This document shows positions 1 to 55,449 of a stretch of DNA of 55,449 bases, one piece after another. The notes beneath the pieces are model-generated. The model was not told where the DNA came from. It saw only the letters and a program-made list of their open reading frames with translations, and made no database searches. The position numbers and the translations under genes were made by a program. Source of the stretch: an uncultured delta proteobacterium (GTDB taxonomy: Bacteria; Desulfobacterota; WTBG01; CAIYCZ01; CAIRTM01); NCBI GenBank assembly GCA_903911225.1, contig CAIWCT010000453.1:1-55449 (forward strand). Direction: 5' to 3'. Numbering within the stretch: the first letter of the stretch is position 1; the number at the start of each line of letters is the position of its first letter.

Positions 1-271
1 GGGGGTGGGTCCACCAGGGCAGTATGCCTTTTTCAATCCACTGCCGCATGCCACTATTGTCATTTTGCACAAAAACAAAAGCATCCAGCTGCGAGTCGGG
101 CAGATTGGGAACGAAATGATGCTGCAGCGTAATGGTGCGCAGAAAATAATCATCAGCCGAAAGGCCGGTAAAAACCGCTGGCAGCAGCAGCAGAAAGCTG
201 CAGGCCACTATCAGGCCATAGGCGCGAGAGTCTTTCAGCCGCTCTGCCAGTATGCGCAAAAGTGTTTTCAT
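1..271 (-). CDS. Partial membrane protein, possibly GT-C-type glycosyltransferase-like; runs off the window edge
   Basis: Manual translation (not in ORF track): MKTLLRILAERLKDSRAYGLIVACSFLLLLPAVFTGLSADDYFLRT...GILPWWTHP; one TM helix followed by a DDY motif; no stop before the edge. Confidence 0.6.
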   Translation of the reverse strand, partial: MKTLLRILAERLKDSRAYGLIVACSFLLLLPAVFTGLSADDYFLRTITLQHHFVPNLPDSQLDAFVFVQNDNSGMRQWIEKGILPWWTHP

Positions 272-450
272 GCCTTGACGGCATCCCCTTTCCCGGGCTG
301 CACGAGCGCGGCTATTATATATGAGGGTCTAAAAGTACAATACACTGAACCTGCTTTGCTCAAAGGGTTACAAGGTCGGCCTGATGGCCCGGGATCTAAA
401 TACGGACAAACCCCCTGTCTGTTCGTATAGACTGCAGGTAAACATAACAC

Positions 451-1515
451 TTATGTCGTAATAATGTTTCGCAGAGCTTCAACAAAGGCTGTCATCTCGC
501 TATCCGAGCCGATGCTTACCCTAAGCCAGTTGTCTATGCGGGGAAGCTTAAAATACCGCACCAGCACCCCGCGCTGCCGCAGCTGTGTAAAAAGCGCCTG
601 AGCCGCAAAGCCCTGATGCGAGATAAAAATAAAATTGGCTGCAGAGGGAATCACTGTAAAGCCCAACGACTCAAGACTTTTTACGGTTTCCCCGCGGGTT
701 CTGATTATCTGTGCCGTAGTCTGGCGAAAACAGGGTTCATCCTCAAAAGCCGCCTGCGCCCCTGCCAGGGCAAGCCGGTCAAGGGTATAGGAATTTATAG
801 AATCTTTTACCCTGCACAGCCCTTCAATAAGGCCTTCATGCCCCAGAGCGAACCCCACCCGGAGCCCGGCAAGGGAGCGCGATTTTGACAGCGTCTGAAC
901 AACCAGCAGATTGTCATATTTTTTAACAAGCCCCACCGCTGACTCGCCTCCAAAATCAATGTAAGCCTCGTCAACAATGACTACGCTGTCAGGATTGTGC
1001 TGCAGGATGGCTTGGATCGCGGTCAGCTCAAGAAAACGGCCTGTAGGCGCATTTGGGTTTGCTATCAGTACGCCGCCGTTGGATTTAAAAAATTGTTTCA
1101 CAGGCATACGAAAGGCTTCGTCAAGTGGCACTGTTTCATACGGAACGCTGAAGAGCCTGCAGTATACGGGATAGAAACTGTAGGTAATATCTGCAAACAG
1201 GATGGGCGGGCCGCCGGGATTGAAAAAAGCAGGGAAGCAGAAGGCCAGCAGTTCATCCGAGCCGTTACCCACAAATACCTGCTGGTCAGACAAACCGAAA
1301 TAACGGGCTATGGTCTGTCGCAGCGAGCTGCAGGTTGGGTCGGGGTAGAGCCGCAAAGTATCATCGGCTGCGGACCGTATAGCCTCGAGCACCTTCGCGG
1401 ACGGCGGGTAGGGATTTTCGTTGGTGTTGAGCTTTATATATTTTTTGTCTTTCGGCTGCTCACCCGGCACATAGGGCTTAATTGAAGCCGCAAGCTGGCT
1501 CCAGTATCTGCTCAT
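451..1515 (-). CDS. hisC: Histidinol-phosphate aminotransferase
   Basis: PYVPGEQ, KLNTNENPY, GNGSDE, NPNAPTG, VDEAY, TLSKSRSLAGLRVG PLP-lysine motif. Confidence 0.95.
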   Translation of the reverse strand: MSRYWSQLAASIKPYVPGEQPKDKKYIKLNTNENPYPPSAKVLEAIRSAADDTLRLYPDPTCSSLRQTIARYFGLSDQQVFVGNGSDELLAFCFPAFFNPGGPPILFADITYSFYPVYCRLFSVPYETVPLDEAFRMPVKQFFKSNGGVLIANPNAPTGRFLELTAIQAILQHNPDSVVIVDEAYIDFGGESAVGLVKKYDNLLVVQTLSKSRSLAGLRVGFALGHEGLIEGLCRVKDSINSYTLDRLALAGAQAAFEDEPCFRQTTAQIIRTRGETVKSLESLGFTVIPSAANFIFISHQGFAAQALFTQLRQRGVLVRYFKLPRIDNWLRVSIGSDSEMTAFVEALRNIITT

Positions 1516-1947
1516 CTAGTATTCCCCTTTACATAGCAACGTGTCCCTGCATGCGCAACAGGCGCCGCGGGATGATTAGATAGCATGAATCAGGAGAGCA
1601 TACACTAGTATAAATTTGCAAACCTTTCTATAAAAAAATTCATACAAAGCACCGGTGAACGGCCTTATTTGATTTTACGGGTCGCCGCAGCTACAACAAC
1701 AACCATTAATGCCATAAATATTCATCTGTTTTTTTCGGGCAGCAAGCCGCACTTTAACAGATTGCACGTATACCCGACGCCTTGCCGCCCTTGTCAGAAC
1801 AGGGACAGAGTTATTGTGCAATAGGCATGGTCTATTTATCCCTTGATTTGCATAGATTTTTCTAATATTATCACTTTTCAAACAATGACATTGCACCATC
1901 AAAGAGTCCCTTTTTAGCTCTCTACTCTACACCACAAGGAGGTATCC

Positions 1948-2814
1948 ATGCTATCCTGTACAATTGTGAAGAAAATAATGCTTTTGGTTCTTGCCGGCTG
2001 TTGTATCTCTGCCGTGTGCTGCCAGTCATTCTGCCATGCTGCAGAGGGAAAAACCATTGAAGTCTTTGCCGGGGCTGCTTCAAAGCCGGCCACAGAGGAA
2101 GCGGCACAGCTTTTTGAAAAAAAGACTGGCATTCAGGTTCTTTTGCATTTCGGCGGCTCAGGGAAAATGCTTGCCGATATGAAACTGACCGGCAAGGGTG
2201 ACATCTTTTTCCCCGGCTCATCTGATTTTATGGAGCTTGCAAAAAAAGAGGGGCTTGTGCAGCCGCAAACAGAAGAGCGGCTTATTTATCTGCTTCCATC
2301 CATTAACGTGCCCAGGGGCAACCCTAAAAAAATACAAGCACTGGCGGATCTCGCCCGGCCGGGCGTGAGCATTGGCATAGGGCGGCCCGACACCGTCTGC
2401 GTGGGGCTCTATGCTGTTGAGATATTGGAGAAAAACGGTCTGGCCGCGACGGTGCGGCCCAATATCAAAACAAATGTGGAGTCTTGCGAAAAGGTAGCCC
2501 AGCTTGCAGCCCTCGGCATGGTCGATGCTGTTCTTGGCTGGAGCGTGTTTTCAAGCTGGAATCCCGATAAGATCGAGACGATAGCGCTTAAGCCCGCCGA
2601 GATACCCCGTATCGGCTATATCCCTATTGCGCTAAGCAGCGCTCCAAAAAACCCTGATGCAGCCCGGCAGTTTATAGCTTTTTTGAAGTCCGATGAGGGC
2701 CGGGCAATATTTAAAAAATGGGGCTATTTGGTGACAGAAGCTGATGCCAGAAAGTACGTACTGCCTGCAACGCCGGTCGGCGGAACCTGGGAGCTGCCGC
2801 AGTCGTGGCGCTGA
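1948..2814 (+). CDS. modA: Molybdate/tungstate ABC transporter substrate-binding protein
   Basis: Signal peptide, FAGAASKP, FGGSGKM, GDIFFPGS, VPRGNPKKI; RBS AAGGAGG. Confidence 0.88.
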   Translation: MLSCTIVKKIMLLVLAGCCISAVCCQSFCHAAEGKTIEVFAGAASKPATEEAAQLFEKKTGIQVLLHFGGSGKMLADMKLTGKGDIFFPGSSDFMELAKKEGLVQPQTEERLIYLLPSINVPRGNPKKIQALADLARPGVSIGIGRPDTVCVGLYAVEILEKNGLAATVRPNIKTNVESCEKVAQLAALGMVDAVLGWSVFSSWNPDKIETIALKPAEIPRIGYIPIALSSAPKNPDAARQFIAFLKSDEGRAIFKKWGYLVTEADARKYVLPATPVGGTWELPQSWR

Positions 2815-3599
2815 AAAATTCTTTTACCCTGTGCTTGATAGCCGCCGTTGCGGTTGCCGCAATGCTGGTGGTGGCGATTCTGGCATCCCAACTCTACTAT
2901 ATCGGACCGGCAAATCCCCTGCAGGCTCTTCTGCAGCCGGATGTGCGCAGCGCCATACTGCTGAGCCTGTATACGGCGACCGCGGCCTCGGGCCTGGGGC
3001 TTGCTCTGGCAATCCCTGCGGCCTATTTTCTTGCGCGCGCGAATTTGCCAGGCAAATCCATACTTGATGCTCTTCTTGATGTTCCGATTATCATGTCGCC
3101 GCTTGCTTTGGGCACTTCGCTGCTGCTGTTTTTTCGGACCCCGCCCGGTCAGTGGATTGAAGCAAATTTCATGGAATTTGTTTTTCAAGTGCCGGGCATC
3201 ATTCTTGCGCAGTTTTTTCTGGCCCTTGCCCTGTCAGTGCGGGTGCTCAAGGCAAGCTTTGAAGCGGTAGACATACGCTGCGAGCAGGTAGCGCGGTTTC
3301 TCGGTTGCACGCCCTGGCAGACATTTTGCCGGGTGACGCTGCCCATTGCTCGCAAAGGGATACTTGCGGCCTTCATTCTCTCCTGGGCCCGGTGCCTTGG
3401 CGATTTTGGCGCAGCGGTGACTCTGGCGGGAGCCGTTAAGGGCAAAACAGAGACCATACCCGTGAGCATTTACCTGAATATGGCCTCGGTTAATATCGAT
3501 AAGGCTGTGGCCCTGATGCTGCTCACAACACTTCTTGCCGTAGCCGTGCTGCTGGCCATTCGGGTTCTTGCAGCTGAAGGAGGCGCGGGCAGAGCATGA
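2805..3599 (+). CDS. modB: Molybdate/tungstate ABC transporter permease
   Basis: Multi-TM, LDVPIIMSP, EAA-like loop (EQVARFLG), SWARCLGDFGA; overlaps modA. Confidence 0.88.
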   Translation: MALKNSFTLCLIAAVAVAAMLVVAILASQLYYIGPANPLQALLQPDVRSAILLSLYTATAASGLGLALAIPAAYFLARANLPGKSILDALLDVPIIMSPLALGTSLLLFFRTPPGQWIEANFMEFVFQVPGIILAQFFLALALSVRVLKASFEAVDIRCEQVARFLGCTPWQTFCRVTLPIARKGILAAFILSWARCLGDFGAAVTLAGAVKGKTETIPVSIYLNMASVNIDKAVALMLLTTLLAVAVLLAIRVLAAEGGAGRA

Positions 3600-4753
3600 T
3601 CCGCATCGAAAACATGTCCGCCCGGTTTGGGACCTTCTGGCTCAGGAATATCAACCTGAACATCAAGCGCGGTGATTTTTTTCTGCTGCTGGGGCCGACA
3701 GGTGCCGGCAAGTCGCTGCTGCTGGAAACGATACTCGGTATAAAAAAGCCCGACAGGGGAAAGATACTGCTGGATGGACAGGACATCAGCAGACTGCCGC
3801 CCGAAGAGCGCGATATTGCCTATGTGCCCCAGGACCTCGGGCTTTTCCCCAATATGAGCCCGCTTGACAATATTCTTTTCGGCGCCCGGATTCGAAAAAT
3901 CGACAGCGAAACCATCCGTAGGCGGCTCGACTATCTGATCGAACATTTAAACCTGGGCCCGGTTATATCGCGCCCGAGCATTTTTACGCTCAGCGGCGGC
4001 GAAAAACAGCGTATCGCCTTTGCCCGGGCCATTATCACCAAACCCCGCGTGCTGTTTCTTGATGAACCGTTTTCAGCCCTTGATTCCTATATCAAGCGCG
4101 AGGTGCAGTTTCAGCTCAAGCGGCTGCAAAAGACTATCGACCTGACCATCTTTCATGTCACCCATGATCAGGAGGAGGCATTCCTCATGGCCGACTATAT
4201 GGCCGTCATGATCGGCGGCGCGATCGAGCAGCATGACCGGCCGGAGCAGTGCTACCGGGAGCCTGCCAATGAAACAGTGGCAAGCTTCCTGCTCATGCAA
4301 AACATTTTCGATGCCGACGTGCTGTCGGTTGATCACGAGTTGTCATGCGTTACCTGTGCGGCAAACGGCATCCGCTTTGAAATTATGAATCATAATCAGC
4401 TGCAGGTCGGAGCGAGCGTGAAGCTCGGGATCAGGCCCGAGGAGATCCTGTTTCTGACGCCGGGAAAACCGTTCAAGCCGGAAGTGCGGCACAATACCTT
4501 CCGCATGCGCGTTGAGGCGCTCTATAATCTCGGGAACAGGCGCCTCGTGCGGCTGGTGTTCGCCGATAGCGGCAGAACCCTGGATGCGACAGTCCATTAC
4601 CGTATCGGCAGAAGGTTTGAGCTGGCCGAGGGCCAGGAGACCTATATTCATCTTCGGCCACAGAGCTTCTGCCTGCTATCGGGCCATGCCCGCGGCAACG
4701 GTCAGGGAACTTCCAGCCTGGGGGGGGCAGCAGCAAATGAAAAGCTCGACTAG
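3596..4753 (+). CDS. modC: Molybdate/tungstate ABC transporter ATP-binding protein with TOBE-like C-terminus
   Basis: GPTGAGKS, LSGGEKQR, LFLDEPFS, HVTHD; ATGA overlap with the permease. Confidence 0.85.
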   Translation: MIRIENMSARFGTFWLRNINLNIKRGDFFLLLGPTGAGKSLLLETILGIKKPDRGKILLDGQDISRLPPEERDIAYVPQDLGLFPNMSPLDNILFGARIRKIDSETIRRRLDYLIEHLNLGPVISRPSIFTLSGGEKQRIAFARAIITKPRVLFLDEPFSALDSYIKREVQFQLKRLQKTIDLTIFHVTHDQEEAFLMADYMAVMIGGAIEQHDRPEQCYREPANETVASFLLMQNIFDADVLSVDHELSCVTCAANGIRFEIMNHNQLQVGASVKLGIRPEEILFLTPGKPFKPEVRHNTFRMRVEALYNLGNRRLVRLVFADSGRTLDATVHYRIGRRFELAEGQETYIHLRPQSFCLLSGHARGNGQGTSSLGGAAANEKLD

Positions 4754-5975
4754 CTATACGCAAGATCACCTGCATCGCTGGCATGTGCTGCAAATGGCAA
4801 TTGACGGTCATATTACCCTTCTTGAGGCAAGCAACCGGCTTGGCATAAGCTACCGGCAGGCCAAGCGGCTAAAAAGCGCCGTTGTCGTAAGCGGGCTTGC
4901 GGGGCTGCAGCACGGCAACCGCGGCAAGCGCTCATCGCGGGCCATAAACGATCATGAGCGCACGCGTATTCTGCATCTTGCCCGCACGCAGTATGCAGAC
5001 CTTAATGATACGCGGCTTACCGAGCGCCTGAAAAGCGAGCACGGCATCGGGCTCTCCCGCGAAACCATTAGAAGAATACTGCGCAGCGGCGGCATTAAAA
5101 GCGCCGCTGCCGGCAGCGGCGACATTCGCCTGCCCTGCTATACCAGCCAGGGGATGATGGTGCTGTGGGGCGGCATTGAAAAAAACTGGTTTGGAGATAC
5201 AAAAAGCTGCTTTATTGCCGCCGTCGATACGGCAACGCTGCGCTGTCTCGCAGCCCGCTTTTTTGACAGTCAAAGCACGCAGGGTTATCTCTGGCTCATG
5301 CGGGAAATCATGCGCACCTACGGCCTGCCCCGGGCTTTCTGCCAGCACAGCGGCAGCGCCGTGCGCCGCAGCGACAGCTCCTGGACTCTTGAGGAGGAAC
5401 TGCGCGGTGAGCGCGACCCCAGCCAGGTCGAGCGGGCGCTCCAGGCTTCGGGGATATCTCATTATCTTGAAAGCAAGCGCCGTATCATGAGCATGCCCGC
5501 CCTGTTTGAGTCCTTTCTTGCCGGACAGTTTGAGGGCCGGGAAATAACCGATAGTAAAGCGGCAAACAAACTGCTTGCGCAGGGCGTCATAGCGGCGTTC
5601 AACCGCACTCATGCCTGTCAGCCCCTCAACAGTGAGTCGGCCTGGCGGCCGGTGCCTGCGGGTGCTGATATTGAGCGCATCTGCAGTTTTTTTTATTCGG
5701 CAATCGTGCAGGCCAATAATAAAATCATGCTGGGTGAAATCACCATAGATGTGCCCCCCGGCAAGCAGCGCATTTCCTATGCGCGCACGCCGGTTGAAGT
5801 ACGGCAGCTGCTTGATGGTTCCTGGCGGGTGTATTATCAAAACAATATTATTGCGACCCACGACCCCACCCCGGTGCGGGAGCCTGTGCCGTGCCGAGGG
5901 CAGCGGCGCAGCAGCGATTCGGGCGCCATGAGCTGGATGTATGCCGTGCTGGATCACGGCAGCAGCTGTGATTAA
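4737..5975 (+). CDS. ISNCY/IS1202-like transposase derivative: intact ORF and HTH, degenerate DDE core
   Basis: LGISYRQAKRLK...GLQHGNRG, LSRETIRRIL, VDTAT, YGLPRAF, VEVRQLLDGSWRVYY match the family layout; the catalytic D/D/E positions are replaced; ATG at 4737 after a G-rich RBS, overlapping the end of modC. Confidence 0.8.
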   Translation: MKSSTSYTQDHLHRWHVLQMAIDGHITLLEASNRLGISYRQAKRLKSAVVVSGLAGLQHGNRGKRSSRAINDHERTRILHLARTQYADLNDTRLTERLKSEHGIGLSRETIRRILRSGGIKSAAAGSGDIRLPCYTSQGMMVLWGGIEKNWFGDTKSCFIAAVDTATLRCLAARFFDSQSTQGYLWLMREIMRTYGLPRAFCQHSGSAVRRSDSSWTLEEELRGERDPSQVERALQASGISHYLESKRRIMSMPALFESFLAGQFEGREITDSKAANKLLAQGVIAAFNRTHACQPLNSESAWRPVPAGADIERICSFFYSAIVQANNKIMLGEITIDVPPGKQRISYARTPVEVRQLLDGSWRVYYQNNIIATHDPTPVREPVPCRGQRRSSDSGAMSWMYAVLDHGSSCD

Positions 5976-5990
5976 TTCGGCTGCTCACAA

Positions 5991-6036
5991 AGGTGACATT
6001 TTTATGTTGCCGCAGTTGCAGTGCTGACCGTTGACA
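5991..6036 (+). mobile_element. Possible remnant right end of an ISNCY/IS1202-like element
   Basis: AGGTGACATTTTTATGTTGC...TTGACA just after the transposase stop resembles my recollection of family termini; no matching left end seen. Confidence 0.4.
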
Positions 6037-6071
6037 GTGCACGAGCACGAGGCTATATGAATGTTTATATA
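6031..6071 (+). promoter_or_regulatory. Candidate sigma70 promoter overlapped by a ModE-like box
   Basis: TTGACA 6031-6036, 17 nt, TATATG (imperfect -10); TATAT-N7-TATAT at 6054-6070 fits the E. coli ModE core TATAT-N7-TAYAT. Confidence 0.45.
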
Positions 6072-6133
6072 TAAACTGCGTTTTTCAGGCGCAGATAAAT
6101 GATTAAAGGAAGCAAAAGGCGCACCAGATACAT

Positions 6134-6234
6134 ATTCTACAAGCCGTCCGTTCTAAAAACCCCTGCGGTTGCGAACAGAAGGCCCATGGGTATGGCAGCT
6201 AAGCGCCATACCTCCGGTGGCGAAAAGGAGAAAT
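6134..6234 (+). ncRNA. Candidate Moco/tungsten-cofactor riboswitch aptamer (divergent, short form)
   Basis: TTCTACAAGCC..CTAAAA..TGCGGT..GGC..GGGTATGGC-loop-GCCATACCTCCGGT..AAAGGAG follows the order of Moco motif elements; lies in the 5' leader of a molybdoenzyme operon. Confidence 0.5.
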
Positions 6235-6258
6235 TGGTTCGTGCATGTAAACAAACGA

Positions 6259-6300
6259 ACCGTTCCTGTGTCGTCACGGGGTTGGTGTTTTTGTTATTTA
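6259..6300 (+). terminator. Leader terminator/attenuator hairpin (candidate expression platform)
   Basis: CCTGTG-TCGT-CACGGG stem followed by a T-rich run; competing hairpin GGTTCGT/ACGAACC upstream. Confidence 0.4.
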
Positions 6301-6421
6301 ATTGTTAATGAGCGATAAAAACCATAAACAAAAGCTGCGAAAGGAGGTGGTCGGGACAGAAAGCCCTTAATCTGGTAGAAACCGAGTAAAGCTTAAACTA
6401 ATTAATATGGAGGTTTAACTT

Positions 6422-7291
6422 ATGGCCAGTAGTCGAATACTGCCGGAATTCGAGCTGCTGATACCCCAGAGCATAAAGGAAGCTGTTGATTTGCTTGGCA
6501 AATTAAAGAACAAGGCTTCCGTGATGGCTGGTGGTACCGATGTAGTCATCTCGTGCACCAAGGGATTTGGCAGCCCCAATGTTATCAGTCTTGCTGAAAT
6601 CCCCGCTCTTGACTATGTCGAGTACGACAGCAAAAGTGGGCTGCGCATCGGCGCAATGGCGACCCTGCAACAGGTTGCCGATAATGCCGACGTGCAGAAA
6701 AGATATCCCGCTCTGTGGAAATCAGCAGCCATTAACGGCACACCCCAGACACGCAATATGGGCACCGTTGTTGGCAATATCATGCGCGCTTCCCCCTCAG
6801 GGGACTGCATTTGCGCGATCCTCGCGATCGGCGGCAAAGTGGTTCTTCGCGGATCCAAGGGCAAGCGGGAAGTCAGCATTGATGACTTTTACATTAAATA
6901 TCGGGAAACGGCTTGCAAAAGCGATGAGCTTGCCGTTGAAATCAAAATTCCAGCTCCTGCCGCAGGCTCCTGTAACGCCTTTGCACGCATGACCCGCACC
7001 ACCCTTGATCTTTCCAAGGTCAATGTCGCCGTGCGCCTGGACATGTCGGGCAAGACCGTGAAGGAAGCGCGTGTTGCCATCGGCGCAGTAGCGCCGACCA
7101 CCATTCGGCTGAAAAAAGTCGAGGCGCTCCTGAAAGGCAAGCAGATTACCGATGATGTTCTCCAGAAGATTGTTGAAACAGTCCCCACGGAAATTAAGCC
7201 CATTGATGATGTTCGCTCCACGGCAGAGTACCGCCGCGATGTAGCAGGCATCATGGTCAAGCGCATAATTCTTGAAGCACTGGGAAAGTAA
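6422..7291 (+). CDS. Xanthine dehydrogenase family FAD-binding (medium) subunit
   Basis: AGGTD, RIGAMATL, PQTRNMGTVVGNI, PIDDVRSTAEYR. Confidence 0.93.
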   Translation: MASSRILPEFELLIPQSIKEAVDLLGKLKNKASVMAGGTDVVISCTKGFGSPNVISLAEIPALDYVEYDSKSGLRIGAMATLQQVADNADVQKRYPALWKSAAINGTPQTRNMGTVVGNIMRASPSGDCICAILAIGGKVVLRGSKGKREVSIDDFYIKYRETACKSDELAVEIKIPAPAAGSCNAFARMTRTTLDLSKVNVAVRLDMSGKTVKEARVAIGAVAPTTIRLKKVEALLKGKQITDDVLQKIVETVPTEIKPIDDVRSTAEYRRDVAGIMVKRIILEALGK

Positions 7292-7334
7292 TTAACGGAC
7301 TATTTCACAACAAAAACTCAAGGAGATATACATC

Positions 7335-7889
7335 ATGAAAAAACGAGCAATAACTCTTACGATAAATGGGGAGGAGTATAATTTGAACGTACCCGTTCAT
7401 TATACCCTTCTTCAGGTCATGAGGGATCAGCTGAACCTGACTGACGTTAAATACGGCTGCGGCCGCGGTGAGTGCGGCGCCTGCACGGTGCTGCTGGATG
7501 TGGGAAAGGGCGGCATGCAATGCAAGCCCACCGATAAAAAAACAACCTACTGCACCATGTCGCAGAGCAAACGTAAACCCATTCTTGCCTGTATAGCTCT
7601 TGCCGCCACCATGGATGGCAAAAGCATTACGACGGTCGCAGGCCTTGCCCAAAACGGCGATCTGCACCCCGTCCAGAAGGCCTTTGTCGATGAAAGCGCC
7701 ATACAATGCGGCTTCTGCACGCCGGGCATGGTTCTCAAGGCAGTCTCAATTCTTGAGAAAAATCCCAAGCCCTCGGAAGAGGAAATCCGGAACGGTCTGG
7801 AAGGCAATATCTGCCGCTGTACCGGATATGTAAAAATTGTCAAAGCTGTTCAGGTGGCTAGTAAAAAAACAGCCACCGGCAAGCGATAG
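7335..7889 (+). CDS. Xanthine dehydrogenase family 2x[2Fe-2S] (small) subunit
   Basis: KYGCGRGECGACTVL, QCGFCTPG, GNICRCTGY. Confidence 0.95.
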   Translation: MKKRAITLTINGEEYNLNVPVHYTLLQVMRDQLNLTDVKYGCGRGECGACTVLLDVGKGGMQCKPTDKKTTYCTMSQSKRKPILACIALAATMDGKSITTVAGLAQNGDLHPVQKAFVDESAIQCGFCTPGMVLKAVSILEKNPKPSEEEIRNGLEGNICRCTGYVKIVKAVQVASKKTATGKR

Positions 7890-7904
7890 GAAAGGAGGAA
7901 CAGC

Positions 7905-10289
7905 ATGGCAGAATCCGTTATTGGAAAACGAATACCCAAAGTTGACTCCCGTGAGAAGGTAACCGGCCAGGCTATGTATGCCGGCGATTATCGCATGCCC
8001 GGCATGTATTACGGCAAAGTGGTCCGCTGCTGGGAATATGCTTCTGCAAAAGTCAAGAAACTTGATTTTACCGAAGCACTGAAGATGCCCGGTGTCGTAA
8101 AAATTCTCGGCCCCGATGATGTTACTAAAAAACCCTACAACACGACGGTTATGAAGCTGCTTGTGCCTGAAATTTTCGGCGAAGTATTCGGCGAAATTGC
8201 AGACCTTAACATCTTCAATAAAATCGTCAAGCATCAGGGCGATGCCATTTGTGGCGTTATCGCACGGACTGAAGAAGCAGCAGAGCGCGCAGCAGACAAG
8301 ATCAAGGTCACCTATGAACCCCTGCCCGTTCTCATGACCTGCGAGGAATCAAAGGCCGAAGGCGCCAAGAAGAACGGCTATCTGTTCACGCCGCTCAAGC
8401 CCGGCAACAAAGCTTTTGATCTGCCCGCATCGTTCTTCCCGAACCAGCGCTATGGCTGGAACGACAAAGACGGCAAAACGGCGATGGAGCTGTTTGATAA
8501 GTGCGATTATGTGATCGAAGATACGTATTATGTTCCCAAGCAGAAGCAGTGCCAGATGGAAAACCATTCCTATGTGGCCCATTATGATGAGCGCGGTCGT
8601 CTCAACATCTGGACTTCAACCCAGATGGCCAAGCCCGTGCAGGTGCTGATTGCAGAGCTGTTCGAGCTGCCCCTGACCCGTGTTCGCCTGGTGCAGACCA
8701 TTGTGGGCGGCGGTTTTGGCGTTCGTCTGGGCATGATCGGCGAGCCCCATTGCTGCGCCATGGCCATGGCAGTGCCCGGCCATCCTGTTCGCATGGAGTT
8801 TCTGCGCGAGGAAGACTGGGTTGCTTCCGAGACCCGTTATCCCGGCCATATCTGGTTTAAATGCGGCTTCAAGAAAGACGGCTCCCCTATCGCACTGGAT
8901 TCAATGTATATGGCCCGCAAAGGCGGCTATTATACCCATGGCTCCGGGCCGCCCTTCTGCTTTGCCGCTTTTATTCACGGTATGTATAAATGGCAGGCCA
9001 TGGGTTGCCAGACCGAAGGCTATTTCACCAATGAAGTTCCCACTGGCGCGTACCGCGGCTACGGCAACCCGCAGCTGGCCTTCTCCGGCGAGCAGATGAT
9101 TACGCGTATGTGCAAAGAGCTCGGCCTTGACGAGCTTGAGTGGCGCAAGAAGTGGCATAAGGGCATCGGCGACGAGACCTGGCTCAAAGGCGTGACCTTC
9201 GCCTCCGATGGTCTTAACGACTGCCTTGATGTTGCAGCCAAAGAGAGCGGCTGGTATGAAAAGAAAAAGAAGTATGCCAAGCAGACCGGCGTCAAACGCC
9301 GCGGTTTGGGCGTTTCCGTCATGCAGCATACCTCCGGCGCTTTCCCCATGCTGCTTGAGCATTCCGTCTGCACGGCAAAGCTGAATGAGGACTGCACGGT
9401 TGAACTGATGCAGCAGATTTCCGATCTCGGTACCGGCGGCCATACCGCTATAACGCAGATGGCGGCTGAAACCCTCGGGTTCCCGATGGAGGATATCCAT
9501 CTGCGGTCCGGCGACTCCGATATGTGCGGTTTCGACATCGGCGCTCATGCAAGCCGAACCGTTTACTGCGCAGGCCCGGCAACGATTGAAGCCTGCGAAA
9601 GCGTAAAGAAGCAGCTGCTTGAGCGTGCTGCCCAGCTTCTGGAAGCCAATGTGAAGGATCTTCAAATGAAAGACAAGATCATAAGCGTTAAAGGCAATCC
9701 CCAGAAGTCGATCAGCGCGATAAAGATCGCCAAAGAAGGCGTGTACAACTACATCGATGCGGCCACCGGAAAGACCATCGGTATTCCGGGCCAGATCCAG
9801 GGCTACTCGAGCTTCTTTGCTAAGCATTGCTCCCCGCCCTTCGGCGCCTGCATCTCCGAAGTCGAAGTGGACACCGAGACCGGCGAGATAAAAGTGCTGA
9901 AGCTCGTGAATGCTCATGATATCGGCAAAGCCATCCATCCGCCTTCGGTTGAAGGTCAGTTGGAAGGCGGCGCTCAGCAGGGTCTAGGTTTTGTGCTCAC
10001 TGAAGAGTACGCCTATGACAAAATGGGCCGCGTGCTGAACAATGATTTCACCGATTACAAGATGCTTGGCCCCTCGGATATGCCCGATGCCAAGATCATT
10101 CTGATTGAAAGCGCTCCGGATCCCATCGGTCCGATGGGTGCCAAGAGCTGTGGTGAATCAGCTCTCATGGGTCCGATTGGCTCGGTTGCCAATGCAATTT
10201 TCGATGCCATTGGTATCCAGTTTAAAGAAGCCCCCATCACGCCTGAAAAGGTGCTGAAGGCTATCAAGGAACAGGGCCTTCAGAAGTAA
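7905..10289 (+). CDS. Xanthine dehydrogenase family molybdopterin-binding (large) subunit, substrate unknown
   Basis: KVTGQAMY, VGGGFG, AYRGYGNPQ, DLGTG, HASRT, GQLEGGAQQGLG, GAKSCGE. Confidence 0.95.
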   Translation: MAESVIGKRIPKVDSREKVTGQAMYAGDYRMPGMYYGKVVRCWEYASAKVKKLDFTEALKMPGVVKILGPDDVTKKPYNTTVMKLLVPEIFGEVFGEIADLNIFNKIVKHQGDAICGVIARTEEAAERAADKIKVTYEPLPVLMTCEESKAEGAKKNGYLFTPLKPGNKAFDLPASFFPNQRYGWNDKDGKTAMELFDKCDYVIEDTYYVPKQKQCQMENHSYVAHYDERGRLNIWTSTQMAKPVQVLIAELFELPLTRVRLVQTIVGGGFGVRLGMIGEPHCCAMAMAVPGHPVRMEFLREEDWVASETRYPGHIWFKCGFKKDGSPIALDSMYMARKGGYYTHGSGPPFCFAAFIHGMYKWQAMGCQTEGYFTNEVPTGAYRGYGNPQLAFSGEQMITRMCKELGLDELEWRKKWHKGIGDETWLKGVTFASDGLNDCLDVAAKESGWYEKKKKYAKQTGVKRRGLGVSVMQHTSGAFPMLLEHSVCTAKLNEDCTVELMQQISDLGTGGHTAITQMAAETLGFPMEDIHLRSGDSDMCGFDIGAHASRTVYCAGPATIEACESVKKQLLERAAQLLEANVKDLQMKDKIISVKGNPQKSISAIKIAKEGVYNYIDAATGKTIGIPGQIQGYSSFFAKHCSPPFGACISEVEVDTETGEIKVLKLVNAHDIGKAIHPPSVEGQLEGGAQQGLGFVLTEEYAYDKMGRVLNNDFTDYKMLGPSDMPDAKIILIESAPDPIGPMGAKSCGESALMGPIGSVANAIFDAIGIQFKEAPITPEKVLKAIKEQGLQK

Positions 10290-10303
10290 GTAGTCTGTTT
10301 CGC

Positions 10304-10340
10304 AGAGAGCGCCCCGGCAACGGGGCGCTCTCTTTTTTTT
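10304..10340 (+). terminator. Rho-independent terminator
   Basis: AGAGAGCGCCCCG-GCAA-CGGGGCGCTCTCT followed by a T run. Confidence 0.92.
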
Positions 10341-10445
10341 GCAACTATAACTGTCTTACATCTACAGACAAATCCCCCCGATTTCTTACCAGCTTCTTTC
10401 AATCCCAGTAATCCCAACAGACCCTGCTGTTTTTTGTAAATAGAA

Positions 10446-10493
10446 TTGACATGAGGTGGATAGTGCCGTATAGTTTATAGCATATGCTATAAA
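10446..10493 (+). promoter_or_regulatory. Sigma70 promoter with a perfect 20-bp palindromic operator
   Basis: TTGACA-N17-TATAGT; TTTATAGCATATGCTATAAA at 10474-10493 covers the start site. Confidence 0.75.
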
Positions 10494-10555
10494 TAAAGTC
10501 CCCGGAATGTGTTTCTGGATTATTTTTAAAAACAACCAAATAAAAGGATAAGGTA

Positions 10556-10918
10556 ATGAATTGTATTCCCGTTAAAACCGGTGAAGGAAAAAACGCACAG
10601 GTCTATGCCCATTTCGGCAGTACACCCTATTTTACGATTTATGATACGGATGCGCAGTTCATCGCAGTCATTGATAACGCCAACAGCCATCATGAGCACG
10701 GCGCGTGCAATCCCATTGCCGCGCTGCAGGGCAAAACGATCGATATTGTGGTCACCGGCGGCATGGGCTCACGGGCAGTCATGATGTTCGACACAACGGG
10801 CATCAAAGTGTTCAAGTCCGTATCCGGGTCGGTTGAAAATATCATCAAAACCTTCGGCGCGCAGGACATTGAAGAGCTGACTGCGCAGAATGCCTGTGCC
10901 TCGCATGGTTGCAATTAA
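10556..10918 (+). CDS. NifB/NifX family (MTH1175-like) protein
   Basis: HFGSTPYF, HHEHGAC, GGMGSRA, C-terminal CASHGC. Confidence 0.88.
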   Translation: MNCIPVKTGEGKNAQVYAHFGSTPYFTIYDTDAQFIAVIDNANSHHEHGACNPIAALQGKTIDIVVTGGMGSRAVMMFDTTGIKVFKSVSGSVENIIKTFGAQDIEELTAQNACASHGCN

Positions 10919-12260
10919 AAAAATTCCGCGAAAAAACCCGCAACTTGAGACTATTCTGGACAGCATAGCCGATGGGGTATTCACTATCAATCTTGACCGG
11001 GAAATAACCTCCTTCAACCGATCTGCTGAGCGTATTACAGGCGTCAAATGCGAGCAGGCCCTCGGACAGAAATGTTTCGACGTTTTTCACGCTAATATCT
11101 GCCAAGGCCGCTGCGCCATGGAAAAAACCCTCAAAACCGGCAAATCAATCATTGATCTGCCGGTTTCAATTTTGAACATCAGGGGGAAAACCGTTCCCAT
11201 AAGCGTGAGTACAGCCGTGCTGAAAAACGACAAGGGCGAAACCGTTGGTGGAGTGGAAACGTTTCGCGACCTGTCGGACATCGAGGATATGCGCAGGGAG
11301 CTGGGCCGCCAATACTGCTTCGACGATATCATCAGCAAGAACCATGAAATAGTGAAACTGTTCGGGGTGTTGCCTGACATCGCTCAAAGCGCAAGTACCG
11401 TGCTCATACAGGGGGCCAGTGGTACGGGCAAAGAGCTGTTTGCCCGGGCCATCCACAACTGCAGTGCCCGGGCAAAAGGTCCGTATGTGGCGATTAACTG
11501 TGGGGCGCTGCCAGCGGCGCTGCTTGAATCGGAATTGTTCGGCTACTGCAGAGGCGCCTTCACCGATGCAAAGGCGGACAAGCCGGGCAGGTTTGCCCGC
11601 GCCCGGGGCGGCACCCTGTTTCTGGATGAAATCGGGGATTTGCCGCTGTCCATGCAGGTAAAGCTGCTACGCGTGCTGCAGGAGGGTGAATACGAGCCCC
11701 TGGGAGCCACAAAACCACTGAAATCCGATGCGCGCATCATCGCCGCCACCAACCGGGATCTTGCCACTCTTATGGCCGAAGGAAAATTTCGGGAAGATCT
11801 GTATTACCGCATCAATGTCATAAAACTTTGCCTGCCATCCCTGGCAGAGCGGCGGGAAGACATACCTTTGCTGGTGGAGCATTTTATCAACCGGTTCAAT
11901 GTGCGCACCGGGAAACGTATTGCAGGAGTTTCAGGGGAGGTTTTGCGGCTTCTTATGCGGTATGAGTTCCCCGGCAATATCAGAGAGCTAGAAAATATCA
12001 TCGAGCATGCCTTTGTGCTTTGCCGCGCAACTCTCATCACTATTGAACACCTCCCTGCTGACATGCAGGATAAAAGTGCTTCTCATGCGGATGTACCCAG
12101 CTCTGAAGACGCATCCTGTTTTAAAAAGGCCGAGGCACGGGTGATTCTTGATACTCTCAAGAAATATGGCAATCACCGGGGGAATACGGCCCGCGAACTG
12201 GGTATCGACAAAGCGACGCTCTGGCGCAAGATGAAGCGGTTGGGCATTAAAAATCTCTAG
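10905..12260 (+). CDS. OrpR-like sigma54 activator (Cys-PAS, AAA+, Fis HTH)
   Basis: PAS with C-x8-C-x3-C (CFDVFHANICQGRC), GASGTGKE, GAFTDA, LFLDEIGD, TLWRKMK. Confidence 0.9.
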   Translation: MVAIKKIPRKNPQLETILDSIADGVFTINLDREITSFNRSAERITGVKCEQALGQKCFDVFHANICQGRCAMEKTLKTGKSIIDLPVSILNIRGKTVPISVSTAVLKNDKGETVGGVETFRDLSDIEDMRRELGRQYCFDDIISKNHEIVKLFGVLPDIAQSASTVLIQGASGTGKELFARAIHNCSARAKGPYVAINCGALPAALLESELFGYCRGAFTDAKADKPGRFARARGGTLFLDEIGDLPLSMQVKLLRVLQEGEYEPLGATKPLKSDARIIAATNRDLATLMAEGKFREDLYYRINVIKLCLPSLAERREDIPLLVEHFINRFNVRTGKRIAGVSGEVLRLLMRYEFPGNIRELENIIEHAFVLCRATLITIEHLPADMQDKSASHADVPSSEDASCFKKAEARVILDTLKKYGNHRGNTARELGIDKATLWRKMKRLGIKNL

Positions 12261-12305
12261 TTGCATTATTGCAATATATTGCACAAAAATAATGCAACTA
12301 TGCAA
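12261..12305. promoter_or_regulatory. Tandem upstream activator sites
   Basis: TTGCA-TTAT-TGCAA and ATGCA-ACTA-TGCAA, 31 bp apart, ~80-120 bp upstream of a sigma54 promoter. Confidence 0.6.
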
Positions 12306-12380
12306 TGACTTCTATTGTAACCTTTGTAAAGCATTTTTCCAACCTTCTGCAAATCCATAGCATTTTTTCAGATAACATAC

Positions 12381-12396
12381 TGGCACACCGCTTGCA
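12381..12396 (+). promoter_or_regulatory. Sigma54 -24/-12 promoter
   Basis: TGGCAC-ACCGC-TTGCA. Confidence 0.88.
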
Positions 12397-12408
12397 AATA
12401 CAAATAGC

Positions 12409-12798
12409 ATGAAAAGAAAAATCGCCATTCCCCTGTTCGGCACACGCATTTCGCCGCATTTCACCTATGCCGACATGGCGCTACTGGTTGACATTGAAAA
12501 CGGCGAAGTAGCGCAGTCGCGGGAAATAGCACTGGGGCAGGCAGACGAGCTGCAGCGCATACAGTATCTTAAGTCCCTTGAGATCAACACGCTCATCTGC
12601 GGTGGCATATCAAATATTGCCGAGCGCATGCTTGCCGAACAAGCAATAGATGTCATCTCCTGGGTGACGGGAGAGGCCCGTGACGCGCTGGAGCTGTTTA
12701 TATGCAAACGGCTGACGTCGGGCGCCTGGCTGTGCCCCAAGCGGCATCGTTGCCGCAGCGGCCAGTCCAGAAACAAAAAACCAGTCACGTTTTCGTGA
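12409..12798 (+). CDS. NifB/NifX family protein
   Basis: KIAIPLFGTRISPHF, LICGGIS. Confidence 0.82.
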   Translation: MKRKIAIPLFGTRISPHFTYADMALLVDIENGEVAQSREIALGQADELQRIQYLKSLEINTLICGGISNIAERMLAEQAIDVISWVTGEARDALELFICKRLTSGAWLCPKRHRCRSGQSRNKKPVTFS

Positions 12799-12811
12799 AA
12801 GGAGACATGCT

Positions 12812-13099
12812 ATGCCGGGAAGAGATGGAAAAGGACCACAGGGCGCAGGCCCTGGAACAGGCGGACGCAGGGGGCCCTGCGTCGCAAGCGGGCCACTAGC
12901 GGGCAGGGCAGATGACTTGCGCGGCGCAGGCCGAGGCTTTGCGCCCCGGGGCGGCGGCAGAGGCCGTGCATTCGGTGGCGGCGGTGGGCCGACGCAGGAG
13001 GAAACGGTACAGGCGCTAAAAAACAGAACTGCCGCTCTTGAGCGTGAACTTGCAGATGTACGCAGTCGCATCGAGACATGCACCGCGAAGAACGGTTGA
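12812..13099 (+). CDS. DUF5320-like Gly/Arg-rich protein with C-terminal coiled coil
   Basis: MPGRDGKGPQGAGPGTGGRRGPC; RBS AAAGGAG. Confidence 0.8.
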   Translation: MPGRDGKGPQGAGPGTGGRRGPCVASGPLAGRADDLRGAGRGFAPRGGGRGRAFGGGGGPTQEETVQALKNRTAALERELADVRSRIETCTAKNG

Positions 13100-13265
13100 C
13101 GGTGTTTCCAACCGGGGAGCCTGCATTTCAGCATACGGCAGGTGTTGCAATGAGAGAGAAGACGCCATCCCCCTCCCTTCTTGACAGAGAAGCTCTCAGT
13201 GCAGCGCTAGTGTATATGTTAAGCGTCGGCTCCCCGGCCCCCCTCTTTTTTTTAGGAGGTTCACC

Positions 13266-13706
13266 ATGGCGGGAAAAACTCAAACGAATTTTATTATCGA
13301 CGCCTTGATGCTGGTGGCCGGGTCGCTGCTTGCCGGAATAGGCTTCCTGATGAAGTTTGTACTCATACCGGGCAAGGATCGGTTTGCAGTATATGGCAAA
13401 AATGTCGATTTGTTTTTTCTTGGCCTTGAACGGCACGAATGGGGCACACTCCATCTGTGGCTGGCCTTTGCGCTGATAGCCTTGTTGACGGTGCATATAG
13501 CGCTGCACCTGAGCTGGATCGTCGCAATGGCCCGCACCATGATTGCGGGTCGGACGGCGCAGAAAATTCTGGCGGTCGTTTTTCTGGCGCTCTGCATTTT
13601 GTTCGCGCTGTTTGCGTTTGCAGTACAGCCTGAAGTGCGTGAGGGCGGAGGCGGTGAAGGCCGGGGCTTGGGCAAGGGCCGCATGGAACACCGGCTCCGA
13701 AATTGA
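13266..13706 (+). CDS. DUF4405-like membrane protein (cytochrome b-like His residues)
   Basis: Three TM helices, LGLERHEWGTLHLW, VHIALHLSWI. Confidence 0.75.
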   Translation: MAGKTQTNFIIDALMLVAGSLLAGIGFLMKFVLIPGKDRFAVYGKNVDLFFLGLERHEWGTLHLWLAFALIALLTVHIALHLSWIVAMARTMIAGRTAQKILAVVFLALCILFALFAFAVQPEVREGGGGEGRGLGKGRMEHRLRN

Positions 13707-13725
13707 ACAAAAGACGGGATTGCTG

Positions 13726-14763
13726 ATGTTTGATACCGACAGATGTACGGAATGCGGCGCATGCCTTACGCAGTGTCCGAGTGTGCAGTATTCTACGGAA
13801 AAAGCAATAGCGGAAATCAGGGAGCTGAAGCAGTTCGGCCAAGCAGATATCCTGTCGGCCTGCATTACCTGCATGGCCTGCAATGAAAGCTGCCCCACCG
13901 GTGCGCGCCCCTTTGACCGCATCAGCATGCTGCAGGAGCAACATGGCATACGGCTGGTATCCGGCAGTCGGGCCGACATGATTGAAACACAGCTTAACAG
14001 TGTGCCCAAGCATATCGTCGTTGGCGGCGACAGTCGGCTGCCTGCTCTGTCGCTGTGCGTGATGGAGCAAGCACTGCCGCAGAATATGGCCGTCAGCGCG
14101 CTTTTCAAGGGGCTTACCATTGTGAGTGGCAGCCCGTATTATTCCCGCGTTGTACATCTGCATACGGGCATGCCGTCGCTGACACGGGAACATGCCGCGC
14201 GCTTTATCGAAAATCTTGCCGACCTTGGCAGAAAGGAAATCGTTTTTGCCCATGACGACTGCTATGTCATGGCCGCGGTGCTTGCCCCTGGATATGGCAT
14301 TGATGTGCCGTTCATGGCAGTGCATCTTGCCGACTGGCTATGCCGTGCGCTTGCTGAAAAAGGGACTGAGGTAAAGTTGCTCGGAAAAAGAATCGCTTTC
14401 CAGCGACCGTGCATCACGCGGCTTGCTCCCTGGACCGACCGCTGTGTCGATACGGTTTTCAGGCTGACCGGTGTTGAGCGGGCGGCACGGACCTATGACG
14501 GCATGAATGCTTTGTGCTGCGGCATCGGTCTCATGGAGAAATATCCCGAACGAAGCCGGGAGCTGGTTCAAAAAAATATCGCAGATGCGCTGAAGCACGG
14601 CGCCGAAGCGATGGTGTTTGGCTGTCCGAGCTGCTACGCTTTCATGAGTGGCCCGTGCATGGAGGCAGGACTTGCGCCGATTTTTATTTCCGACCTTGCC
14701 CGAATGGCCCTGGGCGAGATCCCGTTTGAGCCGCGACCGCATATCAGGAGAGATATTGCATGA
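13726..14763 (+). CDS. Fe-S oxidoreductase, HdrD/GlpC-like (ferredoxin plus CCG domain)
   Basis: CTECGACLTQC, CITCMACNESCP, LCCG, GCPSC; start set to ATG 13726. Confidence 0.82.
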   Translation: MFDTDRCTECGACLTQCPSVQYSTEKAIAEIRELKQFGQADILSACITCMACNESCPTGARPFDRISMLQEQHGIRLVSGSRADMIETQLNSVPKHIVVGGDSRLPALSLCVMEQALPQNMAVSALFKGLTIVSGSPYYSRVVHLHTGMPSLTREHAARFIENLADLGRKEIVFAHDDCYVMAAVLAPGYGIDVPFMAVHLADWLCRALAEKGTEVKLLGKRIAFQRPCITRLAPWTDRCVDTVFRLTGVERAARTYDGMNALCCGIGLMEKYPERSRELVQKNIADALKHGAEAMVFGCPSCYAFMSGPCMEAGLAPIFISDLARMALGEIPFEPRPHIRRDIA

Positions 14764-15371
14764 AAAAATACTTCATCCTGCTTCTGGTTTCTATGCCGCT
14801 TTACATTTTTGCTTACCAACCTTTTTCAGCCGGGGCACAAGTACCTGCTGCTGGAGCGACGTGGCGGCCCCTGGTAATTTATTATTCCCTTACGGGCAAC
14901 AACAGAATCGTTGCGGCGGAGCTTGGAAACGCTTTTGGCTGCGAGCGGTTGGAAATCACGTCGATGCGGGAGCGCACGGGGTTCTGGAAAGTCAACTGTG
15001 TTATCGATCAGCTGTTTGACCGCGATGACCTGCCGGGGCCGGTAAAATTTGATTCCGTGCAGTATAATCCGATTATCATCGCCTGCCCCATCTGGATACA
15101 CAGGCTGGCCTCGCCCATGCGTACATTTCTGGACCACAAGCGACTGGCGGGCAAGGATGTCTATGCCGTGGTCACGCACCAGGGCAATTATGGAGAAAAA
15201 GATGAGCAGGTTGTCAAAAGTTTTCTGGCAGCGCAGGATATGCATCTTAAAGGATATGGCGCGGTGCTCACGCGGGGCGCAACGGAGTCGGAAATAATCA
15301 ATGAAACAAAGAGCATCATTAAAAGAAATTTTTCTGAAATGGAAAAATCTATTTCAAACAACACAAGATAG
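14760..15371 (+). CDS. Flavodoxin family protein with N-terminal signal/anchor
   Basis: VIYYSLTGNN, CPIW; hydrophobic N-terminus. Confidence 0.75.
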   Translation: MKKYFILLLVSMPLYIFAYQPFSAGAQVPAAGATWRPLVIYYSLTGNNRIVAAELGNAFGCERLEITSMRERTGFWKVNCVIDQLFDRDDLPGPVKFDSVQYNPIIIACPIWIHRLASPMRTFLDHKRLAGKDVYAVVTHQGNYGEKDEQVVKSFLAAQDMHLKGYGAVLTRGATESEIINETKSIIKRNFSEMEKSISNNTR

Positions 15372-15372
15372 A

Positions 15373-16269
15373 ATGGAGAACAAAAAAGTGAGTGTGGATT
15401 GTACAAGTGACACGGGATGTAAGACCTGCGATACGGTAGCCACCTGTTCGCAGGATGAAAAAGAACGCCGCGCGCAGCGATTTATTGACACTGCCATGGG
15501 AGCTATCGGTAAAAAGTTCATGGTTTTAAGCGGCAAGGGCGGAGTCGGGAAAAGTTCGGTTGCGGTGAACCTGGCCGCAATTCTTGCTCTGCGGGGCAAA
15601 AAAGTGGGGATTCTTGATGCCGACATCCACGGGCCCAATATTCCCAAGATGCTGGGCATCGATGCTGAGCGGCCCGAGGCAGCGCCGGGATCGGCCGGCG
15701 ACCTCCTGCCTATTGCTGCTGCGGATAATCTTAGCGTTATGTCCATAGGATTTTTTCTGCAAAACGAGGATCAGGCCGTCATTTGGCGCGGCCCCATGAA
15801 GCATGGCGTGATGAAACAGTTTCTGGGCGAGGTCCAGTGGGGAAAGCTTGACTATCTCATTATTGATTTGCCTCCGGGAACAGGGGATGAGGCCCTGAGC
15901 ATCTGTCACCTGATGGGCAAGGTCGACGGCGCAGTAATCGTCACCACGCCGCAGGATGTAGCTCTGCTTGATTCAAAAAAGAGCATCTCGTTCTGCAAGG
16001 AGCTTCAAATCCCTGTCATCGGTGTCGTGGAGAACATGAGCGGCATGCTGTGCCCGCACTGCGGCAAAACGATAGATCTGTTTAAGACCGGCGGCGGCGA
16101 GAAGATCGCCAAAAAGATGAAGGTGCCTTTTTTGGGGCGCGTGCCGCTTGACCCGGCCATGGTGATGTGCGGCGATGAGGGAAAAGCCTTTGTCACAAAG
16201 CACCCTGAGTCCCCGGCGACGGCAGCTTTTGTAGTCATTGCCGATGCATGGGAAAAGCTGCTTGGGTAA
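15373..16269 (+). CDS. mrp: Mrp/NBP35 (ApbC) Fe-S cluster carrier ATPase
   Basis: SGKGGVGKS, DADIHGP, WRGP, DLPPGTGD, ENMS..CPHC. Confidence 0.93.
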   Translation: MENKKVSVDCTSDTGCKTCDTVATCSQDEKERRAQRFIDTAMGAIGKKFMVLSGKGGVGKSSVAVNLAAILALRGKKVGILDADIHGPNIPKMLGIDAERPEAAPGSAGDLLPIAAADNLSVMSIGFFLQNEDQAVIWRGPMKHGVMKQFLGEVQWGKLDYLIIDLPPGTGDEALSICHLMGKVDGAVIVTTPQDVALLDSKKSISFCKELQIPVIGVVENMSGMLCPHCGKTIDLFKTGGGEKIAKKMKVPFLGRVPLDPAMVMCGDEGKAFVTKHPESPATAAFVVIADAWEKLLG

Positions 16270-16339
16270 GATGACTTTTGAAAATTATTACTACTAATAG
16301 AAAACTAATAGGTTAGGTTGAGAGAAGGACTATAAAAGC

Positions 16340-17146
16340 ATGGCTGAAACAATTGTAGTCATACGTGGCGCCGGCGACCTGGCAACAGGAGTTGCCCACC
16401 GCCTGCACCGCAGCGGTTTTAAAGTGCTGCTATTGGAAGTTGCCCATCCGCTGGTTGTGCGGCGGACCGTGTCTTTTGCCCAGGCGGTTATTGATGGCGA
16501 AACCACGGTTGAAGCTGTGCGGGCACGGAAAGTGGCCGGCATCGATGAGATCAAAACAGCATGGCAGCAGGCCGTCATCCCGGTGCTGGTTGATCCGGGA
16601 GCAACTATTTTAAAAGAGCTCAAGGCAGATGTTGTTGTTGATGCCACGCTTGCCAAGCGCGACACGGGCATGCGGCAGGACATGGCGCCGCTCACCATTG
16701 CCCTCGGGCCCGGCTTTGAAGCGGGCAAACAGGTCCATATCGTCATTGAAACAAACCGGGGGCATGATATGGGGCGGTTGATTTTCAAGGGCGCTGCAGA
16801 GCCAGACACCGGCACGCCCGGCCTTGTCAAGGGATATGCAGCCGAGCGGGTGCTACGCTCGCCCTGCGCAGGCGCGGTTAAACATGTGGTGGATATCGGC
16901 GCCCGGGTCAAAAAGGACGACATTCTCTGCTCTGTTGAAGACAAGCCGGTGCTGGCTCAGTTTGATGGCGTGGTGCGCGGGCTTATCATGAACGGCCGTG
17001 AGGTGCCGCAGGGCTTGAAGATCGGCGATATCGACCCCCGCATTGACACCAACTGCCGTACTATTTCGGACAAGGCCCGCGCCCTGGGCGGTTCAGTGCT
17101 TGAGGCCATTCTTATGTGGAAAAGCGGCGCAATGGGCGTTTGCTAA
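16340..17146 (+). CDS. yqeB: Selenium-dependent molybdenum cofactor biosynthesis protein YqeB, copy 1
   Basis: IRGAGDLATG, VRRTVSF, ALGPGF, ETNRGH, KIGDIDPR, ISDKARALGGSVLEA. Confidence 0.9.
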   Translation: MAETIVVIRGAGDLATGVAHRLHRSGFKVLLLEVAHPLVVRRTVSFAQAVIDGETTVEAVRARKVAGIDEIKTAWQQAVIPVLVDPGATILKELKADVVVDATLAKRDTGMRQDMAPLTIALGPGFEAGKQVHIVIETNRGHDMGRLIFKGAAEPDTGTPGLVKGYAAERVLRSPCAGAVKHVVDIGARVKKDDILCSVEDKPVLAQFDGVVRGLIMNGREVPQGLKIGDIDPRIDTNCRTISDKARALGGSVLEAILMWKSGAMGVC

Positions 17147-17213
17147 AAATAAATATTCCAATTATCCCTGTTACTAAACAATACATTGATTGAGAAAGAA
17201 GGAGAACCAGAAC

Positions 17214-17597
17214 ATGAAAAAAATAGCTTTTGCCTGTGAAGAAAACAAGGGACTTGAATCAGAAATGAGCGGGCACTTCGGTCGCTGTCCGTATTTTATG
17301 ATGGTGGATGTCGAGGGCACGGAGGTGAAGAAGGTTGACCCGGTTGCCAATCCGTTTTTCAATGGCCATGTGCCCGGCGTAGTTCCAGAGTTTATCAATA
17401 AGCAGAATGTCAATGTCATGATCGCCGGCGGCATGGGCCCCAAGGCCGTTGATATGTTTAACGGTTTCGGCATTGAGGTGGCAACCGGTGTAGGCGGAAA
17501 AGTAGCAAATGTTTTAAAAGCCTATCTTGAAGGAAAGGTAAGCGGCACTGTAGCTTGCTCGCATGACCATGGCGACAGCTGCGGCGGGCACAGCTGA
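17214..17597 (+). CDS. NifB/NifX family protein
   Basis: GHFGRCPYF, AGGMGPKA, C-terminal CSHDHGDSC. Confidence 0.9.
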   Translation: MKKIAFACEENKGLESEMSGHFGRCPYFMMVDVEGTEVKKVDPVANPFFNGHVPGVVPEFINKQNVNVMIAGGMGPKAVDMFNGFGIEVATGVGGKVANVLKAYLEGKVSGTVACSHDHGDSCGGHS

Positions 17598-17608
17598 GAG
17601 AGGCGATT

Positions 17609-17956
17609 ATGAAAATTGCAATTTCAGCATGCGGCGACACCTTGTCGGCAAAAACCCATGCCCTTTTTGGCAGATGCGATTACTTCGTTATCGTTGATAC
17701 GGAAACGGGGGAAAGCACGGCTCTGAAAAATAAATCGGCAGAGGCCTCAACCGGGGCAGGTCCGGCCTGCGCTCAGGAGCTTTTCAATGCAGGAGTCACT
17801 ACTGTCGTGAGCGGTAAAATAGGGCCCAATGCCTATGAAGCGCTCAAGGCAGCAGGGGCTGGTATCTTTCTGGCGCCTCCGGGCATCACGGTGCAGGAGG
17901 CGCTGGACAGGTTTAAAGCCGGCAGCCTTTCCGAAATGCAGATACAGCGGTTTTAG
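17609..17956 (+). CDS. NifB/NifX family protein, orange protein (ORP)-like
   Basis: MKIAIS, FGRCDYF, GAG, GKIGPNA. Confidence 0.88.
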   Translation: MKIAISACGDTLSAKTHALFGRCDYFVIVDTETGESTALKNKSAEASTGAGPACAQELFNAGVTTVVSGKIGPNAYEALKAAGAGIFLAPPGITVQEALDRFKAGSLSEMQIQRF

Positions 17957-18006
17957 AAAAGAATGGACACTGTAATGCAATACTATCTTTTGATAAGGAA
18001 GAGCCT

Positions 18007-18870
18007 ATGATTATAGCCGTTGCCAGCGGCAAGGGCGGCACGGGCAAGACGACCGTGGCGGTGAGCCTGGCCCTTTCTCTTAACGGGGTGCAGTTTGCCG
18101 ACTGCGATGTCGAGGAGCCCAATGCCGCTATTTTTTTACAGCCCACGATAACTGAACAAATACCCGTGACCCTGCCGGTGCCGGAAATCGATGAAACAAA
18201 ATGCAGCGGCTGCGGCAAATGCACGGACCTGTGCGCCTACAATGCCCTGATCGTGCTGGGTACGCGGGTGCTGGTGTTTCCGCATATGTGCCATGGCTGC
18301 GGCGGCTGTACGATTATCTGCCCGGAGCGGGCAATAACGGAGAAGCCTCGTGCAATAGGCATGATTGAAAAAGGCCATGCCCTGTCGATAGCATTTATGC
18401 AGGGCACCCTTAATGTGGGCGATCCCATGGCGACACCCATTATCAAACAGTTGCGTAAGCATCTTGACCGCTCAAAAATTGTCATTCTCGACTCGCCGCC
18501 GGGAACCTCCTGTCCGGTGATCGAAACCGTGCGCGAGAGCGACTTCTGTATTTTAGTCACCGAGCCCACGCCGTTTGGCCTGCATGATCTGCAACTGGCG
18601 GTTGCAACGGTGAGGGAGCTGCATGTTCCGTTTGGTGTGATTATCAACTGCGCCGGTATCGGCGATGACGCAGTGGAAAACTACTGTCGGCGTGAGTCTA
18701 TACCGCTGCTCATGAAAATCCCCTGGGAACGCCGCATTGCCGAAGGGTATTCCCGGGGCGAGCCCATCATGTCCGTCATGCCGGAGCTGAAACAGGCTTT
18801 TATAAATTTACATACAACGATTGCAGCTGCCAGCCGCAGCCAATCACAAACTGCTTTGAAGGAGCCTTGA
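18007..18870 (+). CDS. MinD-superfamily P-loop ATPase with inserted 2x[4Fe-4S] ferredoxin
   Basis: ASGKGGTGKTT, DCDVEEPN, CSGCGKC, CHGCGGC, DSPPGTSCP, TEPTPFGLHDL. Confidence 0.92.
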   Translation: MIIAVASGKGGTGKTTVAVSLALSLNGVQFADCDVEEPNAAIFLQPTITEQIPVTLPVPEIDETKCSGCGKCTDLCAYNALIVLGTRVLVFPHMCHGCGGCTIICPERAITEKPRAIGMIEKGHALSIAFMQGTLNVGDPMATPIIKQLRKHLDRSKIVILDSPPGTSCPVIETVRESDFCILVTEPTPFGLHDLQLAVATVRELHVPFGVIINCAGIGDDAVENYCRRESIPLLMKIPWERRIAEGYSRGEPIMSVMPELKQAFINLHTTIAAASRSQSQTALKEP

Positions 18871-18872
18871 TC

Positions 18873-19502
18873 ATGAGCGAAACGGAAAATAAAAAATCTC
18901 TGCTTGCCGACCACATTCATAAAAACACCATGTCCCGAGAAGAGCTTGAAAAGGAACTACATGCGTTTCTTGACGAGGCAAGCTCCTGGCCCGGCACGAC
19001 CGACAAGCCCGGCTGCCCCCTGAAGCACGGCCTTGCCTGTGTGCTCTGCACGGTGCATGACGATGAGCCGCGCGCTACACCGATTGATTTTTTTATTGAT
19101 GGATTCACCCTGTGGCATGCTGGTGAGCCTGGCCTAAAAATCCGAAATATTCGCTCCAACGCAAAAGTCGCCGTAGGCGTCTATCACCCCATGGATCACA
19201 GCGTCCTCAACCGCAGCCTGCAGATAAACGGCACGGCAACGCTTCTTCCCTATGCCGGGCATGAACAGGAGTTTTTAGAGCGCCTCAAAATTATGGGCGT
19301 ATATGCTGCGGCCGCGAAGGTCATGGGTGAAATGCTTGCTGCCCAAGGCAAACCTGCTGGCAATCTTGACGAGGACATCATAAAAGCTATTAAACGATTT
19401 AATTTGATCAAAATAGAGCCTTATGAAATCACGTACCTGCGGATTCATCCGACCGAAGGCACGGTGAAAAATATCTGGAAAAAGATTCCAGCGGAGGCTT
19501 GA
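18873..19502 (+). CDS. Pyridoxamine 5'-phosphate oxidase-like (split barrel) protein
   Basis: VLCTVHDDEPRATP, KIRNIRSNAKVAV, SLQINGTA. Confidence 0.7.
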   Translation: MSETENKKSLLADHIHKNTMSREELEKELHAFLDEASSWPGTTDKPGCPLKHGLACVLCTVHDDEPRATPIDFFIDGFTLWHAGEPGLKIRNIRSNAKVAVGVYHPMDHSVLNRSLQINGTATLLPYAGHEQEFLERLKIMGVYAAAAKVMGEMLAAQGKPAGNLDEDIIKAIKRFNLIKIEPYEITYLRIHPTEGTVKNIWKKIPAEA

Positions 19503-20365
19503 TGAAACAAATTACTGTTATCAGTGGGAAGGGCGGCACGGGCAAAACCACCATAACGGCAGCTCTTTCCTATCTTGCGGAGAAGGCGGTGCTTGCCGAT
19601 TGCGATGTTGACGCCGCCGATCTGCATATTCTGCTTGATCCGGCGGTTCAGCGGACAGAAGAGTTCTCCGGCGGGAAAACTGCGGTTATTCAGAAATCCT
19701 TGTGCACACAGTGCGGCGCCTGCAGGGAGCTATGCCGGTTTGACGCAATCCACGGCCTTGAAATCGATCCGGTCTCCTGCGAGGGCTGCGGTGTTTGCGC
19801 GGCTCTGTGTCCAGAGAAAGCCATTACCATGGCGAATAAACTTTCCGGCCACTGGTTTGTCTCCGATACCCGCAACGGGCCCATGGTGCATGCACGCTTG
19901 GGCATTGCCGAAGATAATTCCGGGAAGCTCGTCAGCGTTGTGCGGCAGGAGGCGCGGCGGGTTGCTGAAGAAAAGGGCCTTGATTATGTTATTATTGACG
20001 GGCCGCCGGGCATCGGCTGCCCGGTTATCGCTTCAATCACCGGCGTTGACCTGGTGCTGGTGGTGACCGAGCCCACGCTTTCGGGCCTGCATGATCTCAA
20101 GCGCGTGTTGGAAACAGCCGGGCATTTCAATATCCCCGCCGCCGTGTGCATCAATAAGTTCGACATTAATTCCGAGAACACTCGAGTCATAGAAGGATTT
20201 TGTGCGCAGCAGGAGGTGTGCGTTGTCGGGAAGATTCCCTATGATCGAAGAGTTGTCGCGGCGCTGATGCAAAAAAATACGGTGTTTGAATATCCCTGCG
20301 GCGAGGTGTCGGCAGAAATCACCCGGATGTGGGTTACCTTGACTGCTATTGTTCAGGAGTTCTGA
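19502..20365 (+). CDS. MinD-superfamily P-loop ATPase with inserted ferredoxin (second paralog)
   Basis: ISGKGGTGKTT, DCDVDAADL, CTQCGAC, CEGCGVC, NSGKLV, DGPPGIGCP. Confidence 0.92.
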   Translation: MKQITVISGKGGTGKTTITAALSYLAEKAVLADCDVDAADLHILLDPAVQRTEEFSGGKTAVIQKSLCTQCGACRELCRFDAIHGLEIDPVSCEGCGVCAALCPEKAITMANKLSGHWFVSDTRNGPMVHARLGIAEDNSGKLVSVVRQEARRVAEEKGLDYVIIDGPPGIGCPVIASITGVDLVLVVTEPTLSGLHDLKRVLETAGHFNIPAAVCINKFDINSENTRVIEGFCAQQEVCVVGKIPYDRRVVAALMQKNTVFEYPCGEVSAEITRMWVTLTAIVQEF

Positions 20366-20533
20366 CAACCATATATGCAAGTGAAAAAAGGTCTACCGGA
20401 TCAGCAATAAAATTTATAAAACAACGGAAATAATTCAGTCCGCCATTGGGTCAACGCGGTATTATATGACCGTGCTTGCGGCGGCAGTATATTATTGTAT
20501 GCACAGGAAGCAAGAACCATACAGGCGTAACTC

Positions 20534-21028
20534 ATGAAGTTCGAATTTTCTCCCATCGGCATTATACATTCACCCTATACAGAGCCTGCCGGGGTTCCTA
20601 TTCAGTGCGTTTTCGCCAATGGCGTTACCGGCACGGTCGAGGTGTTCCCGGAATTTGCCGAGGGGCTTACCGATCTTGACGGCTTTTCGCATATAATCCT
20701 GCTGTACCGCTTTCACCGGGTGCAGGGGCATTCTCTCATGTGCCGGCCTTTTCTTGATGTACGCGACCACGGTATTTTTGCAACACGTGCGCCCCGCAGG
20801 CCCAATCCCATTGGCCTTTCGGTGGTGGGGCTTCTAAAAATTGACGGCTGCACCTTGACCATAGGCGGCGTTGATATTATCGACGGCACCCCACTGCTTG
20901 ACATTAAGCCCTATGTGCCGGATTTTGATGTGCGACATAATGCGAAAACCGGCTGGTATGAGCAGGCGGGTAACAAACAGCAGACCATGGCAGATGACCG
21001 TTTTGTTAATAATAATGAAAAAAAATAA
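20534..21028 (+). CDS. tsaA: TsaA/TrmO (YaeB) family SAM-binding protein
   Basis: PIGIIHSPY, GIFATRAPRRPNPIGLS, DGTPLLDIKPY. Confidence 0.88.
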   Translation: MKFEFSPIGIIHSPYTEPAGVPIQCVFANGVTGTVEVFPEFAEGLTDLDGFSHIILLYRFHRVQGHSLMCRPFLDVRDHGIFATRAPRRPNPIGLSVVGLLKIDGCTLTIGGVDIIDGTPLLDIKPYVPDFDVRHNAKTGWYEQAGNKQQTMADDRFVNNNEKK

Positions 21029-21043
21029 GAAAGGAACAACGCC

Positions 21044-21814
21044 ATGCTTCTTGAAACACTGAAAACTGCAGCACTTGAAAAAGCAGGAAACATACACGTA
21101 ACCGATGTCAGGATCGGGTTGGGATATACCGCCGTAATGCTCGATACGGGCAGCGTCGGCCTTGCCTATACCTTCCGCGACAAGGCCGAGTCTGGCTGCT
21201 CGGTGTTTCAGGGCAAACGGCCCCTTGCGGGTTCACCGGTGCGGGATGTACTTCAGTATATTGGCTCTGACGGGCTGCTGGAACGCACGCTTGGTCTGGC
21301 TGCGGCAAATGCCCTGTTTAATACCGATGATGCCGCAGGTAGCATGTCGGGATGGCAATGCTCTGAAGGCGATCTTTTGGATGTGCTTTCGCTCACAAAA
21401 AATGACCGGGTTGGGATGGTAGGTTTTTTTGGGCCCCTGGCGCCTGTAATTAAGCAGCGGGCAGGCGAGCTTATTATTTTTGAGGAAAACATGGCCCGTG
21501 CCGACGGCCTCTGCCCGGGAAGCAAGGCCGCAGAGCTTTTGCCGTCATGTTCGGTTGCAATTATAACAGCAACGTCCATTCTCAATAACAGCTTTGAGCA
21601 TATCGCAGCAGCCGCAGACAAGTGTCGCATCAAGGCCGTGCTTGGGCCGTCGACCCCGCTGGCGCCCGGTGTTTTCAAAAACTACGGGGTAACACACCTT
21701 TCCGGTGTTGTCGGCATCGATGCGGCGGCAATACTGCGCGTGGTCAGCGAAGGCGGGGGCACACGGTTTTTCATGGAATGGTCGAAAAAGATAAATCTTG
21801 TTCTCAATGGTTAA
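21044..21814 (+). CDS. DUF364 (Rossmann-like) protein
   Basis: DVRIGLGYTAV, GLAAANA, VGMVGFF, ITATSILN, LGPSTP. Confidence 0.85.
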   Translation: MLLETLKTAALEKAGNIHVTDVRIGLGYTAVMLDTGSVGLAYTFRDKAESGCSVFQGKRPLAGSPVRDVLQYIGSDGLLERTLGLAAANALFNTDDAAGSMSGWQCSEGDLLDVLSLTKNDRVGMVGFFGPLAPVIKQRAGELIIFEENMARADGLCPGSKAAELLPSCSVAIITATSILNNSFEHIAAAADKCRIKAVLGPSTPLAPGVFKNYGVTHLSGVVGIDAAAILRVVSEGGGTRFFMEWSKKINLVLNG

Positions 21815-21823
21815 AGGAGGTTT

Positions 21824-22663
21824 ATGAATTATTTTGTGGTGTATATCTCCCCGGCAGGAACCACGCAGCATGCGGCTCGGGTCATCAGCAGCGAATTGAA
21901 CGGCCTTGGAAAAACGTGCAGCACCCTTGATTTTGGTGACAGAGCCTGCATGAAGCTGCTCGATGCCGCATTGCCTGCCTTTGCTCATAATTCCTGTCTG
22001 TTTATAGGTTCGCCGGTCTATGCCAGCCATGCAGTTCCAGTAGTCATGGATTTCATCGCACGACTTCACCAGGGCAACGGCTGCTGCAGTGTGCCCTTTG
22101 TAACCTGGGGCACCGTGACCAGCGGCGTGGCGCTTGCGGATATGGGCGGAGCGCTTGCGGCAAAAGGCTATCCTGCGATCGCAGCGGCAAAAATAGTTGC
22201 CGAGCATTCTCTGCTGTGGCAATCCGCCAATCCTTTGGGCAAAGGCAGGCCCGATGCCGATGACGATCGCAGCATACGTGACATGGTAAAAAAAGTCGTT
22301 GCTGCATTGGATGCGGGTTCGGCAAAGCATGTATCCGCAGCAACGCTGAATTATCAGCCCGAGCCCTTGCGGAAAGTCATGGCAGGCCTGGTGCTGAGTG
22401 CAGTGAGAAAGGTTCTCCCACAGATAAGCCTCAAGCGCGATCTGTGCAATCTGTGCGGCGACTGCGTTGCAGCCTGCCCGGCTGAAGCCGTTGAGCTTGC
22501 CGACGGCCCGGTTTTTAAAGACTGCTGCATTGCCTGCTACAACTGCCTTCGGGCCTGCCCGGAACATGCGCTGCAGGCTGATTTCACTAAAATGGAAGCA
22601 GGACTTGCGCAAAGGGTGAAGGACTTTGGCGAAATCTGTGAAACGGTCGTGTATCTGCCCTGA
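21824..22663 (+). CDS. EFR1-like flavodoxin-ferredoxin fusion
   Basis: YISPAGTT, GSPVY, GRPD, CNLCGDCVAACP, CIACYNCLRACP. Confidence 0.85.
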   Translation: MNYFVVYISPAGTTQHAARVISSELNGLGKTCSTLDFGDRACMKLLDAALPAFAHNSCLFIGSPVYASHAVPVVMDFIARLHQGNGCCSVPFVTWGTVTSGVALADMGGALAAKGYPAIAAAKIVAEHSLLWQSANPLGKGRPDADDDRSIRDMVKKVVAALDAGSAKHVSAATLNYQPEPLRKVMAGLVLSAVRKVLPQISLKRDLCNLCGDCVAACPAEAVELADGPVFKDCCIACYNCLRACPEHALQADFTKMEAGLAQRVKDFGEICETVVYLP

Positions 22664-22717
22664 AATATGTCACAGGGGTTCCGTTAAAAATTTATCAAGT
22701 ACAAGAGAGGGTCACAA

Positions 22718-22945
22718 ATGCCTATTTATGAATACCAGTGCGCAGCCTGCGGACAAACAACTGAAATTATAACCGTGGGAAGCGAATCCCAAGATACCGT
22801 GATATGCGCCACATGCGGCAGCGCGAAGCTTGAGAAAAAGATATCTGCAGCGGCGCTTCCCAAAATGCCCGCACGCCCTGCCGGCAAAACCTGCTGCGGC
22901 CGGGATAAAAAATGCGGAGGGGGGCCTTCCTGCTGCGGCATGTGA
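22718..22945 (+). CDS. FmdB family zinc-ribbon protein
   Basis: MPIYEYQCAACG...CATCGS. Confidence 0.88.
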   Translation: MPIYEYQCAACGQTTEIITVGSESQDTVICATCGSAKLEKKISAAALPKMPARPAGKTCCGRDKKCGGGPSCCGM

Positions 22946-22976
22946 GCCCGTAATTTTCAGCTCAAGGGAATAAGGT

Positions 22977-23447
22977 ATGGAGACAATAGAGATACCAGGG
23001 CGAAAAAAGATGCGCATAAAGCATCTGGTGCTCGACTATAACGGCACCCTGGCTTTAGACGGCAAATTGCTGCCGGGCGTGCAGGAGCTTATTACAGCGC
23101 TTGCATTGCGATTCGAGATACATGTGCTGACAGCAGACATGCATTCAAGCTGCACCCGCGAGCTTTCAGGCCTGCCGGTGAAGATAGCCGTCATTGCCGG
23201 AAACCCGGAGGATGCCGCAAAGCTTGCCTATGTGCGAACACTTGGCGCCGCATCATGCATTTGCATCGGCAACGGCATGAACGATCGGCTAATGCTGGCG
23301 GCCTGTGGGCTGGGCATTGTGGTTGTGGGCGATGAGTGCGCAGCCTTGCGGGCCTGCCTTGCCGCCGACATTGTCGCGCCGGGAATTATTCAGGCGCTGG
23401 GATTGCTGAAAAATGAAAAGCGACTTCTGGCGACCTTGAGGAACTGA
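22977..23447 (+). CDS. HAD family hydrolase (soluble P-type ATPase-like)
   Basis: LVLDYNGTLA, VLTAD, IGNGMND, LLATLR. Confidence 0.87.
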   Translation: METIEIPGRKKMRIKHLVLDYNGTLALDGKLLPGVQELITALALRFEIHVLTADMHSSCTRELSGLPVKIAVIAGNPEDAAKLAYVRTLGAASCICIGNGMNDRLMLAACGLGIVVVGDECAALRACLAADIVAPGIIQALGLLKNEKRLLATLRN

Positions 23448-23470
23448 ATCATGAGCGGGGAAGTAGCAGC

Positions 23471-24472
23471 ATGAAACACGGACATATTTCAGACATGGTT
23501 GCAAAGGCGCTGGACGGCGAGCTCCTGGCCGGGGAGGAGATCAGCGCTCTGCTGTCAGTGTCGATTAAAACGGAAGAAAGCTTTTATATTCAGTGGGCGG
23601 GTAGAACTATAAGCGACCAGGTTTCGCTTGGCAGGGCCGAAGTGCATGCCCAGGTCGGCCTTAACATATCACCCTGCTTTAATGACTGTCTGTTCTGTTC
23701 GTTTGCGCGTATAAATGGCATATTTTCTCAGCAAACGGAGACCGCGCTTGAGGACATTATTGCGCGCTGCGCCGATTTTGAAAAAAACGGCGCTAATGCC
23801 ATCTATCTTATGTGCACGGCGGATTTTGATTTTGACCGGTTCATTGACTGCGCCGCTGCGGTTAGGGCAGCGCTCCAACCATGCACCGTTCTGATTGCAA
23901 ATATCGCCGACTTCGGTCCAGCGCAGGCACGCAGGCTGAAGGACGCGGGCTGTGCCGGGGTGTATCATGCCCTGCGGCTGGGCGAAGGCAGCGACACGCG
24001 CATTCCCCCTGAGCGACGGCTACAAACATTTCATGCGGCGCGGGAGGCAGGACTCAAGCTTGGCACCTGCCTTGAGCCTGTTGGGCCCGAGCACACGATT
24101 GCCGAACTGGTTGAAAAGACCCTTATCGCCCGTGATGCCACTCCCGTTTACTGTGGCGCTGCCCGCCGTATTCCCATTGCCGGGACAAAGCTTGCCGGTT
24201 ACGGCATTGTTTCCGAGGCCCGCATGGCCCATATTCTTGCCGTGGTGCGGCTGGCCATGGGTTTTGGAGTTCCCGGCAACTGCACGCATGAACCCAATGT
24301 AACAGGTGCTATTGCCGGTGCCAATCTGTTCTGGGCAGAGTCTGGGGCCAATCCCCGCGACGACCGCGAGCAGACGGAAAAAAGCCGTGGAACCAACATT
24401 AATGACTGTCGACAGCTGTTTATCGAAGCAGAATGGGATGTGGCAACAGGCCCATCCCCTTTTTTTAGTTGA
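23471..24472 (+). CDS. Radical SAM protein, biotin-synthase-related, function unknown
   Basis: CFNDCLFC (CxxxCxxC), YHALRLGEG, CTHEP, AGANLFWAE. Confidence 0.85.
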   Translation: MKHGHISDMVAKALDGELLAGEEISALLSVSIKTEESFYIQWAGRTISDQVSLGRAEVHAQVGLNISPCFNDCLFCSFARINGIFSQQTETALEDIIARCADFEKNGANAIYLMCTADFDFDRFIDCAAAVRAALQPCTVLIANIADFGPAQARRLKDAGCAGVYHALRLGEGSDTRIPPERRLQTFHAAREAGLKLGTCLEPVGPEHTIAELVEKTLIARDATPVYCGAARRIPIAGTKLAGYGIVSEARMAHILAVVRLAMGFGVPGNCTHEPNVTGAIAGANLFWAESGANPRDDREQTEKSRGTNINDCRQLFIEAEWDVATGPSPFFS

Positions 24473-24490
24473 TACAGGAAAGGAAAGTGT

Positions 24491-24955
24491 ATGGGACCCG
24501 TTAGTACCGAAAAAGCAAAGCCCGAGAAGCTGCAGCATGATTCCCCGCAGCCCACAGACGAAGATGCAGGCGTCATTTTTTATAATGAGACAGTTATCGA
24601 ACACTTCACTAACCCGCGGAATGTGGGCGAGATAGAAGATGCCGACGGCTTTGCACTGGTGGGCGATCCTTCCTGTGGCGATCAGATGAAGCTCTGGATT
24701 AAGGTGGAGGCGGGTCATATTGTCGATATCAAGTTTAAATCTTTCGGCTGCCCCGGCGCTATCGCCACCAGCAGCATGACGACCCACCTTGCCATGGGCA
24801 TGTACCTTGAAGACGCAAGGGCTCTCACCGACGATGATGTCGTGCGGGCATTGGGCGGCATTCCGGCAAACAAGCAGCACTGCTCGCTCCTGGGTATCAA
24901 TGCTCTGTTGTTTGCGATCAAAGACTATGAACAGCGTTCAAAGAACCAGCCATGA
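24491..24955 (+). CDS. iscU: IscU/NifU family Fe-S scaffold
   Basis: EHFTNPRNVG, SCGD, FGCPGAIA, HCS. Confidence 0.88.
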   Translation: MGPVSTEKAKPEKLQHDSPQPTDEDAGVIFYNETVIEHFTNPRNVGEIEDADGFALVGDPSCGDQMKLWIKVEAGHIVDIKFKSFGCPGAIATSSMTTHLAMGMYLEDARALTDDDVVRALGGIPANKQHCSLLGINALLFAIKDYEQRSKNQP

Positions 24956-26121
24956 AAGCGCGGGAGCTCATCTATTTTGATCATAATGCCACGACGCCTC
25001 TGTGCACTGAGGCGCGGCAGGCCATGCTGCCGTTTCTTGACACGGCCTTCGGCAACCCTTCTTCTTATCACCGTCTGGGCAGGCAGGCCCGCAGCGACGT
25101 GGAAGCAGGGCGCCGTACCATTGCAGATATTTTTGGCTGCAGACCGACGGAAGTTCTTTTCACCTCAGGCGGCACGGAGGCAAACAATTTGGCCCTGCGC
25201 GGTGCAGCTTCCGCTATGAAGGACAGGGGCTGCCATATCATCACAACGGCCATCGAGCATCACAGCGTACTGAAGACCTGTGAGGCTCTTGGCCGGAAGG
25301 GCTTCAACATAACTTTTCTGCCTGTTGACAGCAAGGGTGTGGTCGATCCGCAGCTGGTTGCAGACGCGATCCGACCCGATACGATTCTTCTAAGCGTGAT
25401 GCACGCCAACAATGAAACAGGCGCAGTGCAGCCCGTTGAAGAAATAGGACGTATTGCGCGCCAAAGGGGCATAACATTCCACTCCGATGCTATTCAGGCT
25501 TTCGGTAAAATAGCGATGGGCACAGTGCTTGACTATGCCGATATGGTTTCGGTATCAGCCCACAAGGTATACGGACCCCGAGGCGTTGGGGCACTGCTGG
25601 TGCGTAGGGGCACGTCGCTTTCACCAATTATGACAGGCGGGCATCATGAGCATGGCCTGCGGCCCGGCACAGAAAATATGGCCGCTATTGCCGGTTTTGC
25701 CGCAGCGGCGGGGCAGGCGGTGGAAAAACTTGCCGCAGAGGCGGCTCGTCTTGCAGTTCTTCGCGATCGTTTTGAAGAAATGCTGTTGCAAACCATACCT
25801 AATATATCCATCAACAGCTGCGATGCGCCCCGAACACCTAATACATCCAGCATCTGTTTTTCAGGCATTGAGAGCGAGTCGGTGCTGCTGCACCTTGATC
25901 TGCTGGGAATTTGTGCCTCGGCAGGCTCAGCCTGCACCACGGGCGATCCAGAGCCTTCGCATGTGCTGCGGGCCATGGGCCTTTCAAGCCTGCAGGCCCA
26001 GGGCGCGGTACGCTTTTCCTTCGGCAGCACTACCACGCCGGAGCAAATTGATTCGGCAGCCGAAACCCTTGCCGGCATTGTCAAAAAACTTAGGGGGGTA
26101 TCCAGCCTATGCCAAAACTGA
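24952..26121 (+). CDS. iscS: Cysteine desulfurase (IscS/NifS group I)
   Basis: YFDHNATTP, GNPSS, TSGGTEANN, SAHKVYGP, GSACT. Confidence 0.92.
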   Translation: MKARELIYFDHNATTPLCTEARQAMLPFLDTAFGNPSSYHRLGRQARSDVEAGRRTIADIFGCRPTEVLFTSGGTEANNLALRGAASAMKDRGCHIITTAIEHHSVLKTCEALGRKGFNITFLPVDSKGVVDPQLVADAIRPDTILLSVMHANNETGAVQPVEEIGRIARQRGITFHSDAIQAFGKIAMGTVLDYADMVSVSAHKVYGPRGVGALLVRRGTSLSPIMTGGHHEHGLRPGTENMAAIAGFAAAAGQAVEKLAAEAARLAVLRDRFEEMLLQTIPNISINSCDAPRTPNTSSICFSGIESESVLLHLDLLGICASAGSACTTGDPEPSHVLRAMGLSSLQAQGAVRFSFGSTTTPEQIDSAAETLAGIVKKLRGVSSLCQN

Positions 26122-26951
26122 CCATATTGTGTGAAAATACTGCCGGCACCGCGCTGAGTGTGCTGGGCGAACACGGCTTTGCCGTCCTAATAGAAAGGGG
26201 ATGCCAAAGCTTTCTGTTTGACACCGGCCAGGGCCATACTATCTTACATAATACTGCCTGCCTGAAAAAAGATCTCAGCAGGATAAACAAAATACTGCTC
26301 AGCCATGGCCACTATGACCATACTGGCGGGCTGATGAAGGTAGTGAAACTGGCTGCACCGGTCGATGTCTACTGCCATCCCGCAGTCTTTATGAAGCGCT
26401 ATGCCGCTGTAAAAGCGGGTGATAAAACGACCCACCGCAGCGTGGGCATGCCATACCTTCGCGACGAACTTGAAGCCCTGGGGGCAAGGTTTGTTTTTAA
26501 TACAGCCTTTACGAAAATTGCAAAGGGGCTTTATTTGACTGGTGAGGTGCCCCGCACGACCTTATTTGAAAAAAATGACCGACGCCTGGTGGTGCAAAAA
26601 GATGGGCAGTACGTGCAGGACACCATCCCTGATGATCAGTCGCTGGTCATTGAATCAGGGCGGGGGCTTGCTGTCATACTCGGCTGTGCTCACTCCGGTA
26701 TCATTAATACCCTGAATCACATACAGTCGCAACTGCCGGGAAAAACTATTCATACTGTCATTGGCGGCACACATATGGGGTTTCTCAGCGAGACGCAGCT
26801 TGAAAAAACAATAGAGCATCTGAAGCAGTTTGACCTAAAGCGCATCGGTGTTTCCCACTGTACCGGCCTTGCGCCCTCGATGAGGCTTCTGCAGGCTTTT
26901 GGGGATAAATTCTTTTTTGCAAATGTAGGGAGCGTTTTGGATATTGCCTAA
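26109..26951 (+). CDS. MBL-fold metallo-hydrolase
   Basis: EHGF, FDTG, SHGHYDHTGG, GCAHSG, GGTH, HCTG. Confidence 0.9.
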   Translation: MPKLTILCENTAGTALSVLGEHGFAVLIERGCQSFLFDTGQGHTILHNTACLKKDLSRINKILLSHGHYDHTGGLMKVVKLAAPVDVYCHPAVFMKRYAAVKAGDKTTHRSVGMPYLRDELEALGARFVFNTAFTKIAKGLYLTGEVPRTTLFEKNDRRLVVQKDGQYVQDTIPDDQSLVIESGRGLAVILGCAHSGIINTLNHIQSQLPGKTIHTVIGGTHMGFLSETQLEKTIEHLKQFDLKRIGVSHCTGLAPSMRLLQAFGDKFFFANVGSVLDIA

Positions 26952-26984
26952 ACGATTGAAAAATACAACTAAGTAGGAGGGTAT

Positions 26985-27497
26985 ATGAAAAAAATTTTAT
27001 TCTTCACACTAATTGTTTTTGCTGCATCAACGCTTGCTGCTTTTGCGCAGGATGATATTAAGCAGACGCCCAACTGCAAGTATTGCGGCATGGACAGGCA
27101 GATGTTCAGTCATAGCAGGATGCTTATAAATTATGACGATGGGTCGTTTATTGGGACTTGCAGCCTGCACTGTTCAGCGCTGGATTTGGGGCTGACTCTG
27201 GACAAGACGCCGAAGGCTATCATGGTTGCCGATTACGGCACAAAAAAGCTGATTGATGCCGAGAAAGCCATGTGGGTCATTGGCGGCAGCGTTCAGGGAG
27301 TAATGACCAGAAATGCTAAATGGGCCTTTGAAAACAAAATGGGTGCCGAAAAGTTCATCAAACAGAACGGCGGCGCCCTTGCCACTTTTGATGAAGCCAT
27401 CAAGCAGGCCTATGAGGAGATGTACCAGGATACGAAGATGATCCGGGATAAACGCAAAATGAAAAAAATGATGGAAAATAAAAAACCGGCATCCTGA
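26985..27497 (+). CDS. NosL family exported metal (Cu)-binding protein
   Basis: Signal peptide, CKYCGM, CSLHC, GVM. Confidence 0.8.
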   Translation: MKKILFFTLIVFAASTLAAFAQDDIKQTPNCKYCGMDRQMFSHSRMLINYDDGSFIGTCSLHCSALDLGLTLDKTPKAIMVADYGTKKLIDAEKAMWVIGGSVQGVMTRNAKWAFENKMGAEKFIKQNGGALATFDEAIKQAYEEMYQDTKMIRDKRKMKKMMENKKPAS

Positions 27498-27804
27498 TAT
27501 TCTGTATTGTTGGGATTTTTTATGGGGCTCCCGCTCGGTTACTTCCATTACAAATGCGCTCGATGCAGAAGTCACTTGTTTTTTAAACAGCAAAGGGTTC
27601 GGTTTGTTTTCTTGTTTGATTTAAACGGGCACCGGAGGGCTTGTGGATAGAATAATCCAGCGCCCTTATAATTCCCAACGCCTGCATAAAACTGGCAATA
27701 AATCTTATTTTTGGGGCACACTCGTAAAACAGAGAGCGTTTTGCCGGATGCCTCTATGGCCTTATGCATAGTTAAAGACAAATTAATTTGAGATAAGGAG
27801 TTAT

Positions 27805-28422
27805 ATGAAATGCGCACGATGTAAAACCGTTGACTGCTATACCATAGGCAAAGACTGCACTGACCGCAAAGACGAGATTTCCGGGCTGTATAAAGAAGAT
27901 CCAGAGGCGCTTGCGATCATGGGAGCCGCAGCGGCGCTGGAGGCCGAGGGCTATATGCTGCTGCCGCGTGTGCAGGAGGTGATACTGTTCGGCCAAAAGA
28001 TGGGCTACCGGCATCTAGGCATGGCCTTTTGCGCTGGGCTGCACCGTGAGGCGCGGCTGCTGGAGGAGCTGCTGGCACCGCACTTCGAGATCACCTCTGC
28101 CTGCTGCAAGGTCTGCGGCATTGCAAAAGAAGATTTTGACCTGCCGAAATTGCGCGATAATCCCGCTGAGGTCATGTGCAACCCCCTGGGCCAGGCCGAT
28201 ATTTTAAACCGCGCTGGAGCAGAGATGAACCTTCTGGTCGGCCTGTGCGTCGGCCACGACATGATATTTAATAAATATTCGAAAGCTCCCGTAACAACGG
28301 TTATCGTTAAGGATCGCGTACTTGCCCATAATCCGGCCGGGGCTCTGTATACTCACTACTGGATGCGAATCATCAAGGAAAACAAACTCATTGAGAAAGG
28401 AACATTAGGCGATGACAAATGA
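27805..28422 (+). CDS. DUF1847 family Cys-rich metal-binding protein
   Basis: GMAFCAGL, CCKV, MCNPLGQA, GLCVGHD, KDRVLAHNP. Confidence 0.88.
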   Translation: MKCARCKTVDCYTIGKDCTDRKDEISGLYKEDPEALAIMGAAAALEAEGYMLLPRVQEVILFGQKMGYRHLGMAFCAGLHREARLLEELLAPHFEITSACCKVCGIAKEDFDLPKLRDNPAEVMCNPLGQADILNRAGAEMNLLVGLCVGHDMIFNKYSKAPVTTVIVKDRVLAHNPAGALYTHYWMRIIKENKLIEKGTLGDDK

Positions 28423-28759
28423 GGTGCAGGATTTTTTTAGAGACATTGCCAAGGCGCGGCAGAAATTGGCTAAACATATACCTGATACCTATAAATCCTT
28501 TACCGGACTCCACGACAATGTAATGGAACCCGGCGCTCTTGACAAAAAGCAGAAAGAGCTGATCGCGCTGGGGATTGCCGTTGCCAGCCACTGCAAGCCC
28601 TGCATCTATCAGCACACGCAGGCTGCCGTGCAGGAGGGCGCCACCGCCACAGAAGTGCTTGAGGCAGCAGGCGTGGCGGTTCTCATGGCCGGCGGTCCGG
28701 CCTTCGCGCATTTGCCCGAAATCCTAAAGGTCTTCGATGTTCTGGGGGTGAAATATTAA
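28412..28759 (+). CDS. Carboxymuconolactone decarboxylase/AhpD family protein
   Basis: GALDKKQKELIALGIAV, CKPCIYQH, MAGGPA. Confidence 0.88.
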   Translation: MTNEVQDFFRDIAKARQKLAKHIPDTYKSFTGLHDNVMEPGALDKKQKELIALGIAVASHCKPCIYQHTQAAVQEGATATEVLEAAGVAVLMAGGPAFAHLPEILKVFDVLGVKY

Positions 28760-28869
28760 AAATTTTCCTGAGCCGGAAGCTGATACAATACCCGGCACAG
28801 AGCCTTTAGTGATCATTTCGGTTTATTAAGTTTTATTTTCATTGCTTTTTTTGATAAAAAGATATATTT

Positions 28870-28883
28870 TTGGCATTTGCCAA
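28870..28883. promoter_or_regulatory. Palindromic operator upstream of the DUF134 gene
   Basis: TTGGCATTTGCCAA shares a GCATWTGC core with the operator at 10474. Confidence 0.5.
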
Positions 28884-28897
28884 TATGGAAATTTTCA

Positions 28898-29323
28898 ATG
28901 TCACGACCCCAAAAATACCGTCATGTGCAATGTACCCCAGATGCTCTTTATTTTAAGCCCCGTGCCGTGCCCCTGTGTAATCTGGAAGAATTAGCTCTCA
29001 CCTTTGATGAGCTGGAGGCCATGCGGCTTGCCGACCTGGAGGGGCTTTATCAGAAAAATGCCGCCGCCAGAATGCAGATATCCCGGCAGACCTTCGGCAA
29101 TATCGTAAAAACAGCACGCAGGATAGTAGCCGATGCCTTAGTGAACGGTAAGGCAATCCGCATTGAAGGCGGCGTTTGTTCGGTGGCGAAAAAAGAAGGG
29201 TTTATCTGCGATGATTGTTCTCATACTTGGGTGGGTGATGCAATAAACGACATCTGCCCCAAGTGTAAAAGCGGGAGTCTGGCCCGAACCCGAGAACCCA
29301 TAACCAAGCCTAAGATGCCATGA
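28898..29323 (+). CDS. DUF134 family predicted DNA-binding protein with C-terminal zinc ribbon
   Basis: MSRPQK, YFKP, DELEAMRLADLEGL, ISRQTF, ALVNGKAIRIEGG, two CxxC. Confidence 0.9.
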   Translation: MSRPQKYRHVQCTPDALYFKPRAVPLCNLEELALTFDELEAMRLADLEGLYQKNAAARMQISRQTFGNIVKTARRIVADALVNGKAIRIEGGVCSVAKKEGFICDDCSHTWVGDAINDICPKCKSGSLARTREPITKPKMP

Positions 29324-29424
29324 CCGGCGGACTATAGGCAGGTATATTTTTTTGACTGCCGTAGGGCATTTTTTGAAATTATATAGTAAACTAATAAGAT
29401 ATGAAGACAGAAGGACTTAAAAGC

Positions 29425-30231
29425 ATGACCGAAACAATTGTAGTTATACGTGGCGCAGGCGACCTTGCAACGGGTGTGGCCCACCGCCTGCACCGCAGCG
29501 GTTTTAAAGTGCTGCTGCTGGAAGTGGCCCAGCCGCTGGTTGTGCGGCGGACCGTGTCTTTTGCCCAGGCTGTAATCGATGGGGAGACAGCGGTTGAAGA
29601 TGTGCGGGCACGGAAAGTGGCTGGCATCGATGAGATCAAAAAAGCATGGCAGCAGGCCGTCATCCCCGTGCTGGTTGATCCGGGAGCAAATATTTTAAAA
29701 GAGCTTAAAGCTGATGTCGTTGTTGATGCCACGCTTGCCAAGCGAGATACGGGTATGCGGCGGGATATGGCGCCGCTCACCATTGCCCTCGGCCCGGGAT
29801 TTGAGGCGGGCAAACAGGCCCATGTCGTTATTGAAACAAACCGGGGGCACGATATGGGGCGGCTGATTTTCAAAGGTGCTGCAGAGCCAGACACCGGTAC
29901 GCCCGGCCTGGTCAAGGGGTATGCAGCCGAGCGTGTGCTGCGCTCGCCCTGCGCAGGCGCGGTCAAACATGTTGTGGATATCGGCGCCCGGGTCAAAAAG
30001 GGCGACAGGATCTGCTCTGTTGAGGACAAACCGGTGCTGGCTCAATTTGACGGCGTAGTTCGCGGCCTTATCATGAATGGCCGGGAAGTGCCGCAGGGCC
30101 TGAAGATCGGCGATGTCGACCCCCGCATAGACACCAACTGCTATACAATTTCCGACAAGGCACGCGCCCTTGGCGGCTCGGTGCTTGAATCGATTCTTAT
30201 GTGGAAAAGCGGCGCTCTGGGTGTCTGCTGA
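29425..30231 (+). CDS. yqeB: YqeB, copy 2
   Basis: About 16 aa differences over 268 aa versus copy 1 (manual comparison). Confidence 0.9.
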   Translation: MTETIVVIRGAGDLATGVAHRLHRSGFKVLLLEVAQPLVVRRTVSFAQAVIDGETAVEDVRARKVAGIDEIKKAWQQAVIPVLVDPGANILKELKADVVVDATLAKRDTGMRRDMAPLTIALGPGFEAGKQAHVVIETNRGHDMGRLIFKGAAEPDTGTPGLVKGYAAERVLRSPCAGAVKHVVDIGARVKKGDRICSVEDKPVLAQFDGVVRGLIMNGREVPQGLKIGDVDPRIDTNCYTISDKARALGGSVLESILMWKSGALGVC

Positions 30232-30268
30232 AGATAAACATTCCTATTATCAAATGAAAAGAGGCATG

Positions 30269-31150
30269 ATGAAGACTTTAAATTCCGTAGATGAAATCAA
30301 GAAGGCACTAAAGCAGGAGAGTTATATCTGCGATGACCCGCTCGCCTTCACGATCTATCTGGCATTGCAGATGGAAAAGCCGCTGCTGCTTGAAGGTGAG
30401 CCCGGTGTGGGTAAAACCGAAATCGCCAAGGTGCTTGCTGCGGTGCTCGGGCGCAAGCTTATTCGCCTGCAATGCTATGAAGGGCTTGACGCCACCTCCA
30501 CAATCTATGAATGGAATTACGCCAAGCAGCTTTTAAAAATCAAAGCTCTCGATACAACCGCCGGGGGTCATGTTGAAAATGTTTTTACCGAGGAATTTCT
30601 CATCCCCCGGCCACTGCTTCAGGCTGTGCGGGGAGAGGAAAAGGTGGTGCTCCTGATCGATGAGGTCGACCGGGCCGACGAGGAGTTCGAGGCATTTCTG
30701 CTTGAAATACTCTCCGATTTCCAAGTTACCATTCCTGAAATGGGAACAGTGAAAGCCAAACACAAGCCCATTGTTATTATTACCTCAAACCGCGTCCGCG
30801 AGCTACACGATGCGCTCAAGCGCCGCTGCCTGTATCATTTTATCGACTATCCGACCATCGAGCGAGAGCGGGAGATCATACTGGCGAAAATCCCCAATAT
30901 TGAAGCTACCCTTGCCAAGAAAATATCGCGCATCATGGCAACACTTCGGGAGCAGGAGTTTTACAAGCGGCCCGGCGTTGCGGAAACGCTTGACTGGTCT
31001 CAGGCCCTCACCTTTCTAGAGAAAGACGAGATAGACGAGCTCACCATGGATATGACCTCGGGCTGCCTGTTTAAATTCAAGGAAGACGTGAAGAAATTCA
31101 AGGACCTGTCAACCACGGTTTTGATTCATGCAGAGACTAAAATCGAATGA
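30269..31150 (+). CDS. coxD: MoxR family AAA+ ATPase, CoxD-like
   Basis: LLLEGEPGVGKTE, RLQCYEGLD, YEWNY, LIDEVDRAD, LHDALKRRC; start could be 30266. Confidence 0.88.
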   Translation: MKTLNSVDEIKKALKQESYICDDPLAFTIYLALQMEKPLLLEGEPGVGKTEIAKVLAAVLGRKLIRLQCYEGLDATSTIYEWNYAKQLLKIKALDTTAGGHVENVFTEEFLIPRPLLQAVRGEEKVVLLIDEVDRADEEFEAFLLEILSDFQVTIPEMGTVKAKHKPIVIITSNRVRELHDALKRRCLYHFIDYPTIEREREIILAKIPNIEATLAKKISRIMATLREQEFYKRPGVAETLDWSQALTFLEKDEIDELTMDMTSGCLFKFKEDVKKFKDLSTTVLIHAETKIE

Positions 31151-32379
31151 AAGTACTTCTTGTCCCCGTTGAAGCGCAGAAAAAGCTTGAAGCGCAGAAA
31201 AAGAAGCAGGACAGCGTTACCATTGAGCAGCGCACGGCGTCGCTTATCCAGCGCATTATCAAGTTTGCAAAACTGCTGCGCATAAATAAAGTGCCCGTTC
31301 ATACCTCAAATGAGCGGGACGCCATCTCGGCCCTTGCTCATATCGATATTAACAGCCGCTTTGAGTTTTATATGGCCCTGCGGACCAATATGCTCATGAG
31401 CCAAAAGTACCGGGCGGCTTTTGATGTTATGTTTCTGCAGTTCTGGCGCACCGGGGTGAGCATTCCCAAGAAATACGGTGGCAGCAATGACGAGCCCGAT
31501 GACAATAACTCCACCGTTGATAAAGAGAACAAATCACCCGAGGATGAAGAGGACGGCAACCCCAAAAAAGATTCCAAAAAGCTGAGCAATCAGTACGAAG
31601 AGATCGCCGTGCCGACCTACTCTCTCGGCCAGTCTCTGCGGGAGAAGGATTTCGAGTTGATCACGGCCTATGAGGTTGCCCTGTTCGATGAGATTTTTCG
31701 AAATTTCAGGATTACCGTAAAAGAAAAGCTCGGGCGGCGGTTCAAGCCCAGCAATAAGGGAAAAATGATCGATCTGCGCCGCTCGATCCGCCAGTCAACA
31801 CAGCGGGGCGGGGAAATTATGCAGATACTGACCAAACAGCGCAAGCCCCGGGAGTCCAAGCTGGTGCTGCTTGCCGACGTGAGCGGCTCCATGGACATCT
31901 ACAGCCGCTTTCTTATCAAATTCACGTACAGCCTTCAGAAATATTTGCGCGATACCGAAACCTTTGTCTTCGGCACCCAGCTCATGCGCATCAGCGATAT
32001 ATTGAGCAACCGCAGGCTTGAATCGGCCATGTCGATTTTGTCGAAAAAAGTGCAGTTCTGGTCGGGCGGCACGGATATCGGCGGCTGCTTTGCCGAGTTT
32101 AACGAGCACTTTGGCGGCAAGCTCCGCAAGCGCAACCGCATACTGGTTATTTTGAGCGATGGCTGGGACAAGGGCGATGCCGAACTGCTAAAAAAACAGA
32201 TGGTCCTTTTCAAGCGCGGCTTCCGAAAAATAATCTGGCTCAACCCGAATCTGAAATACGACCGCTATGAGCCGTTATGCCTTGGCATGTCTACAGCCAT
32301 GCCGTATGTGGATCATTTTCTGCCCTGCCATAATTTGAAGACACTTGAGCAGTTTATAGAGCTTGTGAAAAATATCTGA
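31147..32379 (+). CDS. coxE: vWA domain protein, CoxE-like
   Basis: DLRRSIR, DVSGSM (MIDAS), WSGGTDIG, LSDGWD, WLNP. Confidence 0.88.
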   Translation: MKVLLVPVEAQKKLEAQKKKQDSVTIEQRTASLIQRIIKFAKLLRINKVPVHTSNERDAISALAHIDINSRFEFYMALRTNMLMSQKYRAAFDVMFLQFWRTGVSIPKKYGGSNDEPDDNNSTVDKENKSPEDEEDGNPKKDSKKLSNQYEEIAVPTYSLGQSLREKDFELITAYEVALFDEIFRNFRITVKEKLGRRFKPSNKGKMIDLRRSIRQSTQRGGEIMQILTKQRKPRESKLVLLADVSGSMDIYSRFLIKFTYSLQKYLRDTETFVFGTQLMRISDILSNRRLESAMSILSKKVQFWSGGTDIGGCFAEFNEHFGGKLRKRNRILVILSDGWDKGDAELLKKQMVLFKRGFRKIIWLNPNLKYDRYEPLCLGMSTAMPYVDHFLPCHNLKTLEQFIELVKNI

Positions 32380-32391
32380 AAGGAATTTCTT

Positions 32392-32847
32392 ATGACGGAT
32401 CCGTTTCAAGAAGATTCATGCGCCTGGGGAGGGGTTGAGGGCGCTCCCAAATTAGATGACCCGGGTGAAGACTGCCCGGCACTGGTGCGCGAGCATGCCA
32501 TTTCCCCCCGCAATTTCGGCGAGATGAGCGACGGGCTTGCCGACGGGTATGCCCTGCTTGATGATCCTGCCTGCGGCGACAAAATAGAATTATGGATTAT
32601 GATCGAGGATGGCCGTATTTTTGACATTCGCTTCAAGTCTAACGGCTGCGCACCAACCATCGCTGTGAACAGCATGCTCACCGAGCTTGCCCTGGGAAAA
32701 ACCATTGCAGAGGCAAAACAGCTTGGCAATACCGATATTGAAGCGGCATTTCAGGGCGGCATTGAGCTTCAGACCGGTTGCCCGCTGGCGAGCATCAGGG
32801 CATTGCAGATGGCAATTGAAGATTTTGAGAAGAAAAAGAAAAGGTAG
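32392..32847 (+). CDS. Divergent IscU/NifU-like scaffold or sulfur-relay protein
   Basis: EHAISPRNFG, PACGD, GCAPT, GCP. Confidence 0.8.
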   Translation: MTDPFQEDSCAWGGVEGAPKLDDPGEDCPALVREHAISPRNFGEMSDGLADGYALLDDPACGDKIELWIMIEDGRIFDIRFKSNGCAPTIAVNSMLTELALGKTIAEAKQLGNTDIEAAFQGGIELQTGCPLASIRALQMAIEDFEKKKKR

Positions 32848-32921
32848 GGGCGACTTCAGTCGCGATTGTATCGCGGATAGTTCTGCGCCTGCATCAGAAA
32901 ATATTTTAAAGGAGAATCATT

Positions 32922-33710
32922 ATGGATATATTTGAAGAAATCGTTGCAGCCAGAAAAGGCAATCAGCCCGTAGTCCTGGCTACCGTCATACAATCCCTGG
33001 GCTCTGCCCCCCGTGAGGATGGCGCCCGGATGCTGGTGCGGCCCGACGGCTCCATTGCCGGCACGATCGGCGGCGGCGCGGTTGAGCAAAAGATCATTGA
33101 AGAAGCCCTTGCCCTCATGAAGGGCGGCTCGTCAAAACTCATCACCTATGAGCTTAAGGATATCGGCATGCAGTGCGGCGGCGGCATGAGCGTCTTTGTC
33201 GAGCCTCTGGTGCCGGCCCCGCAGCTTTTGATTTTCGGTGCCGGCCATATCGGCACCTGTCTCACCCAGATCGGTAAAATGCTGGAATTTAGCGTCACCG
33301 TGGTCGATAATCGGTCGGAGTTTGCCAATGCTGAGCGTTTGCCCTGGGCTGACACAATAATTGCCGAGGAGTATGCGGCTGCAATTGAAAAGGCCGCCTT
33401 CAATGCGCGGACCTATGTCGTCATTTTAACCCATAAGCATAGCCATGATTATGAAGTGCTTGAGATGTGCCTTAAGAAAAACTGGTGCTATCTCGGCATG
33501 ATCGGCAGCCGCGCCAAGGTCGCCAAGGTTTTTGATCAGCTGCGGGCAAAGGGCGTAACCGATGAGCTTATACAAAAAATACATTCGCCGGTCGGGATTA
33601 AGATCGGCGCCAATACGCCCTCCGAGATCGCCATTTCCATACTTGCTGAAATCATTCAGGCCCGCAGCGCAGTAAGTCAGGCGCCGCGCGGCTGCCCCAG
33701 CGAAGCATGA
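32922..33710 (+). CDS. xdhC: XdhC/CoxF family Moco-insertion chaperone
   Basis: GSAPR, GTIGGG, CGG, FGAGHIG, YLGMIGSR, EIAISILAEII. Confidence 0.9.
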   Translation: MDIFEEIVAARKGNQPVVLATVIQSLGSAPREDGARMLVRPDGSIAGTIGGGAVEQKIIEEALALMKGGSSKLITYELKDIGMQCGGGMSVFVEPLVPAPQLLIFGAGHIGTCLTQIGKMLEFSVTVVDNRSEFANAERLPWADTIIAEEYAAAIEKAAFNARTYVVILTHKHSHDYEVLEMCLKKNWCYLGMIGSRAKVAKVFDQLRAKGVTDELIQKIHSPVGIKIGANTPSEIAISILAEIIQARSAVSQAPRGCPSEA

Positions 33711-34477
33711 AGCCGGCAGTAAGCCTGTCTGCAGCGCTAGAGCTTGATCGCAACGCGCCGCTCGTTATCAGTATTGTCGGCGGCGGTGGAAAAACAACGG
33801 CCATGTTCATGCTTGCCCGGGAAATCAAAGCGCTCGGCAAAAAAGTTCTAGTCACCACGACAACCAATATCGGCGTTCCTGAACCGGGGCAATGTGATAT
33901 TTTTATGCTGGAAGGTTGCACCGATCCGGGGCAGCTTGCCGCCATACCTGCTGCAACCATCACCTGCCTTGGAGGCGGGCTTATCGAAGGAGAAATTTGC
34001 AAGGTCAAAAGCGTTGATCCGGCCTTTATCGACGAACTTTATGCGCAAAACCTTTTTGATTGCATTCTTGTTGAAGCAGACGGCGCCAAGCGCAAGCCCA
34101 TAAAAGCTCCGGCCGACTATGAGCCCGTCATTCCGACATCAACCACCCTGGTCATTGGCGTTATAGGTTTAGATTCTCTCGGGAAAGAAGTTTCTGAGGA
34201 AAACATTCACCGCTGCGCGCTTTTTTGTGCTTGCACCGGCAACAAGCCCGGTGAGCTTATCGACAGGGCAAGTATCATACAACTTATTCTTGCGGAAAAA
34301 GGTCTTTTTAAAGGCGCGCCTGCAGCAAGCCGGAAGGTGGTGCTGCTCAATAAAGCCGATACTGCAGAATTGAGGCTACATGCCGAGCAGATCGCACAGG
34401 AAATCCTTAGTTTGGCTGCGCCAGTGCATGGCTGTATTGTCGCATCATTACTGCAGGGCAACTATAAGATATTGTAG
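33707..34477 (+). CDS. yqeC: Selenium cofactor biosynthesis protein YqeC
   Basis: SIVGGGGKTT, VLVTTTT, VEADGAKRKPIKAPADYEPVIP. Confidence 0.9.
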   Translation: MKPAVSLSAALELDRNAPLVISIVGGGGKTTAMFMLAREIKALGKKVLVTTTTNIGVPEPGQCDIFMLEGCTDPGQLAAIPAATITCLGGGLIEGEICKVKSVDPAFIDELYAQNLFDCILVEADGAKRKPIKAPADYEPVIPTSTTLVIGVIGLDSLGKEVSEENIHRCALFCACTGNKPGELIDRASIIQLILAEKGLFKGAPAASRKVVLLNKADTAELRLHAEQIAQEILSLAAPVHGCIVASLLQGNYKIL

Positions 34478-34655
34478 TGGCAGGTTTCAAACCCAATATA
34501 TGTGAATTTAGTTCAGTATATTGCTTCCTCGCCCCCGCGAGGGGGAGAGGACTGAGGTGAGGGGGAATTTTATATCACCCCTCATCCCGACCTTCTCCCG
34601 CAAGGGGAGAAGGAGTTCTTAACTCACAATTATTGGGTTTGAAATCTGCCTCTAC
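34474..34655. repeat. Nested palindromic element: GTAG-family REP-like inverted ends enclosing a GGGGAGAGG/CCTTCTCCC hairpin repeat
   Basis: GTAGTGGCAGGTTTCAAACCCAATA ... TATTGGGTTTGAAATCTGCCTCTAC near-perfect inverted repeat. Confidence 0.75.
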
Positions 34656-34715
34656 TCAGATTGAATTGAACTTAAAGCTCTGTCATTTCGACCGCAGGGA
34701 GAAAGCCTAACAGGT

Positions 34716-35291
34716 ATGATTACCGGCATCATTCTGGCATCAGGCCTTTCCCGACGCATGGGCAGCGATAAGCTGTTGCTGCCGGTGGCCGGAATGCCGC
34801 TCGTGGAGTGCGTCATGCAGGCAGCCGATGCCTCGCAGCTTGATGACATTATCCTTGCTTATCAGAATCTAGCCGTGTGCGAACTCGCCGGGAAATATCG
34901 CATCAGGACAGTCCACAATCCCGATGCTGCACAGGGGCAAAGCGCTTCAGTAAAAGCAGGGGTTCAAGCAGCAGCGGCGGATACCCAGGCTTATATGTTT
35001 TTGACGGGCGATCAACCCCGGATTGATGCCGCGGCAATTAATTTACTTATTAATGCCTGGCGCACCCATAAGGAAAATATTATTATTCCGGTCTTCGGCG
35101 GCAGGCGCGGCAGCCCGGTTGTTTTCCCCGCTCTGCTTCGGGACAAGCTGCTTGATCTTGAAGGCGACACAGGCGGTCGGGCCGTCATCGAGCAATTTCC
35201 CGGCATGGTCTTCACTATAGATATGCCGTCGACCGATACCGGTCTTGATATTGACACCCCTGAAGACTATGAAGCCATGGCGAAGTCCTGA
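34716..35291 (+). CDS. mocA: Molybdenum cofactor cytidylyltransferase (MocA/YgfJ family)
   Basis: ILASGLSRRMGSDKLLL, GQSAS, GDQP, GDTGGR, DIDTPEDY. Confidence 0.85.
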   Translation: MITGIILASGLSRRMGSDKLLLPVAGMPLVECVMQAADASQLDDIILAYQNLAVCELAGKYRIRTVHNPDAAQGQSASVKAGVQAAAADTQAYMFLTGDQPRIDAAAINLLINAWRTHKENIIIPVFGGRRGSPVVFPALLRDKLLDLEGDTGGRAVIEQFPGMVFTIDMPSTDTGLDIDTPEDYEAMAKS

Positions 35292-35298
35292 ACTGATG

Positions 35299-35328
35299 AC
35301 AGCGGCTCAAATGAGCCGCTGTTTTTTT
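35299..35328 (+). terminator. Rho-independent terminator
   Basis: ACAGCGGCTC-AAAT-GAGCCGCTGT followed by a T run. Confidence 0.88.
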
Positions 35329-35544
35329 ATGAATACCATCATAGCTGCAGTGAGGTCGGTTGACAGGAGCGTCTCTTGGTGTTAGTAGTCAACAACGAAC
35401 CGCATGGCGGGTGGCTTGGATGCCCCTACAAGGGGAAGACAAGGGCATATAGTGCCAGGTTCGCTTCTGCCTTCACCGCCAAAGGCGGTGTTTTTAGGCA
35501 GACAACAAAAAAATTTTAGCGATCCCGTTCGAAAACAAAACGCA

Positions 35545-36966
35545 ATGAAAAAAGAAAAACCAGATTTCATTTCAAAAAAAGAGGCTGCCATACTCGATGA
35601 CCTTGATATCGGCATGGTGGCTGTTAATCACGACGGGCGGATTACCTTCTTGAATCGCGCTATGGAAACAATTCTTGGTCTGCCCGACGAGGATATTCAT
35701 GGCAGAGCGTGTTGCGAGGTCTTCGGCGATTCGATCTGCGACGGTGCCTGCTTGCTGCGGCAGACGATGAAAACCGGCAAATCCGTCATGAACAAGACTC
35801 TGAATGCAACAACTGCCGCAGGGGTGCGAATGCTTGTGAGTATCACGACAGCCCTGATGCGCAGCAGAAATGGGGCGGTTACGGGCTGCTATGCCACCAT
35901 TCGGGATTTAAGCATGGTCGGCGAAATGTACAGCATGCCCATGCAGTTTTTAGCTCTGGCCGAAAACATTCCCGACGCCGGGGCCATCGAAAAAATCCGC
36001 TGGGAAGCGGACCTCAAGTTCAATTTCCACGGCATCATAAGCCAAAGCAATGCAATGCGCCATATTTTTACCCTGCTGCCAAGGATCGCTGAAAGCGACA
36101 GCACGATACTGATCGAAGGTCCCAGCGGCTCGGGCAAAGAGTTGATCGCGCAGACTATTCACCGGTTGAGCCACCGGAAGCACAAGCCCATGATCACGGT
36201 CAACAGCGGCGCCCTGCCCGATACGCTGCTCGAGTCGGAGCTGTTCGGCTACAAAGCCGGCGCGTTTACCGATGCAAAAAAAGACAAGCTCGGCCGCATC
36301 GCTTTGGCCGAGGGCGGCACACTGTTTCTTGATGAAATCGGGGATATCTCCCCTGCTCTGCAGGTGAAGCTTCTCAGGTTTCTTCAGAACCGGGACTATG
36401 AGCCGCTCGGATCAACCGACCAGCTGCGGGCCGATGTACGTATCCTTGCCGCCACGCACCGCAATCTTAGCCAGCTGGTCAAGCAGGGAAAATTCCGGGA
36501 AGACCTGTATTACCGAATTAATGTTTATGCCGCAGCAGTGCCGCCCCTTGAGCAGCGCAAAGAAGATATTCCGTTGCTGGTTCGGCACTTTATCGACCAC
36601 TACAACCGGCTTCAGAAACGTGACATAAAGGGAATTGCTTCAGATGCGCTTAACCTGCTGCTTAGCTATGATTTTCCCGGCAATATACGGGAGCTGCAAA
36701 ATATTATCGAACGGGCCTTTATTCTCTGCGCCGGGCCCAATATCACTGCTGCTGATCTGCCCGAGGCCATCACGCGCGGAACTTCCGTGCAGGTTGTCCG
36801 CAATGACCGCACGCTTGCCGGCATGGAGGAAAAACGAATCCACGAAGCCCTGCGCCGCCACAGCGGCAATGCGGCAGCCGCCGCAGACGAGCTCGGCATT
36901 CATAAAACCACCCTCTGGCGCCGCATGAAGGCGCTGGGTATTTCTGCACAAAAAAATAACAGATAG
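35545..36966 (+). CDS. Second OrpR-like sigma54 activator (Cys-PAS, AAA+, Fis HTH)
   Basis: CCEVFGDSICDGAC, GPSGSGKE, GAFTDA, TTLWRRMK; start set to ATG 35545. Confidence 0.9.
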   Translation: MKKEKPDFISKKEAAILDDLDIGMVAVNHDGRITFLNRAMETILGLPDEDIHGRACCEVFGDSICDGACLLRQTMKTGKSVMNKTLNATTAAGVRMLVSITTALMRSRNGAVTGCYATIRDLSMVGEMYSMPMQFLALAENIPDAGAIEKIRWEADLKFNFHGIISQSNAMRHIFTLLPRIAESDSTILIEGPSGSGKELIAQTIHRLSHRKHKPMITVNSGALPDTLLESELFGYKAGAFTDAKKDKLGRIALAEGGTLFLDEIGDISPALQVKLLRFLQNRDYEPLGSTDQLRADVRILAATHRNLSQLVKQGKFREDLYYRINVYAAAVPPLEQRKEDIPLLVRHFIDHYNRLQKRDIKGIASDALNLLLSYDFPGNIRELQNIIERAFILCAGPNITAADLPEAITRGTSVQVVRNDRTLAGMEEKRIHEALRRHSGNAAAAADELGIHKTTLWRRMKALGISAQKNNR

Positions 36967-36970
36967 AAAA

Positions 36971-37015
36971 TTGCATTTTGCAATACCGTGAGGCTGTTTC
37001 TGTTGCGAAATGCAA
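36971..37015. promoter_or_regulatory. Tandem upstream activator sites
   Basis: TTGCA-TTT-TGCAA and TTGCG-AAA-TGCAA, 32 bp apart. Confidence 0.6.
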
Positions 37016-37104
37016 TTTAACCGCACGCTGCCCCCTGCCTGCTCAACCACAATAACAGTCCGGTTTTTCATCACTAAAACACAAGCCCGCACGTTTTTTT
37101 CTTT

Positions 37105-37120
37105 TGGCACATGGCTTGCT
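37105..37120 (+). promoter_or_regulatory. Sigma54 -24/-12 promoter
   Basis: TGGCAC-ATGGC-TTGCT. Confidence 0.88.
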
Positions 37121-37131
37121 ATATCAATTAG

Positions 37132-37215
37132 ACAGGTTAGTGCTCATAAACCTCCTTTTTATACAGGCCTTTCATCTCCTTATCTTGGCAGGGGTAAGGA
37201 GATGAAAGGTTTTTT
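37132..37215 (+). ncRNA. Candidate sigma54-dependent small RNA or attenuated leader with an anti-SD seed
   Basis: Starts just after the sigma54 promoter, contains TCATAAACCTCCTTT, ends in a 15-bp perfect stem plus T6. Confidence 0.5.
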
Positions 37216-37317
37216 ACAATTACGGAGCCGGCAGTTGAGCGCTTGCGCACTATTCAATTAACGAAAATTTGACGGTGGTTAAATTCTTTGTATCGGGACA
37301 ACACAGAAAGGGCGGCG

Positions 37318-37809
37318 ATGAAACAACAATACAAAAAATCAAAACTTCTGCTTCTGATCATTCTGGTTTGCAGCGCTTTTACCTGCGGGCGGGCGCAGGC
37401 GGAAATCTCCACAGACCATATTTTTCTGCTCTCACCCAACCATGAGGATGCCACCTATGACTATTACAGCTACACCCCGGCAGGGTCGGTGAAGGATGTA
37501 ACGTATTTTCTTGTGCTGTTCGGAGGCCTGCAGACAACGATCGAAACCCTGTCAGTCAAACTCAGCTCCTCGCCCGTGTTCCATTCCTTTACAGGATCCG
37601 TGACCTACAGCCTTTTCGCCGTTGGCTACCCTAATATTTATTGCGCCAAAACAGTGACCGCCACGAATGCGACCGTCGCCTCCAACTATATCAAGGCTGA
37701 TTTTTTGGTAAATTCCCAATACGGCATCGCCCTCATAGGGGCTGCCCTGCTTGGGAGGCATGATGTGTCCCCCGATGTGAAGATGTCGCTCAAAGTATCC
37801 GTCCAATAA
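37318..37809 (+). CDS. Exported hypothetical protein, beta-rich
   Basis: Signal peptide ending AQA; no family recognised. Confidence 0.7.
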   Translation: MKQQYKKSKLLLLIILVCSAFTCGRAQAEISTDHIFLLSPNHEDATYDYYSYTPAGSVKDVTYFLVLFGGLQTTIETLSVKLSSSPVFHSFTGSVTYSLFAVGYPNIYCAKTVTATNATVASNYIKADFLVNSQYGIALIGAALLGRHDVSPDVKMSLKVSVQ

Positions 37810-37869
37810 GCCACGGACAGCTTGGGCAAAAACAGGATCATGCACTTCTACCGGAATTTCGGCGCGCTT

Positions 37870-39870
37870 ATGAAGATTTGTTTAAAAATACCGGCATGGC
37901 TCACAGCCGCGGCAGTCGCCTGCAGTATCGGCGCCGCAGCAGCAGGCGAGACAGCACGTCCCATGGACAATTCTACCGGCCAGGTGTTTACGCTCGGTGA
38001 AGTGGTTGTCGAGGGTGAGCGGGACACGATCAGCAAAGTCACCACGGTGGATACCATAAAAAAGGAAACTATCGATCTGAACACGGCCACCAATGTGGCT
38101 GATGCTCTCAAATCGGTTCCCGGCGTCACGATGGCCATAGGATCAAGAAATGAAAAAATGTTGACGGTCAGGGGGTTCACGGCTCGCTATATACCGGTCT
38201 TTTATGACGGCATACCTGTTTCTATCCCCTATGACGGCTATGTCGATCTGGGCAAGCTTCCCACAGGACCTGTTTCCCAGATAACCCTCAGCAAGGGCAT
38301 AAGCTCCGCGCTCTATGGCTCCAATACCATGGGAGGGGTGCTCAATATCATTTCGCGCAAGCCGGAAAAAAAATTCGAGGCTGATTTTGACACGCAATGG
38401 AGCGAGGGGAGCCGCTGGGACACGAATGTCAATATTGGCTCGCGTCTGGGAAAATTCTATTTTATGGGAACCTATGGCTATACCGATCAGGACGCCTTTG
38501 TATTGTCTGAGCACCACCACAATGACCTGAATCAAAGCGGCCATTACCGGGCAAACTCTTATATTGACAACGAGAATACCTACAATTTCAAATTCGGCTT
38601 TCTGCCGGCTGACGGACAGGAATACGCAGTAGGATTCAACCGCGTGAAAGGTGGCTGGGGCCTGCCGCCGGAAGAAGGCACCATCGCGCCCAAGTACTGG
38701 CGGTTCACCGATTGGGAAAAAAGCACCTACTATTTTATCGGCGATACAAAGCTTGCCGATACGCTGCAGCTCAAGACCCGGCTCTACCGCGATGAAGCTT
38801 ACAATGAGCTCGATTCCTATGATGATGATACTTACACGATTCAGGACTCTCCTTCTTCATTTCACAGCACCTATGACGATCACACCGTCGGCGGCTCCGC
38901 CACGCTCAGCTCGACCTATTTTAACAACAATACCATCGGACTGTCTTTTCATCTCAAGGATGATGTCCACAAGGAGCAGGACGACTATGGGTACAAGTGG
39001 GAGCGCTTTGAAACAAAAACCTATTCCTACGGCCTTGAGGATGACATCAGGCTGACCGACAAACTGTCGCTTGTAGTCGGAGCAAGCTATGACAAGCAAG
39101 TGCCGTGGTATGCCAATGGCGGCCAGCTCAGACGCAATGAGGAGGCTTTCAATCCGCAGGCGGGCGTTAACTATGCCGCGGCTGAGAATACCATTCTTCA
39201 TGCGTCCGTCGGAAAAAAATCGCGCTTCCCGTCGCTCAAGGAGCTGTACTCCAACCTGCTCGGGACCAATATAGCCAACCCGAATCTTAAATCTGAACGC
39301 GCGCTCAACTATGAGGCGGGCATCGAGCAAAGGCTGCCGGGAAATACGACGCTCAAGTTCAATCTTTTTTATAATGATATAAGCGACTATATCGTCAGTC
39401 GCGAGATCAGCTTCAAGGTCAATCAGTATATCAATATCGGCAAAACAAGTTTCAAGGGTTTTGAAATAAACCTGCAATCCGGCTGTCTGCGCGACAATGA
39501 TTTTCAGATCCACTATACCTGGCTGCACGCCGAGGACCGCTCTCCGAACCGAACGAGCAATCATCTTGAATATCAGCCTAAACACAATCTGTATATCAGC
39601 GACCAGTATACGATCAACCGGTATCTGTCGGTTTTCTGCGCACTGACGCTCAACTCCGAGCGTTATTATCAGGATTCCGACGATTATATGAACTGGGACA
39701 AGGTGAGCGGTTTCTGCACCATGGATATGAAGCTGATTGCTAAATTGACAAAATATTTCACGCTGGAAGCCGGGGCGCGCAACCTTTTTGATGAGGACTA
39801 TTCCTATTCTCATGGCTTTCCGCAGGCAGGCCGCACCTTCTTTACCATTGTGAGGGGAAAATTGTGGTAG
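37870..39870 (+). CDS. TonB-dependent outer-membrane receptor
   Basis: Signal peptide, TonB box (LGEVVVEG), plug VRGF..YDGIP, SALYGSNTMGGVLNI, NPNLKSE, NLFDEDY...GRT; start uncertain. Confidence 0.93.
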   Translation: MKICLKIPAWLTAAAVACSIGAAAAGETARPMDNSTGQVFTLGEVVVEGERDTISKVTTVDTIKKETIDLNTATNVADALKSVPGVTMAIGSRNEKMLTVRGFTARYIPVFYDGIPVSIPYDGYVDLGKLPTGPVSQITLSKGISSALYGSNTMGGVLNIISRKPEKKFEADFDTQWSEGSRWDTNVNIGSRLGKFYFMGTYGYTDQDAFVLSEHHHNDLNQSGHYRANSYIDNENTYNFKFGFLPADGQEYAVGFNRVKGGWGLPPEEGTIAPKYWRFTDWEKSTYYFIGDTKLADTLQLKTRLYRDEAYNELDSYDDDTYTIQDSPSSFHSTYDDHTVGGSATLSSTYFNNNTIGLSFHLKDDVHKEQDDYGYKWERFETKTYSYGLEDDIRLTDKLSLVVGASYDKQVPWYANGGQLRRNEEAFNPQAGVNYAAAENTILHASVGKKSRFPSLKELYSNLLGTNIANPNLKSERALNYEAGIEQRLPGNTTLKFNLFYNDISDYIVSREISFKVNQYINIGKTSFKGFEINLQSGCLRDNDFQIHYTWLHAEDRSPNRTSNHLEYQPKHNLYISDQYTINRYLSVFCALTLNSERYYQDSDDYMNWDKVSGFCTMDMKLIAKLTKYFTLEAGARNLFDEDYSYSHGFPQAGRTFFTIVRGKLW

Positions 39871-40098
39871 GGGCGGCGGACAGGGCATGCGCAGAGAACA
39901 ACCCACTGCGCTCCATGCCGCCTGCCAGCTATTTGTGTTCTTTCTCCCAAACTATATGGGGCTGCCCCGGCCACATGTGACGCGGCCCCATATAGATAAA
40001 ATTCGGATATCTGCGCCGGTTCCGGGCGCTACTGCCCGGCTGTGCCTAACAGAGCCATAACCATTTAATCTATCGAGACAAAAAAAGGAGGATCACGC

Positions 40099-41007
40099 AT
40101 GAAAACAGGACTGAAAAAGATGGCATGGGCCTTAACGCTCAATGTGTTGTGCCTTACACTGCTATGCATGAACACAGGCTGCAAGCTTGCGCTCTGGCAG
40201 GGCGATCAGCAGGTCATAGTAACATTCAACGACAATACGACAGCTACGGTTAAACTAAAAGGCATGCTCACCACCGCCTATGATAATGTAACCGCCATCA
40301 AAATTTCCGCTATCGTCAAAAAGGCCCGGCTCGCCAGCACTTCCAAGCTCGAAAATGCGTATTTCAACTTTATAAACAGCGACGGCATCAATCTGGAAGA
40401 CGGTTTGACATCGGGCAAAAGCCTGCCCACCTGGGATGATATCCAAAATGGCTATATCTATGATAACGGCACCAATGGCGGGCTGTGCATCAAATGGGCC
40501 CCCGGCACCGCGCCCGGCGATGACAACGGCACTGCCTACAGCGTGAGCCTGATGGATAACGGCACGATCGCCATCCAGGAGAACAATGTCGCTCCCCCCA
40601 CCGACCCCTGGCAGGGCGCCGAGCAGGTTCAGGTGACCTTCGGCACCAAAACGGCTACCGTCAAGCTGAGCGATATCAATATCAGCACCTATCAAGGCAT
40701 TGATGGGGTACGGTTGTCCGATATCGTTAAGAAGGCAAATCTCGCAGCTGCCGCTAATGTTAAAAATTATTATTTTAATTTTATCGCAAGCGACGGCTTT
40801 GACATGTCGAAAAAGGCGATATCAAACCAAATGAGCCTGCCCACCTGGAGCGACATGCAAAAAGGCTATCTCTATGATTCAGGCTCAAGCAGCGGGCTGA
40901 CCATAAAGTGGGAAACGGGAACGCCGCCCGGCGATTTCGGGAGATTTTACAATTGCAAGCTCATGGATGGCGGCATCATTCAAATACTGGAGGATAATGT
41001 GCTGTAA
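40099..41007 (+). CDS. Lipoprotein with two tandem repeated domains
   Basis: Lipobox-like NTGC; duplicated WQG..VTF..TATVKL / YFNFI.SDG / LPTW.D.Q.GY.YD / LMD.G.I; RBS AAGGAGG. Confidence 0.8.
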   Translation: MKTGLKKMAWALTLNVLCLTLLCMNTGCKLALWQGDQQVIVTFNDNTTATVKLKGMLTTAYDNVTAIKISAIVKKARLASTSKLENAYFNFINSDGINLEDGLTSGKSLPTWDDIQNGYIYDNGTNGGLCIKWAPGTAPGDDNGTAYSVSLMDNGTIAIQENNVAPPTDPWQGAEQVQVTFGTKTATVKLSDINISTYQGIDGVRLSDIVKKANLAAAANVKNYYFNFIASDGFDMSKKAISNQMSLPTWSDMQKGYLYDSGSSSGLTIKWETGTPPGDFGRFYNCKLMDGGIIQILEDNVL

Positions 41008-41109
41008 GAGCACGGCAGAACAGAGAAAATTCATAACAGCAGGTGTCATCGCTGCTGCGTTGAAGCCGGAGTGGCAAACTCCGGCTTCGGCATGTTTCAG
41101 GAAGACAAC

Positions 41110-41985
41110 ATGAGCATGAGTGCACGGGCGGAAAAAACCATGGCAATGCTGATGCGTGCAATAGAGTTTGACTGTGAGAGCAGCGACGGGTTGTCGGTCG
41201 AACTGAACGCACCGCTCAGACGGGCGGCTTTTCATGTCCGGCGGCAGCATGGCATGCCACGGGCGGTCGCGCTGTCGCTGTTTGTACATGCCAGTATCGG
41301 TGTGGCGCTTTTTTTTCAGCTTGTGCCGCAGCAGTTTATGCGCATGCAGGGAAGCGGAAATGAGCAAAAATTATTGGAGGTTTTTTTGATCGCCGAGCCG
41401 GCCGGGGCATCAGGCGGCGCACCACGACTGGTGCAGGCAATTGCAGCCGCACCGGCTGCTGCGCCCGAACCGGTCGTCAAAGCGGAGCACAAGCCTGAGC
41501 CAATAAAAAAAACGCTCGCAGAATACAGCATGCACCGGAAAACAAAAGCCTTACCTCCTGAGGTACCTGTGCAGGCAGAAGAAGCCCCGGTAGGTAAAGC
41601 CGATGCTACGGCAGAGAGCCCGCAGCCCGGACAAGCCACGGGGTCACAGGATTCAGGCAACCAGACGGGAGCGGGTTCCGGGAGCGGGGCTCCCTATGAC
41701 ACAAGCTTCGGCCAGGCGGATGCGCCCCGGTTTTTAAACTATGTGCAGCCCAAATATCCGCTTGCAGCACGGCAGCAGGGACGAGAAGGAACCGTTGTTC
41801 TGCGGCTCACTATTGATGAACGCGGCAATCTGGTTCAGGTTGAGGTTGTTGCAAGCCCCTCCGACGGCTTTGCCCAATCAGCTGTCGAGGCGGTCAAGCT
41901 CTCAACATTTGCTCCGGCCCTGCGGGGCGGCAAAGCGGTTTCATCACGGGCCGTGCTACCCATGCGGTTTGCGTTGCGGCATTAA
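41110..41985 (+). CDS. tonB: Energy transducer TonB
   Basis: TM with SLFVH, Pro/Ala-rich linker, PKYPLAARQQGREGTV. Confidence 0.88.
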   Translation: MSMSARAEKTMAMLMRAIEFDCESSDGLSVELNAPLRRAAFHVRRQHGMPRAVALSLFVHASIGVALFFQLVPQQFMRMQGSGNEQKLLEVFLIAEPAGASGGAPRLVQAIAAAPAAAPEPVVKAEHKPEPIKKTLAEYSMHRKTKALPPEVPVQAEEAPVGKADATAESPQPGQATGSQDSGNQTGAGSGSGAPYDTSFGQADAPRFLNYVQPKYPLAARQQGREGTVVLRLTIDERGNLVQVEVVASPSDGFAQSAVEAVKLSTFAPALRGGKAVSSRAVLPMRFALRH

Positions 41986-42017
41986 TGCCGCCCTCATCGG
42001 CGTGATACCGGGGGCCG

Positions 42018-42076
42018 GCAGGGGAAGACCTGCGTGTCTGCCCGGAACAAGGGCGCACACACAGGTGCGCCCCTAC
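42018..42076. repeat. GTAG-family REP-like doublet
   Basis: GCAGGGGAAGACCTGCGTGTCTGCCC ... GGGCGCACACACAGGTGCGCCCCTAC. Confidence 0.65.
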
Positions 42077-42135
42077 GAGATATCAATACCGGCGGACGGC
42101 TATTTTACGCAATAGGAACAAATTTAAACGGTGGA

Positions 42136-42327
42136 ATGATGGACATACAAGAGTTTAAGGGGCGGCTGAAAAAGATAGCGGCACATAAACAGTATCGAAT
42201 TTCAAGTAAAGACAGAGAGGCTGCAAAAATTGCACTTGATATTTTAAGGGAGCTGGAAAAATTGCAGCCCCTGATTACTGAGGATTTTGAAAAAACAGAA
42301 ACCATGTCCTGCACAACCGGAATATAG
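42136..42327 (+). CDS. Small hypothetical helical protein (63 aa)
   Basis: AT-rich, charged amphipathic ORF filling the gap between tonB and fmdE. Confidence 0.5.
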   Translation: MMDIQEFKGRLKKIAAHKQYRISSKDREAAKIALDILRELEKLQPLITEDFEKTETMSCTTGI

Positions 42328-42402
42328 CATGGAATTCCTGAGTGGCAATTATAGAGCGGATTTATCAATAAATTATTATTTTGTGAAGGGAGCAAGCGTC
42401 TA

Positions 42403-42945
42403 ATGAGGTCATTTGAAAAAGATATGGAAGCAGCGGCCGCCTATCACGGCCACATCTGTTCGGGAATCGTCCTGGGAGTGCGCATGGCGCGGCTGGGCTC
42501 GCAGCTTTTGGGAATTGAGGATCCTCTCAACTACCGCGACCTTGTCGTATATATCGAGGTCGACCGGTGCGCAACCGATGCCATTTATGCGGTTACGGGC
42601 TGCACCATGGGCCGCAGACGGCTGAAGTGGCTCAATTACGGCAAGCTCGCTGCAACCTTTGTCGATCTTGCAACAGACAAAGCAGTGCGGCTTGCGGTCA
42701 TTGCCGAACACTTTCCGCCCGAGGACAGCGATCTTATGAAATTCTGGGAGACAATTCCAGATGAAGAGATGTTCAAAATACAGCAGATTGTCAAAATAGT
42801 GCCGCCCGAAGACCGGCCGGGCAAGCCGCTGCGTCGGGTAACCTGTCAGGGCTGCGGCGAATGGGTGATGGACGGCAGGGATGTTACCGTCGAGGGCCGC
42901 ACATTGTGCCGCGCCTGCGCTGGCGATGCTTACGCTGTACGGTAA
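42403..42945 (+). CDS. fmdE: FmdE family protein with C-terminal zinc finger
   Basis: YHGHICSG, CATDA, TGCTMG, YGKLAATF, CQGCGE..CRAC. Confidence 0.9.
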   Translation: MRSFEKDMEAAAAYHGHICSGIVLGVRMARLGSQLLGIEDPLNYRDLVVYIEVDRCATDAIYAVTGCTMGRRRLKWLNYGKLAATFVDLATDKAVRLAVIAEHFPPEDSDLMKFWETIPDEEMFKIQQIVKIVPPEDRPGKPLRRVTCQGCGEWVMDGRDVTVEGRTLCRACAGDAYAVR

Positions 42946-42955
42946 GGAGAAAATT

Positions 42956-43726
42956 ATGTGGGAGCTGTATGACGCGCTTATCGATCTGGTGCCTGAAGAC
43001 GCGACAGTAGCCGAATGCCTTGTGGGGTACAACTGGACGCTCGTGCGCTCCCTTGCCACGGGCGTTGCGCTCACGCCGCCCAAAGAAGGTTGCAGTAAGC
43101 GCTCTATCGGCCCCATTGCGGGCATGCCCGTGCGGGCGCTTGCGAAAAAAATAAAATCCTGGAACAGCCTTGAGGCAACGCTCGGGCTTGCTGCCATAAA
43201 TTCGGTGCTGAATACGCCTGGCCAGGTCGAGCGGCTGAGCGGCATACCGCTGTCGCAGCATCACCAGATGAGCGCTTTTGCCCGGTTTAAAAACGAAGTA
43301 CGGGGCAGGCGTGTTGCGGTGATTGGCCACTTCCCCGATCTGGAGCAGATCACCAGCATGTGCGAGCTGTCAATTCTGGAGCGCAAGCCGCATGGCGGTG
43401 ATTATCCCGATCCGGCCTGTGAATACATATTGGCACAGCAGGACTATGTTTTCATGACCGCGACGACCATCATAAATAAAACCCTGCCGCGGCTGCTGGA
43501 GCTGAGCAGTCGCGCGGTGAAGGTGCTGGTGGGGCCGAGCACGCCACTGACTGCCCGGCTGCATGATTTTGGCATCGATGTGCTGGCAGGCATGGCGGTT
43601 GATGATGAGGCAGCGTTCTGGCGCACGGTGCGCGAGGCAGGCTCACTTGAAATATTTGAAAATGGAGGCCATATGGTTGAAATTAGAAATAAGCAGATAC
43701 GTACAGGTCATGATGCAGCAGCCTGA
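42956..43726 (+). CDS. DUF364 family protein (second paralog)
   Basis: MWELYD, SWNSLEATLGLAAINS, VIGHFP, NKTLPRLL, VGPSTP. Confidence 0.87.
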   Translation: MWELYDALIDLVPEDATVAECLVGYNWTLVRSLATGVALTPPKEGCSKRSIGPIAGMPVRALAKKIKSWNSLEATLGLAAINSVLNTPGQVERLSGIPLSQHHQMSAFARFKNEVRGRRVAVIGHFPDLEQITSMCELSILERKPHGGDYPDPACEYILAQQDYVFMTATTIINKTLPRLLELSSRAVKVLVGPSTPLTARLHDFGIDVLAGMAVDDEAAFWRTVREAGSLEIFENGGHMVEIRNKQIRTGHDAAA

Positions 43727-44747
43727 GCATAGCAGCCGAATGGCCCGGCCCGGATTAAGAGTCATTATCATCGGCCTCGGAGCTGCGGCGGCCTTCTTCC
43801 TGTCGCTGCCCCTGGGCAGATATCATATACCCCTGTCGGATGTCGCGGCAGCGCTTTCGGCTGCGATCTCTCCCGGTGTTGAGCTTATTCCCGATGCCGT
43901 GCAAACCGTGCTGTTCAATATACGGCTGCCGAGGATACTGACCGGCATGCTCGTGGGCGCGGTTCTGTCGGCCTCGGGAGCGGTATATCAGGGCATGTTC
44001 CGCAACCCCCTGGTATCGCCCGACATACTGGGCGCTTCAGCCGGCGCCGGCTTCGGCGCTGCATTTGCCATATGGTGCTCGTGGGGCATAGCCGGCATTC
44101 AGGTTTCAGCCTTTATTTGCGGCCTTACCGCAGTGCTTTCCGCCTGGGGCCTCTCCACGCGGATGCGCCATGAACCCATGCTGGCCCTGGTGCTTTCCGG
44201 AATTCTTATCGGCACCCTGTTCTCCGCAGGCACGGCAGCTGTGAAATATATCGCCGATCCTCTTGACAAGCTCCCCGCCATAACCTTCTGGCTCATGGGA
44301 AGCCTGGCAGCCAGCACCCGGCGCGATGCGCTTATTCTTGCGGCTGCGGCTGCGGCAGGCCTTGTGCCGCTTCTGGCCTTGCGCTGGCGCCTTAATGTGC
44401 TATCGCTGGGTGATGAAGAAGCGCAGGCCCTGGGCCTTGAAACCGGAAAGCTTCGCTTTGGCGTGATTATCTGCGCTACGCTTATGACAACGGTGTCGGT
44501 TTCGATCGGTGGCATGATCGGCTGGGTCGGGCTGATAGTGCCCCATCTGGCGCGCATGATCGTTGGGCCCAACTACGGCGTATTGCTGCCGGCCTCGGCC
44601 CTGTTGGGCGGGGCCTACCTGCTTGTTGTTGACGATCTTGCACGAATGGTCGCGGCGGTTGAAACGCCCCTGGGAATACTGACCGCCCTTATCGGCGTGC
44701 CGTTTTTTCTTTGTCTGCTGAAATACAATACGCGTGACTGGCAATGA
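43710..44747 (+). CDS. Type II (FecCD/MolB-like) ABC permease
   Basis: IRLPR, QGMFRNPLVSPDILG, KYIADP..LPAITFWLMGS, IGWVGLIVPH. Confidence 0.9.
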   Translation: MMQQPEHSSRMARPGLRVIIIGLGAAAAFFLSLPLGRYHIPLSDVAAALSAAISPGVELIPDAVQTVLFNIRLPRILTGMLVGAVLSASGAVYQGMFRNPLVSPDILGASAGAGFGAAFAIWCSWGIAGIQVSAFICGLTAVLSAWGLSTRMRHEPMLALVLSGILIGTLFSAGTAAVKYIADPLDKLPAITFWLMGSLAASTRRDALILAAAAAAGLVPLLALRWRLNVLSLGDEEAQALGLETGKLRFGVIICATLMTTVSVSIGGMIGWVGLIVPHLARMIVGPNYGVLLPASALLGGAYLLVVDDLARMVAAVETPLGILTALIGVPFFLCLLKYNTRDWQ

Positions 44748-45571
44748 AGCTCGAACTTCGGGATATCTGCTGCGGCTATGACACATCTGATGTGGTACAA
44801 GGCGTCACTCTGTCCATCGGGCCAGGGGATATTGCCTGCCTGCTCGGGCCTAACGGTTCCGGCAAGACGACGCTTTTCAAGGCCATGCTTGGCCTGATGC
44901 CGCTGCATAAGGGATCGGTTCTGCTGGACGGGCAGGACATACGGCGCTGGGACCGTCGCGATATCGCGCAAAAGCTCGGGTATATCCCCCAGCATCAAAT
45001 GCGCCCCTTTCCTTTCACCGTGTTTGACATGGTGCTCATGGGCCGCACGTCCCATATCGGGGCATGCTCATCCCCTGGCCGCAGCGACCGCATGGCGGCC
45101 ATGGAGGCCCTCGCCGCCCTTCATATGCAGCATTTGGAAAAACGGATATTCACCGAGCTTTCAGGCGGAGAGCGCCAGCTGGTGCTTATTGCCCGTGCCC
45201 TTGCCCAGCAGCCCGGCATTCTCATTATGGATGAGCCCACGGCCAGCCTTGATTTCGGCAACCAGCTTTTGGTGCTGGATCATATCCGCGAGCTTGCCCA
45301 CGGCGGTCTGTCGGTCATCATGAGCACCCACCTGCCCAATCATGCGTTTTTATTCGGCACGCGGGTGCTGCTGCTCAAGAAGGGGCATATCCTGAGCGCC
45401 GGAACGCCCGAGGAAACCGTGAACAGGGAGAATATGCGCTCTTTGTACAATGTCGATGTCGAAATCGCACAGATGCAGCTGCAGGACAGCCGTGAGATCA
45501 GGGTATGCATACCACTTTCACACTGTTCCTGCAGCCAGCGAAGAAACAAACAAAGCCAAAAGGAGAAATAA
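44744..45571 (+). CDS. Type II ABC transporter ATP-binding protein
   Basis: GPNGSGKT, LSGGERQ, MDEPTASLDFGNQ, STH. Confidence 0.92.
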   Translation: MKLELRDICCGYDTSDVVQGVTLSIGPGDIACLLGPNGSGKTTLFKAMLGLMPLHKGSVLLDGQDIRRWDRRDIAQKLGYIPQHQMRPFPFTVFDMVLMGRTSHIGACSSPGRSDRMAAMEALAALHMQHLEKRIFTELSGGERQLVLIARALAQQPGILIMDEPTASLDFGNQLLVLDHIRELAHGGLSVIMSTHLPNHAFLFGTRVLLLKKGHILSAGTPEETVNRENMRSLYNVDVEIAQMQLQDSREIRVCIPLSHCSCSQRRNKQSQKEK

Positions 45572-46653
45572 TGAGCAGAAAAAAAATTGTCCGCAGCGCA
45601 GTATCGCTTGTTCTCATGACCTGTTTTTATATGGGGGCAGCCGATCCGCTTTGTGCCGCAACCAGGCCCGGTGAGCGCACCGTGACCGATCAGGCAGGCC
45701 GCAGCGTGGTGGTGCCCGTGCAGGTCAAAAAAATTCACGGCACGTCTCCCGTGGCAACGATACTGATCTATACGCTCTGCCCCGATCTGCTCGCAGGCTG
45801 GAACAATGAGCTGCGTCCCGGTGAAAGAGAATTTATTCCGGAGCCGTACCGCAGCCTGCCGAATCTTGGCGGGTGGTTCGGCAAAACCACGGGCAGCATG
45901 GAAGAGCTGATGAAGGCGCGGCCCGATATCATCGTTTCCGCCGGCTTCCACGGTGATGCCGACAAGGAGCTTGCCGAGCGCATACAGGCGCAGGTCAATA
46001 TACCTGTTGTCATGTCCGACGGATCGCTTGACGGGTTGGAAAAAGCCTACCGGTTTTTAGGCGACCTCACGGGCCGGCAAAAGCAGGCAGCCATCCTTGC
46101 CGATTACTGCCGGGACACGCTGTCCCGCATCGATACGGCCATGAAGGGCCTTCCGGATGACCGCCATACCCGCATCTATTATGCCGAGGGCGCTGCGGGG
46201 CTTGAAACCGAGCCGGCAGGCTCCGCCCATACCGACCTGCTGTCGAGGGTGGGCGGCCGCAATGTTGCGCAGGTGCCCTCGCGCGGCGGCATCGGCATGA
46301 CGCCCGTGTCCATGGAGCAGGTGCTTGCCTGGAATCCTGACGCTCTGCTCGTGTGGAACCGCAGCCAGGGCGGGGCCTATGACACTATCATGACCGATCC
46401 GCTGTGGGCGCAACTGCAGGCGATTAAAAAACGTCGCGTCTATGAAATACCCGCCGCGCCCTTTAACTGGTTTGACCGGCCGCCGTCGGTGAACCGCCTT
46501 ATCGGGCTGGTTTGGCTTTCCCGGCTCCTTCATCCCGAGAAATTTAACTGCGACATAAAGGCTGAGGTGCAACGTTTCTGCAAACTTTTTTATCATATAG
46601 AGCTGACAGACGCGCAGGTAAAAGCGCTTCTTGAGCGCGCTGGTGGCGCCTGA
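45571..46653 (+). CDS. Class III periplasmic substrate-binding protein
   Basis: Signal peptide, VTDQAGRSV, VSMEQVLAWNPD, PFNWFDRPPSVNR. Confidence 0.9.
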   Translation: MSRKKIVRSAVSLVLMTCFYMGAADPLCAATRPGERTVTDQAGRSVVVPVQVKKIHGTSPVATILIYTLCPDLLAGWNNELRPGEREFIPEPYRSLPNLGGWFGKTTGSMEELMKARPDIIVSAGFHGDADKELAERIQAQVNIPVVMSDGSLDGLEKAYRFLGDLTGRQKQAAILADYCRDTLSRIDTAMKGLPDDRHTRIYYAEGAAGLETEPAGSAHTDLLSRVGGRNVAQVPSRGGIGMTPVSMEQVLAWNPDALLVWNRSQGGAYDTIMTDPLWAQLQAIKKRRVYEIPAAPFNWFDRPPSVNRLIGLVWLSRLLHPEKFNCDIKAEVQRFCKLFYHIELTDAQVKALLERAGGA

Positions 46654-46654
46654 G

Positions 46655-47593
46655 ATGAAAAAAATAATTCCACATCCAGCCACGCGGTCTCAGGGCGCGA
46701 GCACCGCGCTCCTACACTCTGAAGGAATTTCTCCAGGCAAGTGGTGCGACAGCAGCGTGCTTGAAAAGCTCTGGCAGGCCGAGCGGCAGCAGTCGCTGTA
46801 CGCCCGGCAGCATCCTGAGCGCTCGGGGCCCGGTTGGTGGAGCAGCCGCTCCGAAAGCTATACCCGGCGCACTGGCGGCGAGCGCGGCAAGCGGCGGCAG
46901 GAGAAAGTCATAGAACTGCTTGAACAGGCCCGCTTCATTAATCAGCGGGCCGAGGTGCTTGATATCGGCTGCGGCCCGGGCAATGTCGCCCTGCCGGTGG
47001 CGCGGCGGGTGAAAAAAGTGGTGGCCCTTGACCCGTCAGCGGACATGCTTGAAATAGTGAACAAACGCGCCGCCGCCGAAGGAATAAAGAATATCGAAAC
47101 AGTACAGATGCGCTGGGAAGACGCCGATCTTGACAAACTGGGCTGGCGTGGCCGCTTTAGGCTTGCCATTGCCTCCATGACGCCGGGCATACATGACGCT
47201 GTCACGCTGCGGAAAATGAACGAAGCTTCGAACTGCGGGTGCTATTACAGCGGATTCACCCAGCGAAGAGATGCTGCACAAGAAGACCTCTGGCGGCTTT
47301 TCTATAATGAACCCATGCCGCCCCTACCCTCTGATGTGTTTTGTGTTTTTCACCTGCTCCATGCATGGGGCTATTGCCCGTCAGTGGCATTAAGCAGGGA
47401 AAGCTCGCGGAGCCAGTATGCCATTGTCGACGCGGCACAGGAATTGGGCCTGCTGATGATTCCCTATATCGAGCAGACGGCAGAGTCTCAAGAAAAAATA
47501 GAACAGTATGTCCGCTCCGCAGTCCGCAACGGAAAATTTACTCATGAGCGCTCTTTTGTGGAAGCACGAATGCTCTGGCCGGTGAAACATTGA
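46655..47593 (+). CDS. Class I SAM-dependent methyltransferase
   Basis: VLDIGCGPG, ALDPSADML, IASMTP. Confidence 0.87.
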   Translation: MKKIIPHPATRSQGASTALLHSEGISPGKWCDSSVLEKLWQAERQQSLYARQHPERSGPGWWSSRSESYTRRTGGERGKRRQEKVIELLEQARFINQRAEVLDIGCGPGNVALPVARRVKKVVALDPSADMLEIVNKRAAAEGIKNIETVQMRWEDADLDKLGWRGRFRLAIASMTPGIHDAVTLRKMNEASNCGCYYSGFTQRRDAAQEDLWRLFYNEPMPPLPSDVFCVFHLLHAWGYCPSVALSRESSRSQYAIVDAAQELGLLMIPYIEQTAESQEKIEQYVRSAVRNGKFTHERSFVEARMLWPVKH

Positions 47594-47703
47594 AAGAGTG
47601 CGCCGATGGAAACTGTTTTGATTCATTTACTATAGGTAAGAAGAACTGACCCGGCATAGTGTACGGGTTTTTCTGAAACAGCGGGTTAAGCCGGGGTTTC
47701 AGC

Positions 47704-48243
47704 CTATTTCTGCATCAGGCTGGCTATGATATCCGGCAGGCTGTCGCGGTTGCCCTCGGTCAGTTCGATCACCTTGCTTTTGCCATGAGCGCGGATGGCA
47801 TCCAGCAGCGGTGATGCCTGCGGCTTGATTACGCCCAGCACCGGTAGCTTGCCGTCCAGTAGGCGAAGCACGGCTGTGCAGAAGCTTGGCGAGTTCTGTT
47901 CCATCACGCCCAACTCGTCCATGACGATAATGTCGGCATCAGGCGGGGTAGCTGCCAGTATCTCGCAGCCGCCGGTCTCAAAGGCCTCGGCATAGGCGGT
48001 GAACTTGTTGTTGCCCCAGCGAATGCCTACGAGATGATCTTTATCAAGCGCGGCCTCGCCGTTAGCCGGAACGATATAGACCGCGCCGAGAGCCTCCGGG
48101 ATATCGGTCGATGACCTGACCGTGCGGAAACCGCCGATCCGCCGGGGCTGCAGCAGCTTGAGCGCCGCATTGACAGCCGTAGATTTGCCGCTGCGTATGG
48201 CGCCGGTAAGAAACACATTCGGTATCTGATGACGATCGCGCAT
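47704..48243 (-). CDS. Nucleoside-triphosphatase (THEP1/NTPase_1 family)
   Basis: VFLTGAIRSGKST, GGFRT, IVMDELGVME; alternative start 48294. Confidence 0.85.
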   Translation of the reverse strand: MRDRHQIPNVFLTGAIRSGKSTAVNAALKLLQPRRIGGFRTVRSSTDIPEALGAVYIVPANGEAALDKDHLVGIRWGNNKFTAYAEAFETGGCEILAATPPDADIIVMDELGVMEQNSPSFCTAVLRLLDGKLPVLGVIKPQASPLLDAIRAHGKSKVIELTEGNRDSLPDIIASLMQK

Positions 48244-48290
48244 GGTTCTATCCCTATGCATGCTCTGTTTCCACACCGAAATCAAATCAT

Positions 48291-48464
48291 TCATTTTTCC
48301 TTCCGTACTCCTTTGAAGGGTGTGCCATCCGACTTTTGATCCATGAATTGCCCGGTTTCACTATCTCTCTTTATCCAGCGATCATTCTGCGGATTGAAAG
48401 TCTGACTACGGCCCGTTACGGCGCCATGTCTGTGATTGTCTCCAGGGGGTGTTTTTTTTGCCAT
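48291..48464 (-). CDS. Small basic hypothetical protein (57 aa)
   Basis: RBS AAAGGAG; MAKK..GAVTGRSQTFNP..WIKRD..TGQFMD.K..PFKGVRKEK. Confidence 0.75.
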   Translation of the reverse strand: MAKKTPPGDNHRHGAVTGRSQTFNPQNDRWIKRDSETGQFMDQKSDGTPFKGVRKEK

Positions 48465-48491
48465 AATAAAAACTCCTTTGAAGGGTTGATT

Positions 48492-48534
48492 TTGGTTGAC
48501 AATATAGTATAATTTAGTAGGATTTGTCAACCAA
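48492..48534. promoter_or_regulatory. Overlapping divergent promoters within an inverted repeat
   Basis: TTGGTTGACAA-N21-TTGTCAACCAA; each arm holds a TTGACA; TAGGAT (+, N16) and TATATT (-, N18). Confidence 0.6.
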
Positions 48535-48629
48535 CAGGGGAGCTTAAAAATTTTCGGCATTTTTTCCCTTCCAAGCAATTTACTGGCTTAATTGATTTCA
48601 AAGTTATTATAGAAACAAAAGGTGAGACA

Positions 48630-49799
48630 ATGAACCGCATTAAACAAATGCGTTTAGCAAAAGGGTTCTCTCTTGAAGCCCTCGCAAAGGCAATGGAGGG
48701 AGCGGTCACGAAACAGGCGCTTTCAAAGTACGAAAAGGGGCTGGCAAAACCAACTGCAACAGTGGCAGTTCGCCTTGCTGCAGCTCTTGGTGTTAAAACC
48801 TTGCAATTATGGGAAGAGCCTGCTGTGACCGTAGAGTTTGTCGCCTACCGGAGGCTTTCTCGTCTTGGGAAAAAAGAACAGGTCCGCATTGAAGCATTAA
48901 CGACAAAAACACTGGAAGACCGGTGCCGTTTGCAGGGCAAGCTGGGGCTCGAGAGCTCTTTTGAGCAAATCATTTCGCACTACCCGATTTATAAGATTGA
49001 AGAGGCAGAGCATGCGGCTGCCGGTATGCGGAAACAGTGGAATTTGGGGGTAGATGCTATTCATGATTTAACCGGTATTTTGGAAGATCGTCTTATTCAT
49101 GTTCTTGAGCTTGACGCGCAAAGAGAATTTGACGGTATTTCCGCTATAGCAAAAAATAAAAGCGGACGAATAATCGCCGGAGCTGTCACATCGCGCAAGG
49201 TAGTTGCCGGCGAACGGCAGCGTATGAACCTTGCCCATGAACTGGGTCACCTTGTTTTAAAGCCGACAAAGGGATGCGATGAAGAGAAAGCCGCCTTTAG
49301 ATTCGCAGGAGCTTTTTTGCTGCCGGAAGAATCTCTTAAAAGAGAAATAGGGGAGCGAAGGAGTAATATTCAGCTTGCGGAATTACTTGCCTTAAAAAGA
49401 AGATTTAAAGTCAGCATACAGGCTGTTTTATACCGTATGCTCGATTTAGATGTCATTTCCGAATCGTTATATAAGCAGTGGGCAATCACAATAAGCCAGC
49501 AACGCTGGCGCAAACAGGAGCCGGAATCTATAACGCCTGAAAAGTCTGATTGGCTTAATCGTATGCTTTCACGTGCGCTGGCTGAAGGCATTATTACTAC
49601 AGAAGAAGCAGAAAATATGTCTGGCAGCATTCAACTTGAAGATTTGCCTGCACCTACAAAACGCGCGGAGTTTTTACGCTTGCCACTTGAAGAACGCCGC
49701 AAACTCCTTAAGGCCCAGGCTGAGCATTTACATAAATATTATGAAAGCTTACGTGACGAATTGGATCTAGAAACCAGCGAGGGGTTAGAAGATGACTAA
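48630..49799 (+). CDS. XRE HTH plus ImmA/IrrE metallopeptidase with an extra C-terminal tail
   Basis: RIKQMRLAKGFSLEALA..VTKQALSKYE; AHELGH (HEXXH); E..A..FA..FLLP. Confidence 0.9.
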   Translation: MNRIKQMRLAKGFSLEALAKAMEGAVTKQALSKYEKGLAKPTATVAVRLAAALGVKTLQLWEEPAVTVEFVAYRRLSRLGKKEQVRIEALTTKTLEDRCRLQGKLGLESSFEQIISHYPIYKIEEAEHAAAGMRKQWNLGVDAIHDLTGILEDRLIHVLELDAQREFDGISAIAKNKSGRIIAGAVTSRKVVAGERQRMNLAHELGHLVLKPTKGCDEEKAAFRFAGAFLLPEESLKREIGERRSNIQLAELLALKRRFKVSIQAVLYRMLDLDVISESLYKQWAITISQQRWRKQEPESITPEKSDWLNRMLSRALAEGIITTEEAENMSGSIQLEDLPAPTKRAEFLRLPLEERRKLLKAQAEHLHKYYESLRDELDLETSEGLEDD

Positions 49800-50145
49800 T
49801 AGTCCTAAGAGGGGGGAAGTTTGGTTTGTCGATTTTAATCCGACCAAGGGCAAAGAAATACATAAAATAAGGCCCGCTGTGGTAATCAGCTCAGATTATA
49901 TAGGCAAACTGCCATTGAAGCTGGTTATTCCTATCACTGAATGGCAGGAAGCTTTTAAAGAGAATATTTGGCATGTACAATTAATACCGTCTGCAGAAAA
50001 CGGCCTAAAAAAAGCTTCTGCTGTCGATGCGTTGCAGACCCGCAGTGTTGATGTCCTCCGTTTTAAAAACAAAATTGGTTCAATCAAAGACGTACAGCTA
50101 TTGGATATTTTGCAGGCGTTGGCGGCTGTAGTTGAATTGGCGTAA
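49792..50145 (+). CDS. PemK/MazF family endoribonuclease toxin
   Basis: KRGEVWFVDFNPTKGKEIHKIRPAVVIS, NGL, QTRSVD. Confidence 0.92.
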   Translation: MTNSPKRGEVWFVDFNPTKGKEIHKIRPAVVISSDYIGKLPLKLVIPITEWQEAFKENIWHVQLIPSAENGLKKASAVDALQTRSVDVLRFKNKIGSIKDVQLLDILQALAAVVELA

Positions 50146-50284
50146 ATCCAGTCTTATAGTTATATGGTTTTGATTGTAGAAAAATACTAAAGATCAAAAA
50201 ACCCCGCATCGCCTCCTTTCTTGCGCCTGTTTCTATTCCGTGGTATCCTATTAATCTTGTATAATTTTTTTTGGAGATTCAGGC

Positions 50285-50812
50285 ATGGAAGAACAGAAAT
50301 ATGCAATTCGCCGCGAACAGTATCCCGACGGCACGGTGCGGGCCGAGCTCAGCTATACCTATGACGGCAAGCAGAACGGCGTTACAAAAACTTTTTACCC
50401 CAATGGAACCATTGCCGCTGAGATGACCTATAAGGACAACCTGCTTGATGGCCCCACGCGCCACTTTCATGAAAACGGCAACCTGAAAGCGGAATTTTTC
50501 TATGTAGCCAATGTCCGCGAAGGCAGCTTTACAGCCTATTATGATGACGGCATCAAACAAACCGAGGCGGTGTACAAACAGGGCAAGCTTGAAGGGCCGT
50601 ATAAAGTCTATTATGAAGAGGGCGTTATCCGGGAAGAGGCAAATTTTATCAACAATGTGCGCGAAGGTGTCGGCACTACCTATCACCCGAACGGCAAGAT
50701 TGAAATTAAAGCTGATTTTAAAGAGGGCCGCATGCTCTCCTATGAGCAGTTTGATGAAAACGGCAGCCAGAAACAAACGATCAATTGCGGTGACGCAATC
50801 AGGATAAGCTGA
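50285..50812 (+). CDS. MORN-variant repeat protein (YwqK-like)
   Basis: Repeated G..K.YY.NG....E..Y.. units. Confidence 0.85.
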   Translation: MEEQKYAIRREQYPDGTVRAELSYTYDGKQNGVTKTFYPNGTIAAEMTYKDNLLDGPTRHFHENGNLKAEFFYVANVREGSFTAYYDDGIKQTEAVYKQGKLEGPYKVYYEEGVIREEANFINNVREGVGTTYHPNGKIEIKADFKEGRMLSYEQFDENGSQKQTINCGDAIRIS

Positions 50813-50829
50813 GCACGGAAAGAAGTCCT

Positions 50830-51432
50830 ATGGATACAGCCGTCATCAGAGCCATCAACCGCCTCTGGCTACCGGTCTATCCCGGCCTTGCGCGGCAGGC
50901 GGCAGAGCAGTGCCTGCAGCAGCCGAGCAGAATGCTCGAGGTTGGCTGTTTTTCCGGCGGCACAGGCCTTGAGCTTTTAAAGATGTTTCCGCACAGCTCG
51001 CTTGACATCGCCCTTGAGATACCAGGTCTTGCAGAAACCTTTTATGATGACTGGCCGGCCGTGCTTTCGGGCCGTGATGCCGGCCGCATCACTATCGTCT
51101 CAACACCCCTTTTTCCCCTTGCCAGTGCCGATAATGCCTATGATCTTGTGATCTGCCGGGGCGTTTTTTTCTTTCTTGACGAGAAGGGCAGTCTGCTTGC
51201 CGAGATGTATCGCGCTTTAGCCCCGGGCGGCATTGTGTTTGCCGGCGGCGGGTTCGGCAGCCACACGCCGCAAGCGGTGATCAACCCCATTGCCGATGAG
51301 TCTCGCCGCCTTAATTATGAACTGGGCAAGCGGGTGGTATCGCCGCAGCAGTTCAGGGCGATGCTTGACCGTAACAGCATCAGGGCTGATATAATCCAGG
51401 ACGGCGGGCTCTGGGCGATTATGAAGAAATAA
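50830..51432 (+). CDS. Class I SAM-dependent methyltransferase
   Basis: LEVGCFSGG, YDLVICRG, YRALAPGG. Confidence 0.8.
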   Translation: MDTAVIRAINRLWLPVYPGLARQAAEQCLQQPSRMLEVGCFSGGTGLELLKMFPHSSLDIALEIPGLAETFYDDWPAVLSGRDAGRITIVSTPLFPLASADNAYDLVICRGVFFFLDEKGSLLAEMYRALAPGGIVFAGGGFGSHTPQAVINPIADESRRLNYELGKRVVSPQQFRAMLDRNSIRADIIQDGGLWAIMKK

Positions 51433-51455
51433 GACCTGCTTCAAACCGTGGAGTT

Positions 51456-52076
51456 ATGGCTGCTGGTTTTTCATTTTTTCAGTTCGATACTCCATTGGGC
51501 ACTGCCGGTATTGTCTGGCGTATGTCCGCCGGCACTGCACGGATTATCCGGATATTCTTGCCTGCTGAAAAGTGCGCTATAAAATGCAGCATACAGAAGC
51601 AGTTCCCTGCAGCTGCTCCCGGTACGCATCCTGCCATTGATACTATCTCACAAAAAATAGAGGCCTTTGCTTCCGGCAGCCAGGTTGTTTTTTCCTTTGC
51701 TATGCTTGATTGGGAGGTGTGCCCGCCGTTTCAGCAGCGCGTGCTGCGTACAGAGGCCCGGATCCCCCGCGGCAGGGTCAGCACCTATGGCAGAATTGCA
51801 GCCCATATTTCCGCTCCGCGTGCAGCGCGAGCCGTGGGGCATGCCCTGGCACTAAATCCTTTCCCTCTGATTATCCCGTGCCACCGCGCTGTGCGCAGCG
51901 ACGGCGGACTTGGCGGCTTTCAGGGAGGGCTTGCCATGAAGCGCAGGCTGCTGGAGCTGGAAGGTGTTGCTTTTTCGCCGTCAGGAAAAGCTATCTTAAG
52001 CAAGCCAACAGTTTCTATCGGGTTTAACCCAAACGATATAAATAAAAACTTTCCGATCCGGCACCCCCTTTATTAG
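51456..52076 (+). CDS. ogt: Methylated-DNA--protein-cysteine methyltransferase
   Basis: FQQRV, IPRG..TYG, AARAVG, IPCHR, LLELEG. Confidence 0.92.
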   Translation: MAAGFSFFQFDTPLGTAGIVWRMSAGTARIIRIFLPAEKCAIKCSIQKQFPAAAPGTHPAIDTISQKIEAFASGSQVVFSFAMLDWEVCPPFQQRVLRTEARIPRGRVSTYGRIAAHISAPRAARAVGHALALNPFPLIIPCHRAVRSDGGLGGFQGGLAMKRRLLELEGVAFSPSGKAILSKPTVSIGFNPNDINKNFPIRHPLY

Positions 52077-52089
52077 GGGCCGCATAAAA

Positions 52090-52779
52090 TTATGTATCAT
52101 CAGCCGGTTCCATGGCCGCTATCCGCCATCTTCGACCATCTTTTTCAAAAGCCGCATAATAGTCTTTTGCTACCGTGCAGCAGGCATCACTTTCGGATAA
52201 AACACTACCGGTCAGGCAAAGGATTTCACCGAGTTCATTATGCTTGATATACATCCGGCATCTGAAAAGCGTGGTCTTTTTCGGCTCGTTTCGCAGGATG
52301 GGTTTGATAATGCAGAGGACTTCATCCACATTCACTTCACCCAGCTTTACATACAGCTTGTTTTCATTTTTTGAGGCAATGAACCGTTCCAGCTTGTGTG
52401 ATAACTCCAGGGTATAATGAGTGTTTCCATTTTCACCGGTCTCGCGCATGGTAAGCAATCCCGCTTTATGGAGCAACTTTGCCGCCTGCATGGAGGACTC
52501 ATAAGCAACCTGCGTATCGCCCCCGGCGGTAATTTGCTTGGGTGCATCGGCATATAACAGAACCTGCACCAGCGACGGGCAGATTATATGGCTGCTGGTC
52601 TCAATAATTTCTTTGGCTTCGTCTTTGGAAAGTTCACCCGAGCATGACGCTGAAATAAAAGCACACGTAACTGCTGCGGTTACGAGAGCACCCCAGAGCG
52701 CAATCAAACTGAATCTTTGGTGTTTTTTTTGACTGCAAACAAATTTTTGCCTGTCGTGTCCTTCTCTGATATTGACCAT
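52090..52779 (-). CDS. Hypothetical exported protein or lipoprotein
   Basis: RBS GGAGG, hydrophobic segment ending SASC. Confidence 0.65.
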   Translation of the reverse strand: MVNIREGHDRQKFVCSQKKHQRFSLIALWGALVTAAVTCAFISASCSGELSKDEAKEIIETSSHIICPSLVQVLLYADAPKQITAGGDTQVAYESSMQAAKLLHKAGLLTMRETGENGNTHYTLELSHKLERFIASKNENKLYVKLGEVNVDEVLCIIKPILRNEPKKTTLFRCRMYIKHNELGEILCLTGSVLSESDACCTVAKDYYAAFEKDGRRWRIAAMEPADDT

Positions 52780-52947
52780 ATTTCACGCCTCCTGTGACTG
52801 ACATCTATGCTGCGTATCGTTTTATGCAACTGTTCGGCAGGGCCTGTATCTGTGCCGTCAAATTTTTCAGGCAAGGCAATTTAGATTCATGTAGTAAAAG
52901 ATCCGATTCGGATTTATCAGCCTTTTGTTTTTCAATTGTATCCTGAT

Positions 52948-52985
52948 GGCAATGACAACTGTTGACATTGCCGCTGCTTTATAAT
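52948..52985 (+). promoter_or_regulatory. Palindromic operator and -10 box upstream of the WYL gene
   Basis: GGCAATGACAAC-T-GTTGACATTGCC (one mismatch); TATAAT at 52980. Confidence 0.55.
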
Positions 52986-53014
52986 CAAATGTAGTTCTAA
53001 AAGGAGGCAGACCA

Positions 53015-54037
53015 ATGGAGCACAAAAAACCAACCTACACAACAGCGCTTCGCATGGCGCAGTTGGTTGCGCTGCTTGCCCGCTCTTGGCGGCCTGTGCC
53101 GCTTGAGGAGATAACAGGCATACTGGGCATTTCGGCGCGAACTGCGCAGCGCTACCGCAAGGCATTAAACGATGGGCTTTCGGCTTCATCTGAAAAACAG
53201 TTTTTGGAGGTAATGCGTACCGATGGCATTGAAAAATGGAGCCTTGCCGGGCAAAGCGAACAGACCGCCCCGACTGCGTTTCGGGTCATCTCGCTGGCTG
53301 TTGCCAAAGCAATACTCAAAAGCCTTGAAGGAACGGTGATAACGGAAAATGTCGCGGCAGTGCAGCAAACTCTTTTACAAGGGCTGCAGCCGTCAAAGCG
53401 ACGGGAGTTGGAAGATGCCGATAAAAAGTTTCGCTACTCGGGTTTCGGCAGAAAAAACTATGCCGGGCAGGATATAGCGCTCACAAAAATACTTCGCGGC
53501 CTTTTGCATCAGCGTATGCTGAAAGTCAGGTATTATGCGCAGTGGAAAGAAAAGGAGAAGGAGCACATCCTTGCGCCCTATACGCTGCTGCTCCATGATG
53601 ACGCGCTCTATCTCATTGGAGCCATCAAGGGGAAAAAGCAGGTGACAACCTTTGCCGTTGAACGGCTGCGCGATGTCGCGCTCACCGGAGAGACATTTCG
53701 CGTGCCTGCTGATTACTGCCCAGATGCAGTCATAGACGGATCATTTGGTATTTACCAGAAGCCGGGCAGCCAGGAACGTTTTACGGTGAAAATTGAATTC
53801 AGCGAAACCTTGCATGACTATATTACAACCAGGCTGTGGCACCCCACACAGCGCTTTTCAGCCGTCAAAAAAGGCTCTTTCACCATGCAGGCAAGCCTTA
53901 CCAACACCCGCGAGTTTATTCCGTGGGTGCTGCAGTACGGCAGCGATGCAAAAGTGCTTGAACCCGCATGGCTGCGGGAGGAAGTATGCAAGGAGCTTAA
54001 TAAAGCACTCGGCAGATATGCTGCAGAAAGCGCTTAA
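53015..54037 (+). CDS. WYL-domain transcriptional regulator (HTH-WYL-WCX)
   Basis: LGISARTAQRY HTH; PYTL....ALYL, TFAVERL; WHPTQ; WVLQYGSDAKVLEPAWLRE. Confidence 0.92.
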   Translation: MEHKKPTYTTALRMAQLVALLARSWRPVPLEEITGILGISARTAQRYRKALNDGLSASSEKQFLEVMRTDGIEKWSLAGQSEQTAPTAFRVISLAVAKAILKSLEGTVITENVAAVQQTLLQGLQPSKRRELEDADKKFRYSGFGRKNYAGQDIALTKILRGLLHQRMLKVRYYAQWKEKEKEHILAPYTLLLHDDALYLIGAIKGKKQVTTFAVERLRDVALTGETFRVPADYCPDAVIDGSFGIYQKPGSQERFTVKIEFSETLHDYITTRLWHPTQRFSAVKKGSFTMQASLTNTREFIPWVLQYGSDAKVLEPAWLREEVCKELNKALGRYAAESA

Positions 54038-54134
54038 AACGATTGAAAAAACGTTTCCAAAGCAAGAGGCAGCGTGTAGTATGGAATACAATATAAGCAT
54101 TTTTAATGTTTTGTGAATTTGGGGGAACTTCTTC

Positions 54135-54506
54135 ATGGGCAGCTACGTTCACAATAATCTCATCAGCGGCGAGCAGGTTGTTTATGAAGCCCGCCTGCAC
54201 TGGATTATTTTCTTCTCTTTGCGCTCCGTTTTTACCCTGTTAATCTTTCCCCTTATCGACCGCTGGACAAGCGAGTTTGCCATCACCAACAAGCGGGTCA
54301 TTATGAAAGTCGGCCTCATCTGGCGTAAGGCCCTTGAAATGAACCTCTCAAAAATCGAGTCCGTCAATGTCGATCAAACCATCATGGGCAGAATCCTTGG
54401 CTACGGCGCCATCACCATCATCGGCACCGGCGGCACACGGGAATCGTTTCACCGCATTTCAAAGCCCATGGAGTTCCGGCGGGTGTTTCAGGAGACGCAG
54501 AGTTAG
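54135..54506 (+). CDS. Bacterial PH (bPH_2) domain membrane protein
   Basis: LISGEQV, EFAITNKRVI..G, IESVNVDQ..GRILGYG. Confidence 0.87.
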   Translation: MGSYVHNNLISGEQVVYEARLHWIIFFSLRSVFTLLIFPLIDRWTSEFAITNKRVIMKVGLIWRKALEMNLSKIESVNVDQTIMGRILGYGAITIIGTGGTRESFHRISKPMEFRRVFQETQS

Positions 54507-54611
54507 GGTTTTCATAGTACAACAACAATACGGTTCTTTATAAAAGGGCTAAACGGTTACAAGGATAGATGCGCGACGCGAAAGAACGGAGGAAAACATT
54601 GTGCCTGTAAC

Positions 54612-55449
54612 ATGCAACCAGGAATCAAAACCGTGACAAATGATCTTACATTCAATAATCTGATTGCACAAATCCGCCAGATCGATGAGCGCCTTACAGC
54701 GCAGGCGGGAAAAGCTGTTAATATAAGCCTCACTTTAAGAAATTGGTTTATTGGTCTCTATATAGCCATGTTTGAACTTAATGGCGCTGACCGCGCTGCC
54801 TATGGAGAGGCGCTTCTGGCAGAGTTGTCAAAGGCATTACGAAAGCACGCGGTCAGCAACTCGGGCCGCAGACAGCTCTACAACTATCTTCAATTTTATC
54901 GCACATATCCTCAAATTGTGCGGACCGTGTCGGCACAATTTAAACCCATGCTCCCCCAAGAGCTAAAACGCACAGCAAAAGTGCGGACAGCGTCCGCACA
55001 ATTAACGATCCCGCCGGAAAAACTTCTGGGCTGTCTTTCCTACAGCCATTTCGAATTGCTTGTCTCCGTTGAGGACGCTATGAAACGCACCTTCTACGAA
55101 TTAGAATGCATGCGCGGCAACTGGTCGGTGCGCGAGCTGAAACGCCAGATTGCCAGTCTCTATTGTGAGCGTACCGGACTCTCACGCAACAAGCAAAAAT
55201 TGACTGAACTAATCAGAAGCACCGCAGAACAGGCCGAACCCAGACTTGCCATCCGCGACCCCTATGTTTTTGAATTCCTGGGAATTAAATCGCGCGAAGT
55301 AATGGAAGAATCCGATCTTGAAGATTGCCTGCTGGACAAACTGCAGGAATTTCTGCTCGAACTGGGTCACGGGTTTTGCTTTGAGGCCCGTCAGAAACGC
55401 ATCCTGATCGGAGGACACCACGGATTTATTGATCTCGTTTTCTATCACC
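54612..55449 (+). CDS. DUF1016/YhcG family PD-(D/E)xK nuclease-domain protein, partial (runs off window)
   Basis: Manual translation: RNWFIG, RAAYGE, LSYSHF, WSVRELKRQI, IRDPYVFEFLG, FLLELGHGFCFEARQKR, IDLVFYH. Confidence 0.9.
   Translation, partial: MQPGIKTVTNDLTFNNLIAQIRQIDERLTAQAGKAVNISLTLRNWFIGLYIAMFELNGADRAAYGEALLAELSKALRKHAVSNSGRRQLYNYLQFYRTYPQIVRTVSAQFKPMLPQELKRTAKVRTASAQLTIPPEKLLGCLSYSHFELLVSVEDAMKRTFYELECMRGNWSVRELKRQIASLYCERTGLSRNKQKLTELIRSTAEQAEPRLAIRDPYVFEFLGIKSREVMEESDLEDCLLDKLQEFLLELGHGFCFEARQKRILIGGHHGFIDLVFYH

Follow-up and report, generated by a model that had tools for sequence, protein, structure and literature searches.

A yqeB paralog within an ORP-type gene block in a composite molybdenum-hydroxylase locus of an uncultured delta proteobacterium

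YqeB, YqeC and YgfJ (MocA), according to Haft and Self in 2008 and to C. difficile genetics in 2024, reportedly form an accessory set of selenium-dependent molybdenum hydroxylases. In the window, the whole stretch of 55,449 nucleotides analysed here, which comes from an uncultured freshwater anaerobe, one of two yqeB genes lies among ORP-type genes. Does the ORP machinery serve the maturation of a molybdenum hydroxylase, or did yqeB come to lie there in another way? The orange protein is reported as binding a Mo-Cu-S cluster, and the excerpted text of PMC6345978 says no more of the role of the ORP complex than 'putatively involved in cell division'. Our literature search found no paper mentioning both the orange protein and yqeB, and PMC2276186 mentions neither 'NifX' nor 'iron-sulfur'.

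Organisation of the locus

The initial annotation described about 45 co-oriented genes combining molybdenum uptake, an XDH-family enzyme and ORP-type genes with yqeB, yqeC, mocA, xdhC and coxDE. Pfam and NCBIfam matches bear this content out. All 54 ORFs selected from 1948 to 47593 lie on the + strand, as do all features given below; Pfam matches at E <= 0.001 cover 47 of them, and two further ones are YqeB via NCBIfam. Among them are modABC, the three subunit genes of an XDH-family enzyme, an ORP-type block, two yqeB genes and genes for YqeC, XdhC and MocA as well as CoxD/E-like genes.

At the upstream end lies a ModA/ModB/ModC-type oxyanion ABC transporter (1948..4753; Pfam SBP_bac_11, BPD_transp_1 and ABC_tran). 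ModA exceeds the TIGR01256 cut-off of 62.5 with 77.7 bits, and the ATPase is nearest to WtpC at 292 bits, below the cut-off of 440. An HTH protein follows (4815..5975; HTH_32/28/29), which resembles an ISNCY transposase at 170.7 bits, below that model's cut-off of 250. It is kept at the same place in relatives, and 12 of 133 yqeB regions carry a homolog between modC and xdh.

The XDH-family molybdenum hydroxylase (6422..10289; Pfam) consists of FAD (6422-7291), 2Fe-2S (7335-7889) and Mo (7905-10289) subunits. All 13 NCBIfam matches of the Mo subunit, among them the named equivalogs XdhA, 4-HBCR alpha, PucD and Se-dependent XDH, fall below their cut-offs, the best being XdhA with 578 bits against 780. 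Its closest solved chain is the 4-hydroxybenzoyl-CoA reductase alpha subunit 1rm6_A (305 bits). Where the CODH chains 8uem_A and 1ffu_B bear the cysteine of their active-site loop, which we take to be the Cu ligand, the Mo subunit aligns GAYRGYG and has no Cys. The subunit therefore has no Cu-ligand cysteine, which speaks against a Mo-Cu CO dehydrogenase and gives no support, at the enzyme level, to the copper element that had been suggested for this locus.

A terminator-like hairpin of 13 pairs (10 of them G-C) with a T run (10304..10333) lies 15 nt past the Mo subunit stop, and its strength suggests that it would insulate the structural xdh genes transcriptionally from the ORP block. Beyond it, a sigma-70-like promoter (10446..10474; TTGACA-17-TATAGT, 11/12, a consensus match only) precedes NFM1 (10556-10918), the first of four Nitro_FeMo-Co genes of the NifX/orange-protein-like type (starts 10556, 12409, 17190 and 17609; PF02579, all over the cut-off). 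A sigma-54 activator (10890-12260) is followed by an exact sigma-54 promoter, TGGCAC-N5-TTGC (12381..12396), 28 nt ahead of NFM2. The proximal half of the ORP block (12409..16269; Pfam) then holds NFM2, DUF5320, orf76, DUF4405, a Fer4+CCG protein, a flavodoxin-like protein and the Mrp/NBP35 protein Mrp (15301-16269). After the first yqeB, the segment 17190..20365 contains NFM3, NFM4 and an Orp3/Orp4-like pair (18007-18870 and 19499-20365) with a PNPOx-like gene between the two; each member of the pair belongs to the CbiA/ParA and Fer4 families and has two [4Fe-4S] motifs. The distal half (20534..28759; Pfam) comprises TrmO_N, DUF364/DUF4213, Fer4, HAD-like, radical SAM, NifU_N, NifS, metallo-beta-lactamase fold, NosL, DUF1847 and CMD genes, and is collinear with the ORP blocks of relatives.

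Downstream, a small HTH-type DUF134 gene (28877..29323; Pfam), also found upstream of yqeB in the nearest relatives, precedes yqeB2. The maturation module (30170..35291; Pfam, NCBIfam) follows in the gene order of relatives, with a CoxD-like AAA+ gene (start 30170), a CoxE-like VWA gene (VWA_CoxE, 31147), a NifU_N-like gene, XdhC (32922), YqeC (33707) and MocA (34716). YqeC scores 203.5 bits with TIGR03172 (cut-off 73.05), and MocA/YgfJ just passes TIGR03310 (189.2 bits, cut-off 186.45). A second sigma-54 activator (35404..36966) and an exact sigma-54 promoter (37105..37120; pattern scan), 183 nt upstream of orf173, lead into a TonB-dependent uptake module (37288..47593; Pfam): orf173, a TonB-dependent receptor, orf302, TonB_C, orf97, FmdE+zf-DksA, DUF364/DUF4213, a FecCD permease, an ABC ATPase, a periplasmic binding protein and a methyltransferase. 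The receptor is nearest to the siderophore-receptor subfamily (175 bits, below the cut-off of 223.5).

The array combines separate transcription units and is not a single operon; its exact sigma-54 promoters are only those at 12381 and 37105. Relatives conserve the unit xdh-(DUF134)-yqeB-coxD-coxE-nifU-xdhC-yqeC-mocA and have their ORP block elsewhere. The ORP-free canonical order occurs in three same-genus genomes (G001, G002 and G004) and across the family, and XDH_Mo-DUF134-YqeB also in L007, L008, L017 and L160-L163. In the window, the 18.6-kb ORP block separates the Mo subunit gene from DUF134-yqeB2. The co-location and common orientation of the modules, as first described, are confirmed.

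A selD search of the window's genome, 85.5% complete, gave a best match of 82 bits against a cut-off of 125. A selD with one in-frame TGA is found in 36 of 40 relatives, including all four of the same genus, and in five relatives it lies 1.5-16 kb from yqeB.

The two yqeB copies and their ORP-type surroundings

The first yqeB gene (16340-17146) lies between mrp and two NifX-like genes, in agreement with the placement inside the ORP block given by the initial annotation. With flanks of about 43 nt on its upstream and 20 nt on its downstream side, it forms the duplicated unit (16297..17166; TIGR03309, blastn), which is 89% identical over 870 nt to the yqeB2 cassette (29383..30251). The yqeB2 ORF spans 29401-30231, and the start matching the yqeB1 alignment is 29425. 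Both proteins clear the TIGR03309 cut-off of 220 (YqeB1 359 bits, YqeB2 363 bits), and the genes are each other's closest kin, with every genome relative outside the pair. At 94% amino acid identity, the pair has dS 0.40, dN 0.03 and dN/dS 0.076, values that suggest purifying selection on both copies; such identity and so low a dN give no sign of neofunctionalisation.

A yqeB between Mrp and NFM3 is found in none of the ten blocks of relatives that contain both genes; the two are directly adjacent in eight, separated by a PNPOx gene in one and by a 658-nt gap in one. Mrp (322 aa) scores 369 bits over positions 2-246 of the 365-position MrpORP model NF041136 and less, 257, with ApbC. NFM3 matches positions 259-364 with 75.9 bits and corresponds to the C-terminal half of a split MrpORP. 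A fused two-domain MrpORP was not found in the window, Mrp remaining below the NF041136 cut-off of 450, whereas L131 has the fused form (521 bits). The halves of the split form flank yqeB1.

The gene also lies downstream of the sigma-54 promoter and of an OrpR-type activator. [quoted passage not shown] The spacing equals that of the OrpR PAS cysteines C52/C61/C65, as far as OrpR is described in the excerpt of PMC8359166. Both activators (Pfam, PAS Cys motif) are OrpR-type, with a predicted [4Fe-4S] PAS sensor.

Recurrence of the linkage and its possible meaning

The linkage had been open to the objection that it is unique to this genome, and this does not hold. ORP-type genes adjoin yqeB in 3 of 133 other genomic yqeB regions and in 1 of 15 metagenome loci, namely in G003 of the same genus, in the close metagenomic relative L158, in G368:C2 and in G423:C86. 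These ORP-linked genes are extra paralogs from at least three independent lineages. In L158, which is 85% identical to the window over 4.9 kb, the yqeB cassette sits at a third site within the ORP block. In G368:C2, an OrpR-motif activator and an exact sigma-54 promoter lie immediately upstream of a yqeB paralog whose nearest relative is the other copy of that genome (77%). In G423:C86, DUF134::NFM, two Orp3/4-like genes, MrpORP (521 bits, cut-off 450), orf312, YqeB, XdhC and NifU_N are tightly packed on one strand with rhodanese genes on both sides. The pattern used found no sigma-54 promoter in this 12.3-kb contig; OrpR-type control is therefore not shared by every case.

The linkage recurs in few other lineages and is not general. 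In the phylum sample, an ORP-type gene lies within 10 kb of yqeB in 2 of 92 cases, against a rough chance estimate of about 1. Among 401 phylum genomes, 248 have Orp3/4-like genes and 131 have yqeB, and the odds ratio of 1.64 points to weak co-occurrence. The initial interpretation of the locus is partly supported. As evidence against a dedicated role of ORP, 157 of the 248 Orp3/4-like genomes have no yqeB match, and 40 of the 131 yqeB genomes no Orp3/4-like match.

The best reading, to which we give about even chances, is that redox-gated ORP operons took up yqeB paralogs in particular lineages. Module B, an ORP-type operon, lies after the Mo subunit gene and before DUF134-yqeB2, and a gene-sized yqeB copy is placed between mrp and its NifX-like partner. 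Module A is the family's canonical selenium-type operon (modABC, HTH, xdh FAD/2Fe-2S/Mo, (DUF134), yqeB, coxD-like, coxE-like, nifU-like, xdhC, yqeC and mocA), and module B combines the OrpR-type activator, sigma-54 promoter, NifX-like proteins, DUF5320, split MrpORP, Orp3/Orp4-like proteins, NifU/NifS and others. The array is a lineage-specific composite of normally separate modules. In the proposed explanation yqeB1 would be co-transcribed with the orp genes from the promoter at 12381, and we propose that YqeB1 would therefore be made only at the low redox potential reported by the OrpR-type [4Fe-4S] PAS sensor. This co-transcription is deduced from spacing and promoter scans; none of the listed runs that contain the stretch is recorded as RNA. 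The ORP machinery may be a general anaerobic carrier system for metal-sulfur clusters, not a dedicated maturase of the window's hydroxylase, with extra yqeB paralogs captured into ORP or OrpR-controlled units in few lineages. YqeB may handle a reduced, labile S/Se ligand destined for the Mo cofactor, and its capture is likely due to needs in common with the ORP genes, both for reducing conditions and for helpers (NifS, NifU, Mrp, rhodanese). From these shared needs we propose that the coupling is regulatory, at the level of supply, and facultative.

A neutral juxtaposition, in which rearrangements and a redundant duplicate met in a region rich in metal-cofactor genes without functional or regulatory meaning, is unlikely. 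The near-chance proximity in the phylum sample and the unlike gene orders of the window, G003 and L158 would fit it. However, both yqeB copies are under strong purifying selection over a dS of 0.40, G423 shows tight operonic packing, and a dedicated sigma-54 promoter precedes the G368 gene. Persistence of the association through rearrangements in the window's clade (window, L158 and G003) suggests selection for the linkage.

Recruitment of yqeB to ORP-type loci on at least three independent occasions, once in an operon with XdhC, could reflect a direct biochemical transfer and not shared regulation alone, and a dedicated ORP-to-hydroxylase pathway is possible. We regard as speculative, and rather doubtful, a cooperation of ORP-type machinery and YqeB on a molybdenum-chalcogenide step, in which NifX-like/MrpORP carriers would bind Mo-S(Se) or Fe-S(Se) species, and a YqeB paralog dedicated to this step would, together with XdhC, pass them to or take them from the molybdenum cofactor. 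If true, the long-unexplained ORP complex would take part in providing the Mo hydroxylases of at least some anaerobes with their sulfur or selenium ligand, and this role would have left its mark on genomes in the repeated independent capture of extra yqeB paralogs.

The proposal made with the initial annotation that ORP proteins (NifX-like carriers, MrpORP, Orp3/4) assemble or carry thio- or seleno-molybdate-type species, with which YqeB and XdhC mature the XDH-family enzyme, would give the complex a function in Mo-hydroxylase maturation. We consider it improbable. The position of yqeB1 within the split MrpORP, the G423:C86 operon uniting MrpORP with YqeB-XdhC-NifU between rhodaneses, the association in at least three lineages and the reported properties of the orange protein and its complex (PMC6345978, in excerpt) speak for it. 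On the other hand, the linkage is rare and near chance level, the many Orp-only genomes and the weak odds ratio fit it poorly, the putative terminator insulates the structural genes, and the Mo subunit has no CODH Cu-ligand Cys. The reverse direction, in which ORP-linked YqeB paralogs have left hydroxylase maturation and deliver selenium or sulfur to a NifX-like-bound cluster of the ORP system, seems to us quite improbable as well. Every ORP-linked yqeB outside the window comes from a genome or sample with a yqeB in another context (two copies in G368, three in G423, while L158 shares its sample with the canonical L160), and the flanks of L158 and G368:C2, 6-10 kb only, hold no XDH genes; but YqeB1 shows no sign of neofunctionalisation, and XdhC, a Mo-cofactor chaperone, follows the ORP-linked yqeB in G423. 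Finally, a chimeric contig joined through the yqeB repeat is very improbable: the metagenome-assembled genome is in 455 contigs with 4.96% contamination, run X1 contains loose ends at 16275 and 17197, which mark a yqeB1-like segment flanked by other sequence, and the Mrp->YqeB1 joint is absent among the 32 listed of 188 Logan pieces, but the two yqeB copies are distinct with unique flanks each, Logan contigs of public runs X1, X3 and X4 bridge XDH_Mo->NFM1 and YqeB1->NFM3, eight runs hold at least half of the stretch's words (the ten listed runs come from five studies, and one run may be the source sample), and L158 independently has yqeB in the same block type.

Comparison with known systems

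Like 4-hydroxybenzoyl-CoA reductase (1rm6) and other three-subunit XDH-family enzymes, the window's enzyme has FAD, 2Fe-2S and Mo subunits; unlike that reductase, its Mo subunit scores 442 against the 4-HBCR alpha cut-off of 994. The AAA_5 AAA+ gene and the VWA_CoxE gene beside an XdhC-family gene recall the system in which CoxD/CoxE/CoxF mature the Mo-Cu centre in aerobic CO dehydrogenase, from which the window differs by its missing Cu-ligand cysteine. With the selenium-dependent molybdenum hydroxylase set it shares TIGR03309, TIGR03172 and TIGR03310, all over cut-off beside an XDH-family enzyme. In contrast to that set, it has two yqeB copies, one within an ORP operon, and CoxD/CoxE-like and NifU-like genes between yqeB and xdhC.

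The ORP system of Desulfovibrio vulgaris Hildenborough (Orp3, Orp4, Orp5, Orp8, MrpORP=Orp9 and OrpR), as excerpts of PMC6345978 and PMC8359166 present it, resembles the window in its two CbiA+2x[4Fe-4S] proteins and in its single-domain Nitro_FeMo-Co proteins with an MrpORP-type Mrp/NBP35. The likeness extends to a PAS-AAA+-HTH sigma-54 activator with a three-Cys PAS motif and to a sigma-54 promoter (PMC8359166). The OrpR regulon is reported there as the two orp operons only. These are divergent in D. vulgaris, whereas no divergent layout around an activator is seen in the window, where all genes lie on one strand. In place of a fused MrpORP the window has separate Mrp and NFM3 genes on either side of yqeB1, and its ORP block, which lies within a Mo-hydroxylase operon, is far bigger (NifU/NifS, radical SAM, TrmO_N, DUF364, NosL and others).

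Gene content of the window and duplication of yqeB

On the plus strand, 54 ORFs were picked between 1948 and 47593, and 47 of them have a Pfam match (E <= 0.001). The gene content listed in the initial annotation was recovered: a modABC-type transporter, the FAD, 2Fe-2S and Mo subunits of an XDH-family enzyme, four Nitro_FeMo-Co (NifX/orange-protein-like) genes, NFM1-4, a PAS/sigma-54 activator, DUF5320, Mrp/NBP35, two CbiA+Fer4 (Orp3/4-like) genes, NifU/NifS, a CoxD-like AAA+ protein, VWA_CoxE, XdhC, YqeC and MocA. YqeB occurs twice, each copy far above the TIGR03309 cut-off. One copy, yqeB1 (16340-17146), is indeed located inside the ORP block, between mrp and NFM3/NFM4, and the other, yqeB2, lies beside the maturation genes. 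The window is one entire contig (C453) of the genome (G000), which comprises 4.86 Mb in 455 contigs and is 85.5% complete. The stretch is present in freshwater and lake metagenome runs; the 10 runs listed include none of RNA.

YqeB1 and YqeB2 share 94% protein identity, and their DNA similarity (89%) is restricted to 16297-17166 versus 29383-30251, which is the gene plus approximately 43 and 20 nt. By the Nei-Gojobori method, dS is 0.40, dN 0.031 and dN/dS 0.076; selection has therefore maintained both copies over some time. A protein tree of 31 YqeB sequences places them as sisters, to the exclusion of the YqeB of the same-genus genomes G001, G002 and G004. The predicted structure of YqeB1 (pLDDT 89.3) contains a Rossmann-like domain and a biotinyl/lipoyl-like beta domain; its PDB matches are at the domain level only (TM < 0.3), to each of these two parts, and a sequence search found no solved relative of YqeB. 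Residue C239 is invariant among 34 homologs, and C176 and C197 are nearly so. Modelling of a YqeB1-NFM3 complex, from alignments of 34 and 32 rows respectively, scored 0.00 in both runs, with controls not folded, and weighs neither for nor against binding.

We notice several further genes along the array. The protein encoded at 4815-5975 has transposase-type HTH domains, and the ISNCY model gives 170.7 bits, below the cut-off of 250. Its homologs (36-71% identity) lie between modC and xdh in 12 of 133 yqeB regions (L021, L023, L025, L029, L032, L034, L035, L055 and others), and it has the appearance of a domesticated regulator derived from a transposase, not of an insertion sequence. The product of orf302 (40099-41007) has no Pfam match and a signal-peptide-like start; the gene is an internal duplication, its 102-nt direct repeats (at 40420 and 40834) being 75% alike, and the protein reads as two halves that resemble each other. 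In two loci of another family, L018 (G034:C13) and L064 (G022:C9), homologs of the TonB-dependent receptor (50-51%) and of orf302 (41-42%) adjoin modA and the xdh operon, which hints that this pair may be part of the metal supply of the enzyme. Just outside the cluster, at 48630-50145, an HTH_3 + Peptidase_M78 gene is followed by a PemK/MazF-like gene, resembling a toxin-antitoxin pair.

Genomic context of yqeB in relatives and across the phylum

YqeB exceeds the cut-off in 25 of 41 clade genomes, G000 included. The conserved context in relatives is (modABC)-HTH-xdh FAD/2Fe-2S/Mo-(DUF134)-yqeB-coxD-coxE-nifU-xdhC-yqeC-mocA, from which ORP genes are absent; the same-genus genomes G001, G002 and G004 also have this context. 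In a further congener, G003, the modules are neighbours in another order: xdh...mocA, two genes, then DUF134-NFM1...Mrp-NFM3...CMD. The two intervening genes correspond to window 50285-51431/51432, beyond the cluster (80% at the nucleotide level), and this pair marks the rearrangement breakpoints. Decay of the XDH module of G003 beside an intact ORP block was considered and rejected, since small indels span both modules (0-24 gap openings per kb). They are consistent with an error-prone assembly, and the broken frames were therefore left uninterpreted.

For the phylum survey, 401 genomes were searched with the yqeB cut-off and approximately 10 kb on each side was fetched for 92 places, namely all listed with a start of at least 7000, minus regions from earlier sampling; places with a short left flank were left out. 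Regions were annotated with HMMs derived from sequences of the window and of its relatives, and 41 earlier regions were re-screened with the same HMMs. With duplicates (L054=L007, L022=L008, L065=L017) counted once, 133 unique regions outside the window were available, and co-localisation of Orp3/4-like genes was judged on these fetched regions only, as the listing of Orp3/4-like places across the phylum gave 150 and omitted a further 163.

Strong ORP-type matches were found in three of the 133 regions. In G003:C16, the xdh...mocA module neighbours the ORP block. In G368:C2 (L095), yqeB stands behind an exact sigma-54 promoter, itself preceded by an activator that carries the OrpR Cys motif; this 16-nt promoter, TGGCACATGGCTTGCT (L095 10570, minus strand), is identical to that at window 37105. 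Here yqeB runs divergently to ARMT1, an NFM::DUF5320 fusion, an ORF without assignment and NifU_N; a cation-efflux::NFM fusion and DUF364 lie close by. In G423:C86 (L131), the tightly packed genes on one strand are cytochrome c, rhodanese, an orf, DUF134::NFM, two CbiA+Fer4 genes, MrpORP, orf312, YqeB, an XdhC-family gene, NifU_N and rhodanese; the fused MrpORP reaches 521 bits (cut-off 450) and YqeB 343 bits. G368 carries two yqeB copies, mutual nearest relatives (77%), and G423 three, so the ORP-linked yqeB is a supernumerary paralog, as in the window.

A scan of metagenome contigs returned 15 yqeB loci, 14 of which either have the canonical context or are too short to judge. The remaining one, L158, has 85% DNA identity to window 22073-26978, and in it the same cassette occupies a third site (MBL, radical-SAM-like orf318, YqeB, orf155, CMD). 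A nucleotide tree joins its yqeB to yqeB2 (support 0.98), with yqeB1 as sister to both; in the clade of the window, the cassette has thus changed place or been duplicated between sites within and near the ORP block.

Weak 'CbiAFer4' matches near yqeB (27-40 bits) were rejected, as true ORP blocks score 334-452 bits. L075 is DHO_dh+Fer4 and L115 is ParA by Pfam, and neither is an ORP gene; L019, L020, L094, L129, L139 and L140 were discarded by score alone. In L088 (G368:C4), YqeB-XdhC-CoxD-CoxE is directly preceded on its 5' side by two Mrp/NBP35 genes, two UbiD-family genes and a UbiX-type flavoprotein gene, placing Fe-S carrier genes beside yqeB; it was not counted as an ORP locus because NifX-like and Orp3/4-like genes are absent. 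The NifX-like domain is itself found in fusions, DUF134(HTH)::NFM (L131 3097-3858), NFM::DUF5320 and cation-efflux::NFM (L095 13573-14172 and 3362-4636), which suggests that it may act as a ligand-binding sensor or carrier module on a regulator and a transporter.

Readings of the ORP-yqeB association

The ORP-yqeB link is real but sporadic. The neighbourhood noticed in the initial annotation extends beyond this genome, to three of 133 regions and one of 15 metagenome loci (L158), yet it recurs rarely. Among the 401 phylum genomes, an Orp3/4-like gene is present in 248 and yqeB in 129-131 (both, 91; yqeB only, 40; Orp only, 157; neither, 113). Their co-occurrence across genomes is weak (odds ratio 1.64, Fisher p 0.03, uncorrected for relatedness). 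The reading with most support, to which we give an even chance, is a lineage-specific merger of two independent modules, Mo hydroxylase and ORP, in which a yqeB paralog would have been captured into an ORP operon under OrpR/sigma-54 control. Coupling would then operate at the level of redox-gated expression and a shared supply of S/Se and Fe-S.

Neutral juxtaposition of the modules is a lesser possibility. In G000, ORP-type genes occur at three loci; the sequence within 10 kb of them amounts, on a rough calculation, to about 1.7% of the genome, so approximately one in 92 random loci would score; the 2/92 seen is thus not clearly enriched, as this alternative would predict. Selection on both yqeB copies, however, speaks against it. 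The striking features are the packing into operons, the position of the promoters and the recurrent involvement of extra paralogs.

The proposal in the initial annotation that the ORP machinery scaffolds thio- or seleno-molybdate for maturation of the XDH-family enzyme is unlikely, given 157 genomes with Orp3/4-like genes and no yqeB and 40 with the reverse. With such a split, ORP does not act as a dedicated maturase for enzymes that depend on YqeB, and YqeB has no need of ORP. The converse, that YqeB paralogs serve ORP clusters, we also regard as doubtful. No paper in the literature searched has both 'orange protein' and 'yqeB'; judged by titles and the start of abstracts, none of the best matches listed links ORP to Mo-hydroxylase maturation, and neither 'NifX' nor 'iron-sulfur' occurs in PMC2276186.

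As for the enzyme, selD has no match over the cut-off in G000 (85.5% complete) but 36 of 40 relatives, including all four congeners, carry the gene. It has one in-frame TGA in relatives, so it is itself a selenoprotein, and lies 1.5-16 kb from yqeB in G030:C8, G036:C4, G005:C61, G011:C40 and G034:C13. This makes a selenium-type system plausible in the clade. The nearest solved chain to the Mo subunit is 4-hydroxybenzoyl-CoA reductase, and the subunit falls below all NCBIfam equivalog cut-offs. Its GAYRGYG motif aligns with the Cys-bearing loop of CODH chains, leaving the postulated copper element unsupported at the enzyme, despite NosL and CoxD/E-like genes in the window. Among factors for the selenium route to Mo hydroxylases, genetic support is confined to YqeB. 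In C. difficile, genetics supports YqeB and not YqeC (PMC11448449).

In the assembly, Logan contigs of sequencing runs X1, X3 and X4, one possibly the source sample, cover the junctions from the Mo subunit gene end to NFM1 and from yqeB1 to NFM3. Of 188 pieces, the 32 listed do not include the Mrp-to-yqeB1 joint, and an exact 30-nt search for it in metagenome contigs gave no match. In the freshwater run X1, loose ends occur at 16275 and 17197, and a segment resembling the yqeB1 cassette continues on both sides into AT-rich sequence absent from G000 and all fetched loci. Together with L158, these loose ends suggest that the cassette may occupy several sites in the population. An assembly artefact is very improbable: the alternative flanks and the unlisted joint speak for it, but the Logan contigs cross the junctions from the Mo subunit gene to NFM1 and from yqeB1 to NFM3.

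Any ORP-yqeB link is facultative by these comparative data, which guard against over-reading one locus. The ORP complex is widespread in anaerobes (Orp3/4-like genes in 248/401 sampled genomes of the phylum), and the small set of natural fusions and operons in which a yqeB paralog is linked with MrpORP, with NifX-like proteins and with OrpR-type control provides testable protein and promoter pairs.

Split MrpORP and putative OrpR-type control

The ORP block keeps its order in relatives: activator-NFM2-(DUF5320)-(DUF4405)-Mrp-NFM3-NFM4-CbiA/Fer4-(PNPOx)-CbiA/Fer4-TrmO-DUF364-...-NifU-NifS-MBL. The match of Mrp to the MrpORP model (369 bits; ApbC 257) is limited to the N-terminal 246 positions of that model, and NFM3 matches its C-terminal domain. 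MrpORP, a P-loop NTPase fused to a NifX-like domain, is one fused gene in Desulfovibrio (PMC6345978); yqeB1 therefore lies between the two halves of that gene. We examined 14 Mrp loci from relatives and another contig of G000, ten of which have both Mrp and NFM3: these are directly adjacent in eight, separated by a PNPOx gene in one and by a 658-nt gap in one, and yqeB lies between them in none of the ten. A second, smaller ORP-like locus is found in G000:C324 (L041) and G003:C5 (L043), with DUF134, NFM, Fer4/CCG, flavodoxin-like, Mrp, PNPOx, DUF1847 and CMD genes; its Mrp is 82% identical to that of the window and Orp3/4-like genes are absent.

The single integrated supercluster initially proposed is not one operon, because a terminator-like hairpin and promoters split the array. 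The strong hairpin (10304-10333) lies 3' of the Mo subunit gene, and NFM1 is preceded by a near-consensus sigma-70-like promoter (10446-10474). Only two exact sigma-54 promoters occur in the window, each just 3' of a sigma-54 activator: one at 12381, 28 nt before NFM2, and one at 37105, before the TonB-dependent uptake genes. The latter belongs to 35404-47593, where a second OrpR-type activator and its promoter precede a TonB-dependent receptor/FmdE/DUF364/FecCD uptake module. The PAS domain of both activators has C-x8-C-x3-C with an acidic residue two positions past the first Cys. OrpR is described as a [4Fe-4S] redox sensor with C52, C61, C65 and D/E54, and the PAS Cys spacing of both window activators is the same as that of OrpR (PMC8359166).

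What the first reader, a model, noticed from the sequence alone, without database searches (positions are those of the whole stretch)
4737..5975. Catalytically dead ISNCY-like transposase retained as the last gene of the molybdate transporter operon (possible domestication)
Seen: a 412-aa ORF without stops or frameshifts overlaps the end of modC, and its HTH and C-terminal segments are intact. Against the recalled family consensus, all three catalytic positions are lost: QxDGS becomes LWGGI, YxD becomes FCQH, and KGRVER becomes KRRIMS. No left end or target duplication is visible. Inference: losing the whole triad while keeping the frame suggests selection for a DNA-binding role, for example as a regulator co-expressed with Mo uptake.
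Basis: partly seen in the sequence, partly recalled or inferred. Interest (0 to 1): 0.85.

Follow-up and report, generated by a model that had tools for sequence, protein, structure and literature searches.

The report
Domesticated dead transposase in molybdenum locus
A former jumping-gene enzyme that has lost its cutting residues has been kept as a fixed host gene between a molybdate transporter and a molybdenum enzyme operon, with its old binding sites in front of both promoters, so it probably now works as a gene regulator.

Summary
Window 4737-5975 (+) is an intact 412-aa ORF overlapping modC by 17 nt. It is an ISNCY-type transposase homologue (NF033594, 180.5 bits, cut-off 250) whose triad is replaced: D->G145, D->H204, E->M251.

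It is not a decaying IS.
- It is single-copy and has no left end.
- It is under purifying selection (dN/dS 0.11-0.17, as for modA/modC).
- It belongs to one well-supported clade nested inside active ISNCY transposases.
- In all 14 genomes examined (uncultured Thermodesulfobacteriota), clade members lie directly upstream of an xdh-like FAD/FeS/Mo operon.
- In the host family, gene and xdh occur together in 12 of 16 genomes and are missing together in the other 4.

New here: a 22-nt motif matching the transposase-binding end repeats of active relatives lies 16 nt after the stop codon and again upstream of modA. Each copy starts about 40 nt before a -35 box, in the gene's orientation. In relatives these promoters carry Moco riboswitches.

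Best reading: a domesticated transposase plus retained IS-end sites acting as a local transcription factor and operator pair for molybdenum genes. Domestication is about 0.9 likely, the regulator mechanism about 0.6. The direction of regulation and any effector are unknown, and nothing was tested biochemically.

The parts
1801..1821 (+). IS-end-like site upstream of the transporter promoter (AGGGACAGAGTTATTGTGCAA). It starts 42 nt before the -35 hexamer.
   Evidence: It aligns with the site that is the top hit of a PWM built only from active IS ends in L021-L024 (21.5-28.3 bits) and L110/L111 (16.8 bits).
1843..1871 (+). Sigma-70-like promoter of the transporter operon (TTGATT, 17 nt, TATTAT).
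   Evidence: Consensus scan. The same module is conserved in L110, L021 and L023.
1948..4753 (+). modA/modB/modC-like ABC transporter (1948-2814, 2805-3599, 3596-4753). It is a different type from the canonical ModABC found at this position in same-genus genomes.
   Evidence: Pfam and NCBIfam. It is 83-93% identical in L110/L111 but only 29-44% identical to the transporter of same-genus loci. The relatives' ModA type was not found in G000.
4737..5975 (+). Catalytically dead ISNCY-derived gene, 412 aa (G145/H204/M251 in place of D/D/E). It has HTH domains, an RNase H-like core and a C-terminal beta-barrel.
   Evidence: dN/dS is 0.11-0.17.
5991..6017 (+). Remnant of the IS right-end transposase-binding repeat (AGGTGACATTTTTATGTTGCCGCAGTT), 16 nt after the stop codon. 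It starts 39 nt before the -35 hexamer.
   Evidence: It is the top hit in the whole 55-kb window, both strands, of a PWM trained only on active IS ends (13.9 bits). It is conserved after the stop codon in syntenic loci of both clades. It is unique in the window.
6031..6059 (+). Putative promoter of the xdh-like operon (TTGACA, 17 nt, TATATG). The -10 is imperfect.
   Evidence: Read from the sequence. The TTGACA/TTGACT position is conserved in relatives. The consensus scan did not call it.
6125..6246 (+). Moco riboswitch-like aptamer, below threshold in the window.
   Evidence: RF01055, 28.8 bits against a gathering score of 36. The homologous position scores 44-74.5 bits in 10 of 13 relatives' loci.
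6264..6290 (+). Terminator-like hairpin plus T-run, the probable expression platform of the riboswitch.
   Evidence: It is conserved in the alignment of relatives.
6422..10289 (+). xdh/cox-like molybdoenzyme genes: FAD subunit 6422-7291, 2Fe-2S subunit 7335-7889, Mo subunit 7905-10289.
   Evidence: Pfam and NCBIfam. They lie directly downstream of the dead transposase gene in 14 of 14 genomes.

Best explanation
The ORF is a domesticated ISNCY-type DDE transposase. An ancestral IS copy became fixed directly upstream of an xdh-like molybdoenzyme operon in an ancestor of this Thermodesulfobacteriota family. It lost its left end and so its mobility. Later it lost its catalytic residues at least twice (D->G/H in clade A, which holds the window's gene; D->Y/H in part of clade B).

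What stayed under selection is the HTH DNA-binding region, the whole fold, and copies of the about 22-nt repeat that the ancestral transposase bound at IS ends.

Inferred mechanism: the protein binds these sites, which start 39-42 nt upstream of the -35 hexamer of two promoters. One drives the transporter operon that contains the gene itself. The other drives the Moco-riboswitch-xdh operon. The protein thereby acts as a local transcription factor. The site position favours an activator, but the sign is not known.

Its own synthesis is tied to molybdenum status. It is overlapped with or tightly packed behind modC in the window and its close kin. In relatives it sits behind Moco riboswitches.

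Shown: homology, dead triad, immobility, single copy, synteny, co-occurrence, purifying selection, and the presence and placement of the sites. Inferred: DNA binding to these sites, an effect on transcription, and any effector.
For: (1) Triad lost. G145/H204/M251 stand against D/D/E in 171 of 221 full-length homologues.

(2) One origin. All xdh-linked copies and their metagenomic kin form one clade. FastTree on 221 rows gives 47 rows with support 99. IQ-TREE on 54 of those rows gives A+B 98, A 100 and B 100, with a DDE-bearing sister group at 95.

(3) Synteny. The gene lies directly upstream of xdhFAD on the same strand in 14 of 14 genomes examined.

(4) Co-occurrence. In the host family the gene is found in 12 of 16 genomes and xdhFAD in the same 12. 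Both are missing in the other 4, which are 91-100% complete.

(5) Selection. dN/dS is 0.11-0.17 at dS 0.49-0.66 against an 86%-identical orthologue, equal to modA/modC at 0.12. Every domain is constrained, including the dead core (0.11) and the beta-barrel (0.09). The clade B pair G010/G016 gives 0.17.

(6) Immobility. The own genome holds one copy. There is no left-end-oriented site within 300 nt upstream in 10 of 10 syntenic copies scanned, DDE-keeping ones included. Contigs of 4 public DNA runs bridge both junctions, and none skips the gene.

(7) Sites. Active relatives carry two tandem 25-nt repeats (GGGGACATTTT...) at each end. A PWM trained only on those repeats has its top hit either just after the dead gene (or upstream of xdh) or upstream of the transporter operon in 15 of 16 loci scanned, always in the gene's orientation. 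In the window the sites start 42 and 39 nt before a -35 hexamer.

(8) Molybdenum wiring. Moco riboswitches above gathering score lie between the gene and xdh in 10 of 13 relatives' loci and upstream of the operon that contains the gene in most. In G016 a riboswitch directly precedes the gene. In G012 and G013 a Moco-biosynthesis gene is co-oriented in the same unit.

(9) No ModE. TIGR00637 matches 0 of 17 family genomes.

(10) Shared derived residues. C170 and C316 are invariant in clades A and B but are L/I in active relatives.
Against: - There is no biochemical or expression evidence, and no RNA run holds the locus.
- Five of 10 clade B members keep D-D-E, so catalysis is not excluded for them.
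- A genome-wide scan of G000 found no further convincing site. The best untrained hit scores 19.6 bits, against 27.1 and 23.3 for the two sites used in training. If it is a regulator, it is strictly local.
- The window's xdh promoter has a poor -10 (TATATG) and was not called by the consensus scan.
- The xdh and transposase-derived phylogenies disagree for genus g7. Its xdhFAD is 84-87% identical to the window's genus, but its gene belongs to clade B at 35-39%. The pair is therefore not simply co-inherited.
- Three of 13 relatives' loci lack a riboswitch between the gene and xdh (G010, G011, G012).
- Copies in G003 and G020 are interrupted, although neighbouring conserved genes in those assemblies are interrupted too.
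- Conserved sites could partly be promoter UP-like elements.
Confidence: 0.62

Rival explanations
1. The gene is domesticated but is not a classical transcription factor. It keeps DNA binding and synapsis of its two directly oriented sites, which are 4.2 kb apart in the window. Its role would then be architectural, such as looping or insulating the transporter cassette. Alternatively it acts through protein or RNA contacts, for example Moco delivery or riboswitch-linked control.
For: Transposases of this fold assemble on paired ends; the fold resembles TnsB, IstA and MuA. The two sites bracket exactly the transporter-plus-gene unit, in direct orientation. The core and C-terminal barrel are more constrained (dN/dS 0.11 and 0.09) than the HTH region (0.24). 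C170 and C316 are new invariant residues outside the HTH.
Against: Each site sits at a fixed distance (39-42 nt) from a -35 hexamer, which fits promoter-linked action. In G010, G012 and G016 the gene is not behind a transporter, yet sites still precede xdh. No partner or ligand was tested.
Confidence: 0.22
2. It is a target-specific IS that has repeatedly inserted next to Moco-riboswitch promoters. Synteny would then reflect independent insertions rather than inheritance.
For: Some ISNCY/IS1202-type elements are strongly target-specific (PMC10132070, abstract seen in the listing). The xdh and gene phylogenies are incongruent for genus g7. Five syntenic copies keep D-D-E.
Against: The syntenic copies form one clade (98-99 support) that excludes all non-syntenic IS copies. 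None of 10 has a left end. Each genome has one copy, or two paralogues in G012. Most copies lack the triad. Non-syntenic relatives with both ends lie in unrelated contexts.
Confidence: 0.05
3. It is an inert IS relic whose frame has survived by chance or because read-through from modC is harmless. It has no function.
For: It fails the family cut-off and has no catalytic residues. Copies in G003 and G020 are interrupted. The gene is absent from 4 of 16 family genomes.
Against: dN/dS is 0.11-0.17 in all domains. Open frames of 409-430 aa persist down to 37% identity across 7 genera. Absence coincides exactly with absence of xdh. The interrupted copies lie in assemblies where xdh and mod genes are interrupted as well.
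Confidence: 0.03

Closest known systems
ISNCY-family insertion sequences of the NCBIfam NF033594 (transpos_ISNCY_2) type
   Same: Homologous over residues 17-369, with 40-44% identity to DDE-bearing members. It has the same HTH, RNase H-like and beta-barrel architecture. Downstream it keeps a motif matching their end repeats.
   Different: It scores below the curated cut-off and has no D-D-E, no left end, one copy, a fixed syntenic position and host-like selective constraint.
Eukaryotic transposase-derived transcription factors, e.g. FHY3/FAR1 from MULE transposases (PMC13306707, abstract seen in the listing; other examples recalled)
   Same: A DDE-type transposase loses mobility, and here catalysis too, and is kept for sequence-specific DNA binding. 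The sites it recognises derive from transposon ends.
   Different: This case is bacterial and operon-embedded. The retained sites lie next to the gene itself and in front of two adjacent operons. No function has been demonstrated yet.
Prokaryotic domesticated transposon proteins: TnpB-derived nuclease-dead repressors (TldR; PMC13622181, abstract in the listing) and TnpA-REP/RAYT (PMC8266576, abstract in the listing)
   Same: These are bacterial cases where a transposon-encoded protein became a host factor. TldR is likewise catalytically dead and acts on transcription.
   Different: Those derive from RNA-guided TnpB or HUH Y1 transposases, not from a DDE IS transposase. Their targeting is by guide RNA or REP hairpins, not by retained IS-end repeats.
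ModE, the molybdate-responsive regulator of modABC (function recalled; model TIGR00637)
   Same: It would fill a comparable niche, as a DNA-binding protein acting at the promoter of the molybdate transporter and of molybdoenzyme genes.
   Different: There is no homology: no ModE or TOBE domains were detected. ModE itself was not found in 0 of 17 family genomes. No evidence exists that the dead transposase senses molybdate.

Membership tests
ISNCY family transposase (NCBIfam NF033594, equivalog) | Score at or above the curated cut-off of 250 bits | tested here: not met
   It scores 180.5 bits. A true member in the same genome (contig C358) scores 322.7 bits.
ISNCY family transposase (NCBIfam NF033594, equivalog) | D-D-E catalytic triad on the RNase H-like core | tested here: not met
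   G145, H204 and M251 occupy the columns that hold D, D, E in 171 of 221 homologues. The secondary-structure positions fit.
ISNCY family transposase (NCBIfam NF033594, equivalog) | Element bounded by two inverted ends carrying the transposase-binding repeats | tested here: not met
   Only right-end-oriented motifs are present (5991-6017 and 1801-1821). There is no left-end-oriented hit.
ISNCY family transposase (NCBIfam NF033594, equivalog) | Mobility: several copies and variable positions | tested here: not met
   The own genome, 85.5% complete, holds one copy. The position is the same in 14 of 14 genomes.
ISNCY family transposase (NCBIfam NF033594, equivalog) | Homologous domain architecture (HTH, RNase H-like core, C-terminal barrel) | tested here: met
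Domesticated (exapted) transposase | Phylogenetically nested within transposases of active elements | tested here: met
   Active relatives have intact two-ended structures.
Domesticated (exapted) transposase | Single-copy orthologues at a conserved position across species | tested here: met
   It is adjacent to xdh in 14 of 14 genomes. It is present in 12 of 16 family genomes, exactly those with xdh.
Domesticated (exapted) transposase | Purifying selection on the coding sequence | tested here: met
   dN/dS is 0.11-0.24 per domain and 0.17 overall by NG86.
Domesticated (exapted) transposase | A demonstrated host function | not testable with these tools
   No RNA runs hold the locus.
Moco riboswitch RF01055 (element at 6125-6246) | Score at or above the Rfam gathering threshold of 36 bits | tested here: not met
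   It scores 28.8 bits in the window. The homologous element scores 44-74.5 bits in 10 of 13 relatives' loci.
ModE-type molybdate regulator | ModE N-terminal domain (TIGR00637) or Mop/TOBE domains | tested here: not met
   P0001 has no such hit. The family model was not found in the genome.

The most novel reading that the evidence does not exclude
A bacterial DDE transposase and its own terminal binding repeats were jointly co-opted into a new transcription-factor and operator circuit for molybdenum cofactor economy, in a lineage without ModE. The remodelled, still-constrained former active-site region (C170/C316 in both clades, C202/H204 in clade A) would serve as a new effector or metal-sensing pocket. 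In the window's lineage the transporter riboswitches are gone and the xdh riboswitch has fallen below threshold, so the protein would have taken over control from the Moco riboswitches.
Probability: 0.25. Interest if true: 0.92.

Novelty: new variant of a known kind. Interest (0 to 1): 0.8.

Why it matters
Turning transposases into regulators is a textbook theme in eukaryotes. For bacterial DDE insertion-sequence transposases I found no described example in five literature searches.

This locus captures the process at several stages within one bacterial family:
- fixed copies that still keep D-D-E;
- copies that lost the triad in at least two independent ways;
- two paralogues side by side in one genome.

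In each case IS-end repeats sit in front of promoters of molybdenum genes. This gives a directly testable model of how a selfish element's protein and DNA-site pair becomes a host regulatory module. It also adds a candidate protein regulator to the Moco riboswitch regulon in organisms that lack ModE.

For annotation, genes of this clade should not be called 'ISNCY family transposase'.

Tried and rejected
Left end. I looked for inverted repeats flanking the ORF, for further copies of the end motif in the window, and for left-end-oriented sites upstream of 10 syntenic copies. None was found.

Wider regulon. A genome-wide scan of G000 with a PWM of domesticated sites gave no convincing extra site. 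The PWM included the two window sites, so their top ranks are by construction.

PDB by sequence. A profile of alignment A3 gave only a weak HTH match to TnsB (E 9e-4). Its sub-threshold pieces cannot be used to map the triad.

Expression. No RNA holder is listed for window 1700-6500.

Cysteine proximity. The tools do not expose model coordinates, so whether C170, C202, H204 and C316 cluster in 3D could not be tested.

Wider taxonomic survey. The order holds only 21 genomes in the collection, so one search added nothing beyond.

'IS with passenger genes' reading of the two sites. Rejected, because both sites have right-end orientation. A decayed composite arrangement of two directly oriented IS copies around the transporter remains a possible origin, but this is inference only.

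Full report
OBSERVATION. Window 4737-5975 (+) is an uninterrupted 412-aa ORF. It starts 17 nt before the end of the preceding ABC ATPase gene (3596-4753). That gene follows a ModA-like binding protein (1948-2814) and a permease (2805-3599). Pfam sees only N-terminal helix-turn-helix families and no catalytic transposase domain. NCBIfam's ISNCY_2 model (NF033594) matches residues 17-369 at E 5e-53, but with 180.5 bits against a curated cut-off of 250.

Aligned with DDE-bearing relatives, VLWDGS becomes VLWGGI (G145), IYQD becomes FCQH (H204) and KGRVER becomes KRRIMS (M251). There is also a 4-residue deletion before the last motif. Among 221 full-length homologues, 171 have D-D-E in these columns. 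An AlphaFold2 model (pLDDT 85.3) keeps the full architecture, with residue 145 on beta-1 and 204 just after beta-4 of the RNase H-like core. Foldseek's best matches are TnsB, IstA and MuA transpososome subunits. Only the recalled consensus strings were imprecise.

NOT A DECAYING IS. The host assembly (G000: 455 contigs, 85.5% complete) has one copy. It also has one unrelated bona fide ISNCY gene (25% identity, 322.7 bits) on another contig. No inverted repeat flanks the ORF.

Against an 86%-identical orthologue on two near-identical metagenome contigs (L110/L111, counted as one comparison), dN/dS is 0.17 (NG86) or 0.11 (YN00) at dS 0.49-0.66. That is the same as modA and modC at 0.12. All parts are constrained: HTH 0.24, dead core 0.11, beta-barrel 0.09. 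Contigs from four public freshwater or lake DNA runs bridge both gene junctions, and no contig skips the gene. One of those runs may be the source sample.

PHYLOGENY AND SYNTENY. Relatives named by their records are uncultured Thermodesulfobacteriota or 'delta proteobacterium' MAGs.

In a FastTree of all 221 rows, the window's protein lies in a 47-row clade (support 99) nested among DDE-bearing transposases. An IQ-TREE run on 54 of those rows gave A+B 98, clade A 100, clade B 100, and a DDE-bearing sister group 95.
- Clade A (37 rows, including the window) is entirely G-H/Y/Q-x.
- Clade B (10 rows) has five members that keep D-D-E and five that lost it in other ways (YDK, YPE, YET, HSD, YEA).

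The triad was therefore lost at least twice after the clade arose.

In every genome where I could read the context, the gene lies directly upstream of xdh-like FAD, 2Fe-2S and Mo subunit genes on the same strand. These 14 of 14 genomes are G000-G005, G007, G009-G013, G016 and G020. A ModABC-type transporter lies directly upstream in 10 of the 14.

Within the host family the gene was found in 12 of 16 genomes and xdhFAD in the same 12. Both are missing from the other four, which are 91-100% complete. Non-syntenic relatives (L035-L053) are two-ended IS copies in unrelated contexts.

Complications:
- Genus g7 has an xdhFAD 84-87% identical to the window's genus but a clade B gene at 35-39%.
- G012 carries both paralogues.
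- Copies in G003 and G020 are interrupted, but so are xdh and mod genes in those assemblies.

RETAINED IS-END SITES. Active relatives carry two tandem 25-nt repeats (GGGGACATTTT...GCAGTT, then GGGGACATATTGAC...GCTTAAACA at the terminus) at both ends. I built a PWM from 43 such units in 13 active loci and scanned the syntenic loci on both strands.

In the 55-kb window the top hit is 5991-6012, 16 nt after the stop codon. Across 16 loci scanned, the top hit lay in 15 of them either just after the dead gene (or upstream of xdh) or just upstream of the operon that contains the gene. It was always in the gene's orientation. The exception is L026, where the site after the gene ranks fourth. The same-genus loci have a near-perfect unit (21.5-28.3 bits) upstream of their transporter operon.

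The window's counterpart is 1801-1821, identified by alignment with L110. Both window sites start about 40 nt before a -35 hexamer. For the transporter promoter: site 1801, TTGATT 1843-1848, TATTAT 1866-1871. For the xdh promoter: site 5992, TTGACA 6031-6036, TATATG 6054-6059. The same spacing is seen in relatives.

No left-end-oriented site exists within 300 nt upstream of 10 of 10 syntenic copies, DDE-keeping ones included. A scan of the whole G000 assembly found no further convincing site.

MOLYBDENUM WIRING. Between the gene and xdh, relatives have a Moco riboswitch above the gathering score in 10 of 13 loci (44-74.5 bits), followed by a conserved terminator-like hairpin. The window's copy at 6125-6246 scores only 28.8 bits, with its hairpin at 6264-6281. 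G010, G011 and G012 have none there.

Upstream of the operon containing the gene, relatives mostly have one or two Moco riboswitches.
- In G016 a riboswitch directly precedes the gene.
- In G012 the clade B paralogue follows a riboswitch and a Moco-biosynthesis-domain gene.
- In G013 the unit reads riboswitch x2, Moco-biosynthesis gene, modABC, then the gene.

The window's lineage differs. Its transporter is another ModABC type, 29-44% identical to the same-genus one but 83-93% identical in L110/L111. No riboswitch was detected upstream of it, and the canonical ModA was not found in G000. ModE (TIGR00637) was found in 0 of 17 family genomes.

INTERPRETATION. The data fit a single ancient fixation of an ISNCY copy next to the xdh promoter. 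Loss of the left end and later erosion of the triad followed. The protein and its binding repeats stayed under selection.

The most economical mechanism is that the protein still binds these repeats through its HTH region and modulates the two adjacent promoters. Site placement well upstream of the -35 favours activation, but this is not shown. Its own level is coupled to molybdenum status through the operon it sits in.

C170 and C316 are invariant in clades A and B but are L/I in active relatives. C202 and H204 are specific to clade A. Whether they form a pocket could not be tested.

Rivals are an architectural or synaptic role, target-specific re-insertion, and an inert relic. They are weighed in their own sections, and the last two are poorly supported.

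NOVELTY. Five literature searches were run: 'ISNCY' or 'domesticated transposase'; transposase, domestication, prokaryotes, transcriptional regulator and DDE together; ISNCY or ISDol1; transposase-derived, bacterial, catalytically inactive, insertion sequence and exaptation; Moco riboswitch, xanthine dehydrogenase and transposase (0 papers). None returned a description of this gene family or of a bacterial DDE IS transposase domesticated as a regulator. I saw only listings and abstracts and read no paper in full.

I rate it a new variant of a known kind (transposase domestication into a DNA-binding host factor). Interest is 0.8. Confidence in domestication is about 0.9, and in the regulator mechanism about 0.6.

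Noticed in passing
window 1948-4753 versus L021 9562-11872: The window's lineage has a different ModABC-type transporter at this position: ModA 77.7 bits, a permease closest to TIGR01581, and a WtpC-like ATPase with a C-terminal extension. Same-genus genomes have a canonical riboswitch-controlled ModABC there. The promoter and IS-end-like site upstream are nevertheless homologous. The canonical ModA type was not found in G000.
   Followed up: partly
L021 11889-12175; L023 5905-6191; L022 12693-12977; L030 14618-14903; L145 3680-3990: Tandem pairs of Moco riboswitch aptamers (44-78 bits) lie upstream of the transporter or Moco-biosynthesis operons of relatives.
   Followed up: no
window 10556-12798: Directly after the xdh-like genes come two small Nitro_FeMo-Co-domain proteins (10556-10918, 12409-12798). 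They flank a PAS-domain sigma-54 enhancer-binding protein (10890-12260), which is another candidate regulator in the neighbourhood.
   Followed up: no
G000 contig C358 (L002 205-1461, minus strand): A bona fide ISNCY_2 transposase gene (418 aa, 322.7 bits, above the cut-off) lies on a 2.8-kb contig of the same assembly. It is only 25% identical to the dead copy.
   Followed up: partly
L143 (G010) and L144 (G016) versus the window: Genus g7 has xdh genes 80-91% identical to the window's, as close as same-genus genomes. Its adjacent transposase-derived gene, however, is of clade B (37-38% identical, D-D-E kept). This suggests exchange of the xdh operon or differential loss of paralogues.
   Followed up: partly
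L036-L039, L049, L059 (ends of active ISNCY relatives): Active relatives have a bipartite end structure: two tandem 25-nt repeats at each end, the outer one containing TTGAC about 12 nt from the terminus. That could act as an outward -35 element. Two Bryobacterales MAGs supplied most of the 80 loci returned, as many copies of a 27%-identical relative.
   Followed up: no
L028 (G012) 2882, 8358, 10371, 10413: In the genome with both paralogues, IS-end-like sites (10.5-18.4 bits) lie upstream of xdhFAD, upstream of a second xdh Mo-subunit gene, and in the divergent region between the two paralogues.
   Followed up: no
P0001 residues 170, 202, 204, 316: C170 and C316 are invariant in both domesticated clades but are L/I in active transposases. 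C202 and H204 are invariant or nearly so in clade A only. Their spatial relation could not be examined.
   Followed up: partly

Follow-up and report, generated by a model that had tools for sequence, protein, structure and literature searches.

The window analysed here, by which we mean the whole stretch of 55,449 nucleotides, carries on its forward strand a gene for a PAS-AAA-HTH activator, EBP2, followed by two short palindromes, a sigma-54 promoter, a strong hairpin with a T run and a co-oriented uptake operon (Table 1). The first ATG beyond the hairpin, at 37318, lies 102 nt 3' of the T run and opens the gene of a 163-aa signal-peptide protein, behind which follow, in this order, genes for a TonB-dependent receptor, an unknown protein, TonB, FmdE, DUF364, a FecCD permease, an ABC ATPase, a periplasmic binding protein and a methyltransferase. 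The sequence-only reading of this DNA had described about 85 nt between a sigma-54 promoter and a strong terminator, roughly 100 bp ahead of the next coding sequence, and all of these elements were found where it had placed them.

Table 1. Features of the EBP2 locus and of its candidate targets in the window
Feature	Position	Strand	Description
xdh-side complement GGAGGTTTA	6409-6417	+	9 nt; at the RBS of the gene for the xdh-like FAD subunit (6422)
Candidate target	21813-21827	+	DUF364 stop codon, then SD and ATG of the flavodoxin/ferredoxin gene at 21824-22663 (EFR1 family)
EBP2 activator gene	35404-36966	+	OrpR-like; PAS, sigma-54 AAA+ and HTH_8 domains (Pfam)
Putative upstream activating palindromes	36971-36983 (TTGCATTTTGCAA); 37003-37015 (TTGCGAAATGCAA)		TTGCA-N3-TGCAA
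Sigma-54 promoter TGGCACATGGCTTGCT	37105-37120	+	GG 37106-37107, GC 37118-37119; perfect consensus match
Predicted transcript, ~85 nt	37131-37215	+	5' single-stranded part 37131-37164 and terminator hairpin; start placed from promoter geometry
Anti-RBS segment TCATAAACCTCCTTT	37144-37158	+	core ACCTCCTTT (37150-37158) matches exactly the 3' tail of 16S rRNA in same-genus genomes
Intrinsic terminator	37165-37215	+	perfect 15-nt inverted repeat (37168-37182 with 37195-37209), 20-22 pairs, loop GGCA, T6 37210-37215
Uptake operon, co-oriented	37318-47593	+	Pfam

Translation of EBP2 probably begins at Met48 (about 35545): its homologues align only from residue 47-63 onward, and the N-terminal extension encloses a hairpin resembling a terminator (35474-35490). 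The translation contains a C103-x8-C112-x3-C116 triad, an acidic residue (E105) at +2 of the first cysteine and a GAFTDA loop. The same pattern, in which the PAS domain has conserved cysteines at three positions (C52, C61 and C65) and an acidic residue at +2 of the first, together with a GAFTDA loop, is given for OrpR in the available text of PMC8359166 and in a table of PMC4641369. OrpR deprived of its PAS domain is constitutively active (PMC8359166). On this comparison, made by eye and not by alignment to OrpR itself, EBP2 is OrpR-like in sequence, and its earlier description as the second OrpR-like sensor of the window is borne out; the first activator of this type lies at 10890-12260 and is followed by a Nitro_FeMo-Co gene. 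The likeness does not extend to the targets. OrpR acts on the orp operons through the palindrome GGGCGYRTTTTGCGCCC, whereas the EBP2 locus has TTGCA-N3-TGCAA sites, and the unit adjoining EBP2 consists of the putative small RNA and the uptake operon instead of orp operons.

In a consensus scan the promoter matched all 11 specified positions of TGGCAC-N5-TTGCW. Perfect matches number two in the window and six in the 4.86-Mb genome, this one included, against a chance expectation of about 4-6 per genome; the motif alone is not significant, as at least three matches with no more than one mismatch occur in 69 of 100 shuffles of the window. Its setting behind an activator gene and two palindromes is significant. 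The promoter begins 139 nt past the stop codon of EBP2, and the palindromes, whose starts are 32 nt apart, lie ~95-130 nt upstream of it. The genome has 108 sigma-54-like motifs; for only 2 of them does such a palindrome lie no further than 220 nt upstream, and two palindromes are found at the 37105 promoter only. With rpoN present in the genome (at C228), the consensus, the upstream activator sites, a cognate AAA+ activator gene and the sigma factor itself, all expected of a sigma-54 promoter, are in place.

The hairpin downstream of this promoter, called at 37167-37210 with 20 pairs, has the makings of an intrinsic terminator, being GC-closed, with a free energy of ~-31 kcal/mol and a U tract directly 3', and it is the strongest hairpin downstream of any of the 108 motifs. 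About 36 unpaired nt separate it from the predicted start. One fold gives -34.7 kcal/mol (z = -4.9), a value that none of 200 shuffles attains, and a second fold gives -34.6 kcal/mol (z = -5.0), and the anti-RBS segment is unpaired in the centroid structure and accessible in the folds. The promoter and the terminator thus likely define an ~85-nt transcript with an exposed anti-Shine-Dalgarno (anti-SD) segment. A possible 5-bp A-U stem around this seed can be read by eye and is absent from the computed folds. Since the MAG contains no 16S rRNA gene, the anti-SD was compared with that of same-genus genomes; the generic 16S anti-SD (ACCTCCTTT) accounts for 9 of the 15 nt of the segment, so that the seed fits any strong RBS.

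Searches for known relatives of the RNA gave nothing at threshold. The genome holds no second copy of it, no Rfam family matches the window at gathering score, and between 36900 and 37400 the best sub-threshold matches at E <=10 are only hairpin look-alikes of miRNA models. The 13 sequencing runs listed include no RNA run with the locus. Hfq has no match in the genome (85.5% complete) and none above the cut-off in 42 genomes of the class, and CsrA and ProQ were likewise not found. An Hfq-dependent sRNA presupposes Hfq in the organism, and on these searches the window RNA would not belong to that group.

The reading that we prefer, and to which we give about even chances, is that of a sigma-54-dependent small RNA gene located within the 3' region of the gene encoding its activator, probably a new sRNA of a known kind. 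Active EBP2, as a PAS sensor of the OrpR type, would bind the two palindromes and open the promoter, and transcription would begin near 37131 and mostly stop at the T6 past the hairpin. The unpaired 5' part of the resulting RNA would present AAACCUCCUUUUU, a copy of the 16S anti-SD tail with A/U flanks, and in a lineage without Hfq it would pair directly with strong RBSs and block initiation, its longest unbroken partner being the 21824 gene (EFR1-like), matched across RBS and start. The terminator would also end the activator mRNA and limit sigma-54 read-through into the TonB-dependent operon, in which case a single promoter would yield both the RNA and the operon transcript.

Short base-pairing RNAs under sigma-54 control are known in the Qrr RNAs (LuxO) and GlmY (GlrR), to which the window RNA may be likened, and RsaE/RoxS, C-rich seed sRNAs of Hfq-independent systems, are known to cover the SD with a pyrimidine-rich seed. 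Another RpoN-dependent sRNA is CJnc230 of Campylobacter (PMC11187230). The gene order of the EBP2 locus is that described in the available text for Pseudomonas cbrB-crcZ (PMC5113210) and ntrC-nrsZ (PMC4253122): an activator gene, a binding site, an RpoN promoter of the form TGGCAC-N5-TTGCW and an sRNA in the activator 3' region. CrcZ is also produced from the cbrB transcript (PMC5113210), and EBP2 likewise has the window hairpin as its first downstream terminator. CrcZ sequesters Hfq/Crc as a protein sponge, NrsZ undergoes processing, and both RNAs are longer, whereas the window RNA would be a minimal seed and terminator in a genome in which no Hfq was found. Further precedents are the ncRNAs of Desulfovibrio vulgaris Hildenborough, where Dv_sRNA2 lies beside DVU0679 and other ncRNAs lie downstream of other activators, those with adjacent sigma-54-dependent ncRNAs being DVU0679, DVU0653, DVU2359 and DVU1419 (PMC3333781; PMC4641369). 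There too, in the text available, the sRNA gene stands directly 3' of its own sigma-54 activator gene, as its local target, and its function is undescribed. These activators are mostly two-component response regulators, unlike the one-component PAS sensor EBP2, and the available text of the two papers does not mention an anti-SD seed.

Across four DNA runs, related contigs from lake metagenomes, 85-93% alike, keep the block from the 3' end of EBP2 to the terminator. One of these contigs spans 36758-37826 with 71 differences and no gaps; a second aligns over 36601-37238, and 37239-37345 is there replaced by 295 unrelated letters. A DNA search with 36940-37330 against 40 relatives returned as its best match one of 36 nt (E = 0.0027), which on inspection proved to be chance. 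With EBP2 as the query, the metagenome scan reached 58% identity at best, at a locus like that of G022, and the scan of genome contigs found only relatives 46-53% identical; the 163-aa protein had no matches in the genome contigs. No Rfam family reached gathering score at nine paralogue and orthologue loci. Descent of the terminator 3' arm from the DNA around the sigma-70 promoter of the closest orthologous lipoprotein gene (in G002) was considered and rejected, because a local alignment score at least as high arises in 23 of 300 shuffles.

The layout itself recurs in the phylum. A sigma-54 promoter followed after 15-45 nt by ACCTCCTTT is present in 6 of 401 genomes including this one (5 of the 400 others), with about 0.002 expected per genome, none for the reversed pattern and 1 of 401 for the order-swapped control. 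A terminator follows within 140 nt in 3 of 6 independent other lineages, and as background within 120 nt of 10 of the 108 sigma-54-like motifs of this genome. No opposite-strand ORF of more than 8 codons occurs at the pattern matches. One of the five, in G116 (L241), lies inside the ORF of an 831-aa histidine kinase and was counted as chance. Another, in G046, stands only ~58 nt before the start of a TonB-receptor gene and looks leader-like; no orthologue of it was found in its 5-genome family. Rfam searches on six loci with analogous RNAs gave no matches at gathering score.

Among these analogues a family termed f75 was found in 8 of the 61 genomes searched. Its 11 aligned copies share a nearly invariant TTGGCAT(T/A)ACCT(C/T)CTTT in a hairpin loop, and 7 of 17 predicted pairs of its terminator show changes on both sides. 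The first copy always stands in the order activator, sRNA, outer-membrane gene, and three of the four second copies are stand-alone, their downstream genes being convergent. Judged from these alignments, f75 is a real sRNA family, conserved, present in multiple copies and supported by covariation, and Rfam has no entry for it. It resembles the window locus in belonging to the same phylum and in the succession of a PAS-AAA-HTH activator, a sigma-54 promoter, ~35 nt, ACCUCCUUUU, a terminator and ~100 nt to an outer-membrane gene. The f75 seed, however, occupies the loop of a conserved hairpin of 6 bp that has no computed counterpart around the window seed, f75 has two or more copies per genome against one of the window RNA, and the activators are 36% identical with no detectable homology between the RNAs. 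The f75 covariance model (R1) does not detect the window RNA: among its 16 matches 37122-37229 came fifth, with 8.0 bits (E = 1.2), a score that random window matches also reach.

A different and possible reading, although we hold it to be somewhat unlikely, makes the sigma-54 promoter the promoter of the operon and the hairpin a leader terminator, an attenuator or governor whose bypass would be conditional or partial; the short RNA would then be a by-product with no role in trans, and the anti-SD would act, if at all, in cis. The orthologous activators closest to EBP2, those of G022, G034 and L070, have the same paired palindromes and sigma-54 promoter, and there a leader of ~180-190 nt with no obvious terminator runs straight into a lipoprotein gene, which these activators would drive directly. 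Folds of the G022 and G034 leaders contain no terminator and nothing like the window hairpin, and a crude finder, which nevertheless calls the window terminator, found none before the next ORF at any of 75 loci that combine a related activator with a sigma-54 motif. In the window the operon is co-oriented and close by, the total leader of 187 nt comes close to the ~180 nt of G022, and the plus strand of 37216-37318 has no sigma-70-like site, so the operon may depend on read-through, as would suit a leader. G046, with its short distance to a receptor gene, also fits this arrangement. The minimum free energy structure of the full leader even pairs the anti-SD with the RBS of the 37318 gene, but this pairing makes up 0.2% of the ensemble, is missing from the centroid and has an average duplex energy (rank 7,538 of 16,830). 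No upstream complement to the pyrimidine-rich 5' arm of the terminator is evident, and hence no intrinsic antiterminator is seen in the sequence or the folds; moreover, 36 nt before the hairpin are too little for a ligand sensor, and no Rfam cis-regulatory family matches. The predicted structures thus offer neither the exclusive antiterminator pairing nor the conserved aptamer of an attenuator or riboswitch, and leave room for protein-mediated antitermination. Against a leader role also stand the metagenome relative that keeps the module with a wholly different 295-nt spacer before the gene, and the stand-alone copies among the analogous f75 RNAs. The earlier proposal that the second sensor acts mainly through a translation-blocking sRNA accordingly survives in part: the likely transcript with its exposed anti-SD and the recurring layout speak for such an RNA, and, with the lipoprotein gene apparently under direct control in G022, G034 and L070, the word mainly is not supported.

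Within the small RNA reading, and not exclusive of it, is the narrower view that the main role of the RNA is to block translation of the 21824 gene, and more weakly that of the xdh-like gene at 6422, which would bring the cluster of the first OrpR-like sensor under the second as well. We regard this as unlikely on present evidence. The product of the 21824 gene scores 75.4 bits against the EFR1 model of NCBIfam, whose cut-off is 75. The perfect antisense match first noticed from the letters is real: AAAGGAGGTTTATGA has exactly two occurrences in the window, at 21813-21827 (+) and 37144-37158 (-), with 0.05 expected from shuffles, and its complement spans both SD and AUG. The shorter match that had been pointed out at the xdh RBS was also recovered, as 9 nt (GGAGGTTTA). 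Compared with 16,830 candidate starts across the genome, 235 of them in the window, the 21824 start is the single best by unbroken pairing (15 nt), and three starts follow with 14 nt. By duplex energy it ranks only 57th, where ~0.8 window sites are expected among the top 57, and the strongest matches by this measure are functionally mixed and include one of the 14-nt matches, at an unrelated TetR-type ORF (-30.1 kcal/mol). The genome-wide ranking favours 21824 on length and not on energy, and the window sites as a group are not enriched for pairing (Mann-Whitney p = 0.18).

The caution expressed at the outset was that SD and ATG sequences are of low complexity. Nine of the 15 nt are those of the universal SD/anti-SD pair, and when GGAGG-type sites serve as an RBS-aware null, 105 of 1,272 have a 15-mer in common with some other site; for only 7 of the 1,272 does such a partner lie no more than 40 kb away. 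Unbroken length, the RBS-aware null and duplex energy give different answers as to whether the match is more than chance, and the match was noticed after the fact. In its favour, the target region is predicted to be weakly structured, and the match is unbroken because of a TTT spacer at the 21824 RBS that occurs in this genome only among the four genus members compared (CCCCC in G003, CTT in G002 and CGC in G001). Its length and its unique spacer thus keep 21824 as a candidate target, with its generic core and its rank by energy on the other side, and we treat it as a lead and not as a finding.

That the RNA itself has nothing regulatory about it seems to us improbable. The hairpin would then be simply the terminator of the activator gene, the promoter inactive or leaky, and the anti-SD string and the 15-nt match products of chance. 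The position of the hairpin as the first good terminator past the EBP2 stop, the number of perfect sigma-54 motifs that arise by chance in a genome, and the lack of conservation of the intergenic DNA in 40 relatives all agree with this. Yet G022 and L070 share the whole set of palindrome pair, promoter and activator, the promoter followed by ACCTCCTTT is enriched in other genomes over its order-swapped control and has a terminator downstream more often than background, and the module is retained in diverged metagenome relatives. A small peptide is more improbable by far: a 21-codon hydrophobic ORF (GTG 37140 to TGA 37205) and a 19-codon ORF (ATG 37202 to 37261) are open, the former rich in Leu, Ile and Phe by virtue of the CU-rich anti-SD composition, but GTG 37140 has no usable SD, ATG 37202 abuts its GGAG with zero spacing inside the terminator stem, and 21 open codons are expected in about a third of random frames. 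A 7-codon minus-strand ORF running from 37147 down to 37124 behind a perfect SD was set aside with these peptide readings as too short or without usable SD spacing.

A broader and distinctly speculative extension, which we consider doubtful, is that sigma-54/activator-controlled sRNAs copying the 16S anti-SD tail (ACCUCCUUU) form a recurrent class in the phylum, some of them of independent origin. Such RNAs would be ribosome mimics that silence strong-SD mRNAs and serve as gates before outer-membrane transport operons (TonB-dependent receptors, TolC-like proteins), and the window copy, under the second OrpR-type sensor, would be co-adapted with the flavodoxin/ferredoxin RBS spacer in the cluster of the first, linking two redox sensors post-transcriptionally.

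If the small RNA reading is true, an uncultured freshwater lineage in which no Hfq, ProQ or CsrA was found would possess a minimal sRNA, made up of a seed and a terminator, under a redox-sensing sigma-54 activator, and RBSs would be occluded by a seed that copies the ribosome's own anti-SD. The proposal of 21824 as a target matters only if it is confirmed by compensatory mutation. The locus is a simple case for testing whether a single sigma-54 promoter serves a regulatory RNA and, through read-through, also an operon for metal-chelate uptake. The f75 family may matter more than the window RNA, and together with the statistically supported recurrence of the succession sigma-54 promoter, ACCUCCUUU and terminator it gives a concrete pattern by which sRNAs could be sought in this little-studied phylum.

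Examination of the region between EBP2, the second OrpR-like activator gene of the window, and the uptake operon beyond it upheld the sigma-54 promoter and strong terminator proposed in the sequence-only reading, together with a next coding sequence about 100 bp further on (table). The hairpin was called as a terminator by a terminator scan and folds at -34.7 kcal/mol (z = -4.9; 0 of 200 shuffles as stable), and the 5' part of the predicted RNA is open in the centroid structure. The perfect sigma-54 motif has 2 copies in the window and 6 in the genome, and its count at one mismatch or fewer was reached by 69 of 100 shuffles of the window. The promoter motif alone is not rare; its weight rests on its setting, because EBP2 adjoins it, the genome carries an rpoN gene, and the palindrome pair and hairpin are exceptional among the genome's 108 sigma-54-like motifs: only this promoter has two such palindromes upstream, and its downstream hairpin is by far the strongest. 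DNA searches found neither a second copy of the intergenic DNA in its own genome nor a counterpart in 40 relatives. On the minus strand (37124-37158), the anti-SD reads as a textbook SD and ATG followed by 7 codons only (MSTNLSN, stop), probably a mirror effect of the seed and not a gene.

Features of the predicted RNA locus and aligned copies of the f75 sRNA family
Feature	Position	Strand	Remark
End of EBP2 activator gene	36966	+	sequence
Palindrome 1, TTGCATTTTGCAA	36971-36983		sequence
Palindrome 2, TTGCGAAATGCAA	37003-37015		sequence
Sigma-54 promoter, TGGCACATGGCTTGCT	37105-37120	+	sequence, perfect motif copy
Anti-RBS segment, TCATAAACCTCCTTT	37144-37158	+	within the ~36 nt between promoter and hairpin
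Perfect 15-nt inverted repeat	37168-37182 with 37195-37209		20-22 pairs by folding, then T6
ATG of 163-aa signal-peptide protein	37318	+	102 nt beyond terminator
f75 sRNA copies (alignment A3)	L246:1524-1650	-	with L247, L248, L249, L250, L254, L255, L256, L257, L251, L253

No RNA run was found to contain the locus, but DNA contigs from lake metagenomes carry diverged relatives of it. One spans 36758-37826 with 71 differences and 0 gaps; over 36601-37238 another (4.8 kb) shows 92 differences, lacks 2 nt at 37133 and has a T run shorter by one T, after which 37239-37345 is replaced by 295 unrelated letters and the alignment resumes inside the gene. The block from promoter to terminator thus stays with the activator gene, and the spacer before the operon is replaceable.

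EBP2 comprises PAS, sigma-54 AAA+ and HTH_8 domains, with C103-x8-C112-x3-C116 and E105 in the PAS domain and the loop GAFTDA. For OrpR of Desulfovibrio vulgaris, PMC8359166 gives C52, C61 and C65 with an acidic residue at position 54, and Kazakov et al. (PMC4641369) list GAFTDA. The description OrpR-like is therefore valid for the sensor; it fails for the DNA site, as OrpR binds GGGCGYRTTTTGCGCCC. The EBP2 reading frame probably starts at Met48 (~35545, in the region 35404-35545), since alignments with homologues begin only at residue 47-63, and the N-terminal extension contains a terminator-like hairpin (35474-35490) with a T run.

The first activator (10890-12260) has the same sensor features and is followed by a sigma-54 promoter and then a Nitro_FeMo-Co gene, an arrangement common to most relatives of the activator family. 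A sigma-54 motif lies within 450 nt in 75/160 related activator loci, mostly ~25 nt before a Nitro_FeMo-Co-type gene, and none of these 75 has a terminator between the motif and the next gene according to a finder that does call the window's own. In the window (12381-12411), only 12 nt separate the end of the first sigma-54 promoter from the ATG of the Nitro_FeMo-Co (Orp-like) gene, whose mRNA would therefore have little or no leader; in related loci this gene starts ~25 nt past the promoter. Elsewhere, and unrelated to the RNA, are an HTH/IrrE-type (Peptidase_M78) gene followed by a MazF/PemK-like toxin gene (48630-50145) and a gene for a WYL/WCX-domain regulator (53015-54037).

A search for a sigma-54 promoter followed after 15-45 nt by an anti-SD revealed that the design recurs. 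The CCTCCTT version was found in 3/42 genomes of the class, namely the window's own and the orthologous pair G038/G032, and the ACCTCCTTT version in 6/401 genomes of the phylum, the window's own included; the reversed control gave 0 and the swapped order 1/401, with a chance expectation of ~0.002 per genome from word frequencies in the window's genome. No pattern match is antisense to a real RBS on its opposite strand, where the ORFs have 2-8 codons. One match, in G116, lies inside a kinase ORF and was rejected as chance. A terminator follows within 140 nt in 3/6 independent other lineages (same terminator finder), against a background in the window's genome of 10/108 sigma-54-like motifs within 120 nt. 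In the G038/G032 element (L237:1005-1120 and L238:1435-1549, both minus strand) a sigma-54 promoter is followed by the anti-SD motifs CUCCUCCUUUC and AA(C/U)CUCCUUUU, a 12-bp hairpin with U4-5 and then a 96-aa ORF without a Pfam assignment; nearby genes, named by eye, include PilZ-like ORFs and one resembling aldehyde:ferredoxin oxidoreductase.

Two matches closely resemble the window. In G046 (L242:1501-1600, plus strand) a sigma-54 promoter, ACCTCCTTT and an 8-bp GC hairpin with T6 reproduce the design, with no orthologue of the element found in the 5 genomes of its family. In G294 the order is a PAS-AAA-HTH activator (36% identical to EBP2), promoter, anti-SD, hairpin with U8 and TolC-like gene. 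The G294 element belongs to an sRNA family absent from Rfam, with matches in 8/61 genomes of its taxonomic family, f75. Among the aligned copies TTGGCAT(T/A)ACCT(C/T)CTTT is nearly invariant, in the loop of a 6-bp hairpin, and the terminator covaries, with both-side changes in 7/17 predicted pairs. The first copy is sigma-54-driven and always lies between a PAS activator gene and an outer-membrane (TolC-like) gene; second copies have no sigma-54 motif, and 3/4 of them have convergent downstream genes and so are stand-alone sRNA genes. With the f75 covariance model the window's RNA reaches 8.0 bits (E = 1.2), a score that random matches attain as well, so this RNA is analogous in design and not a detectable f75 member.

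The 15-nt perfect complementarity to a ribosome-binding site noted from the sequence proved exact, the 15-mer occurring in the window solely at 21813-21827 and, complemented, in the anti-RBS segment. The site takes in the stop codon of one gene (DUF364) together with the SD and AUG of another, the EFR1-family ferredoxin gene 21824 (EFR1 score 75.4 bits, cut-off 75). A 9-nt part of the 15-mer, ACCTCCTTT, exactly matches the 16S rRNA 3' tail in four genomes of the class, two of them from the same genus, and the seed therefore fits every strong SD. Among 16,830 candidate starts in the genome, 235 of them in the window, gene 21824 ranks 57th by RNAduplex (-26.2 kcal/mol; best -35.1; mean -14.4), where the top 57 should include ~0.8 window sites. 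When starts are instead ordered by their longest unbroken Watson-Crick pairing, it leads with 15 nt, ahead of three starts with 14 and four with 12; the prior of the top match falling in the window is ~1.4% (235/16,830 sites). One 14-nt match, a TetR-type ORF, is among the strongest by energy (-30.1 kcal/mol) and has no link to the cluster. In an RBS-aware null, 105/1,272 GGAGG-type sites have a 15-mer in common with another site; for 7/1,272 a site of this kind lies no more than 40 kb away.

Orthologues of gene 21824 in the same-genus genomes G003, G002 and G001 keep TAAAGGAGG and ATGA, and the GGAGG-to-ATG spacing is 3 nt here and in two of the three. The spacer is TTT here (21821-21823) versus CCCCC, CTT and CGC there (L258, L259, L260), so that the unbroken pairing is confined to the window's genome; neither an EBP2 orthologue nor a match to the RNA region was found in these three genomes, which are 76-90% complete. 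The TTT spacer is a further hint, compatible with co-adaptation of the RBS with the RNA, though a single case. That gene 21824 is a true and specific target, a particular form of the sRNA reading and not a further alternative, appears unlikely.

The genes downstream of the terminator code for a lipoprotein-like protein, TonB-dependent receptor, unknown protein, TonB, FmdE, DUF364, FecCD permease, ABC ATPase, periplasmic binding protein and methyltransferase, which is an uptake system of metal-chelate type. Of the eight sigma-70-like sites in 34000-40000, every one is on the minus strand, and a conventional promoter between terminator and operon is therefore not seen. The closest lipoprotein orthologues (G002, 77%; own paralogue, 67%; G004, 60%) have different, sigma-70-type upstream regions. 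At the paralogous and orthologous lipoprotein loci G000:C51:17198-17686, L030 and L031 the upstream region is conserved and AT-rich and contains a TTGACG-type promoter, and the place of the activator is taken by a divergent signal-peptide gene; two further paralogues, C276 and C383, have long leaders with no Rfam match.

The closest EBP2 orthologues (G022, G034) show 38-40% identity in the sensor; metagenome contig L070 is 58% identical overall to EBP2, with a leader near-identical to that of G022. All three loci have a matching palindrome pair, 32 nt apart, and a sigma-54 promoter. At the orthologous activator loci a ~180-190-nt leader, in which no terminator is obvious, leads directly into a distant homologue of the lipoprotein gene (26-28%), and this arrangement is the chief argument for an ancestral role of the promoter in serving the operon. 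The G022 and G034 leader (L032, L033) is conserved between both species, GC-rich and structured, has no Rfam match and may be an unrecognised cis-regulatory RNA; in G034 it has an extra insert of ~200 nt with repeat-like GC-rich palindromes.

We give about an even chance to a functional sRNA with a terminator that doubles as a gate for the operon. A trans-acting role is suggested by the minimal seed-plus-terminator anatomy with no antiterminator evident, by the retention of the module beside the activator in relatives, by the recurring design, including the f75 family with its stand-alone copies, and by sigma-54 sRNA precedents beside activators. Moreover, Hfq was not found in the window's genome (0/42 class genomes above cut-off), so that long, direct pairing would be expected in this lineage. 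That the hairpin is only a leader terminator of the operon is possible, if tentative: orthologous activator loci run straight into the gene, a second promoter is not visible, and the G046 element closely adjoins a TonB-dependent receptor gene, whose likely start is only ~58 nt further on. The sRNA and leader readings do not exclude each other. That nothing in the RNA itself is regulatory seems very improbable.

The functional sRNA reading has in common with Dv_sRNA2/DVU0679 (PMC3333781), four D. vulgaris regulome ncRNAs (PMC4641369), cbrB-crcZ (PMC5113210) and ntrC-nrsZ (PMC4253122) the adjacency of a sigma-54 sRNA to its activator gene. Sigma-54-dependent sRNAs adjoining their activators and the SD-occluding pyrimidine seed are already known, and the window's predicted RNA would be a new example from an uncultured lineage. 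The search image and the unannotated f75 family are a more interesting result than the window's RNA.
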